Shown one piece after another: positions 1 to 64,000 of a stretch of 64,000 nt of DNA (position 1 is its first letter; each line of letters begins with the position of its first letter). Source of the DNA: Octopus vulgaris. Its lineage: Eukaryota. Location of the stretch: NCBI GenBank assembly GCA_951406725.2, contig OX597834.1, forward strand, positions 23,994,001 to 24,058,000, given 5' to 3'. The notes beneath the pieces were generated by a model. The model did not search any database. It was not told where the DNA came from and was given only the letters and a program-made list of their open reading frames with translations. The translations under genes were made by a program, and so were the position numbers.

Positions 1-52
1 AGTTGAACCGTCCAACCCATGCTAGCATGGAAAGCGGACGCTAAACGATGAA
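1..52 (+). mobile_element. SINE family C 3' tail (cut by window edge)
   Basis: CCGTCCAACCCATGCTAGCATGGAAAGCGGACG..AAACGATG matches the 3' end of the other family C copies (12990-13046, 61100-61147). Confidence 0.8.
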
Positions 53-57
53 GTTGA

Positions 58-258
58 TAAGCTGGCAGAATCAACATGCTGGGCAAAATGATTAGCAATA
101 TTTTTTCTGGTTTTATGTTCTGAGTTCAAATTCAGCTGAGGTCAACTATGCCTTTCATCCTTTCAGGGCTGATAAGATATAGTACCAGTTGACCATTGGT
201 GATGATGAAATCAGCTTGCCCCTTCTACAAAATTGCTGGCCTTGTGCCAAAAATTATT
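58..258 (+). mobile_element. Old tRNA-derived SINE, family A (Nin/Deu-like body, older tail)
   Basis: A-box-like TGGCAGAATC, B-box GAGTTCAAATTC, GCCTTTCATCCTTTCAGGG..AGTACCAG domain, tail TTGCTGGCCTTGTGCCAAAA. Confidence 0.75.
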
Positions 259-944
259 ATGATTACCATGTCACTTAAACTGGGTCTTTAGCTTCTTTGG
301 CAATAACAGCCATCAATTATTCTTCTCACCCCTGCTATTTTGTTACCAAAATAGGAAAACAAACCCATTTCAAGTAAGAAGTTTTAACTATTCTACAACC
401 AACAAACAAGAAAGAAAATGTAATTGCAACAGTAAAAAGGGAATAAAAAATATAATAATGTAAATAATAATGCAGATCTTCTCCACCGTCGCCACCATCA
501 TCACCAGTTGCAGAACCCTCCCCAGACACACCACCACTTGTTGTAGACCCTCTCACCACCACCAGTTACAAATGTAAAATTGCACTAGTTTTTCATGAGA
601 TGGATAAAGAAAATCCATAGTTGCAGCATTGATCCAGTTGACAACACCAACGTTAAGTGACAGCAGCAGTTTATTGGTCAAAATCAATGGGAACCTTTCA
701 CATAAATGGGTTATGTCTAAGTTCTCTACTCAAGGTGTTAGTGAATATTTCACTAACTAGCAATAAATGTTGTTGTTGTTGAGGCCCTGATGGAGCAAAC
801 TTTAATAAAAAATATTCCAGTCATGCCCTTCCTAGCTTTCTCCTGAACATTGTCTTGGATTACATTATGCAATGTATCCCCACCCCATGTTGAAGATGGT
901 ATGCAGTATTTTGAGAGAGATGTAACTGCTATTACTAGCCAGTT

Positions 945-1290
945 ACTTTTACTTTTACTTGTTTCAGTCATTTGACTGTGGCCATGCTGGAGCACCGCCT
1001 TTAGTCGAGCAAATCAACCCCGGGACTTATTCTTTGTAAGCCCAGTACTTATTCTATCGGTCTCTTTTTGCCGAACCGCTAAGTGACGGGGACGTAAACA
1101 CACCAGCATCGGTTGTCAAGCAATGCTAGAGGGACAAACACAGAAAAAACACATACATATATACGACAGGCTTCTTTCAGTTTCCATCAACCAAATTCGC
1201 TACAGCAGAAGACACTTGCACAAGATGCCACGCAGTGGGACTGAACCTGGAACCATGTGGTTGGTTAGCAAGCTACTTACCACACAGCCA
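945..1290 (-). mobile_element. tRNA/CORE-like SINE, family B (internally deleted)
   Basis: Reverse complement of TGGCTGTGTGGTAAG..GGTTCAGTCCCACTGCGTGGCA..GCAAGTGTCTTC..TGACTGAAACAAGTAAAAG seen in full copies. Confidence 0.85.
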
Positions 1291-1381
1291 TGGTTAATGG
1301 TGCACACTGAATTGTACAAGGTTGATATTTGGGTGATAGTGTGGTTGGTAGTCTGACTGTCTGGATGGTGAGATACAGTTG

Positions 1382-1805
1382 TTTTTAAAATTACTTTCAA
1401 GTGAATACCATTACAAAAATTCTTTTTGGCATAAATATTTTGTAAAAGACTCATTTGTAACCTCAATGTGGAATAATTTTTTTCCATGGGTGTTTTTTGA
1501 GTGCATTCAATGTATCTCACTTCCAAAGACTTGGCTGCTATTTCTAGCATGCCCTGCTACCACGTAACTGCTATTAATAATAATGATAAAGGACCTAAAA
1601 TACCTGCTATGTAGTAGCACGACGTGCAAGAAATAGCAGCCAAATCTTTCCTTTTCTAGGGAAAGGAGCTGCTTACATGTAATTTCAATGTCACATTCAT
1701 TGAAAGCATGCAAAATAACCTGGGAAAGAAAAACCCATGAAACAAAACTCCATTGCTGGGAAACTCAGACTTTCCTGGTGACCCAACTGGTCACGGGTAG
1801 TCTAG
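1382..1805 (+). mobile_element. Non-autonomous Helitron, 5'-truncated
   Basis: Homologous to 6030-6405; ends in hairpin GTGACC-CAACT-GGTCAC followed by CTAG. Confidence 0.7.
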
Positions 1806-2023
1806 TATACTATTAAAAATGAACTTCAATCTTGCTTGCTTGGAATGTTACTCAGCCAAATCAGCACATAACGGGAAAATAATTTGAAAGTAAGGTGTCC
1901 CTAAAATGTGAACACAAACAATAAAACAAGTTTCGCGTAAATCAGATCACTGGTTTTTGAGCTAAGAAGTGGGGTTCAGGTACTTCGAACTATTGGTGAC
2001 ACAACAGGTCACAGGTAGTCTAG
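1806..2023 (+). mobile_element. Non-autonomous Helitron, internally deleted, tandem to the previous copy
   Basis: Starts TATACTATTAAAAATGAACTTC (same as 5581) and ends GTGAC..GTCAC..GTAGTCTAG|T. Confidence 0.7.
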
Positions 2024-2131
2024 TGTTTATATGTCTAATGTTTATATGTCATATACACTATACATCTCATAACCTACATATACATCATAAATGTCAAAAT
2101 GTCCTCCTTGGTTTGTTGTCCAACTCTAACC

Positions 2132-2334
2132 TATTTCTTTATTACCCACAAGGGGCTAAACAAGGGCAGACATAGGTATTAAGTCGATTACTTCAACCCC
2201 AGTGCGTAACTGGTACTTAATTTATCGACCGTGAAAGGATGAAAGGCAAAGTCGACCTCGGCGGAATTTGAACTCACAACATAATGACAGACGAAATACG
2301 GCTACGCATTTCGCCCGGCGTGCTAACGTTTCTG
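2132..2334 (-). mobile_element. SINE family A (young)
   Basis: Near-identical to other A copies; B-box and Nin/Deu-like domain on the minus strand. Confidence 0.9.
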
Positions 2335-3337
2335 TTATATTAACACAACACTAGTGTACAATGTCATCTAGCAGAATGTATAACGAAAGTGGATACTGTA
2401 CAGCAGTTGTGTATGTGTGTCATATCTCTTGGTGTATATGTTTGTGTACATCTATGTGTGTATTTTGTATGTTTTGAGTCTGTGCATGCATGTTGTATAT
2501 GGCTTTTGTGAATCTTCCATACTGCAATTGTTTTGTTTACAACTCACTTTTACAGAGGAAATGACTGGTCTTGCAAGTACAATTCTGAAAATAAGTCATC
2601 ATCATCAATAGTACCACCACCAACAGCATCCTTATCCACTACCACAGACACCATCACTACCATCAATCAGCTGTTATCAGGTGACTACAATCTTTCACTA
2701 CATGCTATTGCTTTCCTAATCTGTTATGGTCTGATGATTAATCCTGGTTATTGAAATTTCTAAACAGAATTTGAACTTAGAATTCAAAGAGCAGGAATAG
2801 ATAACATGATTCCGTCACTCTACCACCCCGGAAACGGTTCATTATTCTCACCCTTTGACTGGGTCCTCACATTTCACCCTTGATGGTTTATTCACTGAGG
2901 TCGCAGTCAAGTCAATATAATCAATAATTTCCACCTCAGGTTTTGAGTCCCTTTATCAGTAAATGTATGTTTCTGTTGTTTTTCAATAACTTGATTACAA
3001 TAGCAAATAATGAATGTGTATGTGTGTGCATGAGTTACATAGTATCTTACTACTCATTACAGCTGCACACCCATGTTATCTGTCACACAAAACAACACAA
3101 CCTCGTTGTTTTGGAATGGTTTTTTTCGGCCTGGTAACCTTCCTATCACTTTACAGATGGGTTGGGTGCATTTTATGGTGCCATCAACACTAGAACAATT
3201 ATAGGGGGCAAGCTATGTGTCAGAGTTACTGCCCTTTAGGAAAGGGTGGTCTGTGAGGTATTTTGTGATGGGTTTTATACATGCATACCATTTCATGTGT
3301 ATGTATGTACATATGTATACATGAGGGAAAAAAAGTC

Positions 3338-3638
3338 CTATAGCTTAGTGGTTAAAGTATTTGGCTCACGATTGTAAGGTCATGTGTCCAATTTCTGGTG
3401 GCATGTTTTCCTTGAGCATAACATAACTCCAGTCAATTCAGTTAGCAAAATTGAGCTGTACCTGTAAATTCAAAGGGCCAACCTTATCACATTCTGTGTC
3501 ACACAGAATCTCCTTGAGAATTACATTAGGGATATACATGCCTGTGGAGTGCTCAGCCACTTGTATGTTTATTTCATGAGCAGGCTGTTTCATTGATTGG
3601 ATCAACTGGAACCATCACTATCATAACTGATGGAGTAC
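3338..3638 (+). mobile_element. Old tRNA/CORE-like SINE
   Basis: TAGCTTAGTGGTTA A-box-like head, TCCTTGAGCA..CTCCAGTCAATTCAG CORE-like body; degraded. Confidence 0.5.
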
Positions 3639-3647
3639 TGATATATA

Positions 3648-4509
3648 CAGGGTGCGGTGAATAAACTGTCTAAATTACTCAAAAACGAAAATAACACTAA
3701 CATCTCATTTTAACAGATATATTTACCAAAATTACATAGAAAGATCTTGAAATACTAAAGAGTACATTTATTCAATAAAATCGCCATTGGCTTCAACCAC
3801 AGCCTCCAGACGACTTTGGAATCTTCTGCAACTCTTCTGGACAGTCTCCTTGTTTAAGTTGCTGAATGCTGCCATAATCCTTGCCTTCAGTTCATCTTTG
3901 GTGTTACAAGGAGTTTTGTTGGTCTCTCACCCAACTGTGACCCACATATAATAAAGAAGGGGTGGCAGTCTAGGGAGTTAGGTGACCAGATGTTAGGAGT
4001 GATGTGGTTGCAGAAATTGTTTGACAGCCACAACTGGGTTCTCTTGCTTCTGTGGCATGGTGCAGAGTCTTGTTGCCAGACATAGGATCTTCTAGCAGCC
4101 ACCCTCTTGACCAAGGGCAGCACTACCTCCTCCAGGCTCTTGATGTAGGCCTCCATCTGAGGCCATGTCGAAAGATGAATGGAGGTATAATGACACCATC
4201 ACTAGTGATCATTCCAAACACCATGATGTTGACTGGATGTTTAATTCTTATTACTCTTGGTATATATCCTCAGATTGACACCCAAACACTCTGAAATGTT
4301 CGTATTTGAGCTTCTGCCATGAATGTCAAGCAGTACAGCATGTCATTTCCAAATTTCTGGCAGAGTGAATTGCGTCATGGTGCTGTTTTTCACACAGATG
4401 GTGCCCAACTGACCCTACTATACTGCGTAGTCGACAAAATAAAAAACAAACCATGTACATGTGTGAAATTACAAATATAAAATGGTGACAATTAACCCAT
4501 CACACTCTG
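3648..4509 (-). mobile_element. Tc1/mariner superfamily maT (DD37D-type) element, internally deleted
   Basis: TA|CAGGGTG..CACTCTG|TA degenerate TIRs; minus-strand peptide YVWQQDSAPCH..WSPNSLDCHP..DELKARIMAAF..RLEAVVEANGDFIE*, frameshifted. Confidence 0.8.
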
Positions 4510-5065
4510 TATCTGAGAATGTACGCAGATCAAGATCTGTATGTGTGCGGCATGTGTGTGTGTGTATTATCAGACACATATATACATATTTAATAAAAAT
4601 ACCCAAGAGTATTTAGCTTCATAATGAAATGGATAGAAGAAGACCATAAAATGTGTGTTAAAGGTTGATGTCAAGATGCTTAAGGTTAAGTAATTTAAAG
4701 AAAACATGCAAAGATAAAATGGTGACGAAGGTTGACCTCAAGAGTTTGGTTGTAGCTAAAAAATGAAATGACTAGGAACTGTAATAAATTGTCAGATGCT
4801 GGGCTGAAGAAGGTTATTCTAACCCAGGCACACTTGAAAAAACAGGAAATTCAAAGAATCAAGCAGAACCCACAGTAAGTACTCTGGTCAAAAACCCAGC
4901 TATCAGGTCACCAAAGTAATTTAATAACAAATGTATTTTAACAGGATTAAGCACCTAAAAATTCAGGATATACGAACAGTACTGTTGCTGTTGTGGAGTA
5001 TATAATAAACATAGAAAAGTGTTATAGGCAAAAAGTTATCATATTTCTGTAGAGGTTGAAGGCAA

Positions 5066-5240
5066 TGAGTTGGCAGAATCATTAGCAAACCGGGAAAAAT
5101 GCTTAACTGCATTTTGTTCTGCATTCAAATTCCACCAAGGTCAACTTTGCCTTTCATCCTTTCAGGGTCAGTAAAACAAGTGCCAGTTAAGCACTGGGGT
5201 TGATGTAATAGACTTACCCTCACCCCCAAAATTTGAAATC
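5066..5240 (+). mobile_element. Old SINE family A
   Basis: TGGCAGAATCATTAGC..TTCAAATTCC..TTGCCTTTCATCCTTTCAGGG domain. Confidence 0.75.
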
Positions 5241-5576
5241 TATAATTTTGTAGAGGTTACAGCTGTTTTATAATCTACTCAGAGCTACATCATCAACTTC
5301 CATGCAGAAATATTTACACACACAAATATATATACTGAAGTCAAAACAATGCAATTTTTAAAAATAAACAGGTTAACAGTTTTGCCTGGTATTTCAGTAT
5401 TGCAGAGTTAGGACTTCCACATCAGGAAATCTATGGAGAAAAGTTGTTATCACTGATTTTTGTGTCCTGTAGTGTCAACAAATAACTCTTTTCCATAGAT
5501 CTCCCAAGAAAGAGGTCCTAAGCTAGACATGTCATCCAGTTTTAATGCATATGTATAAATGTGTGTGTGTGTGTAA

Positions 5577-6405
5577 TCTATATACTATTAAAAATGAACT
5601 TCAATCTTGCTTGCTTGGAATGTTACACAGCCAAACTGGCTCATAATGGGAAAATAATTTGAAAGTAAACTGCCCCAGAAATGTGAATACAAATGGAATA
5701 AAACAAGTTTCATGTAAATTGGACCACTGGCTCTTGAAATAGGGTGTGGTATAAATACCCAAAACAGTGCATAATGGGAAAATACTCTGAAAATAACTTA
5801 ACCCTGAAAAGGAAGAAACTCTAACCTTTCGATTAGACACATTATAATGGGCAAAAGTCTAAATGACTAACTTGCCAATGAAAAAATACGATTTGTTTTT
5901 ACAGTAAATGTTTCTATTTTCGCTTTGTTAAACAATATTTTTATCATTTAGAAATATTTTTGAGTGAGTGTGAAAGTTGTTTGTACAGTAAGCATTTATA
6001 TTTTAGCTTTCTTTACACAGACAATATTAAAATTTTTTAAAAATTATTTTCAAGTGAATACCATTACAAAAATTTTTTTGGCATATTCAAAAAATATTTC
6101 AAAGTGAAAATGACTTCAAAAATATGGTAAATATTTCGTAAAAGACCCATTCATAACCTCAGTGTGAAATAAAGTTTTTCCACAGGTTTATTTTGAGTGC
6201 ATTCAATGTATCTCACCTCCAAAGATTTGACTGCTATTCCTAGCACGTCCTGCCACTATGTAACAGCTATTTGTGATAAAGGACCTGGACCTGAAATAGC
6301 TATTACGTGGTAGCAGGGCGTGCAAGAAATAGTAATCAAATCTTTCCTTTTTGGGGTAAAGGAGCCGTTTACACGTGATTTTGATGTCATATTCGTTGAA
6401 ATACA
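5577..6405 (+). mobile_element. Non-autonomous Helitron, 3' end missing
   Basis: A|TCTATATACTATTAAAAATG 5' end; colinear with 1806-1960 and 1382-1712. Confidence 0.65.
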
Positions 6406-7094
6406 TATATATAAGAGTGTGTATTTCAAAGACTATTTTAGTATGTGCAAATAAACCACCTCACTTCTTTCTACTGAGTTGCTATGGAGACATCCAGTTA
6501 ACTGACCCATGTAATAGCATGTAAAACATGCAGAAAACAAGCATTAGCTGTAACAAAGACAATGATGATGATGATGATGATGATGAAGACAATGGAGACA
6601 TGATGATGGTGATGATGTCGAGGGTTACATTTATGATTATGATGATGATGATGCTTTAACTACAGTCCCCTGCCAACATTAGCACTACTCTTTTCGCTCC
6701 ACCTTTCCAACCGAATGAGAACTCTCTCTCACCCTCAACCTGTCAATACAAACACTGAACACTGCCATTCATGTTTCCCCACCCACTTTACACACCACCC
6801 CACATCTAATACTCTCTCTCTCTCTCTTTCACCACCACCACCACAAACTTTCACAGAAACACACAAATAGTTCAGCTCCATGGAACTGTACTTCATGCAT
6901 GAGTGCACCATTCCGCAACAGCTATTGATTCTACAAGTTTCGAAAGATCAGCCAGCACGGTCTGAAAATACCATTAATCTTCACATTGTATGCAGCATCA
7001 TAAATGGTAACCATAGACAGCTGGAAAGGCACTGACAGATCACTTTGAACATCAACCAGACTACACACACACATTACATATGTAAATATGTACT

Positions 7095-7270
7095 TGTTGC
7101 TTAACCCTAGGTGAGCCCTGATCTAGCAGATCTTTAATTAAAGGTATTGTAGACATCCAACAATTTTTATGCATTAGGGATCCAATACATCCTTTACTGT
7201 TTTTTATTACTTTTTTCCAGGCCCCTCCGTATGATTTGAGGGAGATTTGGGAGCCATTTCTTGACTGGGA
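7095..7270 (+). repeat. Dispersed ~180-200 bp repeat, family D (representative copy; many degraded copies on both strands)
   Basis: TTAACCCTAGGT.AGCCCTGATC.AGCAGA.CT..ATCAAAGG..GATTTGAGGGAGATTTGG..GCTATTTCT. Recurs near 9060-9460, 10030-10210, 11610-11740, 15520-15710, 16215-16585, 34710-34860, 57150-57380, 59350-59480, 61150-61320, 62160-62350. Confidence 0.65.
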
Positions 7271-7573
7271 GAACACAAACACGGTTTAAACAGTAGGCTT
7301 GGCAGGAAAGAAACGTGCCTTTAAGCAGTACAAAAACAACAAAAAATGGAACGTGCAGTTATGTACAGGTTGACGGAAAAATAGCAGGACAAAAACGGCT
7401 TTATCGATCGCATTCTCACCTGGAATCGATTTTTGTAATTTTTTGAAGACTTAAACATGCCTTGATACTGTCGGTATCTACATATCAAATTTGAATGCAA
7501 TTGGATGGAGGATGCCCGAGATCCTAGAAGACACACACACACACAGACAGAACGGATTTTATATACATATATA

Positions 7574-8068
7574 TGTTGTTGTTGACATCCTTTTTCGCAT
7601 AAAATAATCTAGTCCAGCTTTCACATTTCATATCCTAATACATCTCCTGCTGTGGCTATGTAGTCCTATCCTGAACAAACACTCCCTCTGTCAGGTGCCA
7701 CAAATGTAGCGAAGACTTTGCCTGGCTGGTTGTACTGTCATAGTTTCTTGTTGACGTCTTTTCTTGTCCTTCCATTTCTCCTCTCTCTCTCTGTCACTCC
7801 TTTGTATTCCCTCTTTTACGGTACGTTGCCAATCTCCACGGTTGCTAATATTGATGTCGTAGGCCTTCATGTCCCTTTTGCAAACATCCTTGTATCGTAA
7901 GAACGGTCTTCTCATAGACCTAGTGTCCCTAGAAAGCTCTCCATGTCCTTGGGGATTCTGCCATCTTCCCTATGGCTAACATGTCCAAGCCATCTCATAT
8001 GTCTTTGTGTGAGGAGTGCAAACATGCTTGGTATTCCTGCTTGCTTGAAGACATCTTTGTTGGGGATA

Positions 8069-8070
<2 letters not shown>
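7574..8070 (-). pseudogene. RTE-clade LINE 3' fragment (ORF C-terminus plus tail)
   Basis: Minus-strand peptide IPNKDVFKQAGIPSMFALLTQRHMRWLGHV..DGRIPKD..RPFLRYKDVCKRDMK..C..RIGLHSHSRRC and a (CAA)n tail; frameshifted. Confidence 0.85.
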
Positions 8071-8113
<43 letters not shown>

Positions 8114-8116
<3 letters not shown>

Positions 8117-8297
8117 TCATCATCATCATCATCATCATCGTTTAACGTCCGTTCTCCATGCTAGCATGGGTTGGACGGTTCGACCGGGGATCTGGGAAGC
8201 CAGAAGGCTGCACCAGGCTCTGGTCTTATCTGGCAATGTTTCTACAGCTGGATGCCCTTCCTAACGCCAACCACTCCACGAGTGTAGTGGGTGCTTT
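8114..8297 (-). mobile_element. SINE family C (RTE-like (ATG)n tail), 3' part
   Basis: Reverse complement of GCACCCACTACACTC..TTAGGAAGGGCATCCAGCTGTAGAAAC..GGACGTTAAACGATGATG. Confidence 0.85.
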
Positions 8298-8312
8298 ATA
8301 TATATATATATA

Positions 8313-8495
8313 GGGAGAGTTTACGAAAAAAACAAAAGACGAAGACAGGTGGTGTACAAAACAAACAGATGTATTAGTATAACGCTCAGGAATAGAAAAC
8401 GTCTTACGTTTCGAGCCTACGCTCTTCTACAGAAAGGGACACAGAAAAAACAAGGAGAGAAAAAAAATGTGTGTAGTGGCTAACGATCTATCATG
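8313..8495 (-). mobile_element. Family E: Penelope-like non-autonomous repeat with minimal hammerhead-like motif (8401-8436)
   Basis: Minus strand reads CTTT-CTGTAGA-A-GAGC-GTAG-GCTC-GAAAC-GTA-AGAC; homologous to 21415, 23113, 33830. Confidence 0.7.
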
Positions 8496-9096
8496 TATAC
8501 ACACACACACACAAATATGTATGTTAATGCAATAGAAACAATTGTTGGATTTATAAGGTGAAATCTATAATAAAGATATAATTTTCTCTGTACCAATTTT
8601 TTCACATATATACAGATGTGCGTGTGTGTAGTAACAGTAATCACATATTCACTCAGAGATAAACAATCTTCTCTACCACCACTATAGTCAATGTCCAACA
8701 TTATCACTGAGACTGTCAACAAAGACACACACACTCCATTTATTTCTGTGTCCTGATGGCTGTTCTGTCAATCTGAAACAGATATGTGTTAGCTGAATTG
8801 AATGGACCTCAAGTACTTTACCCAACAATACAACTTGCCTCCCATGCTGGGACTTAAACCTATGTACTTATGGTTGACATTCCAGTTATACAGATCATGT
8901 ATCTTTTCAACACAGTTATCAGGAGTCCTGTGAAGGTTACCTTTGTCCATGTCATTCACCCTAATTATCAACGAAGACTTATGATTAAAGGTTACTGGCT
9001 ACTATTTCTAACTGGTTGAGCAACCCCATAGTAATACAAATGACAATAATTTTCGATGTGTTTGCTGACCTCAAGTCAACCTTGATTCAACAGACC

Positions 9097-9327
9097 TATT
9101 TCTTTATTACCCACAAGGGGCTAAACACAGAGGGGACAAACAAGGACAGACATAGGTATTAAGTCGATTACATCGACCCCAGTGCGTAACTGGTACTTAA
9201 TTTATCGACCCCAAAAGGATGAAAGACAAAGTTGACCTCGGCGGAATTTGAATTCACAACGTAACGGCAGACGAAATACCACTAAGCATTTCGCCCGGCA
9301 TGCTAACGTTTCTGCTAGCTCGCTGCC
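9097..9327 (-). mobile_element. SINE family A with 20-bp TSD, inserted in family D
   Basis: CCTTGATTCAACAGACCTAT duplicated at 9080-9099 and 9326-9345. Confidence 0.9.
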
Positions 9328-10499
9328 TTGATTCAACAGACCTATCATCAAAGAAGCTCTAACCAAGACCATTCCATCTGCGTTTCAAACACAGTATCTA
9401 CATTATCCAGTGTATCTAATGTGTAATTTGCGAGACACTTAGCTGCTATTTCTTGTGGATGAAACTGTGAAGGATTGTCTTCCTCTCTGGGAGGAATTAA
9501 TCAGCTAAGTAGTACTTAACTCTATTAGAACTGAGCAGGTTTGTTTTTATTTCTTTGAAATATGGCAAAGTGGTTAGAATGTTTGACCTATGATCACACA
9601 TTCAATTTCCATGCAGGTGTCCTTGAGCAAAGCACTTCATCTCAAGCTGCTTCAGTCTATTCAAATGAAAATGAAAGGCAGCTAAGGAGGATGGGTTAGT
9701 TAACCCAGCATCCAGTCAAGTGGTTGTTTTGTATAAATCGGTTAATGCTTAAAATATTGGGATAAGCCCCAGCCCAATAAGGCTGTAGACTTTAGGAAAA
9801 GAGGGTACAGGTCACCATGACCACCACCACTGCTCTATATGATTCCTAACTGTATGCTGGAGTGCACCATTTCATCATCAGTCCAGTAAAGACATGAGAG
9901 AACTGGATAAAACTGGTGTGGGAGGTAGGTATGGTGGCCTAGTTGTTTGACTTTCTGTTTGTTATAGAACAGTTTGATCAGTGCCAACTACACAGAAACA
10001 ATAACAATATGAACCGACAAGTATGTCTTTACAATGGTCACTCACTCTGCTAAAAATAGCAGCCAAATCTCGATAAAGTCACACCATACTGGCTTAAAAG
10101 ACAAAGTATACATGAGATATTGTTAGCACTTATTTCCAAAGTGACAGGTTGGTCATCACTGGAAAGTCTTTGATCATATGTTTACTTAGATATAACGTGG
10201 TTAAACAACAATACCAATCCTCTGATAGATGGACAAAGCCCAACAGTTATTTTTTAAACAACCTGATGAAATTTTTGGAGAGGGGAGATCATGAATAGAT
10301 TTGTATTGTTGCAGGACAGTGGTCAGTGGAGGGTGGACAATTACATGCAGAGGAGATATCTAGGCTGGAGGAATTGTAGAAAATTGTGGTAAGAAAGAAG
10401 TAATTTCAGTGTAGGAATGATGAAGGTAGGGTGAGGACAATAGTGATGTAGGGGGTACAGTTCCAATGATTGAAAGAAAAGAAATTTCAAAATGTTCAC

Positions 10500-11045
10500 A
10501 GGCGTAGCTAAGTGGTAAGTTAACTTCCCAACCACATGGTTCCAGGTTCAGTCCCACTGCATGGCACTTTGGGTAAGTGTAATCTTGGGCCAACCAAAGC
10601 CCCGTGAGTGAATTTGGTAGATGGAAACTGAAAAAAGCCCGTTGTGTGTGTCCCACCTATTTCTTTACTACCCACAAGGGGGTTAACCAAGAGGGAACAA
10701 ACAAGGACAGACAAACGGAATAAATCGATTACATCGACCCCAGTGCGTAACTGGTACTTAATTTATCGACCCCGAAAGGATGAAAGGCAAAGTCGGCCTC
10801 GGCGGAATTTGAACTCAGAACGTAATGGCAGACGAAATACGGCTATGCATTTCGCCCGGCGTGCTAACGATTCTGCCAGTGTTGATATGTTTATGTCCTT
10901 GTAACTTGGTGGTTTGGCAAAAAGAGACTGATAGAATAAGAACCAGACTTAAAATAAAAATAAGGATTAGGGTTGATCCATTCAGCTAGAAGTGTCCTAG
11001 CCCAGTATGGTTGCAGACTGATGACTGAAACAAGTAAAAGATAAA
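10500..11045 (+). mobile_element. SINE family B interrupted by a family A copy (10658-10879, minus)
   Basis: B head 10500-10655, A copy, then B 3' half ending TGACTGAAACAAGTAAAAG. Confidence 0.8.
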
Positions 11046-11134
11046 AAAGTTAACTTGAAACACAGAGAACACTGTGTGTAGTTAGTAATAGGGTTAGACT
11101 TTACCACAAATACTGCAATGATTTTAATACCATC

Positions 11135-11354
11135 TGTTTCTTTATTACCCACAAGGGGCTAAACATAGAGGGGACAAACAAGGACAGACACACGGATTAA
11201 GTCGATTATATCGACCCCAGTGCATAACTGGTACTTAATTTATTGACCCCCAAAAGGATGAAAGGCAAAGTCGACCTCGGCGGAATTTGAACTCAGAACA
11301 TAGCGGCAGACGAAATACTGCTAAGCATTTCACCCAGCATGCTAACGCGCCGCC
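11135..11354 (-). mobile_element. SINE family A
   Basis: Matches the A consensus throughout. Confidence 0.9.
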
Positions 11355-11988
11355 TTCTAAAGCCATCACCAATGCTGTCACCACTACCAGGATTCTCTTT
11401 CTCCACAAGGTCAAAACTTATTTTCAGTTAAAAATAGCTTTATCAATTTAGTTTCTCATTATCATTACAAAGTTAAGATTAAAACATCCCAATTCCAGAA
11501 TTAATTATTAAAATTAGCCAACAAACATTTTCGTGGATCTATTTTCAGAAGTAGACAAGGCTGGAGTTTGAACTTTCAGCATATGAGATCAAAGAGGGAG
11601 AGGCTTCAATGCAGTTGCTAGACATGAGAAAAATAACAGCCAAATCTCCTTCAAATTACAACCTACTGTCTTAACAAGGTCACATTGGATAATCCAATCC
11701 TCTTGTAAACTTTATACAGTAGCCATAGCAGAAATACCTTAAACTCTTTAGCATTAAACCAGCTAACAACATCTTTCTACCCTCTGCTGGCCAATACCAG
11801 TCATATGTCAGGATCAAATGAATCAACTGCACATACACATATGTGTATACATATATATATATCTGTGTGTATATGTGTGTTTGTGTATGTATACATACAC
11901 ATACGTGTACCTACCTTGTTTACCTTAATATAAAGAATGCCTATGAAGATTAAAACAATAAATGTAAATATATATATATGTTTGTATG

Positions 11989-12031
<43 letters not shown>

Positions 12032-12637
12032 ATATATATATATATATATACATACACACACACATCTAAACATGCATGCACACGCACATACAGACTTATG
12101 CAAACTTAATATAATCACACTGCATGCACACATACATATACATCTTAGGTATGTGCTACAGTAGAGGTCTACTATTTAAGTCAACTGATTTGGGTGTTCT
12201 TAGCCACACATGCTATTTGTGAAAATAACAAAGATTATTTCTATATCATTGTTGATACTGTTTCTGTTCAAGTGTAAGCTTATGTTTTTTATCAGTGTCC
12301 AAATTTTGAGATAAAATAACTTTTTAAGAGTTAGTTTAACCACCAAGAGTAAAACATTGCCACAAACCAGTGTAAACAATCAACACATCTTAAAGTGTTT
12401 TTGTCCCCATTCTATATGCAAAGCAAGAATAATTTTGCCGTTAATTTCACTCAATGTAAAGCCTTTTGGCATTCAAAATGGTCTGTGTTGTTTAACATGG
12501 TCATATTTAATATACTGAATTCAAAAAATTTGAGGAATTATGTTCATCAAACATCAAAATATTTGAATTTTTGAATAATTGATTTCCTGTATTTAATTAG
12601 CATTCTTTATAATAAATTGAACATCTTTTTTGGCACT

Positions 12638-13046
12638 TGTGCTGGTGGCACATGAAAAAACATTGAGTGGCACATGAAAAAACATTGAGTGAGGTCGTTG
12701 CCAGTGCCGCTGGACTGGCTCCTGTGTAGGTGGCACATAAAGAGCACCATTTGAGCGTGGCTGTTGCCAGTACTGCTGGACTGTCTCCTGTGCAGGTGGC
12801 ACATAAAAAGCACCATTTGAGCGTGGCCGTTGCTAGTACCGCCTGACTAGCCCTCGTGCTGGTGGCATGTAAAAGCACCCACTACACTCTCGGAGTGGTT
12901 GGTGTTAGGGAGGGCATCCAGCTGTAGAAACTCTGCCAAATCAGATTGAAGTCTGGTGCAGCCATGTGGTTCGGAAGAGCTCAGTCAAATCGTCCAACCC
13001 ATGCTAGCATGGAAAGCGGATGTTAAATGATGATGATGATGATGAT
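12638..13046 (+). mobile_element. SINE family C with 5' tandem 66-bp units
   Basis: GGTGGCA motif at 12729, 12795, 12861 (66-bp period), then the C body and (ATG)n tail. Confidence 0.85.
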
Positions 13047-13099
13047 TTGAGTGTTCATGTTATATTCAACCATGTTTTGTCTTCTTTTTCAGGAACAGT

Positions 13100-13850
13100 T
13101 TGAATATTGGTAAACAGTCAACACCATTGGAGAACAAGAAGATTATGAGAAAGGATTATATAGTTGAGAAAAAGTTAGCTGACAAAGAGGACTGTATTTT
13201 GCATGTCAGAGTTCACCCTCACATCTTTGAACAGAGCTTTAACCCTTTAGTGTTCACATTATTCTGCCAAAATTAATGCTTTTTCATCCACATTGTTTTG
13301 AATTAATCATGCATTATTTCGTAGCTAGGAGATTTTGATGAGGTAGCTGTTAATTTTTTAAAAGATATTGTAGGGTTGGTGTGAGAGACCAGATCTGGCC
13401 AGTTTGAACATAAAACAGGCAGAATACTTTTGGCCGGATATGGCCGGTTTAAATGCTAAAGGGTTAAGCTCAATTCAGATGGCTATGTGAAGCTGCAGTC
13501 AATCCCTGGCTGGAGAGGGTTGCTGCAGGAAAGCCATATGTACAGCAGCAGGATTCAGCTCTTTGTCATACCTTCATAAAGAGTTGGAAGTGGTTTTCAG
13601 AGAATTTCTATGACTTCACTAGCCCCAATTTCTGGTTTTCTAATTCCCAGGATTGTAATCCAATGGATTAATATGTGCGGTGTGTGGTTGAAAGACACCA
13701 TTCCCTCTGCCCGGAACACCAAGGTTAAGTGGTAGCCAAGATCAAGATCCATACCATTTCCCAGGGAAATGGTATGGAACACATGTACCAGGTTCCAGGG
13801 CCATCTTGAGGCCATGGTGAAAGCTCAGGGTGGCTACTTTGAGTAAACCA
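13100..13850 (+). pseudogene. maT/DD37D-type transposase remnant
   Basis: LNSDGYVKL..PWLERVAAGKPYVQQQDSALCH..ENFYDFTSPNFW..NSQDCNPMD..RFQGHLEAMVKAQGGYFE*; many lesions; left boundary approximate. Confidence 0.7.
13243..13463 (+). mobile_element. piggyBac-type MITE (221 bp)
   Basis: TTAA|CCCTTTAG...CTAAAGGG|TTAA: TTAA TSD and CCC/GGG termini. Confidence 0.85.
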
Positions 13851-14241
13851 TTATCTCCCAGGCATAGTCAAGTTTATATTCTTTTATGTTTTGAAATACT
13901 TTTATTTTTTGATGGGATATTGTGTTTTCTCTTCATTTCATGCAAACTATCAAATTTAGCCCAAGCACCCTGTATGTGCACATGCATGTATATGCAAATG
14001 TTTACCTTCTGTACAGAGCTATAAGCACTGAAGTAAGTTTGTTGTCATTTCCCTGTCAACAAGTCATCCAGTATCTCTGTACTTTCAAAGATGTATAGAA
14101 TAAAACCTCCCTTACTTGAAACACAGGTAAGGGTTAGCAACAGGAAAAGCATCCAGTGCTTAAAAACAATAGCTTGATAACATGTATACATCCAACACAT
14201 GTTAGAATGGAAAAATGGGTGTAAAACAAATAAACTGATAT

Positions 14242-14640
14242 ATGGCTGTGTGATTAAGAAGTCACTTCACAATTATATAGTTCCAAGTTCAGTCCCACTG
14301 CATGGCATGTTCGGCGGCAAGCATATTCTTCTATAGCCTAAAGTTAACCAAAGCCTTGTGTGTGGATTTGGTAGACGTGCGTGTTTATGGCCCCTTGTCT
14401 TGACATTGCACAAGAGATGTAAATGAGCGTCACAATCATACAAGCAGTGTCGCTCATTGTGAATCTTCCATAACAACATGTCTGAACATGTCCTGAAAAA
14501 CTACTTCACATGGAAACAGGTGAGGGCTAGCAACATAAAGAGCATCTGGCTGCAGAATATCTGACTCAATCAATTCTTCTGGCCCATGGGAAGATGAAAA
14601 AGTAAACATTAGAATGATGATGGTCATGATGATGAAGATG
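14242..14640 (+). mobile_element. Old SINE with family B head and C-like tail
   Basis: TGGCTGTGTG..GTTCAGTCCCACTGCATGGCA head; tail GAAACAGGTGAGGG..AGAGCATC..ATGATG. Confidence 0.6.
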
Positions 14641-14847
14641 ATATTCATATGAAAGAGGAAATTTTATAATTTTTGTAGGAAACCACTCATCAGTGGAGCT
14701 GCTGTTTCCAAGTCCCTGTCATTTTGTTTTTCATTTCAATAAAATATAGAAACTATATCTATATTGAGTCCTTTATCTGTTGGTGATGTACAGGTTTTTT
14801 TTAAAAGCTTCCTATAAATACACAGAGTGCATATATGTATATGTATG

Positions 14848-14915
<68 letters not shown>

Positions 14916-16621
14916 GAGATAAAAAAGAGAGAGAAGAGGGAGATGTGCGCACACACACACACACACATAACCAAGATGTATAGTGCTGATTCTACTAAAA
15001 ATGGTATCAAGTCCACTCTATGAAGTGGCTGGTGTTGGAAAGTACATAGAGCTGTGAAAACTGTGCCAAAACCACGGCATCAAAGCAAGACATGATCCTC
15101 CAACACAAGTTCTGCCAAAGTGTCCAACCCTTGCTAGCACAGAAAGCAGGTGTAAAACGTCGGTGACAATCTCACACACACACACACACATACACACACA
15201 TATACACCTGCTAAATACATTTGTATATAGACATACACAGACATATATATACACATATATTCATGTATTATTCTATAAACCTACCTGCTCACAACATCAA
15301 CAAACACTGCAGCAGCAGACAGTAAAATGTGCACTAGATAAATGTCACAAGCCGCAGCAGTAGCAGCTATATCAATAACGAAAAATATTTGCTGCAGCGA
15401 CAACAACAACAATTGCATCAATCCACAATAAATAACGAACAACATCTGATGCAGCAATTTCACGCCACCACCACCACCCCTGCCGCTACCAACAACAAAT
15501 ACAAGCATATAGTCTTGACATGGTTGCTTGATCTGCAAGAAACAACAGCCAAATCTCCTTTCATATCACACCAGCTCACTTGTCTTAGAAGACATCAACT
15601 CTCCCAGTACACAGAACAAAAAAAAAAGAGGGGGTGGTCACGGTTGAAATGTCTTTTATTGTAGACCTGTTGAATCAGGGATGGCCAAGGGTTAAACAAC
15701 AACAGCAACTGGTTCTGTAGGAATTAGCAACAACAACAACAACAATGGTCGATACAATTATTTCACAAGATCAGCAAACTGCTGCAACTTAACATTGTTG
15801 TCGTCAAGGCAACTGGACAAAATGGAGATTTCTTTTCTTGAAGGAGAGAGGTGGAGGAGGGAGTTGCCCTTTAGATTTAAAAAAAAACAAAAAAACTCTC
15901 TTTCATTCATTTGCTCCCTTTCCTTTTTATTTTTGTCTCTATCTCTGTCTTCTTTTGTCCCTTTACCCCCTTTCTCTCACACACACACACCATCTATACT
16001 CAGTGAACTCCTAGTTAAAATGAAAGACAAGGATGGGGATCAGTGGTGGTGGTGGGGGGGGGGGTCGCAGTGCCACAACTGAAGCCGGAGGTAAATTAAT
16101 GTCAGGAGTGTCCAGGTGTCTTCACACACTTCACTGCAACAACAACCATAGTAGGCTGCAGATGACGCACCTACAACAGCAACAACAACAACGACATGAA
16201 GCTTCTATACGCGGTAGCTAACCCTGCTTGAACTAGCAACTAAATCTCCTTCAAATTACACACTAGTGCCTTAAAGGGAAGGACACACAAAATAATATTG
16301 TTATGACTAATGTCATTGATTATAGGTCAATTGGATTCAGGCTGACCTAAAGTTAAACAGAAACGGTTTAAATGGCTACAGCAGTACTAAGAAAATCAAA
16401 GAGAGCCTCTACTTGGTTACTTAATCTGCTAGGAATAGCAATCAAATCACCTTCAAATCACACCTTATTGTTTCAAACGAAGCACACTATTTCTGGAGAA
16501 AAACATGATCATACTTGGAATATTTTAGATCAGAGATAGGTTTGTTTGATCAAAGTTGGCTAGGGGCTGAAACAATAGCAACAACGCCAATGACATTTGG
16601 GAACCTATAATTGTACAAAAA

Positions 16622-16852
16622 AGGTGGCGAGCTGGCAGAAGCGTTAACGCGCTGGGCGAAATGCATAGCCGTATTTCATCTGTCGTTACGTTCTGAGTTC
16701 AAATTCCGCCGAGGTCGACTTTGCCTTTCATCCTTTCGGGGTCGGTAAATTAAGTACCAGTTACGCACTGGGGTTGATGTAATCAACTTAATCCCTTTGT
16801 CTGTCCTTGTTTGTCCCCTCTATGTTTAGCCCCTTATGGGCAGTAAAGAAAT
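16622..16852 (+). mobile_element. SINE family A, full length, 18-bp TSD
   Basis: TATAATTGTACAAAAAAG flanks both ends; A-box TGGCAGAAGCGTTA and B-box GAGTTCAAATTCC intact. Confidence 0.9.
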
Positions 16853-17072
16853 ATATAATTGTACAAAAAAGTAACCAGTTCTCCCTGAGACACATTTTGA
16901 TCTCAAAAGCAAAGAAATAAAAAGTAAAAAACACTATGGGTGTATATTGTCTGGAAAAGGCAGGACAGGATAAGAAAAATGTTTGTCATCATTTGGCGGG
17001 GGGGGGGGGCAGAGTAATAGTGAAATGGGGGAGAATAAAATTATGAAGTGAACTAATTTGATTCAACAGACC

Positions 17073-17487
17073 TATTTCTTTACTACCCACAAGGGGCTAA
17101 ACACAGAGAGGACAAACAAGGACAGACAGACGGATTAAGTCGATTATATCGACCCCAGTGCGTAACTGGTACTTATTTAATTGACCCCGAAAGGATGAAA
17201 GGCAAAGTCAACATTGATGGAGTTTGAACTCAGAACGTAAAGACAGACAAAATACCTATTTCTTTACTACCCACAAGGGGCTAAACACAGAGAGGACAAA
17301 CAAGGACAGACAGACGGATTAAGTCGATTATATCGACCCCAGTGCGTAACTGGTACTTCTTTAATCGACCCCGAAAGGATGAAAGGCAAAGTTGACCTTG
17401 GCAGAATTTGAACTCAGAACGTAACGGTAGATGAAATACTGCTAAGCATTTCGCCTAGCGTGCTAAAGGTTCTGCCAGCTCACCACC
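17073..17487 (-). mobile_element. SINE family A head-to-tail dimer
   Basis: Two units joined at AAATACC|TATTTC (~17256). Confidence 0.9.
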
Positions 17488-17628
17488 TTAATTTATTGTT
17501 AACTAAAGTCAAGCCAGACAAATAAAGACAGATATTTCCACTTGTCTCAGTCACTGGACTGTAGCCATTCTTGGACACCACCTTGAAGAATTCTTAGTCA
17601 AACAAATCAACCCCAGTACTTCTTTTAA

Positions 17629-17827
17629 CCCAGCCCAAATATTCTGTATGTTTTATATTCAAACTGGCAGTATCTGACCTCTCACACCTAACCTACATTG
17701 ACATTCTAAAAATAAACAATCACATCATTGAAACCTCAAAGCTGTAAGATAATGCATGGCTAATTCAAACCAATTTGAGTAATAAAATATTACATTTAAC
17801 AGAGTAATCTGAACACTAAATAAAGGG
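17629..17827 (-). mobile_element. piggyBac-type MITE (same family as 13243), inside a family B remnant
   Basis: TTAA|CCC..AAAGGG|TTAA; interior is the reverse complement of 13243-13463 with a small deletion. Confidence 0.7.
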
Positions 17828-18520
17828 TTAAGCCAAGTAGTTATTTTATATATATGGAGGAATTATACCAAATATTTACTTCAAAAAATAAATTAGTTAA
17901 TACTAGACAAGAAAGAAGTTTTAATTGCTTACACAAACAATGTTTTCTTTTTAAAAAATTTAAATAATAGAATGCATTGATTTATATTATTGCAATAATT
18001 TTTTTTTTCTACAAATGTAACTATAATAACTATAATAATTAAGAAGCATTTGAAGAATATAAGAACAGAATTCAATTTATAAGATTATATATAATATAAC
18101 CTAAAAACACACTTTAAAGCAATAATAATAAGTTATAAGAATTTAAAATACAACTGACTACTTCTTTTAATAACCACATGGTTCTTACTGCCTAGTAATT
18201 ATCCACTTCTACTATTAATAACCTTCACAAAAATTCAAATAATATCACTTCTGAAATCCATCAAAAAGCCATGTGACTATAAAGTATGTAGAATCAATAA
18301 AAAAAATTGTATTCTATAAATAACCATTCTCCAACTAGCCAAGAAAATCTGCCAACTTCAACAAACACTGCTGCTACTACTGCCAAATGTTACCCAAAAA
18401 TTCAGTTGAGAAAAGCAGCTCATTGAAGAATGCCATTACTTACTAATAACTACTATCAAGCCTAATTCAAACTAATAGCAGAGGAAAATTCCTCTTCAAA
18501 TAATGTCATACTTATATAAC

Positions 18521-18607
18521 CTGAAGAGATCATACAAATAATGCATAAATCGCTGCATATAAATATGCAACAATATGCAGTTAATGCAATCGAAACACGT
18601 GTCAGAC
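18521..18607 (+). ncRNA. Type I hammerhead ribozyme motif (Penelope-type); helix I degenerate
   Basis: CTGAAGA-GAT..long helix II..ATC-GAAAC-ACGT-GTC; palindromic helix III ACACGTGT. Confidence 0.65.
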
Positions 18608-18838
18608 AATTATTATGAATAAATTAACTGGAAATAAACATAGAGTCTGAAAGTTCAAATTCTTCATTCTCCTTATAATCAATATTGTACTTCACAAGCT
18701 AAGTAGCCAAGAAATAAATTGTAAGATTGGGTGGGAGCTAAAGGAAGTCTACCAAAAAAATGCACCATCTGAAGGAACCAGCCTTGGTATTTTACTAAGA
18801 GAAATTTGGTATCAGCCTGGATATCATATCCCTCCTCT

Positions 18839-18873
<35 letters not shown>

Positions 18874-18876
18874 TAA

Positions 18877-18915
<39 letters not shown>

Positions 18916-19033
18916 TAGATTCAGATGAATATGGTACCTAAGTTGAGGCACCAGAATTTAGTACAGTATTATCCATACAATTTCAAAATAAAGTGAATAA
19001 AATCAAAATAAGTAACAAGGATATCCAGAGGTA

Positions 19034-19121
19034 ATGCAGTACGATTGTTTCAAGCAACTCCATTTAATTGAACAATGCAATCATTATATCAATTTAAAAG
19101 CAGAGCAATTCTCAGCTGCAT
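19034..19121 (-). ncRNA. Decayed type I hammerhead motif
   Basis: Minus: ATGCAG-CTGA_GA..GAAAC-AATC-GTA-CTGCAT. Helix I is a perfect 6 bp but one core base is missing; downstream TTACC..CTTGTT.CTTATTTTGA matches the flank of the 50532 motif. Confidence 0.55.
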
Positions 19122-19529
19122 AAAGACATAGAATTTAATTAAGTTAAAATAGATGGACACATTAGTATAATTTTACCTAAAATCTCCAAGAAGGTAAAGA
19201 GATAGACAAAAAACATGCTGTCTTCGCGTCAGCTTAGAAGCTACTAAGGTATCAGGAAGAAAGACTTTTTACAGATTTTGCTTGTCACTGTTTTATAGGG
19301 TCCAAAAGAACAAGGAGTAGTGCCTGCTAGAAAGGGGGCTGAGGGAGTCCACAGAAATCACAGTGGGTATAGTCATAAAAACTATCAAGATCTATTTGAA
19401 GCAATATAATGAGCTTTGGTAAAGGAAATCTTAAATCAAGGTGTTAGCTAACAATTAAAGGGGCAAGTCAATAGTAGACCATTGATAATGAAACAGGGGA
19501 AATCTTATCATATGGTACTATAGTAAAAT

Positions 19530-21161
19530 ATTTTAAACAATATTGTCATATTGTATAAAGTTAAAGTATAGGATTATTCGGAAGATTATTATAACAAAAG
19601 GATAAAAAGCATTTTTGAATACTTTTGAGTATATACCAAACTTTTACTACAATAGACGGAGGAAAAGAAATTATCTAGAAATAGTTTAATATTTATACAT
19701 ATTATATACTTAAATACTAACATATCAGATGGTTATCTTTGAAGATTGATCAATTGGTATTTACTGGTATTTAATAAAGGAGTACTGAGGCAAAAGAACA
19801 ATGCTAACTATATATTAATTAAATTATAATCTAAGCAGTTTATTTTAAGTAGTGAATATACTAGTATTATTTTATATAAGCTAAGTATGAATTTATAGAG
19901 GTACAAAAATTAGATTTATTTTATAAATAAATAAAAGCTATCATAAAATAATAAAATAATCAGGTAGGGCAGAACTCCATAGAAAAGGAATAAAATAGCA
20001 TAATCACTAAAAACATGATAAAGTATATATACAGCTCGGTAACATCAATAGAGAAGACTTATAGAAAATGTATAATAATTTAAGTATACTAAACTAAAAA
20101 TTATTTATATACTTATTTAGCTAGTATCAATAAAGACTGATACCTGGTATTAGCTAAAAGAATATTGATGTTATAGGACATTCTAATCATATACTAATTT
20201 TAAAACTAAAAGGTATATTATAGGTTTTAGAAGTTATTATTGTTATTCCTTACATGATATTTATAGTTTCCTAGGAGTACTTAATTAGAAGGGCTATTTA
20301 TATAAAGGCCCTTATAAATACTAAGATCAGGTGGGAAGAGCACTTTAAGAAAAGGGATAAATCAAGTAATTTCAAAAGACCATTTCAAACAATATTGCCA
20401 TATTATATAAAGTTAAAATTTAGGGTAGTCAAGAAGATTATTAGGTGGCTTATTTCTATCAAGACTGATACCTGGTATTAGTTAAAGGAATATTGATATT
20501 ATAGGACGTGCTAATTATATACTAATTTTAAATTAAGAGGTATAATATAGGTTTTAAAAGTTTTTAGTATTAATCTGTAAATGATATTACAGTTTCTTAG
20601 GGGTATTTAACTAGAAGGGCTACTTGTATAAAGATCAGGAGGGTTGAACACTTTAAGAAAGGGATAAATAAAGTAATTACTAAAACTATTTTAGACAATA
20701 TAGCCATATTGTATAAAGTTAAAATTTAGGGTTATCAAGAAAATTTAGCATTGGGGCGAAAGAACAAATTAACTATATATTAATTAAATTATAATCTAAG
20801 CAGTTTAATTTTAAGTTGTGAAGATACCCATATCGTTTTATATATGCTAAGTACAAATTTACAGGGGTACAAAAATTTAGGTTTATCTAAAGGCAGTTAT
20901 AAAGTATTAAAATGATCAGCAGGGTAGAACATCATAGAAAAGGAATAAAATAGCTTAATCACTAAAAACCATGACAAAGTATATATACAACTCAGTAACA
21001 TCAATAGAGAAGACTTATAGAAAATGTATAATAATTCAAGTATTTAAAACTAAAAATTGTTTATTTACTTAATTAGCTTATATCTATAAAGACTGATGCC
21101 TGGTATTAACTAAATGAATATTGATGTTGTAGGACATGCTAACTATATACTAATTTTAAAC
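19530..21161. repeat. AT-rich patchwork of diverged direct duplications
   Basis: 19792-20207 ~ 20758-21161; 20133-20426 ~ 20461-20732; 19531-19572 ~ 20383-20425 ~ 20690-20731. Confidence 0.8.
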
Positions 21162-21328
21162 TAGGCGCAGGAGTGGCTGTGTGGTAAGTAGCTTGCTTAC
21201 CAACCACATGGTTCCGGGTTCATTCCCACTGTGTGGCACATTGGGCATGTGTCTTCTACTATAGCCTCAGGCCGACCAAAGCCTTGTGAGTGGATATGGT
21301 AGATGGAAACTGAAAGAAGCCCGTCGTA

Positions 21329-21368
<40 letters not shown>

Positions 21369-21377
21369 TAGGTTGTG

Positions 21378-21417
<40 letters not shown>

Positions 21418-21772
21418 TGTCCGAAGTCAGGACGCCATGATAGATCGTTAGCTCCTGCATGCATTCTTTTCTGTGTATCTTTCTGTCGAAGAGCGTAGGC
21501 TCGAAACGTAAAAGACTTTTCTATTCCTGAGCACTATACTAACACATTTGTTTGTTTGTACTCCACCTGCCTTCGTCTTTTGTTTATTTTTGTAAACTTT
21601 CCTGTTATATATGTATGTGCATGTGTGTGTGTATATGTTTGTGTGTCTGTGTTTGTACCCCCCTAACATCGCTTGACAACCAATGGTGGTATGTTTACGT
21701 CCCCGTAACTTAGCGGTTCGGCAAAAGAGACCGATAGAATAAGTACTAAGCTTCCAAAGAATAAGTCCTGGG
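21162..21772 (+). mobile_element. SINE family B with family E nested in its central (TA)n tract
   Basis: TAGGCGCAGGAGTGGCTGTGTGG head, (TA)n, E copy, then B 3' half truncated at AATAAGTCCTGGG. Confidence 0.85.
21415..21606 (+). mobile_element. Family E with best-preserved minimal hammerhead-like motif (21478-21515)
   Basis: TCTTT-CTGTCGA-A-GAGC-GTAG-GCTC-GAAAC-GTA-AAAGA; helices I and II pair perfectly. Confidence 0.75.
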
Positions 21773-22601
21773 TAGCACCTTTTAAGCTACATGGTTCACT
21801 GAACCATGTTACTTTCTTGTTTCTTAGTTTGTTGAGACTGAAGAGATAAGTTCTCTGCATTTAATTTTATTGTTATCACTGCATCTCATTATCATAATGA
21901 GGGGCAACTCAGTCAAATATGTCTTCGCCTGAAGATAAGCTACAAATATGCATACTTCTATTATCTACTCTATGTTTGATTGTGTGAGGGTGAGGTAAAA
22001 CCTTTGTTGATGTCAATGGGTTTCTTGTTTGCTTTATCAGGTGAGTATTGTTGATCCAAGTTTAAATTTGAAATTACTGTTGAAAACATTCACTATTTTT
22101 AGGTTAGTATTTATTGTAATTTTAAGGTCAAACTATCTAAATACATTTGCACACACACATATATGCATGCATGCATCCATCCACACACACACACACACAC
22201 AAATACATACATACACACAGACATACATACATACACACACACATACATACATACATACATACATACATACATACATACATACAAACAAACAAACAAACAA
22301 ACGAGATTCTGCTGAGTAAGGCACTTGAAACTGAAGCACCTAGTTAGGTCACAAGAAAATGCACGCAACAATTTTTAGATCAATACCAAACTTGGTACAG
22401 AAGTACTGGCAGAGTGATATCCGGGTAATGTATGCAAGTTAAGTTTACCCAACTGAGTATATAATCCGCTCTTGAACTATTCAGACATGTACTTATTATT
22501 AAATATATAGTCCATAATATACTTCAGAACACGCGAGGGGCATGTTCTGAGATAGGTGAATTAAAAAAATATATAAGTAACAATTGAAGGACAGGTGTCA
22601 A

Positions 22602-22686
22602 TCCATTATGGCCATTTCTAATGAATCTTTAAATTGATAAATGAGTACATTATATCATTATAAAAAACCCATTTTCTTCAGATGAA
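22602..22686 (-). ncRNA. Type I hammerhead ribozyme motif (Penelope-type)
   Basis: Minus: TTCAT-CTGAAGA-AAATG..CATTA-GAAA-T-GGCC-ATA-ATGGA; palindromic helix III ATGGCCAT; helix I 5 bp. Confidence 0.65.
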
Positions 22687-22707
22687 TACATGAATCTTAC
22701 AATCAAA

Positions 22708-22831
22708 TGTAGAAAACTCTGCCAATTCAAGACTGGAGCCTGGTGCAGCCGTCTGGTTGCCAGCCCTCAGTCAAAACCGTCCAACCCATGCTAGCATGGA
22801 AAACGGACGTTAAATGATGATGATGATGATG
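22708..22831 (+). mobile_element. SINE family C 3' fragment
   Basis: GACTGGAGCCTGGTGCAGCC..CCATGCTAGCATGG..GGACGTTAAATGATG. Confidence 0.85.
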
Positions 22832-23112
22832 AATTTCAAAATCTCAACAACATACATATTTAATGATTCTGCAACTAGTTTAGTCGAAAAATGAGCTTAT
22901 CAAAACAATGTACATTTATCAGTTCAGTGGGAGGGGATTTCCGAAAAATATAGGGGCTAGTTGGCTTGTTATGAAGCTGGAAGAGGCAAATGACCTCCAC
23001 TGACCTAATTGTCTCTACTAACAACATCAGAAGAAGAAGGAGCTCCATTTGTCTAAGATACACTTCAAGAAGAGGTTTATTGTCCACTGACAAGGGGTAA
23101 GAATCAATGATT

Positions 23113-23305
23113 AGTCAGACGCCATGATAGATCATTAGCTACTACACACATTTTTTTCTCTCCTTGTTTTTTCTGTGTACCTTTCTGTAGAAGAGCATAG
23201 GCTCGAAACATGAAAGACTTTTTCTATTCCTGAGCACTATACTACATCTGTTTGTTTTGTACACCACCTGTCTTCGTCTTTTGTTTTTTTTCGTAAACTT
23301 TCCCT
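23113..23305 (+). mobile_element. Family E with hammerhead-like motif (23181-23217)
   Basis: CTTT-CTGTAGA-A-GAGC-ATAG-GCTC-GAAAC-ATG-AAAG (cleavage triplet decayed). Confidence 0.7.
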
Positions 23306-23324
23306 ACTTCATTATTAAGGTCAT

Positions 23325-24915
23325 TTGTGTCCAGGTCAAGTAATACCTCATTGTAAATGGCATTACTGAATGTGGGAATTTCCATTGAGGTTTGCCTTTG
23401 AATCCTTTGTAGGATGTCCTTGTCCTCTGCCAATGCCTGTTTTGTGGGTCGCCCAAAGCTTGAGAGGTTCACCCAAGCCACATGTCATCAACATAATAGA
23501 AAATAGCTGGCGCAGTTGACTTAGTGCTGTGCTGACCGCTGCTTCCTCCAGTGTCTGGTCCCAGTGAGCATCGTCCTCCAGTAGTCCATGTTTGGCGCAG
23601 GCTTCCCTGTAGGTCATGCAGACTTCCCCATTGTGTCTTCAAAGGTCTATGAATGATGTAGGACTTCTGACAATGTGCAACAGTAGACACTGAAAGAAGT
23701 ACACCTGCTGATTAGGGTGCATACTGTACACCCACCTGATGGACCCACTTCTGAAGACAGCATCTTCTTCCCAGCCATCAATGCATGCTCCTTGCTTGCA
23801 TCTATTCCATCTATAGTGTGCCCAGGTACAGTACACAGGAACCTCAACATACAACAGTGTTTGGGCTAACAGATCACATTGGCATAATTTGAAGAAAGCT
23901 GTCAAAGTGGTTTCTGGTGGATTCAGAACTACATTTTGAGCATTGTCTACTGTGAAATATACATCATAATCATCATTGTTTAACGTCCGTTTTCCGTGCT
24001 AGCATGGATTGGATGGTTCGAGTGGGGTCTGGGAAGCCAGGAGGCTGCACCAGGCTCCAGTCTGATCTGGCAGTGTTTCTACAGCTGGATGCCCTTCTTA
24101 ACGCCAACCACTCCATGAGTGTAGTGGGTGCTTTTTACGTGCCACCGGCATAGAAGCCAGTCAAGGCGGCGCTGGCATCGGCCACATTCAGATAGTGCTT
24201 TTTTACGTGCCCCATCCGAACGTGGCCAATGCCAGCGCCGCCTTAACTGGCTTCTGTGCCGGTGGCACGCAAAAAGCACCAACCGATCGTGGCCGCTGCC
24301 AGCCTCCCCTGGCACATAAAAAGCACCCATTACACTCACAGAGTGGTTGGCATTAGGAAGGGCATCCAGATTCACCACTGTTGGATGCAACTCGTGGATT
24401 TCAAAGCCCAGGATGCGCCACATTGCCTCATTAGAGAAAACATACCTGCCCAATTTATATTGCTGAATTTCATCTGCTTACCTGCCCTCCTGTTCAAGTC
24501 CAAAAATAGCCATATCTGAGCCCTTATTGATGTATTTACATACATATATAATACTTTTTATAAAGCTGTATAACTCAACATTAACATGGGCCTGTAATGT
24601 TTTAGGCAGCAATGGATTGCAGGGCAGGATCTACCTGTTGTCAATTTCCATCTCTTGACCATTAACTTTGAGCTTGGTAGTGTTTCTACCATCTTCTGGT
24701 TTTTCAGCGCTTGGAGTAACCGTCATGTTCCGTACATGCCTCGTGGATAAATTCCCTGGGAAACCATTTGATGCACTTCTTGTGCTCCATGCAGGGTGAC
24801 CAAGGATTGAAAATGCCACAGGGGCCATGACTCATCTGTGTCTTGATGATGGTATACAGTACCATGTCTTGTCCTGGGTTAGGCAATTATGCACAAATGT
24901 TGTCAATGTTCTCTG
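23325..24915 (-). pseudogene. Helitron RepHel fragment (region between Rep and PIF1-like helicase), frameshifted
   Basis: Ordered motifs HGPCG..NP.SPCM..KC.K.FP, EIDNR, AHVNVE..YVCKYINKGSD, GRYV.SNEA.WRI.GF.IHE.HPTVV, VYFT..TTLTAFFKLC, TYREAC..HGLLEDD.HW..TLEEA..QLRQLF. Confidence 0.9.
23962..24369. mobile_element. Fold-back (head-to-head) family C insertion inside the Helitron
   Basis: Minus-strand C copy 23962-24210 followed by plus-strand C sequence 24212-24369, mirror-imaged. Confidence 0.85.
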
Positions 24916-26971
24916 GTAGAACGCACACGTATTTATACAACATAACCACTTGCAACCTGTTACTGTAATGATATTACTTTGGAAATGGCTTGACTATATA
25001 TAGGAAATTTAGCAGATATACAAATAGCTATATTTTGCTATTTATGAGAACAGAAATGTTAGGATGAGTTTAGCTTGTTTTTACAGGTGAATTCTGCTTA
25101 AGTGAGGTTAAATGTCAAGTAGCGATAAAATACATCCCTAAGGACAGCTATTGTTCTGGCTGTTAACCTGTGAGGTCTTATTGTTTTTAACTATGAACCA
25201 TAGCATTTGCTAGTTTATGGGAAAATTGAACATTTGATTTTGATTCTAGTGCTAGCTGGTTTGCAAACAAAAATTTATTCCACGTGTTTTGTTACAGCTT
25301 CTGTAATAAATCCAATACACTCTGGAAAGTGGTTGGTATTAAGGAGAGCATCCAGCTGTAGAAACCATGCCAAAACAGACAACTGAAGCCAGGTGCAGCT
25401 CTCCAACTTGCTGGTGAAGATGTATATGTGTGTAAACCTGCTCTACAAATGCATGGATGTGCATGTCTGTTGCATGTGAGTGTATCTGCTTTGTGCGTGG
25501 GCATGTGCATGTGTTTTTTTATACCATTTATTTTTTAGTTTGTTTACTTCCTCTTCTTACTGAGGAAATCAATCAAATTTTGTCCAGTTTTGGCCTTCCA
25601 TATATTGTATATATAAAGAGGAAATTTTGTGTGCATGTTTAGAGTAGAATTGTTTGTTGGTGTAACCATGATGTTCCAATACTCTAATGAGGTCGCTAGT
25701 TTTATTTGCATTAATTTGTGAATATATAATTGCATTTTATAATGCTGAGCAATAATATTGATGCAAACATGTACACCAATAATTTCATCCATCTGAAACT
25801 AATACTACATGAAGAATATTATAAAACGACCATAACCCTATGGAAGTCACATGGTTAAATAAATATATATTCACCTCTCATACCTCCTGACTTTATGGTT
25901 TCGTAAATACATCAATGTAAGCACATGACTTTGTGTGTGTGTGAGTGAGTGAGTGAGTGAGTGAGTGAGTGAGTGAGTGTGTGTGTGTGTGTGTGTGTGT
26001 TTTGTGTGATGTTATATATTCATATTTAACAAGGATTTTGGCAATTATTCACCTTAGCTGCATAATTTATAGGTGTTACAGTAAACTAACAACAGAAACT
26101 TATCACACTTCAGACGCCATTCTTGGTCTCTTGTCTGCAGCTTGTGGAGTTGAATAAATAGAATTAATTATTAACTAATACTGTTGTACCTCGTTTAGCA
26201 GCACTAATTGAATCTGGGAAAGAATTAAGTGAAAAACGCACTGAACACAATGTTTTATTCCTGACAGAAACAAACCAGGAGGAGCAGAGATATAAAATAG
26301 TTAACAGTGCATGGCTTACAGTACCTCTGACAATCTGGGTTCTAATCCTGCTGAGGATATCATTTGCTCCTTTCAGAGTCAATTCAAAATATAAATATCA
26401 GTAATAAATGTTGATTCACTTAACTCTTCCTTCTTCTACTCCTCATCCCGTGTACCAATGTAGGAAACATAATTTTTGTAGGGTTGGGGGTAGTCAGAAT
26501 TGCAGTGGTGGATTTAGGGAATTTGTTCTGACATCTCCCACTGTTTTAGTTAAGACACAGAATGATCCCTTACAAGGTACATATAAGGTACAGCCTGTAA
26601 AAACAATGAAATCCTTTAATGATAGAGGACCCCTGAAGAGTAGAGGAATGGAGTAGTTGGTCAGACTGGAAATAGACAAAGGATTTTGATGCTCTGTCAT
26701 CAAACTACAGGCGATGATTATGATACAAGTGTTGGCAGAATCATTAAAACAGGAGACAAAATACTTTGTGGCTTTTAGTGACAACTCCTTATGTTCAAAT
26801 CCTGTTGAAATCAACTTTCCTTTCATCTTTCCAGGGTCAATAAAATAAAGTACCAGTGGGATCAATATAATTGATTCATCCCCTTTCCTCTGAATTTCAG
26901 ATATTATATTGATATGATTATTGAAACTGATGGTCATGGCGATACATATATGTGTGTGCGTGAGAAAGATA

Positions 26972-27072
26972 ATGTAGTAGTAGTAGTAGTAGTAGTGGTT
27001 GTAGTAGTAGTAGTAGTAGTAGTAGTAATGGTGATGGTAGTAGTAGTAGTAGTAGTAGTGGTGATGGTAGTG

Positions 27073-27107
<35 letters not shown>

Positions 27108-27150
27108 GGTGGTGGTGGTGGTGGTGGTGGTGGTGGTAGTGGTAGTAGTA
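26972..27150. repeat. (GTA)n/(GTG)n microsatellite
   Basis: Direct reading; explains the poly-V and poly-T ORFs. Confidence 0.95.
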
Positions 27151-27496
27151 ATGTTGGCCTCTAACCTCCAGTCCATTATAAAAGACACAGACATAGACTA
27201 GAATGAAGATACTGCAGCAATGAGAGAGAAGATGGAAGATTTCCAGCCATTGAAATGTGTTGACTTGGATGGTGTTGCTCTTGTTTAGCCCTAGGTCAGT
27301 CCTGATTCAATAGACCTCTTAATAAAACTTGTTCTGACTATTTCCATCTCTCAGTGAACTGCAACAGTTACTGAGGAGGAGGCAAAAAAAGAAACTATAA
27401 TTTCAAGCAGTTAAGTTTGACATCACAAAATGTTTGCTTTATTTAAGGGGCTTAATCCAATGCACCTTCTATGTTGTTTTTTTTTTCCTTCCTAAA

Positions 27497-28573
27497 TTAG
27501 GCACAAGGCCAGCAATATTAGTTGACTACACCGACCTTAGTACTTTACTGGTATTTCATTGACACTGAAAGGATCAGAAGCAAAGTTGACCCCAGCAGAA
27601 CTTGAACTCAAAATATGAAGAACCACAAAAACTACAAGACATTTTCCTAATGCTGAAACCATTTTGTCAATCCACTGCCTTAGAACAGCAACAACTATTT
27701 CTGATTCAGGCACAAGGTCATTCAGTTGGTATCATCAACCCCAATACTTAGCAAGTACATTATTTTATCAATTCCAAAATAATAAAGATGAAGATGACCT
27801 TGGCAGGTTTTGAACTTGGAACATAAATGGCCAGAAGAAATGCCTATTTCTTTACTACCACAAGGGGCTAAACACAGAGAGGACAAACAAGGACAGACAA
27901 ACAGGTTAAGTTGATTATATCGACCTCAGTGCGTAACTGGTACTTATTTAATCGACCCCGAAAGGATGAAAGGCAAAGTCGACCTCGGCGGAATTTGAAC
28001 TCAGAATGTAGCGGCAGAAGAAATACTGCTAAGCATTTCGCCCGGCGTGCTAACGTTTCTGCCAGCTCGCCGCCCAGAAGAAATGCCATTAAGCATTTCT
28101 CCTGATGCTTGAATAACTCTGTCAATCCACCACCCCTAATAATGATTTCAAATTTTGGCACAAGGCCAGCAATTCCGAGGGAAAGGGGCTAGTTGATTAC
28201 ATTGACCCCGGTCCTTGACAAGAACACATTTTACTGATACTGAAAGGATGAAAGGCAAAGTCAACCTCAACAGAATTTGAACTCAGAACATAACAACAGA
28301 CGAAATGCTTACTAAGCGTTTTGCCTTGCATACTAACGATTCTGCTAGATTGCTGTGTAACTGGTTTCAAATTTTGGCACAAGGCCAGCAATTTCAGGAG
28401 AGGGGAGTAAGTCAATTACACTGACCACTGTGTTTAACTGGTATTTGTTTTCTTGACCCTGAAAGGATGAAAGACCTAGCCAACCTCAGTGGCATATTAA
28501 CCTTAGAATGTAAAGACAGACGAAAGGCTGTTAAGCATTTTGACATGCTAATGGTTCTGTCAGCACACTGCCT
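27497..28573 (-). mobile_element. Cluster of about four old family A SINEs plus a young A copy (27845-28073, TSD CCAGAAGAAATGCC)
   Basis: Repeated GGCACAAGG..GAAAGGATGAAAG..TTTGAACTCAG blocks in one orientation. Confidence 0.8.
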
Positions 28574-28578
28574 TAATT

Positions 28579-29141
28579 ACAACCATATCCTACCGCTCTA
28601 TGTCACGCTGGTGAGATCCATATTGGAGTACAGGATTCAAGCCTCTTCTCCTTATCTCCTCAAAGACATACATCAGCTTGAAAGAATCCAGAAGCTGGCT
28701 ACCCGCATGGTTCTTGGTCTCAAGCATTTGTCTTATGAAGAAGGGCTGAAGACGTTCGACCTTTATTCTCTAGAAAAACGCCGCCGCCGTGGTGACCTCA
28801 TTCTTGCTCACAACATCATAAGCGGAAAGTGTAACCTCTCGAAAGAGCTGTTCTTCACTCCTGCTCCAGAGCGTAGGCTGCAAGGTCACTCCGAAAAGCT
28901 CTATCTGCAACGATTTCATCTCAATCGAAGGAGAGGGGCTTTCTCCGTCTGGGTTGCGGATCCGTGGAATAAGCTGCCGGACGAGATAGTGAAGATGCCG
29001 ACGACCGCTCGGTTCAAAGTCTCTCTTGACCAGAGATGGCCTGAACTCTTTGCATGAACACCCCTGTACATAACTCCATGTCCCCCTACATAGCCTTGCT
29101 TTTTGCTTTTTGAGCCAAAAAATTAAATTAACTTAACTTAT
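28579..29141 (+). pseudogene. CR1-clade LINE 3' fragment (ORF2 C-terminus, 3' UTR, (TAACT)-like tail)
   Basis: LYVTLVRSILEY..SPYLLKDI..LERIQKLATRMV.GL..LSYEE.L..LYSLEKRR.RGDLI..FS..V...WNKLP; 5'-truncated. Confidence 0.9.
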
Positions 29142-30324
29142 AATATTAATCCTTTATTGGCAACAACAGTCTCTACAAATAAAAGGGTTACAAAATATGT
29201 AGGAATACAAATTTAAAAAATGGAGGGAATGAAGGTTATGTATTAAAAACAGGTTAAATCTTAGGACACAAAATTTCTCAGATGTAATCTTGGGTCTACA
29301 AACAGTCACTTATATATGTTGGCCCACTTGGTTATGATGGACTTAGTGAAGATGTTCAGTAACAGAGGAAGTGGATGGTTGATTATATTCACCCCTTATA
29401 TGTCTGATACTTTATTGCATCAACCCAGAAAAGCTGAAAGAGTAAAGTTGATGCTGGTAAGATTTGAACCAAGACAGTAAAAACAAAAATGTAACTAAAT
29501 ACCACGAGGCATTTTGTCAAATGTTTTGAAATGAAATATAAACCCTGCCTGAATTTGAAACCTTGAAACATAGAAAGCCATGCTCTCTACTAACTGTGCC
29601 AATAATAAAGTGATTGGCTGGTGAAATAATAAAGGTGAAGGTGTGGGGGAAGATATATAAAGGATGTACTTCCATACCAGAGTGATGGTGGTGGGGATGG
29701 TTATGGTGGTGGTAGTGGGTGGTGATGATTGTAATGGTAGTGGTGATGAGGAGATTAATGCTGAAAATGATGATGGCGGTTATTATAGATATGATGATGA
29801 TGATGATGATGATGATATTAATGGTGATGACAGTGATGGTGGTGGTGGTAATCACATTAATGATGATAACAATGGTGGTGGTGGTGGTGGTGGTAGTGGT
29901 GTGGGTAGAATGAGCATTGGATTAAGTACAGTAACTAAGAAGCTTTAATCCCACTAATCCTCTGTCTGATGCCCTGTTTTACAAGAATTGAAGCTGAAAT
30001 AAAAGTTCTTTCTATTTATATAATTCTCAGTTATTTAAAAACATAAAAAGAAACCTGAAAATGTTTTAATATTGTAAACAAGTCAATCAATTTGATGTTT
30101 TACATAGAATCCCCAATTTCAGATATTAGTCAGACACACTAACTTAACATTGAAACGCTCTCTTTTTTTCCATTTCCTTCACAGTGATTAAAACAGCAAG
30201 ATTAATTAAACACATTAGGCCATAGCACAAGCCAATTAGTGAATGGAAATTAATTTATATATGCCAGCATGAACAGACAGACATAAAACTAAGATGTGAT
30301 GATACACACATACACACACATATC

Positions 30325-30655
30325 TTTTATCTTTTACTTGTTTCAGTCATTAGACTGCAGCCCTTCTAGGACCATTGCCTTGAAAAATTTTAGTTGAATG
30401 TATCAATCCCAGTATTCATTTTTAAAGTACTTGTACTTAGACTATCAGTCTCTTTTGCCAAACCACTGAGTTACAGGGACAAACACACACACGATGGGCT
30501 TCTTTCACTTTCTGTTGAACAAATCCACTCACAAGGTTTTGGTTGGCTTGAAGCTATAGAAGACACTTGCCCAAGATACCATGCAGTGGGATGGGATTGA
30601 AGCCAAAATCATGTGGTTGGGTAGCAAACTTCTTGCCACACAGCCATACCTGCAC
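30325..30655 (-). mobile_element. Old SINE family B
   Basis: TTTTACTTGTTTCAGTCA tail and AGAAGACACTTGCCCAAG CORE-like segment. Confidence 0.75.
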
Positions 30656-30674
30656 CGATATATACATGTGTGTG

Positions 30675-30704
<30 letters not shown>

Positions 30705-30705
<1 letters not shown>

Positions 30706-30969
30706 AGAAGTCCGGTGTGAGGGATGTCATCGCAGAGTATACACACAGCAAGTTTAGATAGGCTGGACACGTCGCCCGACTCACCGATAATCGGTGCACC
30801 CGCGTAGTTGCCGAGTGGTACCTGCACGAGCGGAAACGACCACCCGGAAGGCCTCCACGATTGGGATCACGTGGATGAGAAAGGCACGATCCAGAGAGGA
30901 GTGGACAGCGTGCTGTGACCAGCGGTGTCAAATGGATGCCTGACAGACTGGTCGGTCAAGGTGATCAAG

Positions 30970-30974
<5 letters not shown>
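30705..30974 (+). pseudogene. RTE-clade LINE 3' fragment (second family)
   Basis: KKSGVRDVI..KFR*AGHVARLTDNRCTRVVAEWY..KRPPGRPP; ends in the duplicated tail CAAGGTGATCAAGGTGAT. Confidence 0.8.
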
Positions 30975-31027
<53 letters not shown>

Positions 31028-31424
31028 TATAATATATGCCAGTTTTTTAAGAAGTACATTGTATCCTATAAGCTGTAAAGAGGCAACTAAAAGGGTTGGC
31101 AACAAAACTGAGGTCTAGCAATAAAAATATTGCCTCAAAAGTCCTGTCCAACTTGTGCCAGCATGAAAAAGCAGACACAGAAATGATATTGATAATACAG
31201 TGTTTCAGTCTCAAAAATTATGCAAATCATCATCACTGTTATAATATCCTCATATCCTTCTTGCATGAGTCAGACAGAGTTTACTGGGAAGTATTTGAGG
31301 CAGATATTGCCAACCCTCACCTGTTTCCAAGTAATCTACTACATATGTGGAAAATTGGTGTGTGTTTGTTTGTGGTGTTGTTACCTAACTCCTCCTACAT
31401 CGTTTTATTGATTTTGATGAAACT

Positions 31425-31840
31425 TGACACATGAGTAGAACTCATGTCTGGAAACCTCATGACATACTTAGATTATTGAAAAAAATCAATAATACGGCCC
31501 CTGGAAGGGACCTTTATATGTACTTCATATAACTAATTCTGTTTTTGAACACCCAAGGGAAATAACCCATAGCATCTGCAAAATATTTTTTTAAAACAGT
31601 TAACGGAAGTAATCCATTTCATTGTTTATGTTCGATTGCTTTGAATACTGATGTCTAATTTCTAATTTTTGCAGAAAATATCACTTTATTTGACATGTGA
31701 GTAGAACTCATGTCTGGAAACCTCGTGACATACTTAAGAAAAATCAATAATAGGGCTCCTCCAATGGATCCTTCTATCTGCTACACATTACTAATATTTT
31801 ATTTAAACAACCCAAGGGAAATAACCCATACCACCTGCAG
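31425..31840. repeat. Diverged tandem duplication (~265-bp period)
   Basis: TGAGTAGAACTCATGTCTGGAAACCTC.TGACATACTTA and CCCAAGGGAAATAACCCATA each occur twice. Confidence 0.8.
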
Positions 31841-33089
31841 TTTTTAGCAAAGCGATCAATATTTAATTCTCATGATCAGGTGACCTAATTCTGCATTTCA
31901 CTACTCACAGTTTTAAACTGCTAAACCTTATTATTGCACTTCTTTAATTTGGATCAAACATTAAAGACTTCATTCATACATTTTTATACATACATACTTT
32001 TTTGGATGCCCATTATTCCAATAATACTGCATTTTTACAGTTACACTTTTTCCATGACAGTAAATAAATTATTTATTCCACAATGTATTTGTAGTGGCTT
32101 CATGCAGGCATGGAGTGGATTTGATCCTCAATTGCCAAATTTCACTTAACACATACACACACACACATGTGTTGATGTTACACTATAAAGTTATATACCA
32201 TGTTAAAGCTCATGAAATTTTCTTTACTTTGATATACATCTTAATTCACAATTTACAACTTGAATATATAAAAAATGCCACACACATGTCTATGTATGAA
32301 TGTATATATGTATTGATATATATATATTTATAATTTACATATATGGGAGTGATTGTGTGAGAATCTGCACACAATGTTGGAGGTAGGTAGAGATATATAC
32401 ATGTGTGTATATACACACATGCTTCACTATATGTATGTGCAAGTCAAAATGGGTCGGTTTACTTAATTATCTGTGTATGTATGTATATACACCCACATAT
32501 GCGAGAGGGTACTATACACACACCCTCTTGCATAAGTTGATTGGTGTATGCATATCTATATATATGCATATACACATATGTATGTATGCATACACAGGCT
32601 TGCGTGTGGGAGTATATGTGTGAGCCTGTGTGTGTATCTGACCACTGAATACTAAAGGTCAACTAAACAAATTCACATGTGTAGCCAACCATGAAGAACA
32701 GATCAGCGATACAACCAAATGAAATATCAATCCCATTCAAATGCCAGCCAGTACCAAAATATCCATCTACTACCATTCATAGCAGTCTGCCTAATGCACT
32801 CTGGCAGCATACACCATGAGTCTATCAGCTACTACAAATTCAAACCACAACAGACAGAGGGAATAGCCTTGAAGTTGACGATTTTAAACTAATGGCCAAC
32901 ACCACTTGTATATTGTGAGAGGAAACACAACTAGATCTCATTTGCAAACTAACAGTTGCATAATCAAATACCTGTATTCTTGGAGAACTAAGGTGTGTTG
33001 AAACAATTGCAGTGATTAAAACATAACCTTTATATCATTATCATCATCATCATCTATACACACACACACAAACACAAAATATATACATA

Positions 33090-33393
33090 CTAGTAGTATC
33101 GCCCGGCGTTGCTTGGGTTTGTAAGGGAAATAACTATATAAACATTTTTAGAGAGTTACTTCCCTTATATAAACCGAGCGAAAAATGCATTAAAAATGCG
33201 GAAAAATTATGGTAATTTTTTAAAAAATCGTAGTCTCATCGTAGACGCGCGCTAATACCCAGAAGGGCTTGATATGAATTACAACTATAAGATACCCACT
33301 TTTGGTTAAGCTGCACTGCAAAATGTGGGAGTAGTTAGGAATCTAAATCGGAGTAAACAGACTCTCACACAACTTCAATTTTATATATAAAGA
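33090..33393 (-). mobile_element. Non-autonomous Helitron
   Basis: Minus: A|TCTTTATATATAAAA ... CCC-AAGCAACGCC-GGG hairpin, CTAG|T. Confidence 0.75.
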
Positions 33394-33787
33394 TATACAT
33401 TACATACGTATCATTATCAATTATTGTCCAATGTTGATTCTCCATGCTAGCATGGGTTGGACAGTGTGACAAGATACAGAACGCTGCGGGGCTGCACTGA
33501 ACCCCAGTATTAAGTTTGACATGGTTTCAGATGCCCTACATAATGCCAACCACCTTTCAGCATATTCATGGTGCTTGTTTCATGCCATCAGCGCTAATGA
33601 GGTTGCCAAGTAAGCTACAAGACAGGGAAGAACAGGAAAGAGAAAAGCCCCATGATTAAGTGGTGCGAGGGGAGTATTAGGAAAGGAGAGGTAGCTTTCT
33701 GCCAGGTAGTGAGAGTATGATAGGACAAGAACAGTGTCTTGTTATAGGGGGGATACATGGAGATACACATGTGTGTGTGTGTGTGTG

Positions 33788-33829
<42 letters not shown>

Positions 33830-33830
<1 letters not shown>

Positions 33831-34016
33831 TGATTCGCTAGCTTCTGCATGCATTTTTTCTCTCCTTATTTCTCTCCGTGTTTCTTTCTGTTGAAAAGCG
33901 TAGGCTCGAAACGTAAAAGACTTGTTTTATTTATATTCCTGAGCGCCATACTAATACAATTGTTTGTTTGTATTCCACCTGCCTTCGTCTTTTGTTTATT
34001 TTCATAAAGCTTCCCG

Positions 34017-34020
<4 letters not shown>
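33830..34020 (+). mobile_element. Family E with hammerhead-like motif (33883-33920)
   Basis: TCTTT-CTGTTGA-A-AAGC-GTAG-GCTC-GAAAC-GTA-AAAGA. Confidence 0.7.
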
Positions 34021-34047
<27 letters not shown>

Positions 34048-34051
<4 letters not shown>

Positions 34052-34250
34052 ATCCAAACATGAAAGCACAAAAAAATACCAACAACGCGAGGACATGGAA
34101 CAAATATAGTATTATTGGACGCTCAGGAAAGGAAAGAAGGAGGGTTTAACATTTCAAGCGGAGCTCTTCGTCGGAAACATAGGAGTAGGAAAGATCCAGA
34201 GAAGGGAAGACAGAAGAAAAAAAATCGCCAAAGGTACACACGCAGTCACA
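34048..34250 (-). mobile_element. Family E relative with hammerhead-like motif (34144-34178)
   Basis: Minus: GTTT-CCGACGA-A-GAGC-TCC-GCTT-GAAAT-GTT-AAAC, followed by TTCCTGAGCG..AATACTAT as in family E. Confidence 0.65.
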
Positions 34251-35146
34251 CTGCATATATGTGTGCATGCATGAGTATGTGTACACACGTTTGTATATTA
34301 AATTTACAAATGTAATACACATGTATATATATATATGGATTTTAAATACACACACACACATACATATACATGGAATTTACATATGTATATGTGTGTGTGC
34401 ACATACATACACACTTTCCGAAGTTTCTCATTTCATTTGCTGAAAATGTTTTAGATTTTTATTTGAAAAATTCATTTAAAGTTATTGAAGTTCTTTCATC
34501 AATTAAACTAAATTTCTTCAGTTTCCTGTTGCTATAGCAACAGGTTTTCTCATTTAAATTGAGTGAAAATTTCCACAGCAATTTCAATATGAAACCTGAC
34601 CTATATTTGCTGAGAAATTCCAGGAGATTATCTCAGAAATGTACAATTTCTCACTTTGGAGATAAGTCGGCTAAGAAACCATTTCAAACGAAGGTCATTT
34701 CTTGATTTTTAACCCTAAGTCAACTCAAACTAAATAGCGCTATGATCAAAGCTGTTTCAGCTGTGACCCTATCTTTTTAGCAGAAAGATGACATAATCCA
34801 TACCCATAATCTATGTGGGATGTGAGTGACATTCAGCTGCTATTTCCAGTAAGTCAAGTGGCTAAATGACAAAAATGGCAGAGAGGCAGATAACATTTAT
34901 AATGTCTTTATATGTTTCTATATAAATTTATACAGGGATACCATCAAATAAATATCTTACACTATTTAGTTGAACCACTTTAATAGTTCAAACCTCACTG
35001 AAGCCTGTTGTGCTTTTCTTATTCAGGAACCATAAAAATAAGAACCAGTCAAATATTGGAATCAATTTTCAAATTACCTGCAATTATTCCCACAAACTTT
35101 GTGGGGATTGTTTGTGTGGTATCATTTTGCTACAGCCATCATGTAA

Positions 35147-35368
35147 GACTTTAAGTGTTCAGATTACTCTGTTAAATATAATACTTTTTTCACTCAAATT
35201 GTTTTGAATTAATTATGCATTATCTTACAGCTTTGAAGTTTCAATGGTGTGATAGTTTATTCTTAGAATGTCAATGTAGGTTAGGTGTGAGGGGCTGGAT
35301 ATGGCCAGTTTGAATGTAAAACATGTAGAATATTTAGGCCGGATATGGCCGGCTTAAACACTAAAGGG
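35147..35368 (+). mobile_element. Old piggyBac-type MITE (13243 family)
   Basis: Colinear with 13243-13463; right end CTAAAGGG|TTAA intact, left end decayed. Confidence 0.7.
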
Positions 35369-35503
35369 TTAAACAGTCTTCAAAACTATGAAACAAAATC
35401 AAAACCATAATCTACTATACACACATTATATTGTTAACAAGACAACTGACCCCTAAACTATGGAAGAATATTGAAAGCAGTCTCTTATACACACCTCATA
35501 TAT

Positions 35504-35733
35504 ATTTCTTTACTGCCCACAAGGGGCTAAACATAGAGGGGACAAACAAGGACAGACAAAGGGATTAAGTCGATGACATCGACCTCAGTGCGAAGCTGGT
35601 ACTTTATTTATCGACTCTGAAAGGATGAAAGGCAAAGTCGACCTTGGCAGAATTTGAACTCAGAATGTATCGACAGACGAAATACCGCTAAGCATTTCGC
35701 CAGGCGCGCTAACGTTTCTGCCAGCTCGCCGCC
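35504..35733 (-). mobile_element. SINE family A, 20-bp TSD
   Basis: TCTCTTATACACACCTCATA on both sides. Confidence 0.9.
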
Positions 35734-35959
35734 ATATTCTCTTATACACACCTCATAGATTATTCACAGGCCAATGCACCTCAAATCTATGGAAGGAAAT
35801 TGAAGACATGATTACAGACACAGCATTTTTATTATTCATTAGACAATTAACTGATAAACTATGGAACAAAATCAGAGATATAATCTATTAAACATGACAC
35901 TATAATATATTAGATACAAGACAATAGCTTGATAAATATTTTTAATTAATTGTGGTATC

Positions 35960-36007
<48 letters not shown>

Positions 36008-36074
36008 ATATATAAATGTAATGTGTGTGTGTATATATATATATAATTAGCATCATCATTTGTCATCATCTTGA

Positions 36075-36220
36075 ACAGTTAATCCCTACACATTTCTTTC
36101 TCTCTGTTTTTTTTCCTCTTAATCCTTTATGTTGAAGAGAGTAGGCTTGAAATGTCAAAGACTTTTCCATTCTTCCCAAGTGTTTAGTACCAAATCTTCC
36201 CTCTCTATCAATACACCAGA
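36075..36220 (+). mobile_element. Old family E copy
   Basis: CTTT-ATGTTGA-A-GAGA-GTAG-GCTT-GAAAT-GTC-AAAG; decayed motif. Confidence 0.55.
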
Positions 36221-36307
36221 AACACTTCAACCAACCCAATTCTGATAGAATAAGCAAAACATGCTCATTAAAAAATATAAACTGCAACTAAATATCCTTT
36301 AATAACT

Positions 36308-36695
36308 TATTTCTTTATTGCCCACAAGAGGCTAAACATAGAGGGGACAAACAAGGACAGACAAAGGGATTAAGTCGATTACATCGACCCCATTGCATAA
36401 CTGGTACTTAATTTATCGACGCCGAAAGGATGAAAGGCAAAGTCGACCTCGGCGGAATTTGAACCCAGAATGTAACGGCAGATGAAATACCAATTTCTTT
36501 ACTACCCACAAGGGGCTAAACACAGAGGACAAACAAGGTCAGACAAACGGATTAAGTCGATTATATCGACCCCAGTGCGTAACTGGTACTTATTGAATTG
36601 ACCCCGAAAGGATGAAAGCAAAGTCGACCTCAGCGGAATTTGAACCCAGAACGTAATGGCAGACAAAATAGCGCTAAGCATTTCGCCCAGCATGC
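36308..36695 (-). mobile_element. SINE family A dimer
   Basis: Junction GAAATACC|AATTTC at ~36491. Confidence 0.9.
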
Positions 36696-36984
36696 CATTA
36701 GGCAAAAACTAATGACAGAGTCCCTATAGGGAAGTCAACCAAGCAGAATGCCAAACTTGACCAAAACAAAAATGGGTTCTTTATCAAAATAAAGTGACAT
36801 CATGAACCTACCATCAGTCAAAATCTGTTCCTATGTACAGGGAACCAACCAACCAAAAACACTAATGCCAAAACAAAATCTATTTTTTGACCAAAAACAT
36901 CACCAGAAAGAATAAGACATCATCAAAATTATAACGAATCAAAAATTAGATCCTTTTGCGTAAAAAGATATATAAACATATATA

Positions 36985-37390
36985 TAGGTGCAGGAGTGGC
37001 TGTGTGGTAAGTAGCTTGTTTACCAACCACATGGTTCCGGGTTCAGTCCCACTGCGTGGCTCCTTGGGCAAGTGTCTTCTACTATAGCCTCGGGCCGACC
37101 AAAGCCTTGTGAGTGGATTTTGTAGACGGAAACTGAAAGAAGCCCATCGTATATATGTATATATGCATGTGTATGTGTTTGTGTGTCTGTGTTTGTCCCC
37201 CTAGCATTGCTTGACAACCGATGCTGGTGTGTTTATGTCCCCGTCACTTAGCGGTTTGGTAAAGGAGACCGATAGAATAAGTACTGAGCTTACAAAAGAA
37301 TAAGTCCCGGAGTTGAGTTGCTCAACTAAAGGCGGTGCTCCAGCATGGCCACAGTCAAATGACTGAAACAAGTAAAAGAGTAAAAGAGAG
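36985..37390 (+). mobile_element. SINE family B, full length
   Basis: A-box TGGCTGTGTGG, B-box GGTTCAGTCCC, CORE-like CCTTGGGCAAGTGTCTT, tail GTAAAAGAG repeats. Confidence 0.9.
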
Positions 37391-37910
37391 TATACACAAG
37401 ATATTCGCTGATTCCCAAAAAACGATATTAAAAACAAAAAGCCCAGTATGCAACGGAAAAGAAAACTACATGCAGGACAACAGAAACTGTAAAAAAAAAA
37501 ACATTTCTTTCTCTCTTCACCTTTTCTTTTTTCTCTCATATTCTATAAAAACTCAATATGACCCAACTTTTAGTAATGTACATTTATTATATTCATCGCC
37601 AAACATTTACTCAGATTTTATCTATCCCTGTCGTTAAAGTTTATGTGAACATTTGTTAATTTAAACATTTTTGTTCAATTTCTACTTCATATTTTTAAAT
37701 TCTGTTAAAATCCCATTGTTTTATATACATTTTTACCATTGATAAACAAAAACTTGTTGAAACTACTTTGGTATGTACATGAATCAATCTATTTCAAAAC
37801 AACTACATTTTTTTCAAATTCAGGTGCATTTTCAAAAACAAATTCTCCTATATTTTTTCCTGCATGGGAATACACCTCTTCTTTCTATATGTATGCATAT
37901 AACGATGGTG

Positions 37911-37957
<47 letters not shown>

Positions 37958-38061
37958 TATGTATATATATACCTACGCATACACACACACACACACACAA
38001 ATATATCTACATACATATATATACATATGCATATAATTATATACATACATATATATCATGA

Positions 38062-38472
38062 TTATCATCATCATTTAATGTCCGTTGTCCAAGCTAGCAT
38101 GGGTTGGACGGTTTGACCAATGCTGGCAAGCTGAGGAGTGGCACTGTCTGATTTGGGATGGTTTCTATGGCTGGATACCCTTCCTAATGCCAACCACTCT
38201 GAGGGTGCAATGGGTGCTTTTATGTGCCAGTTGCATGACACCAGTATCGGCCCCGAATATGTTTTCTCTTGGCTTGATGGGTCTTCCACTCAAGCATGGC
38301 AGATGGCCTAAGGTCTCAGTCATTTGTCATTGCCTCCATGAGGCCTAACACTTGACAGGTGCTTTTTACATGCCACCGGCACAGGTAATAGTTTTGCAAC
38401 ACCAGCATCAGTCACATTTCCTCTATGGCCCAATGTTCGAAAGGTGGTTTTTACTTGCCACCAGCATGGGTG
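38062..38472 (-). mobile_element. Older SINE family C with extended 5' units
   Basis: C tail plus three GGTG(C/G)TTTT..TGCCA motifs at ~38213, 38358, 38443. Confidence 0.75.
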
Positions 38473-39173
38473 CAAGAAATTGTCAAACCAAGGCATACCA
38501 GTACAAGAAAAAGAAAACATATGGAATTGTTGGAGGTAGTTCCAAAACGAAAAAATATCAAGCTTCCGAGGGAAGTAAATCTCAAAAAGGGAGATGTGGT
38601 GTGGGGGAAAAAAAAAAAAAGGAAAACTTTATTCACTTCCAACAGAAGTCAATCTCAAAAGAGATGTGGTGATAGACATTAACACCCCTGTATCATTAAA
38701 AGATGGACTCATCAAACTCTTATAAAGAGTAACATTGTTGAGATGACAATGGGCATTTGGAGTCACACATAGCAGTAGTCAAAGTACATCATGTGAATAC
38801 ATTGCTTTACCTCCACTTCATTAAATCCAAACTTGCAAGGATATAAAGATGAATGTCACATCCAAGATGTCCTACCTTTTGTTTCTTATGATGGTATTTG
38901 GTTGCTAATGTTAATAGGTCATATGACTACACAGAAGACAATTAGTGGGGAAGGAGAGCTTTCTCCTTGGCATTCTTGTCATTTTAATTACATTGTTGCT
39001 GTTGATCTTGACCTATTAAGTGTTCTCCTGTGCCATCTCATTAAACCAAACTCTGTGTTCCAGAATCTTTGCTGCTTGCTTCTCATCTAAGCCAGAAATC
39101 TTAAGATTATACTGTCACTCAAGTGTGGCCACCCACACTTGACTGAGTGACAGACACAGATGGTGGATATACC

Positions 39174-39401
39174 TATTTCTTTATTACCCACAAGGGGCTA
39201 AACATAGAGGGGACAAACAAGGACAGACATAGGTATTAAGTCGATTACATCGACCTCAGTGCATAACTGGTATTTAATTTATCGACCCCGAAAGGATGAA
39301 AGGCAAAGTCTTCAGCGGAATTTAAACTCAGAACGTAACGGCAGACGAAATACCGCTAGGCATTTCGTCCAGCGTGCTAACGATTCTGCCAGCTCGCCGC
39401 C
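39174..39401 (-). mobile_element. SINE family A flanked by a 73-bp direct duplication
   Basis: 39101-39173 repeated at 39404-39476. Confidence 0.9.
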
Positions 39402-40049
39402 TTTTAAGATTATACTGTCACTCAAGTGTGGGTGGCCACACTTGACTGAATGACAGACACAGGTGGTGGATATACCACCACCACCATGTCCAAGGTGATC
39501 CTTCTAACACATCCATTTTTACTACCTTATCTCACCCATCCTCACCCACAAAGACTTGCATGAAAAGGAAGAACTGTTCTAAACAGCAACAACTGTTTCA
39601 CAGACCATTCTTTACATTAAAACGACACTTCTCCTTTACGTGTTAACATTTCCTTTTAAAAAAAAACTAAAATGTCCATATTCTGTAGAACTCACAGCCA
39701 TTCTTAAACTAACATGGAATTGGTTTCAGAGAAATCGTTAGAAAGAGAACAGAACAGGAAAGGAAAAAAAAAAACCCAAAAAAACCCAGAGATCTACAAG
39801 GAATATTATCATGTGATATGTAAGCTGTAGAATTATTTCCTTTTTTCTTTCCTTCCACTCTTCCTTGCTTTCCAGTTTTTGGAATCTAATTTACAAATCT
39901 CGATGAAGTGAAAAATGTCCCATGCTAGTTGCTATTTTCTCTCTTATTATCATCCTCACTTTTATGCAGTCTCACTTGGGACAACTTATTTCCAGGTTTG
40001 GTTAGTTTTCTATTTTGGTGCTTGTTTCGCTTCCTTGGCTTTTTTTCAT

Positions 40050-40186
40050 TGTTTTGCTTGTTTTGCTTCCTTTGTTTTTTTTTCATTGTTTTGCTTGTTT
40101 TCTTTCTTTCTTTTCTTCTTTCTTTTTCTTCTTTCTTTCCTTCCCTCCTTCCTTCTTTCTTCCTTCCTTCTTTCTTTCTGCCTTCC

Positions 40187-40217
<31 letters not shown>

Positions 40218-40250
40218 TTTCTTTCTTCTCTCTATTCATTCATTCATTCA
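40050..40250. repeat. Polypyrimidine (TTTC/TTCC)n tract
   Basis: Direct reading. Confidence 0.9.
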
Positions 40251-40593
40251 GTCATTTAATAATAATTTATCTGCCACAAGTGCAAGGAATAAAGAGGGTG
40301 ACAGTACAAGGAGAAATTACAAAAATGGTGATGGTGGTGAATTCAAAATAGATGAAAAATTTAAAAAAACATAGCAATGGAAAGTGACAGTGTACAAAAA
40401 AAAAAAAAAGAAAAAGGAAATAAATGTTTCAATGGGGTGGGGAACAGTTAACTAGGACTATAAAAACAATAATAACAATAACAATGATGATGGACTCTCC
40501 CATCGAAGACAACATATGAGTGTTTAGTTTTTGCTGAATGACCTGCACAAATGATTTGTTTATAGTGATCAAATGTATGTGTTCATTCCCTAC

Positions 40594-40820
40594 CTATTTC
40601 TTTACTACCCACAAGGGGCTAAACACAGAGGGGACAAACAAGGACAAACGGATTAAGTCGATTATATCGGCCCCAGTGCGTAACTGGTACTTATTTAATC
40701 GACCCCGAAAGGATGAAAGGCAAAGTCGACCTTGGCGGAATTTGAACTCAGAACGTAACGGCTGACGAAATACTGCTAAGCATTTCGCTCAGCGTGCTTA
40801 TGATTCTGCCAGCTCGCCGC
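40594..40820 (-). mobile_element. SINE family A, 15-bp TSD, inside an old CORE-like SINE (~40460-41005, minus)
   Basis: TGTTCATTCCCTACC on both sides; host shows GGTTCAATTCC and TGTTCTTGAGCA on the minus strand. Confidence 0.85.
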
Positions 40821-41412
40821 TGTTCATTCCCTACCATCAAACTGACATTGCTGTACAAGTGCACAAGTGTGCCATAGATCAGATGTCAAAATGATCATAG
40901 AGCAACGTGAAATGTAGTGTTCTGCTCAAGAACACAACACACTGCTAGATCTGGGAATTGAACCCATCATCTGGCAATCATGAATGCAACACCCAAACCA
41001 CACACCTACATAGCAAATAATAATAATGGTTCGAAATTTTGGTACGAGGCCAGCAGGAGGGGTAAGTCAATTATATCCACCCTAGTGTTCAACTGGTACT
41101 TATTTCATCTATCCTGAAAGGATGAAAGGCAAAAACACATAATAATAATAATCCTTTCTACTAAAGGCACAAGGCCAAAAATTTCATGAGAGGGGGCTAG
41201 TTGATTACATCAACTCCAGTGTTTCACTGGTACTTAATTTATCAATCCTGAAAGGATAAAAAGCAAAGTCGACCTTGGCAGAATTTGAATTAAGAATGGA
41301 AAGACAGACAAAATGCCACTAAGCATTTTGCTCATTGTGCTAACAATTCTGCCAACAATTCTTTTTTCAGGCATGACACATTTTGTCATCTTAAAGATAT
41401 CAGTGTTTGAAA

Positions 41413-42062
41413 CTGTAGCATATCCCAGGTACGTGTATCATATCCCATATATGTAGCATATCCCAGATATGAGTAGCATATCCCAGATATGTGTAGCATA
41501 TCCCAGATATGTGTAGCATTTCCCGGATATGTGTAGCATATCCCAGATATGTGTAGCATTTCCCGGATATGTGTAGCATATCCCGGATATGTGTAGCATA
41601 TGGCGGTGCCCCAGCATGGCCACAGCTCGTGAGCTGAAACTAGATAAAATAAATAAAATAAAAAATAAAAAATATCCCGGATATGTGTAGCATATCCCAG
41701 ATATGTGTAGCATATCCCAGATATGTGTGGCATATCCCAGATATGTGTAGCTAATCCAAGATATGTGTAGCATATCCCGGATATGTGTAGCATATCCCGG
41801 ATATGTGTAGCATATCCCGGATATGTGTAGCATATCCCGGATATGTGTAGCATATCCCGGATATGTGTAGCATATCCCGGATATGTATAGCATATCCCGG
41901 ATATGTGTAGCATATCCCGGATATGTGTAGCATATCCCGGATATGTGTAGCATATCCCGGATATGTGTAGCATATCCCGGATATGTGTAGCATATCCCGG
42001 ATATGTGTAGCATATCCTGGATATGTGTAGCATATCCCAGATATGTGTGGCATATCCCAGAT
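41413..42062. repeat. 20-bp minisatellite (ATATGTGTAGCATATCCCGG)n, about 29 units, interrupted by a SINE tail at 41602-41671
   Basis: Direct reading of tandem units. Confidence 0.95.
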
Positions 42063-42681
42063 TGGTGTAAATGTGTTGCTCATTTATCATTTAATGTAAA
42101 TGTAGTGCTCCCTATGTATTAATGTAAAGTCACATATGGGGTTCAAAAGGGCCAACAACAGTTTTAAAATGTTGTTACTGCTTGATCTCATGTCAAACTG
42201 ATAAAGCAGACCTATTATCAAAAACATTCCCCTTTCCATCCATTACTACACTGTCTTTTTAAGGGTATCTGCATACAACTACATTATCTATCAGTATTCC
42301 ACTCTCTAATTTTAAGATTTTCCATAATTTTCGCAATGTAGTTTTGGCAATGTCATATCTGCAGGTTTTCAATGAAAAATTATCAGAAATTGTGAAGATT
42401 TGCTTTTATAACAGACTTTCAGGCTTTTCTTACACAACAGTGAGATGAAATTGAGAGTAAATTGAAGTGGTTGTCTGTTGGTATTTCCACAGGATTCTCA
42501 ATGTTGTACCCACTTCAAACAATGGTGTTGACATCCTCCAGGTCGCAGCTGATGCTATCTCTTTAGAAATATTTGCAGGGAAGTTGAAACATATGTGACA
42601 GACATGATTCAATAGTTGAATTAAACAGTAATGGGGCTTGGTTCAACTGTGGATTGACTTGTTATGGGAGACAGCTGTTAA

Positions 42682-42902
42682 CCCTTTAGTGTTTGCATTA
42701 TTCTTCCAAAATTAATGCTTTTTCATCCACATTGCTTTGAACTAATCATGCATTATCTTGTAGCTATGAGATTTTGATGAGGTAGCTATTAATTTTTAAA
42801 ACGATATTGTAGGGTTGGTGTGAGAGACCAGATCTGGCCAGTTTGAACATAAAACAGGCAGAATACTTTTGGCCGGATATGGCCGGTTTAAATGCTAAAC
42901 GG
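42682..42902 (+). mobile_element. piggyBac-type MITE (221 bp)
   Basis: TTAA|CCCTTTAG..CTAAACGG|TTAA; very similar to 13243-13463. Confidence 0.85.
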
Positions 42903-43189
42903 TTAAATGAACAGTGATGGAGCATGGTTGAACTGTTTAACTGTGAACTGAATAGTGATGGGAAATCTCCAACTACAGACTGTACCTTACTGAAAGTTCC
43001 AGTAATTATAATCGAGTGGCAGTGTGACCCAAGTTCTCTGATTGAGTAGAGCTATGACTTGTATAACCCTACATCTTGCCTCAAAGGAGTATATTTAAGA
43101 GTTTAACCATACAAGTAAATAAAAGAAAGATAGCAACACAACAAGAAAGTGATGAAAGTAATGTGGTGTGCAAGTTTGAATACTACAGT

Positions 43190-43710
43190 TCTATATTTAA
43201 GACGATGAGGAATTATGTACATTATTTACATTTGACAAATATTTGTTCTTATCTTCTATTATTTAGGTCACTGCCTGAATTGGAAACACGTGTGGTTTGT
43301 TCAACATCCTCAAACAATCCTTATTCAGAGACCTTTTGAGCGGGATGGGCTACTCGACCAAAAGAAAATTCTAACTGGGCCCCACCTGCAAGGTCATGCG
43401 CTGTTTATCTTAATATGAGATCACCATGTTGCGCACATATGGTTGTGATGCATGTGCCTGGTGTACCCTTATCAGACAGGTAGTCATGATGATTATATTG
43501 GGCGTCATATATTTTACCCCAGTGTCACTTTGATGGCATGCACTGCTCTCTCACTGAATAATAATAATAACATTGAAAAATACCTTAGGAATGAGAACCC
43601 AGGTTTGAAATTTCCCCAAGACACCTGATGAAGGCTAGAGGGTATATCAACTGAAACATTGTGTTAATAACAAACAAGATGAGAACAAATATCCATCAAA
43701 TGTAAATAAT
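43190..43710 (+). mobile_element. Penelope-like composite: inverted terminal segment, LINE-like 3' end with (TAA)n, and hammerhead motif (43620-43665)
   Basis: ACAC-CTGATGA-A-GGCT..CAACT-GAAAC-ATT-GTGT; 43220-43257 is the reverse complement of ~43675-43710. Confidence 0.6.
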
Positions 43711-44453
43711 ATAAAGTTTGAATACATTTGTTTGCTAAGGAGAGATGTGAATTTTAATGTTTCAACAGGGTTCTTCTCCAACATCAAAAAAAGGACATCA
43801 CCTTTTTTGAGGGGATGATTGACTCTTTCAAAGATTTTATTCTGCATCAGTAAAATGTGTTAATAAAATTTGTAAAATAAAACCAGTATGCATGTTGTGC
43901 ATGAGGAAGAACAAGTTCAGAGGTTCAAACTAAGCAACTTCTTCAAAAATACAAGAAGTGTGTTATTTGAAGAGATTAAATAAAGTTGGCTTATCTGTTA
44001 TATTCTTTACTGGTTTCAATGATTGGGCTGTGGCCATGCTGGAATACTGTCAACTAGGGCAGAGCTGATTACATTGACTTCACTGTCCTGACTCTAGTAC
44101 TCAGTTTATTAACTGGTACTTTGTAGAGTTCAGAACAATTCAAAAGTAAAGTAACCCAAGTGGATTTTGAACTCGGAATGAGATGTTTTCTGATAGACTA
44201 ACAATTCTGTCAGATGCACATACCCCCCACACACACACACACACATGTAATATGTGTATATATATATATATTTATTATTTGAGGGAATAAAATCCAAACT
44301 TTTCTACCTATTATATACATTTTTATTATTTTTGTAATTTACTTAATCTTTACTTTTTATTGTTATTTTAACTTTAACTTTTCTATTATATGTAATTTTC
44401 TAGATGGTGTAATTTAATTATTCATTTTGAATTGATAAAAGGTGTATTTTTTC

Positions 44454-44503
<50 letters not shown>

Positions 44504-45316
44504 TTAATAAATACAACAACTATACATAAGCTACTTCAAGTTTCATGTTCAGCTATCAGCTATTAGACAGTCTTGTATTGCATTTTGTGCACACTCCAGC
44601 AGCCATCAGGGTCAATTAACATGACTACCCCATGAGAAAGTGTTTCCTTACAGAATAGCCATGTCATTTGAGCTCAAACAATTGCTGCATCACTGCTCGT
44701 ATGATCAACATCTAATCATGCAACTTGAAGTAGATACTGTACTCATTAAATGATACTAACTTCTCACTGAATTGAGCACATTTTTGTTGATTCTTCCAAG
44801 GGAACAGTACAGCGTGTGTGCACGCATTTGCATGTACACACACATGCACATATATATAAGTAACAATTATATTTTTGTGCCAGACTAACTAGGGCTGGTA
44901 GAAATATTAAAACAATCCCCCAAACTATTTTACTTGTAACAGATATTTACAGTATATAATATGTAGTGTATACAATAATTACTTAATGCTGATAAGATTA
45001 TATTCAGAAATTATACCAAGAGTAACAAAGACAAGTGTGTGCATGTGTGCGTCTAGTTTATGATGTACATTTCTTTAAAAACAAACAAAAAATTTAATTA
45101 TCTTTCTTGGAATTGGGCTAAACAGAGAAAAAAAAAGTTGTCTTTGTTTTACATTTCTGGCTTTGTGGCTGGAGAAACACAGTTATCTGCTAGCAGACTC
45201 GAAAACTAAGGCAAGATATTCAGCAAAACAAAGAGCTGAGATGTCATGTCTTTATAGGCCATGGAACAAAGTATATCTGACAACTAAGAGTGGAAATAAA
45301 AATCTTCAAAGACAAT

Positions 45317-45351
<35 letters not shown>

Positions 45352-45763
45352 TAGCATTCATCCTTGGCACACACCAAAAACTCCAATGAAAACAAATAAA
45401 AACAGACATTAAAAACATAATCACAAAAGTATATCCAGTACTTCAGATTCTAAAGGAATTTACTGTTCAAAATTTACATTTAATATTTGTTTATTATACA
45501 GAGTTTTAGCTATGAAACAGATTTGCTCACACACACACACACACCCAACCACCCAAAAACCAACCAAGCCAACCCCCTCCACCACCACCACCGACACCAC
45601 CACCATCATCATCATCATCATCATCTGTTGTTCTTCCATCACCCACAGCTGAGTGAAAACCTCCATTTTTCTCTAAACATACTTGAATGACTGACCAGCC
45701 AGCACCAATAGCTACAAAAGCTATCAGTTGCTGAACCAAAGGGAAGAGTCTCTATATTATATA

Positions 45764-47027
45764 CGAGGGGCGTTCAATAAGTAATGTCCCTGGCCCACTT
45801 CCCATAGCAGTAGAGCAACGAAACTTGGCACAGTTATTAGTCTTTTTCTACATAAGAACCACCCAGAGTTACGCATTTCTCCCAACGTTTGATGCAGCTC
45901 TGAAGACCATTTTTGTAGAAGACCCCATCTTGGTCCTCCAACTACGACGTGACTTCAGAAATCAAGGCTGCATCATCTGGGAAACGCTTTCCTTTCAAAA
46001 ACAACTTCATGGCAGGGAAGAGGTGAAAATCAGAGGGTGCAAGGTCAGGAGAGTAGGGGGAATGCTTCTGATCTGGCGACACACGAGTTGTGGATCGGAG
46101 CGTTGTCCAGCAGGAGGAGGATGCCTTTGCTGATCTTGCCCCGCCTCTTGATTTTGATAGCTTCTCTTAATTTCCTCAAAAGTGAAGCATAATAGACTCC
46201 TGTAATTGTGACACCCTTTGCCAGGAAATCTGTCATCACTACTCCGTCCTGGTCCCAGAAGACTGTGAGCCTGACCTTGTCAGCGGAGGGCTGCACCCTT
46301 GCCTTCTTTGGAGGCGGTGAGTCACGGTGCTTCCACTGCATTGACTGGGCTTTGGACTCTGGATCATAATGATGGACCCAGGTTTCATCCTGTGTAATCA
46401 GTCTTTTGAAAAATTTTGACTCATCTTCTTGGCACATCTCCAAATTCATCCTCGAGCAATCAACGCGTTCTTGCTTCTGGAAAGGTGTGAGCAACCTGGG
46501 AATCCATCTGGCAGACACCTTTTTCATATGCAAATGGTCATGAATGATAGTTTCCACAGACCCGGTACTAATCTTGACCTCATGGGCTATTTGGCGAATA
46601 GTTATGCGTCGATCTTCCAAAATGGCAGCCTCAACTTGACGGACAGATGCCTTATCAATGGCCGAAGGGGGGCGACCAGATCTGGGAGCTGTTTTCACAG
46701 AGTTCCGACCATGTTTGAATTCACGATGCCAGCGTTTTACAAGGTCATACGATGGGGCATCATCACCATAAGTTACTTTCATTTCATCAAAAGTCTTCTG
46801 TGGTGTGCGTCCTTTCAAATACAAAAACCGAATCACTGTTCAACACTCAACAGGCTCCATTTCACACTTGACTCAGTTCAAACACTCGTAAATCAGAAAC
46901 CACAATTAGTTCAGAGCTGTAATTTGCCACTTAATCTATAGAGATATAAATTTTTGCACATGCAAAATTTCAGCTAGATCAAACAACTGAAAGTGGGTCA
47001 GGGGCATTACTTATTGAACGCCCCTCG
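45764..47027 (-). mobile_element. Full-length mariner transposon (DD34D, irritans-like), 1264 bp
   Basis: 37-bp TIRs CGAGGGGCGTTCAATAAGTAATG.CCCTG.CCCACTT with 2 mismatches; TA TSD on both sides. Confidence 0.95.
45838..46860 (-). pseudogene. Mariner transposase pseudogene
   Basis: WIPRLL, ITQDETWVHHYDPE, LLLDNAPIH, PYSPDLAPSDFHLF motifs. TGA at codon 7, frameshifting deletion near 46060, TAG near 45943. Confidence 0.92.
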
Positions 47028-47295
47028 TACATCCTTTGTTGATAGATATTCACAAGGAGTTTATGCAAATATACAAAGGTTATATATAAGTATATATTAG
47101 AGAGATACACATGCACTCACATACAAGTGTTCTTGTGCTGTCAAAAATGAAAGCAGTATTAATTAGTACAAAAGACAATATCAAGGGCTTAAACGACAGG
47201 TGGCATAATGGTGAATTCTCCATGTGATGTATTTGAGCTTAATTTAGGCTTGGATTATTAAAGCTTACATAATTATTCTTGTCATGTTTGTGGAA

Positions 47296-47651
47296 TCTCT
47301 CTATATATGAACGGCAAAATGTCTGTGTGTGTGTCCTTTATACAAATCCACAATTTTTCAGTTAGAGGGCTCCCACTTTCTATGGTTATTCAAAACCGTC
47401 CAAGGGTGGTCGTGCACATCTTTACATTTCTCCAGTCACCCCGCAAAGCCATTAAAAAATCAATACAAGTGACTTGTGAATTTTCTATCCAAAACCCAAT
47501 CAAAATGCCCGAAACTTGATACACCAATTGAATGCTAGCTAGCTGTATGTGATTGGTCGGAGTTTTGGACAGTACTCGCATGTATGTGTGCATACATGCA
47601 GCTGTATATGCACTAGCACTATGACCCGGCGTTGCTGGGTCATAGAGCTAG
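47296..47651 (+). mobile_element. Non-autonomous Helitron
   Basis: A|TCTCTCTATATAT start; ATGACCCGGC-GTT-GCTGGGTCAT hairpin then CTAG|T. Confidence 0.8.
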
Positions 47652-49619
47652 TTCTTTATAAAATTGTTTAATATATATTATATAATATATATACTTTATA
47701 TAACATTAAATATTATATATTTTTATTATATAATGAGTTGCAATGACTGATACCTCCTGATTGTAAACGTATGGTGAACCAACAAGAAAGGGTTGTACTT
47801 ACTGACATTGCAGAATATGCTGACTACATGCAATTAAAATAGTTTAAGTTGCAAAAATAAGATTGTGAGTCTTTCAACATCAGAGACGCATGTATTTAGG
47901 AAGATTATTATTTCAAACCAAATATATAAAAACCACTAAGGAAATATCTACTATAGCCATGGATCAACTCATACTTTGTGAGTTAAATTGGTAGATGGAA
48001 ACTGGAAGAAGCCTGTCTCACACACACACACACACACACCATCATCATCATCATCATTGTTTTCATGTTTGCTTTTCCATGCTTGTATGGATAACTTTGA
48101 ACTTACCAAGTGTTACACATTCATATCTATGTGTATGCGTGGGCGTGCGTGTGTGGAATGCATCCCCGCTTTTGGCACTATTTTATAAGTATTACTATGC
48201 TGTGTCTAAGGTATATAAGTACCACTACAGTGAATGTCGGACAGTTGGTGTAACATGCAAAGCGAATAAACACATAAAACGATATATGCCTTTAATTGAG
48301 TTGTCCATCACCCATCAGAACAAAACGACACATAACACCAAGTGTGTCCCTGGTTTTATAATAGGTACATATCATAAAGAGTGAATAAAAGAGCTTGTAT
48401 CCAGAAGAGCATCCACAAAACCATGACTCAGAAAATGTTCCTAAACCATGCCAGCATGAAAGACACAAAGATTAAACAATGATGTAGATGATAATGATCT
48501 TGATGAAAATATAAAATATATCATTATCAATATTTTAATGTCTAATTTTCTATCTTAGCCTGGGTTGTAAAGGTCTCCCATACACCAAAGTATTTCATTA
48601 TTTTTTTGTCTGAGGCCCAGCATCCTGAGATCTAATCACACCATTTCTTTCCACAACCTCCTTTGAGATTTGAGAACAAGGGATGTTTGAATGAGGTTTG
48701 TGTGGCCAGGGTTTCAATTTCCAATAGGATGCAGTTTGGTGAGAAGTAAGGGTAAAGAAGGTTGGAAGGATTGTGAAAAGTTTTTAGTAATGAGAATCTT
48801 CTGGTTATAGAATCAGCAGCTGGCCAGAATTTTGAGTTTTTGAAAAAGAACCAACCAACCACCTACTTCTCGCACAAAAAATATTTTCCTTCCATCACAG
48901 GGGGCTCTTTCACAGTACAAGCTACAAGACAACCCCAACAGTGTTGATGCTACAAAAGGTACCCAGTACACTATGTTAGTGATTGATAATCAATTTGAGC
49001 CCTAACAATGCAGAATTTGAAAGAGACCTTTAGTTTCACTGATGGCAAGACAACCTCTGCTATAAAAAATACACCCAATCCACTCTATAAAGTGCTTGGT
49101 GTTAGGAGGAGCATGCAGCTATAGAAACAATACTGAAATTGAAATTTTGGAACAAGACGTGATCTTCCAACTCACTAAATCCAAGAGAAATCATGAATGA
49201 AAGCAGAGCCACATCTTGAAGAATCCTGCTTTGGCCAACATTATGGTGGATGCTCAAGTGATGATTGAAAGTACCTCTAATGTTAAACCAAAAATATTGA
49301 ATATCTTGAGGAGCTGACAGGAAAATGCTCCAAATTGTTGAGATTATGGACAGCACAGATCTAATATGATTCAGTACCATATAAACTAAGGGTTATCACA
49401 ACTCTTAATATCATTTCTTTATCACTGCATGTATTTGCAGTTCCAATGTTTGGATATAGGGATCTTCTCTGTGCACTCTGGATTCCACATTTTATAAGTA
49501 TGATTTTATTTCCATGAGTGGTTCAACTCCTAACACTTGAGTTTCTACTTATTTTTCTACAGTAATCCGAAAATAAAAGATATTCTCTTCAATAATAATT
49601 TCAAATGAATAAGATGACA

Positions 49620-49828
49620 TGCTGGCAAGAATCTTTAACACACCAGGCAAAATGCTTAGTGGCATTTCATCCATTACATTCTGAGTTCAAATTCCGCCAA
49701 GATTGACTTTTCCTTTCATCCCTTCAGGGTCGATAAAATAAGTACCAGTTGATCACTGGGGTTGAAGTAATCAACTTACCCACCTCTCCAAAAATTGCTG
49801 GCCTTGTGATAAAATTTGAAACCAATAA
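49620..49828 (+). mobile_element. Old SINE family A (older tail)
   Basis: GAGTTCAAATTCCGCC..CCTTTCATCCCTTCAGGGTCGATAAAATAAGTACCAG. Confidence 0.8.
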
Positions 49829-50531
49829 TTCCAAATGGAATAACAGTGTTTCCATTTAGACACCAGTGTGTTCTAAATGCAGGGGAAAACAATTTCATTT
49901 CTTACATGGAAGATAACTTGCCAAGGGAAATCTAACAGTGTTCTATTACACAAACCATACCCTCATTCAAAGTAATTGCAAGTGATTTACAGCTACTCTA
50001 CAGCCTAGGTAACACCAGCTATTCTAACAATATATACCAGAGGAATTCAAAAGCAGCAGAGCTAATGGAAGATTTTATGCTAGACATTATAACTCAGATT
50101 CTAATCACTGACACAGATACATAAATACACACACGTGTGTGTGTGTGCATACAACAGGCTTCTTTCAGTTTCTGTCTACCAAATTCTTTCACAAGAAATT
50201 GATTGTCTCAGAACTACTGTTGTAGACACACAAAATGCCATGCAATGGGACTGAACCCTAAACCACATGAAGAAACACTTCTTAAAGTAGAAAACCGTGC
50301 CTGCACCTACATAAATATATAAATGTAACCACAGGCAAGTATATATATATACTTTATTACTTCTAACCTTATAGCAGTTAGGAATAGCCATAGCTTGGTC
50401 AGTCACTGGTTGGACTTCACTACCTCATATGTTCTTAAAATATAAATCTACATCTTTGTCTGTATATCTACCTTCTCTATAATGTTGCCACTTGATTTGA
50501 AAACTTTTGTATTAATGAAAAACCTCTATAA

Positions 50532-50617
50532 TTGGCTGATGAGTACTCAGCATCTTAAATCTGTTGTAATACTTACAACATTTAATAAAATGATGTAGTG
50601 CGAAACAATTGTACCAA
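50532..50617 (+). ncRNA. Type I hammerhead ribozyme, canonical core, in a Penelope-like pseudo-LTR (~50345-50650)
   Basis: TTGG-CTGATGA-GTACT..AGTGC-GAAAC-AATT-GTA-CCAA; all three helices pair; predicted cleavage after 50613. Confidence 0.8.
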
Positions 50618-50649
50618 ATTACCGGAGTCATTCTTGTTGCTTATTTTGA

Positions 50650-50683
<34 letters not shown>

Positions 50684-51328
50684 TTATACTTACATGCACA
50701 CAAACTAGCACAATATATGTACATTTATAGAAACAGGAACTCTGTGTGTCTGTGTGCATGTTTATTTACATAAAAACTCACACAACCCGTCACATAAAGA
50801 TCAAAGTTGAGGGTTACAGCATACATACACACATGCACAGTGACACTCACAGATGAACACACACCCGCCTTTAGCTATCCACCCAGATACTCAAAGATCT
50901 TTTTTTTATGATACATAAAAGAGTTTATTATATGTTGGAAAAGAGGACTATTTGGTGCCAATAACTAATTTAACATTTTTTTTTCTCTTCTTGCTGAAGA
51001 ATATTGTTAGAGAGGTGTACATCTGCTGTCTGATGCACAACACACATATACATACATTCACAAATATATAGACACAGACACAGAAAAAAAAAATCACACA
51101 TGTGGGTAGAGAACACTCACATAAACACAAGCAATACATACACACACAAACATATATAAGTATATACACATACTGTAACTGATTATATAACAGATATTTG
51201 GTTGGATGTGTATGCGCATGCTTAGATGTCTGTATGTGTGTAGGTTTTTGTGTGGGATTATAAATTTGACTAATATGTTAATGCAAGTCTATAGACTTCT
51301 CTGTGTATGTTGATTACATGTGTGTGTA

Positions 51329-51455
51329 CAGGGTGTCCACAAAGTTTGGGTACATGGGGATTAACACATACTTTAAGAAATTATTATTTCTTATATTTAA
51401 TTGTTTATGTTATGATTTTATTTACTCCATATACCCAGACTTTGTGGACACCCTG
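51329..51455. mobile_element. Tc1/mariner-type MITE (127 bp)
   Basis: TA|CAGGGTGTCCACAAAGT..ACTTTGTGGACACCCTG; ~30-bp TIRs. Confidence 0.85.
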
Positions 51456-51967
51456 TGGAACAGTGTGTAGTGTTTTATATGTGTAACGGTGTATAGTGGT
51501 ATACATTTTAATATGTGTTAGCACAAGTCTATAGAAGTGTGTATGTGTGATAAAGTACACAGGTTGTTGCTATACAGACCCAGTACTCAGTCCTATCATC
51601 AAATGTATTCCAGCCATGACCATCACTACCCTACAAGACTACATTATTCAATCGTCTTTATGTCTACTTTTCTCTACTGACATGGATTAGAGAGGTCATC
51701 ATAGTGTGAATCAGTTCTTATTTGGAGTTACTATCCTCCTAGATGGTTTAGGGGATAGCATCTTGTTCATAAATTTCTTTTCTACAGATTAATGCCCTTC
51801 CTACCACTGACCACTTTACAGAGCCTACTGCTACAGTTTATCATGACACCAGCAACAGAGAAGTCATCTTGTTCTTCACAAGACCAATGTGTCCTCTTTT
51901 ATTAAAGAGGGAAGGATGTGTTGTGTGATTTGAGGCTGTTTGATTGCTGTTTCTGGCAGCTAGCCAT

Positions 51968-52060
51968 CAGGGGTGGGGAAAACCCCGCCCGTGGGAACAA
52001 TTGCGCCCGTGAGCCCATTTTATTGCGCCTGCAGGCTGATATACTCATATGTACAAAATA
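51968..52060 (+). mobile_element. Possible hAT element terminus
   Basis: CAGGGTGGGGAAAA followed by repeated GCCCG/GCGCC subterminal-like motifs; other end not found. Confidence 0.35.
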
Positions 52061-52409
52061 TAGTCAATTTTCAATTATAAAATTTATACAATATTTGTAT
52101 GTCTATTTGTGACATAGGTCATGTTTCCACTACGTCTTAAAATGGTCTGACTCAAACAGAAATCACCCAGCAATTGCCATTTGAATGGAAATTTTGTTAT
52201 AACTATAACACATATTGCTATGTTTGTACTACCCTCTTGAGACCCAACTAAACTCTAGCTGAAGAATATGGAATACCTCATAAGTAATATAAACGTCCTA
52301 AATTCAGTGGCAGCATTTATGAAGATGTTAATTTAATGTGTTAATCTTTATTAATGTATATCGAATTGTACATAGACATATACAAGATTTACACAGATAT
52401 AAGAGTTAA

Positions 52410-52829
52410 GGATCTTTTCGGTTTGAATGGCAGTTTTTTAAAATAATTTCCACGTAACTAAACACTTTTAAACTTCGTATACAGGTAGAATGTGTTTATA
52501 AAACATCTTTTTCTCTTGGCTTTATTGAGAAAATTCTATAGTTTGTAAGCTATTTGTTGTTTTTTTTTTCTTCAATTTCTGCAATTTCAACCAATCAATG
52601 ACGTCTATTGAAGTGAAAACATTCTGTGCCGTATGAATATGTCCCTCGTTTAAGAAACAGATTGGGTTTATTTACACTTCTGAAGAAAAAAAAGATGCCC
52701 TTCACCCCACCCCTAACCCTAACCCTAAAACAGATTGAAATGCAATAGATTGAATCTAGGGTCATAATTATGGGTGACCATTTCATATGACACCGCTAAA
52801 AAAAACTGCCGTTCAAACCGAAAAGATCC
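52410..52829. mobile_element. MITE with ~30-bp TIRs and internal (CCCTAA)3
   Basis: GGATCTTTTCGGTTTGAA.GGCAGTTTTTT ... AAAAAACTGCCGTTCAAACCGAAAAGATCC; TSD unresolved. Confidence 0.85.
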
Positions 52830-53349
52830 TAGTATGCATCTCCAGGTGATGTCTAAATTCAACCTTGTGGTGTATGCACCTTTATTATTGTTCATGTGTC
52901 TGTTCCCATATTTTTTTTATTTATGCATGATGCATGCATGAAATGTTTTTTGTATTTCTGAAGTGTGTCCTTGAGTGTGTGTGTGTGCATGTGAGTGCAA
53001 CTTCCATGTTGCAACATGGAGGTGATGCAGTTTAGTACATCGGTGACTTGGTTCATTAAGTACTTTGGTACATGTGCGCATGCACACACACACACACACA
53101 CACTGAGGCAGTAGTCACATTCATACACTAACATAAAACCAAAACAAGCAAGAGCTTATACTTACACACACACACACATACACACATATCCTACTAAATT
53201 TACACTATGTCTACTTCCACCATATACCTACACTATTCAAGCTAACAATAGTCCTAATGTAGTCCAGAGGGGGTGGGGGAGTTTTTAGTGCAGCCCGGCA
53301 AAAATTTCCAAAGAAAAAGGTCTGCAGGCAGGTCACAAGTTCTAGCTTG

Positions 53350-53576
53350 GGATCTTTTCGGTTTGAACGGCAGTTTTTTTCTAGCAGTGTCATATGAAAT
53401 TGTCACTCATAATTATGACCCTAGTATCGATCTATTGCATTTCAATCTGTTTTAGGGTTAGGGTTAGTTAGGGGTGGGGGTGGGGGAAGGGTATCTATTT
53501 TCTTCACAAATGTAAATAAACCCAATCTGTTTATGGAAATTATTTTAAAAAACTGCCGTTCAAACCGAAAAGATCC
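53350..53576. mobile_element. Same MITE, opposite orientation, internally deleted
   Basis: Same TIRs; TTAGGGTTAGGGTTAG inside. Confidence 0.85.
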
Positions 53577-53792
53577 GCATACTACAGTGCACACATGTAC
53601 ACAAAAAGTAGTGACACAGGTGGGTGCACAGATTGACAGACACACTTACAGCATACCTAGGTACACCCAAACCTACAGTAGATAGAAACATTTATGACCC
53701 CACGACAGATGAAAATACACACATTGAGTTGTAATTTCATTATTTCTCCAATTGGGAGTTTTTTTTTTATTTTCTTTCATTTTTATTGTTTT

Positions 53793-53957
53793 TAGGCGCA
53801 GGAGTGGCTGTGTGGTAAGTAGCCTCTTTACCAACCAGATGGTTCCGGGTTCAGTCTCACTGCGTGGCACCTTGGGCAAGTGTCTTCTACTATAGCCTCG
53901 GGCCGACCAAAGCCTTGTGAGTGGATTTGGTAGACGGAAACTGAAAGAAGCCCGTCG

Positions 53958-53990
<33 letters not shown>

Positions 53991-54208
53991 ATATGCGTGT
54001 GTGTTTGTGTGTGTCCCCCTAGCATTGCTTGACAACCGATGTTGGTGTGTTTATGTCCCCGTTACTTAACGGTTCGGCAAAAGAGACCGATAGAATAAGT
54101 ACTGGGCTTACAAAAGAATAAGTCCCGGGGTCGAGTAGCTCGATTAAAGGCGGTGCTCCAGCATGGCCGCAGTCAAATGACTGAAACAAGTAAAAGAGAG
54201 AAAGAGAT
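53793..54208 (+). mobile_element. SINE family B, full length, ~70-bp flanking duplication
   Basis: 53725-53794 repeated at 54211-54283. Confidence 0.9.
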
Positions 54209-54766
54209 ACTGAGTTGTAATTTCATTATTCCTCCAATTGGGAGTTTTTAAAAAAAAATTTTCTTCCATTTTTATTGTTTTTAATGTGTACATGTTTTTA
54301 ATGTGTAAAATCCTTTGTATATCGTTTGTGTTGTCTTTTAAGTTGTTGCATGTCATTTTATGTTTGTCTATATTAGCCCTTGTGGCCAATAAAAGAATTA
54401 CTATTATTACTATTATTATTATCATTATTTCGAGACGGCGCAGGTGGCAGTGGTTATAGAGGGAGGGAGCACGTTGGGAACCACTATGGTGGTGATGGAG
54501 GGAGGGAGAGAGGGAAATGGTGGTGGTGGTGGAGGGGGGAGAGAGAGAAATGGTGAACATCTTCAAAAAACACACCACTGAATCCACAGATATTGATCGT
54601 TTGAGTAATTCATCATCATCATCACTATCATACTATCATGCATATGCTTTCAATACCTATCCCTTCAAAATGCCAATCACTGCAGTTTGTCCAAATAGAC
54701 ACCACAACACCTGTATTGAGTTCTTTGTCAGTGATACCAGTTGCTTTTTATTTTTGTTTAGAGAGA

Positions 54767-54807
<41 letters not shown>

Positions 54808-55955
54808 TCAGGCATCAAGTCATTTTGTCGGCATGGATATTAACCACCATCACAAACCATTATCACCAGTCATCACTATCATGACTAGTCACTACCACTA
54901 GTCATAACCATCATCATCACTGCCACTATGATCAACACCATAACACCATCACCATAACATACAGTGGTGGTTGTGGTAGTAGTAGTAGTAATAGTAGTAA
55001 CAGCAGCAGCATATCTTACTAACATGAGTACCATGAACACAATATTCGTGTTTCTAAGACATCTGTAGTGGTAAACTGACTCATTATACATGCATACATA
55101 CATATATATGTGTGTGTGCGTGTGTTTATATACACACATACACAAGCACGCGCACAACACATATCTGACACAAAAGGGTGTAAGTACGGAAACAGCTTAA
55201 GAGGATGTGAAACAATGAAGAGGGTACCCTCTAATTTTTATCACCACTACCATCACAACTAAGAGGACCACCACCACCACGATGGTGATGCAACGATGCA
55301 CTTCCAACCTATAGTGTTTGCAGTTCATGGAACAGTGTGATTGCAGCAGATTATACACAAGAATTATACACACACATACACACATACATATATGGTGGTT
55401 GCAAACTCGGGTTTAAATATTGCCATTGCCACACATGCGAAGGCTACGACCAGCCATTTTGTGATAGGTCTTTTTTTTCTTCCGAGCGATGCCTGTGCAT
55501 AATGATTTTTTTTATAGTGAGGAAAAGATTTGCACAAAATTCAATCCCACTCTCTGAACACGGACAGCATAAACTCTAAAAGAACTAGTCCACATCATCG
55601 AATATTGTCAGTGTCGCAGGTTTTCTCTCGGAGTTTCCCTCTCCTAGAGAGATGTGACAACAGAGGGGGCCCCATCCGCGCGCATGGACACCAAGACAGG
55701 TATCTCCACGTCCCCGCGCATACATGTATATATACATACATATATTGTTGGATGGCCTTTGACTTACTCATGGAGTTCTTCCACCTTTTGACAGGTCTTA
55801 TTTTTTACATGAATACATCATACACATACATACATACATACACACAGATTAGGTTTGGTTGTCATCAGCAAGCATTAGACTTAAAATTTTAGTCAAGGGA
55901 ATGAAATAAACACCACAACTTCCATTTCTGCGACACACACACACATATAGACATC

Positions 55956-56191
55956 GGCGAGCTGGCAGAAACGTTAGCACGCCGGGCGAAATGCGTAACC
56001 CGTATTTCGTCTGTCGTTACGTTCTGAGTTCAAATTCCGCCGAGGTCGACTTTGCCTTTCATCCTTTCGGGGTCGATAAATAAAGTACCAGTTACGCACT
56101 GGGGGGGGGGTCGATGTAATCGACTTAATCCGTTTGTCTGTCCTTGTTTGTCCCCTCCTATGTTTAACCCCTTGTGGGCAATAAAGAAATA
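55956..56191 (+). mobile_element. SINE family A, CpGs largely intact
   Basis: Matches the A consensus. Confidence 0.9.
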
Positions 56192-56272
56192 TATATATAA
56201 ACTGAGGAATCACGTGTCTCTGATTACTTTCAATAGCAAGGGTCAAACAGTTGACTAATCAACCACATTAGA

Positions 56273-56374
56273 TTTGTGAGTATGTGTGTGAAAGAGTGTG
56301 AGTGAAGGTGTGTATGTGTGCGCGCACTCACAGACACACCTTCACTCACACTCTTTCACACACATACTCACAAA
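56273..56374. repeat. Palindrome with perfect 41-bp arms and 20-nt centre
   Basis: 56273-56313 is the exact reverse complement of 56334-56374. Confidence 0.95.
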
Positions 56375-57637
56375 CGAAAGATTGACAAACAATAACTAAA
56401 AAAAAACAGTATTTAAGTTATATGAATACATTATGAGATAACGCGGAATAAAAAAATTAAAAAAACTGGTATAACTATTATATTGGTCAAGGTGGGGGTG
56501 TATATACATTCGTATCAGTTATGTGTGTGTTTGTGTCACTGTAAACAGCATTTTATACATACACATATATGCTTACACATACACACACACAGAAACAAAA
56601 TGACAAAAGTAAACATTAAAAATGTAAAACGATATTATTTAGATAAGACCGTGAATGTACACTGTGGCTTTAAACATGATTTCTGGTTTCTATACACACA
56701 CACACAGGGCAAACAGTATTAAAATAAATGTACGTAAAAAGCTATGATAGAAAGCAGTAGAAAAAATATATATCGAGATAAAAGGTTGTATAAGTCAATG
56801 TATTCGTGTGTGCGTCAATGTATGGGTACATTTGTTCATGTATGTATGTATGTATGAGAGGGTGTGTATGTCTGTGTGAATGACAATGTGTGTTTCTGTG
56901 TATCAGTGTATAGGTACATCTATGTATGTGTTTGTGAGTGGCTGTGTAAGCGCAAGTGTGTGTAAGTTTAAGTACGTGAACGTGCAACTGTGTATGCGTG
57001 GGTTTAATAACTGTGTATAAAGCATGTGTGCAACAGTGCCCGTGTAATTCCAGTGTGTATATATATATATAGAGAGAGAGAGAGCATATAAAACAATGTA
57101 ATATACAGTTAACCATCTTCAAGAGAATTTGCTCGACTAAAAGACTGGAAGCTTGACATGGAAGTTGCGCTGCTATTTCAGTGTCTCTCACCTCTAATTG
57201 GTCGTTAGACATGCTAGAAATAATAGCTAAACCTCCCTAAAATCAGAAAGTGTGCCGAAGAACGAAAAACACTGAATGTCGTTCGTAGTACAGAAAAAAA
57301 AGACAGGGCTGCCTCCGATGTAATGCAATGTATGTTGTCATTCAGGTATGTTTAAAGGAGACTTACCAAGGGTTAAACAAGTACATGCACCCGTGAATAC
57401 ACCCGCACACTATGTATAGATATTACATAATTTATACACGTTTATACTTTCTTATAAATTAAACATACATCAGAAACAGAACTGTATATTTCTAGTGTTT
57501 ATAACAGTGTATATATCATATATATTGACATGTATGTATATATTATTACACATACATCACTTTTCTCTGTAATTTCCATAGATTAGTTATTCGATTTACG
57601 GCATTTAGTCACACATACACACCCATACATACATGTG

Positions 57638-57674
57638 TATATACACATATATGCACAATTCTGCCCAATCTATA

Positions 57675-57715
<41 letters not shown>

Positions 57716-57751
57716 ATGTATACATATATGCACAATTCTGCCCAATCTGTA

Positions 57752-57788
<37 letters not shown>

Positions 57789-57860
57789 ATGTATACATAT
57801 ATGCACAATTCTGCCCAATCTATAATGTATATATATATAAAATGTATGTATACATATAAT
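57638..57860. repeat. Three-copy tandem repeat with a variable (AT)n core
   Basis: CATATATGCACAATTCTGCCCAATCT.TAATG occurs three times. Confidence 0.9.
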
Positions 57861-58164
57861 GTATGTATGTATGTATGTATATATATATATATATAATGTA
57901 TGTGATTACACACATACACCCCCACATGTACTCTTTCTTCGTTGATATGAAATACGTTCAATAAAAATTATTATTCCCATTCCGTTCGTTCGAATGTTTG
58001 CAGATGCAACAATGTATGTACAAACTGCTGGGTGTATATTTAATTAACGACACACAAACAGCGTGTATATTTAATGATACGTCTATTTCAATGTGAGACA
58101 GTATGCGCGTGTGTGTGACAAGAACATGTATGTATATTTAATAACAAATGGTTGTGTGTGTGTG

Positions 58165-58211
<47 letters not shown>

Positions 58212-58409
58212 AGATAAAGCTAGACAGACAGATAGATAGATACATAGATAGATAAGATATATTATGTGTACATATTTCAATGTATCTAATAAAACAAATC
58301 ATCCGTCTATTTAACAAGTGTGTGTAGATATATTTAAAGAGCAACATATAGAAGTGTATTTAAGAAAATAAGACCAAACCTGGATATTGAACAAGCAGAA
58401 GGTCTATTT

Positions 58410-58774
58410 TATCTATCTATACATACATACATATATATACATATACATCTATATATATACATACATATACATCTACATATATATACATACATATATATAC
58501 ATATACATCTATATATACATACATATATATACATCTATATATACATACATATATATACATCTATATATACATACATATATATACATCTATATATACATAT
58601 ACGTACATATATATACATACACATAGATATACATATATATACATACACATAGATATACATTTACATACATATACATACACATAGATATACATTTACATAC
58701 ATATACATACACACACACATATATATATGTATATACATATATATACATACATATATATACATATATATATATAA

Positions 58775-58815
<41 letters not shown>

Positions 58816-58946
58816 TATATATATATACACACATATATATATACACACACACACATACACACACACACATATATATATACATATATATATATACACATAT
58901 ATATACACACACATATATATATATATATATTCACAAACACACACAC
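58410..58946. repeat. Long compound (TA/CA) microsatellite
   Basis: Direct reading. Confidence 0.95.
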
Positions 58947-59345
58947 CTGTGTGCGTGGGCACTGGAATATTAGTTGTGTTTGCACTGAACAAAGAAAATT
59001 GTTAATTACCGACGGCGATGAATTATATATCGTGAAATCAATCCAAAAACTAGTAAAGCGTTCGCCATTCGAAGACGGCATTGAAAGCCGGTCATCAGAG
59101 TCGGAATATTTCCTCCCCCTCCGTCTTCTTCAACAAATCGAGGGAAGAAGATGAAGCTGTGATGCTGCTACTGTAGTACTAACACAAGCGTATGAAAGCA
59201 GCTTCCCTCCTGACGGTGACAAAGATGAAGATGTCGGTACCCATTGTCAGATGTAGTGGCTGCCCACTTACTGATGTGGTACCAACTCACAGTCGGAGGC
59301 TGGGTAACTACGTTTAACGATCTTGTCAAAGGTACCCGATGTGGT
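58947..59345. promoter_or_regulatory. Candidate promoter/first-exon region (unique, CpG-rich)
   Basis: Non-repetitive and CpG-dense relative to the rest of the window; donor-like sites on both strands; no recognisable protein. Confidence 0.3.
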
Positions 59346-59605
59346 ATATAGGTGGGTGTTTAACCCCCCAGGCCAGCTGTATGTAACTAGAACTGCATCA
59401 TCCAATGTATCCGTCCTATTTAACACAATGGATTATGACTTAAAATGTGTATTGGCTGTTATTTCTAGCATGTTAAGCGACTAATTACCATGACTTGCTC
59501 GACAGGGAAAAAAAAAATGACGTGATGGTGACTGTTGGAATAATTTTGGTCCGGAAATAAAATATGCCTTGACCAAAATTGGTGAATTACCCAAGCATAT
59601 ATATC

Positions 59606-60028
59606 TATTTCTTTACTATCCACAAGGGGCTAAACACAGAGGGGACAAACAAGGACAGACAAACGGATTAAGTCGATTACATCAACCCCCCAGTGCGTAA
59701 CTGGTACTTGTTTAATCGACCCCGAAAGGATGAAAGGCAAAGTCGACCTCGGCGGAATTTGAACTCAGAACGCAACGATAGACGAAATACCTGTTTCTTT
59801 ATTACCCACAAGGGGCTAAACATAGAGGGGACAAACAAGGACAGACAAACGGGATTAAGTCGATTACATCGACCCCCCCAGTGCGTAACTGGTACTTTAT
59901 TTAATCGACCCCGAAAGGATAAAAGGCAAAGTCGACCTCGGCGGAATTTGAACTCAGAACGTAGCGATAGACGAAATACTGCTAAGCGTTTAGCCCGGCG
60001 TGCTAACGTTTCTGCCAGCTCGCCGCCT
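59606..60028 (-). mobile_element. SINE family A dimer
   Basis: Junction GAAATACC|TGTTTC at ~59791. Confidence 0.9.
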
Positions 60029-60996
60029 TAGCCCACAACATACTGTTGAAGTTGACCGATAGTAGCCGCCCACGTCTACCTACCCTCAATTTTTCATGTC
60101 TTAGTGTGTAGGTTTGACCATCTCTGACTTCATGTTGCTGAAGAGATGAAGATAATAACCCACAGAAATGTGTGGTGGTAGCCATGCCATCATTATACTC
60201 TCCCTGTTGTTTGTCACAGCAGAACAGAAAGCCATGGTACTTGCCCATTCTTTGATTTGCCCCTCAATATTTACTAAGGTGTGTGTGTAATCACCAGGAT
60301 AAATGTGATTTTAAGAAAAGGCTCCTGACCCTCTCTTTACCCTAACCCCCAACACCATCTATTTTAGCGTTAATGGCATTATTTTTGAGGATCTGTTTTA
60401 CTCATCAGGCAAGGACAGTGGCTAAGAGCCTTAATTTTTTTGGGGGTGGGTGGGTCTTTTAAGGTATGAACCAGGAATTCGAATTCAGAATGCAGATATT
60501 TCAAGGCCTATTATCCAGTGATCTTAGAATTTCTCAATCCAAGACCATGGTGTAGCATTTAACAGATCTGCAAAGGGATGAAAGGTAAAGTCGACCGAGA
60601 CACAACTTGAACTCACTGTGCAGACAACCATAAGAAACAACACAAGGCATTTTCTCTGACCCTCAAACCACTCAGCCAAGGTAGGGGTTTATCTGAAAGG
60701 GGGGGGAGTCTAGCCATATTTAATACATTTAGTTGTTATTTAGTCCTCCTTGATCACTAGTGCCTGAGCAGACCTATGATCAAAGACAACCAAGCTCTGA
60801 CAGCTCTGTCCTTGTTCCTATGCAGAAAGGACTCCCTCTCCTCCATTATCCCACATGGCCTGCTATTTCTGCCGCATCGAATGCCACATAAATATCTAGT
60901 CACTATCAGTACACAATGACCAAAGTGATACTCTCCATGGAAGTGGGTGGAAATCCTGCTCCCCCACACCCCGCTACAAACAAAATGGGCCACATG

Positions 60997-61147
60997 ACTT
61001 GGTTGGTGTTAGGAAAGGGCATCCAGCTGTAGAAACACTGCCAAACCAGACTGGAGCCTGGTGCAGCCTTCACGGCTTACCAGACCCCCCAGTCGAATCG
61101 TCCAACCCATGCTAGCATGGAAAACGGACGTTAAATGATGATGATGA
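60997..61147 (+). mobile_element. SINE family C 3' fragment
   Basis: TTAGGAAAGGGCATCCAGCTGTAGAAAC..GGACGTTAAATGATG. Confidence 0.85.
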
Positions 61148-61447
61148 CTTGTAAGAAATAACAACCAAATCCCTCACCTCTCATATCGCACCAAACCATT
61201 ACAATAAAAATTCAAGATACATTGATAATGTAGCTTTAGATACCAGTTATAAAGACAGGGACATGGTTGGAATACTTTTGATTATAGAACTGGGCTGACT
61301 TGAGGATAAACAACAACAACCTGCCTCTATAAGGGGCTGCCACAATCATCAGAGACATCAGCCCCATCCCCTTAGATTTACCTCACCAACACAAAAGCCT
61401 GTCAGTAGCTTTCACCATTAACCACAGATCATGAAATATTCCAGATA

Positions 61448-62083
61448 CAGTAATCCCCTCGCCATATCGCAGTTCAGCTGTCGCGGTTCACCAATTGCAG
61501 TTTATTATTTAAGCTTACGGCGATCTCTCCATGGTGTTGTTTTGCATTTATAATAAAATAAATATAAACAAATTATAAAAATAATTTTAAAAAAATATAC
61601 AGGTGCAGGAGTGGCTGTGTGGTAAGTAGCTTGTTTACCAACCACACGGTTCCGGGTTTCAGTCCCACTGCATGGCACCTTGGGCAAGTGTCTTCTGCTA
61701 TAGTCTCGGGCCGACCAAAGCCTTGTGAGTGGATTTGGTAGACGGAAACTGAAAGAAGCCCGTCGTATATATGTATATATATGCGTGTGTGTGTGTGCGT
61801 CTGTGTTCGTCCCCCTAGCATTGCTTGACAACCGATGCTGGTGTGTTTATGTCCCTGTTACTTAGCGGTTCGGCAAAAGAGTCCGATAGAATAAGTACTG
61901 GGCTTACAAAAGAATAAGTCCCGGGGTCGAGTTGCTCGATTAAAGGCGGTGCTCCAGCATGGCCGCAGTCAAATGACTGAAACAAGTAAAAGAGTAAAAG
62001 AGAGAGTACTGTTTCTACTGTGGATTTTCACCTATTGTGGTGGGTTTCGGGACATAACACCCACGATAGTCAAAGGATTACTG
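61448..62083. mobile_element. pogo/Tigger-like MITE containing a family B SINE (61599-62007, plus)
   Basis: TA|CAGTAATCCCCTCG.. and ..AAAGGATTACTG termini; full B copy inside. Confidence 0.7.
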
Positions 62084-62659
62084 CATTTACCCCCAGAGAA
62101 TTAATCCCTGACATTTACCACAACACCACCAACCAACAGCAGTGTTGCTATATAGTTATATGCCCTGCAAGAAACAACAGTTAAATCTCCCTCAAATCAA
62201 AAGCAACAGTCTTAGAAAAGGAGATATTGGATAACATGCATCCTAGTCTCCATGCTTACAGAAAATAGATGGAATGGTCATGGTTGGAAATCATTTTTCT
62301 TTTTTTGTTTTTTGTTTCAGGTCTATTTGATCGGTGCTAACTTGGGACTACACAACCACAAAAACAAAAGTTGTCAGTCACACACATATCTTCCTCTCAC
62401 TACAGAATACAATATCACTGGTGGCTACTTTTAGATGCAACACCATCAATGGTTGCTTGACCTGCAAGAAACAACAGTTGAGTCTCCCTCAAAAAAAAAG
62501 AGGGAATGTAATGCAATGTAGCCACATAATCTCTATGACTGAAATGTCTTTAAACGCATCTGAACTAAGACCTACCAACAACAATAGCCCTTAGACCCTT
62601 CTTTGTTTCAGCTGCTGGGCTTGGAAAGAAGTGGGAATACGAATGGCCTTTGAAGGCCC

Positions 62660-63105
62660 TCTTTGACATTTGAGATTGACATCATTAATGCTCTTGTTGA
62701 GCCATTACATACCAATACCTGCAGGAGAGATATGAGCAGTGGAATAGAGGAATTTCAGAGGGATAACACTCAAGGAAAGGACTGCAAGGGATACAAGATG
62801 ATGATGATGGGTGGATACAAGAAGGGTGATAAAATGAGAAGAGATGAATGGGTCAAGAATATCTGTGGAGGTGGTCATAATTCCAATCAACTCTGAGGAG
62901 AAAAAGCCATAACTGTTGTATGAAAGGCAGAGAGAAGAGAGTGTACCTGTGGGTCAAAATCTGTTTATGAAGGACTTTATGCCAAATGAATGTCTGGTGG
63001 CCCTTTTCCAAGTGCAATCTTGTATGTCTGTGAGTACAGCAGCAACAACCCAGTCCCAGATGTGAGAGCAATGCTTCATTGTGGGCCTTATTTATATTTC
63101 ACGGC
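62660..63105 (-). pseudogene. Highly degraded CR1/Jockey-group LINE ORF2 C-terminus
   Basis: Minus peptide IRPTMKHCSHIWD..KRA..LSSLCL resembles IRP.MEYCSHIW..SLCLFY; many lesions. Confidence 0.4.
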
Positions 63106-63321
63106 TACACATGTCAACTTCAGACATTTGAACCAGTAAAATATCCAGGTCAAGAGATGATAGATGCAGAAATAGCTGCCCTAGCATTCAGCTGGTACTT
63201 ACAGAGTGTTCAGGCTAAATTTAACAGTTTGCATAAAAGGAAAAGAAAACACAATATCCCATCCAAAAATATTTTAAAATCTCAAAATATATCAGCTAAA
63301 TTATGGCTGGGATATAACAGT

Positions 63322-63760
63322 TTATTCTAAATAGTCCACCTCAGTTTCCACTACAGCCTCAAGACAGCTCTGGAACCTGGCACATGAATTCCTCATTGTT
63401 TCCTAGGAAGATCTTCAAACACCCCCTTGATTTTGGCTACTAGCTCAGTTTTGATGTTGCAGGCAGAGCATTTGGTATCCTTTTCAACTACACACCACAC
63501 ATAGTACCCCATCGGGTGTACAACTGTGGGAATTAGGAGGCCAGAAATTGGGGCTGGTGAAGTCATAGAAATTCTCCAACAATCACTTCTGACTCTTTCT
63601 GGAAGTATGACAAAGAGCCAAATCCTGCTGCCACAACTATAGCTTTCCAACAGCAACCATCTCTGGCCATAGATTGACCACAGTCTTCAGCAGCTTCACA
63701 TGGCTGTCTGAATTGAGCCTAAGGCCCTATTCAAAAGATTTGGGGGTGGATTCCAGCAAA
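63322..63760 (-). pseudogene. maT/DD37D-type transposase remnant (same family as 13100)
   Basis: GLRLNSDSHVKLL..WQQDLALCHTS..ENFYDFTSPNFWPPNS..YYVWCVVEK..ELVAKIKGVFEDLP. Confidence 0.75.
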
Positions 63761-64000
63761 CACAGTCAGAAAGCCTGCTGTGTCCTTTCCTGCAGGCCAC
63801 AACTTTGTAGTCTCTATTCCAGCCGTCCCTGTTGCACCTTTCACCCATTACAATGTTCGCAGAGCACTAAACTACAGTCATGATGCTGGCATTTTGATAT
63901 CTGGTGCAAATCATTATGATACTGATAAGAATTTTCCAGTATTCTGATGGCTCCCAGTCTTCTATGTGGGTTTTTTCTTAACTACAACTTTAATCTTCAT

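What the first reader, a model, noticed from the sequence alone, without database searches (positions are those of the whole stretch)
8313..36220. Multi-copy ~190-bp element (family E) with an ultra-minimal hammerhead whose core reads CUG-U-N-GA
Seen: five related copies (8313-, 21415+, 23113+, 33830+, 36075+) share helix I (U)CUUU/AAAG(A), helix II GAGC-GUAG-GCUC and GAAAC-GU-H. Helix III has no loop, only the palindrome ACGU. Position 6 of the core is U in all five (CUGUCGA, CUGUAGA x2, CUGUUGA, decayed AUGUUGA) instead of the canonical A of CUGANGA. Established: Penelope-like elements carry minimal type I hammerheads with palindromic helix III that are thought to cleave as dimers. Inference: A6U was present in the amplifying master, so this is either an active non-canonical ribozyme or a catalytically retired fold kept as a replication signal in a retrozyme-like non-autonomous element. 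Copies often sit in or beside (TA)n tracts.
Basis: partly seen in the sequence, partly recalled or inferred. Interest (0 to 1): 0.78.

Follow-up and report, generated by a model that had tools for sequence, protein, structure and literature searches.

The report
Active Penelope retrotransposon with damped hammerhead
The five repeats are short tail ends of a recently multiplying jumping gene whose built-in self-cutting RNA motif has carried one 'forbidden' letter through its whole history, likely a slowed-down version that keeps the RNA in one piece while it is copied.

Summary
Observation real, interpretation half right. The five copies are 5'-truncated 3' ends (pLTR) of an autonomous Penelope-like element (RT, CX4CxxC linker, GIY-YIG; 4.5-kb tandems; young ORFs differ by 0.35%), not a retrozyme. 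The 25-nt core occurs 18,909 times exactly; only 226 have canonical A6. U6 is the majority in all eight subfamilies I defined and in 31 of 31 motifs beside young long ORFs. Across subfamilies 34 of 36 motif columns never change; only N7 and H17 do, the two positions a hammerhead tolerates. A sister active element (61-70% protein identity) independently amplified another core change, U4C. Insertions end 103 nt downstream of the cleavage site, 0 of 18 long copies start at it, and U6 is predicted to pair over the ACGU palindrome. Best reading: a damped, probably protein-gated hammerhead, kept slow because reverse transcription must cross it; a dead fold kept as a signal is the main rival. Cleavage is untested. 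I found no A6U core in print, but could not read Lunse 2017. The scan earlier noted a different core variant (U3-A8) in another genome. New variant of a known kind.

The parts
8297..8502 (-). 5'-truncated 3' end (pLTR) of the Penelope-like element, my subfamily E4; core CUGUAGA at 8432-8426, H17 8405; 2-nt deletion in helix I
21415..21615 (+). 5'-truncated 3' end, subfamily E5 type, between TA tracts
21478..21515 (+). Best-preserved minimal hammerhead: helix I UCUUU/AAAGA, core C3 21483 to A9 with U6 at 21486, inserted A, helix II GAGC-GUAG-GCUC, GAAAC-GU, predicted cleavage after 21510
23113..23306 (+). 5'-truncated 3' end, E4 type, motif decayed (loop AUAG, GAAAC-AU-G)
33828..34026 (+). 5'-truncated 3' end, E7 type (89% to the young element), core CUGUUGA at 33888; ends at the internal TA priming site
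34018..34047 (.). (TA)n target tract shared by the 33828 copy and a sister-family copy, tail to tail
34047..34259 (-).
36063..36184 (+). Old decayed copy (AUGUUGA), groups with the oldest subfamily

Best explanation
The motif is the pLTR hammerhead of an autonomous, recently amplifying Penelope-like retrotransposon in which U replaced A6 early and stayed, and it likely acts as a damped, probably protein-gated ribozyme that leaves most template RNA uncut. Shown: the element codes RT plus GIY-YIG endonuclease, sits in (TA)n, and its insertions end at an internal UAUAUA 103 nt downstream of the hammerhead site, so every long cDNA has to cross an intact site. Inferred: the endonuclease nicks (TA)n, the nicked strand primes on the internal UAUAUA, and RT usually falls off early, leaving the 100-250-bp tails seen in the window. 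Inferred: fast cleavage would cut the RT start away from the body, so variants that slow it are tolerated or favoured. A6U weakens the core and is predicted to add a U4-G16.2/G5-C15.2/U6-A15.1 helix that hides the ACGU palindrome needed for dimers. The rest of the catalytic signature is kept, probably because rare cleavage or ligation, once the element's protein refolds the RNA, still matters.
For: Element identity: (RVT_1 above cutoff; GIY-YIG weak, E 0.0065, below cutoff). Recent activity: 14 young ORFs differ by a median 0.35%, 6 of 14 without a stop in 960 codons. U6 in masters: 226 A6 among 18,909; 25 of 25 in a flank-ascertained sample; 17 of 23 in the oldest subfamily; 31 of 31 motifs at 20 long-ORF loci. 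Constraint: 34 of 36 columns unchanged over 8 subfamily majorities against 43 of 103 variable flank columns (Fisher p 2e-5); changes only at N7 (5) and H17 (3, A/U only); G17 only 125 scattered copies. Read-through: 3' end 103 nt downstream; 0 of 18 long young copies begin at the site and 12 run through the upstream motif too; no spike at +1 among 36 truncation junctions (hand tally). Lock: pairing probability of 6 with 15.1 is 0.38-0.98 in 9 of 10 natural U6 motif variants and 0.00 in 5 of 5 natural A6 variants. Convergence: sister family B, 61-70% identical protein and also active, has U4C in 76 of the first 100 of 11,700 matches. Literature: the anole Poseidon hammerhead cleaves only with its protein and cleavage is not needed for insertion in vitro (PMC11167929); a natural A6C variant keeps low activity, under 0.1 per min (PMC3088659).
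Against: No cleavage was measured. In a saturation screen of another hammerhead all single mutants of CUGA had low activity and none was rescued except the C3-G8 swap (PMC9901934), so A6U may simply be dead. N7 and H17 are also unpaired in the closed-rod fold, so their freedom does not separate catalysis from a plain structural or binding role; loop II (GUAG), which minimal catalysis does not need, is just as invariant in E1-E8. There is no covariation inside family E. Family B looks like decay: U4C, a U-U mismatch in helix I in its youngest form, and three older copies sharing G17. The conservation test is biased: many loci were found by the exact motif, groups were defined by flank motifs, E2 rests on 3 copies. 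Read-through was not compared with a canonical-core family, and intact junctions would also come from ligated circles. Nine of 36 junctions lie at +1 to +3, and 2 of 30 old copies start within 2 nt of the site, so a small cleaved fraction is not excluded. Fold probabilities come from a 39-nt nearest-neighbour model; one U6 variant (C17) gives only 0.15.
Confidence: 0.5

Rival explanations
1. Catalytically retired fold: A6U killed cleavage, and the 36 nt are kept as a binding site for the element's protein, an RNA hairpin positioning the RT start, or a DNA-level promoter element of the pLTR.
For: Core mutants at CUGA have low activity; loop II is invariant too; sister family accumulates U4C, a helix I mismatch and a G17 group while keeping helix II and GAAACGU; Naiads proliferate with no hammerhead (bioRxiv 2021.04.23.441226); catalytic mutants still insert in vitro; no insertion starts at the site in 18 long copies.
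Against: The only two columns that change in family E are the two that hammerhead catalysis tolerates (chance that two free columns are exactly these: 1 in 630 if all were equal; an after-the-fact figure), and no amplified G17 subfamily exists in E.
Confidence: 0.33
2. Fully active non-canonical hammerhead: in the dimer or bound to protein U6 is as good as A6, RNA is cut to unit length, ligated to circles, and copied by rolling circle.
For: More-than-unit insertions are common (12 of 18; three motifs in a row at L105/L106); all other core bases are kept; a circle model is proposed for PLEs (PMC4209133).
Against: Position 6 mutants are slow in other hammerheads; U6 is predicted to occlude the palindrome; tandem source arrays explain long insertions without circles; no clear pile-up of cleaved ends.
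Confidence: 0.12
3. One reading: a stand-alone ~190-bp non-autonomous retrozyme-like element.
For: In this window all five copies are short and tblastn finds no ORF remnant.
Against: 5' ends vary continuously and longer copies join the endonuclease frame; no tandem ~190-bp repeats were seen in the loci read; the same sequence is the pLTR of full-length elements.
Confidence: 0.03

Closest known systems
Minimal type I hammerheads of metazoan Penelope-like elements (Cervera and De la Pena 2014, PMC4209133; parts 1-2 of 4 and supplement passages read)
   Same: Published consensus NNN CUGANGAH G..C GAAAN palindrome NU H NNN: U-rich 5' flank, short helix I, extra base after A9, G10.1-C11.1, palindromic 15.2-16.2 with no loop, located in pLTRs, mostly dispersed truncated copies.
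   Different: U at position 6, fixed in masters. That paper's core variant is U3-A8; the three 'CUGU' hits in its supplement alignment were not core positions in the passages shown.
Neptune (or Nematis) clade of endonuclease-bearing PLEs (Craig et al. 2021, PMC8557442; passages read)
   Same: C-terminal GIY-YIG with cysteines between GIY and YIG, CX2-5CxxC linker (CSRPRCRTC), DKG motif, partial tandems, 5' truncation, (TA)n targeting.
   Different: Clade assigned by motifs only, no tree with named references; Neptune versus Nematis not resolved by a test.
PAc, Poseidon element of the green anole (Frangieh et al. 2024, PMC11167929; parts 1-2 of 4 read)
   Same: RT starts internally downstream of the hammerhead, AT-rich target, uncut RNA is the template, hammerhead silent without protein.
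   Different: PAc's hammerhead overlaps the start codon and is described with the usual C3 and G8; here it lies 733-792 nt upstream of the ATG and has U6.
Natural hammerhead core variants A6C (phage Bcep176) and U4C (viroid) (Perreault et al. 2011, PMC3088659; section 8 and passages read)
   Same: Same core positions altered, low residual activity; U4C is the change seen in sister family B.
   Different: Those are single rare sequences in full hammerheads; here the variant is the dominant form in about 19,000 exact copies of an active element, and the base is U.
Non-LTR retrozymes (Cervera 2020 listing; Li et al. 2026 bioRxiv 2026.07.22.740005, part 1 of 5 read)
   Same: Type I hammerhead, PLE pLTR ancestry.
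   Different: Retrozymes are non-coding tandem repeats; this is a coding element whose truncated ends mimic a short repeat.

Membership tests
Penelope-like element (EN+) | Single ORF with RT followed by GIY-YIG endonuclease | tested here: met
   RVT_1 above cutoff, YIDD, C-terminal IIYC..YIG; Pfam GIY-YIG weak (below cutoff)
Penelope-like element (EN+) | Partial tandems forming pLTRs, 5' truncation | tested here: met
   11 of 20 long-ORF loci show the motif twice, 4.44-4.58 kb apart; variable 5' ends
Penelope-like element (EN+) | Hammerhead motif in the pLTR | tested here: met
   core differs at position 6
Neptune/Nematis clade | CX2-5CxxC linker, CCHH endonuclease, DKG | tested here: met
   seen in the translation; definitions
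Neptune clade | RT phylogeny with named Neptune references | not tested
   no named reference set was fetched; hits are unnamed or 'uncharacterized'
Minimal type I hammerhead | Helices I and II with covariation | tested here: met
   8 of 9 pairs change on both sides across 11 sequences of four families, 0 of 500 shuffles; most changes come from one family-A row, none from inside family E
Minimal type I hammerhead | Core CUGANGA | tested here: not met
   A6 in 226 of 18,909 exact copies
Minimal type I hammerhead | Extra base after A9, G10.1-C11.1, GAAA, palindromic 15.2-16.2, NUH site | tested here: met
Minimal type I hammerhead | Site-specific self-cleavage (dimer or protein-assisted) | not testable with these tools
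   only assembled contigs, no raw RNA reads; genomic junctions show no clear signature
Non-LTR retrozyme | Non-coding unit in tandem repeats, no ORF | tested here: not met
   continuous with the RT-EN frame
Non-LTR retrozyme | Circular monomer RNA | not testable with these tools

The most novel reading that the evidence does not exclude
Successful Penelope lineages evolve self-locked hammerheads: two sister active elements in one genome each took a different core substitution (A6U, U4C) together with an inner helix over the dimer palindrome, turning the ribozyme into a switch that the element's own RT protein opens. A6U would then be a new functional hammerhead core, and the pair a natural experiment on why PLEs carry ribozymes at all.
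Probability: 0.3. Interest if true: 0.78.

Novelty: new variant of a known kind. Interest (0 to 1): 0.55.

Why it matters
What hammerheads do for Penelope-like elements is an open question: they are slow in vitro, dispensable for insertion in the one reconstituted system, and missing from Naiads. Here two active sister elements with intact proteins and tens of thousands of dated copies carry different non-canonical cores next to canonical relatives in the same genome, so wild type, revertant and sister motifs can be compared directly with and without the cognate protein. Practically, descriptor searches that demand CUGANGA miss about 99% of this family's exact copies, so PLE hammerhead counts may be underestimates and 'no HHR' calls may sometimes be wrong.

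Tried and rejected
Rfam scan of the window: no hammerhead model hit. Alternative register UUGAAGA as a U3 core: rejected, it leaves no helix I or adjacent helix II and fails for N7 = A, C, G (seen in sequence). An ancestral all-A6 subfamily inside family E: first suggested by the tree, not confirmed; the flank-ascertained oldest group is U 17, A 3, C 3 of 23, and A6 copies of younger groups are scattered among U6 copies. U6 in other helix-II families: 591 matches, the first 100 nearly all point mutants of E. Expression and RNA ends: no RNA holder on record listed; contigs of four runs list no change at position 6 but also none at the known variable N7, so that blank is uninformative; one contig of organism B matches the young motif without differences. 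Pile-up of 5' ends at the cleavage site: none clear. Literature: searches showed no A6U hammerhead core in their listings (the two 'A6U' papers concern a twister survey and an aptamer selection; listings only). Lunse et al. 2017 and Arkhipova et al. 2017, the papers most likely to list PLE core variants, were not held; figures and one supplement file of PMC4209133 could not be seen. No structure or complex prediction was run.
Full report
Observation. The five copies are present and related. Only the copy at 21483 keeps every helix; the other four carry a helix I deletion, CpG-type decay, a 10.1 mismatch or general decay. The window lies in a 2.8-Gb, 227-contig genome that looks like an animal's; its repeat landscape reminded me of a cephalopod, which is recalled and untested. 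The pattern CTNNNGAAGAGCGTAGGCTCGAAAC occurs 18,909 times, control 0; 95 of the first 100 listed have U6, and N7 takes all four bases. With A fixed at 6 there are 226. Rfam has no hit for it. Labels B, A, C and E0-E8 below are my own.

What the element is. Copies share a 3' end followed by a TA tract and have variable 5' ends. The longer ones run upstream through a pyrimidine-rich spacer into a GIY-YIG frame and then an RT frame. A protein search found at least 150 close matches, many with identical scores and open frames over 1,000 codons. I fetched 20 of these, chosen for long frames. [quoted passage not shown] Eleven of 20 show the motif twice, 4.44-4.58 kb apart, and all 31 motifs read CUGUUGA. 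The 14 ORFs whose start was found differ by a median 0.35%; 6 have no stop in 960 codons. So 'family E' is the pLTR of an autonomous, recently active element, and the window holds only truncated tails (no ORF remnant).

History of U6. Samples picked on flank motifs alone give U6 in 25 of 25 scorable copies (30 loci, 5 truncated below the motif) and, for the oldest group, U 17, A 3, C 3 of 23 scorable (30 loci). A tree of 154 copies shows a ladder of subfamilies, with A6-selected copies mostly scattered among U6 copies. Over eight subfamily majorities (E1b with 2 copies dropped, 41 copies unassigned, A6-selected copies excluded) 34 of 36 motif columns never change; N7 changes five times and H17 three times between A and U, while 43 of 103 flank columns vary and E1 is 66% identical to E8 in the flanks. 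ORF remnants beside old U6 copies are about 62-74% identical to the young protein in their well-aligned stretches. G17 occurs in 125 scattered copies. Caveats: many loci were found by the exact motif, groups were defined by flanks, and E2 has 3 copies.

Relatives in the same genome. Canonical CUGANGA...CGAAACGU motifs occur 16,394 times (control 140) and include a family with homologous flanks and the same helix II (B) and a distant family (A). A6 is therefore the likely ancestral state. Across 11 hand-picked motifs of four families 8 of 9 pairs covary, mostly through the one family-A row. Family B has 11,700 exact matches, 76 of the first 100 with U4C and none with U6. It is an autonomous sister, 61-70% identical in protein, with 99-100% identical copies in 6.2-kb tandems. 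Its youngest motif also has a U-U mismatch in helix I and folds G5-G8 onto C15.2-C17; three older copies share G17. One B copy lies in the window at 34047-34259(-).

How it moves. In 8 of the 10 young loci examined both ends could be read: the downstream copy ends CCCGT then (TA)n, and the upstream copy continues CCCGT-TATATATTATGCG into the 5' leader, 103 nt (97 in one) after the predicted cleavage site. I infer priming of nicked (TA)n on an internal UAUAUA, like the internal start shown for PAc (PMC11167929). Every long cDNA must then cross the hammerhead site. None of 18 aligned long copies starts there; 12 cross the upstream motif as well (2 of 20 gave no alignment). Among 36 distinct truncation junctions in the first 100 of 723 rows, 4 fall at +1, 9 at +1 to +3, 18 further downstream and 9 upstream, with a similar density in a nearby T run (hand tally); 2 of 30 old copies start within 2 nt of the site. 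A dominant cleaved linear template is thus unlikely; a minor one, or ligated circles, are not excluded.

What U6 does. Position-6 changes are damaging elsewhere: a natural A6C cleaves at under 0.1 per min (PMC3088659), and CUGA mutants were low in a saturation screen (PMC9901934). Folding natural copies adds a second effect: U4-G5-U6 pairs with A15.1-C15.2-G16.2 with probability 0.38-0.98 in 9 of 10 U6 variants (0.98 in the young form) and 0.00 in 5 natural A6 variants. That helix would fill the core and hide three of the four palindrome bases thought to form helix III in dimers (PMC4209133). I favour a damped, protein-gated ribozyme (0.5) over a dead fold kept as a signal (0.33) and a fully active variant (0.12). 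The sequence pattern cannot settle this: N7 and H17 are free in both folds, and loop II is also invariant.

Known versus new. PLE minimal hammerheads, dimer cleavage, TA targeting and internal priming are known. The motif matches the published consensus at every position but 6, so it fails strict membership by core while keeping the architecture. My nine answered paper searches showed no A6U core, but two key papers were not held and figures were not visible. Earlier scan notes hold a U3-A8 variant from another genome and nothing on this sequence. Verdict: new variant of a known kind, interest 0.55.

Noticed in passing
window 34047-34259 (-); L234-L263, L304-L337: Sister active Penelope element (family B) whose amplified form has a U4C core, a helix I mismatch and a very long CA-rich 3' region; unit 6.2 kb.
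   Followed up: yes
L147, L243, L245: Three older family-B copies share a 6-nt deletion upstream and G at position 17, a normally uncleavable site; may be an amplified subfamily.
   Followed up: partly
window 43560-43716 (+); L175-L203: Family A: canonical minimal hammerhead (helix II GGCUG/CAGCC) often preceded by an (AAT)n tract and a tRNA-like head; ARAGORN called weak tRNAs in 2 of 4 loci at relaxed score. Could be a tRNA-headed SINE with a hammerhead tail, or two adjacent repeats.
   Followed up: partly
L264, L265, L271: Old U6 copies with a different loop II (UUCG-like), suggesting U6 predates the GUAG loop.
   Followed up: no
L033, L115, L116 (first 4.1 Mb of contig C1): All three A6 copies in the oldest flank-picked sample lie near one contig end, while the rest are U6 or C6; unexplained.
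   Followed up: no
L098 2423-5317: The ORF strand is 66% pyrimidine (40% C), and the frame ends in a low-complexity tail whose stop differs between copies.
   Followed up: no
L128: Chimeric copy with a family-B 5' flank joined inside the core to a family-E motif (A6), a sign of recombination or template switching at the shared motif.
   Followed up: no
window 9094-9329, 10655-10879, 16621-16857, 17248-17493, 27843-28074, 35498-35736, 39166-39405, 40591-40820, 55955-56196, 59784-60030: Another abundant ~235-bp interspersed repeat, 86-93% identical between copies, probably a SINE.
   Followed up: no
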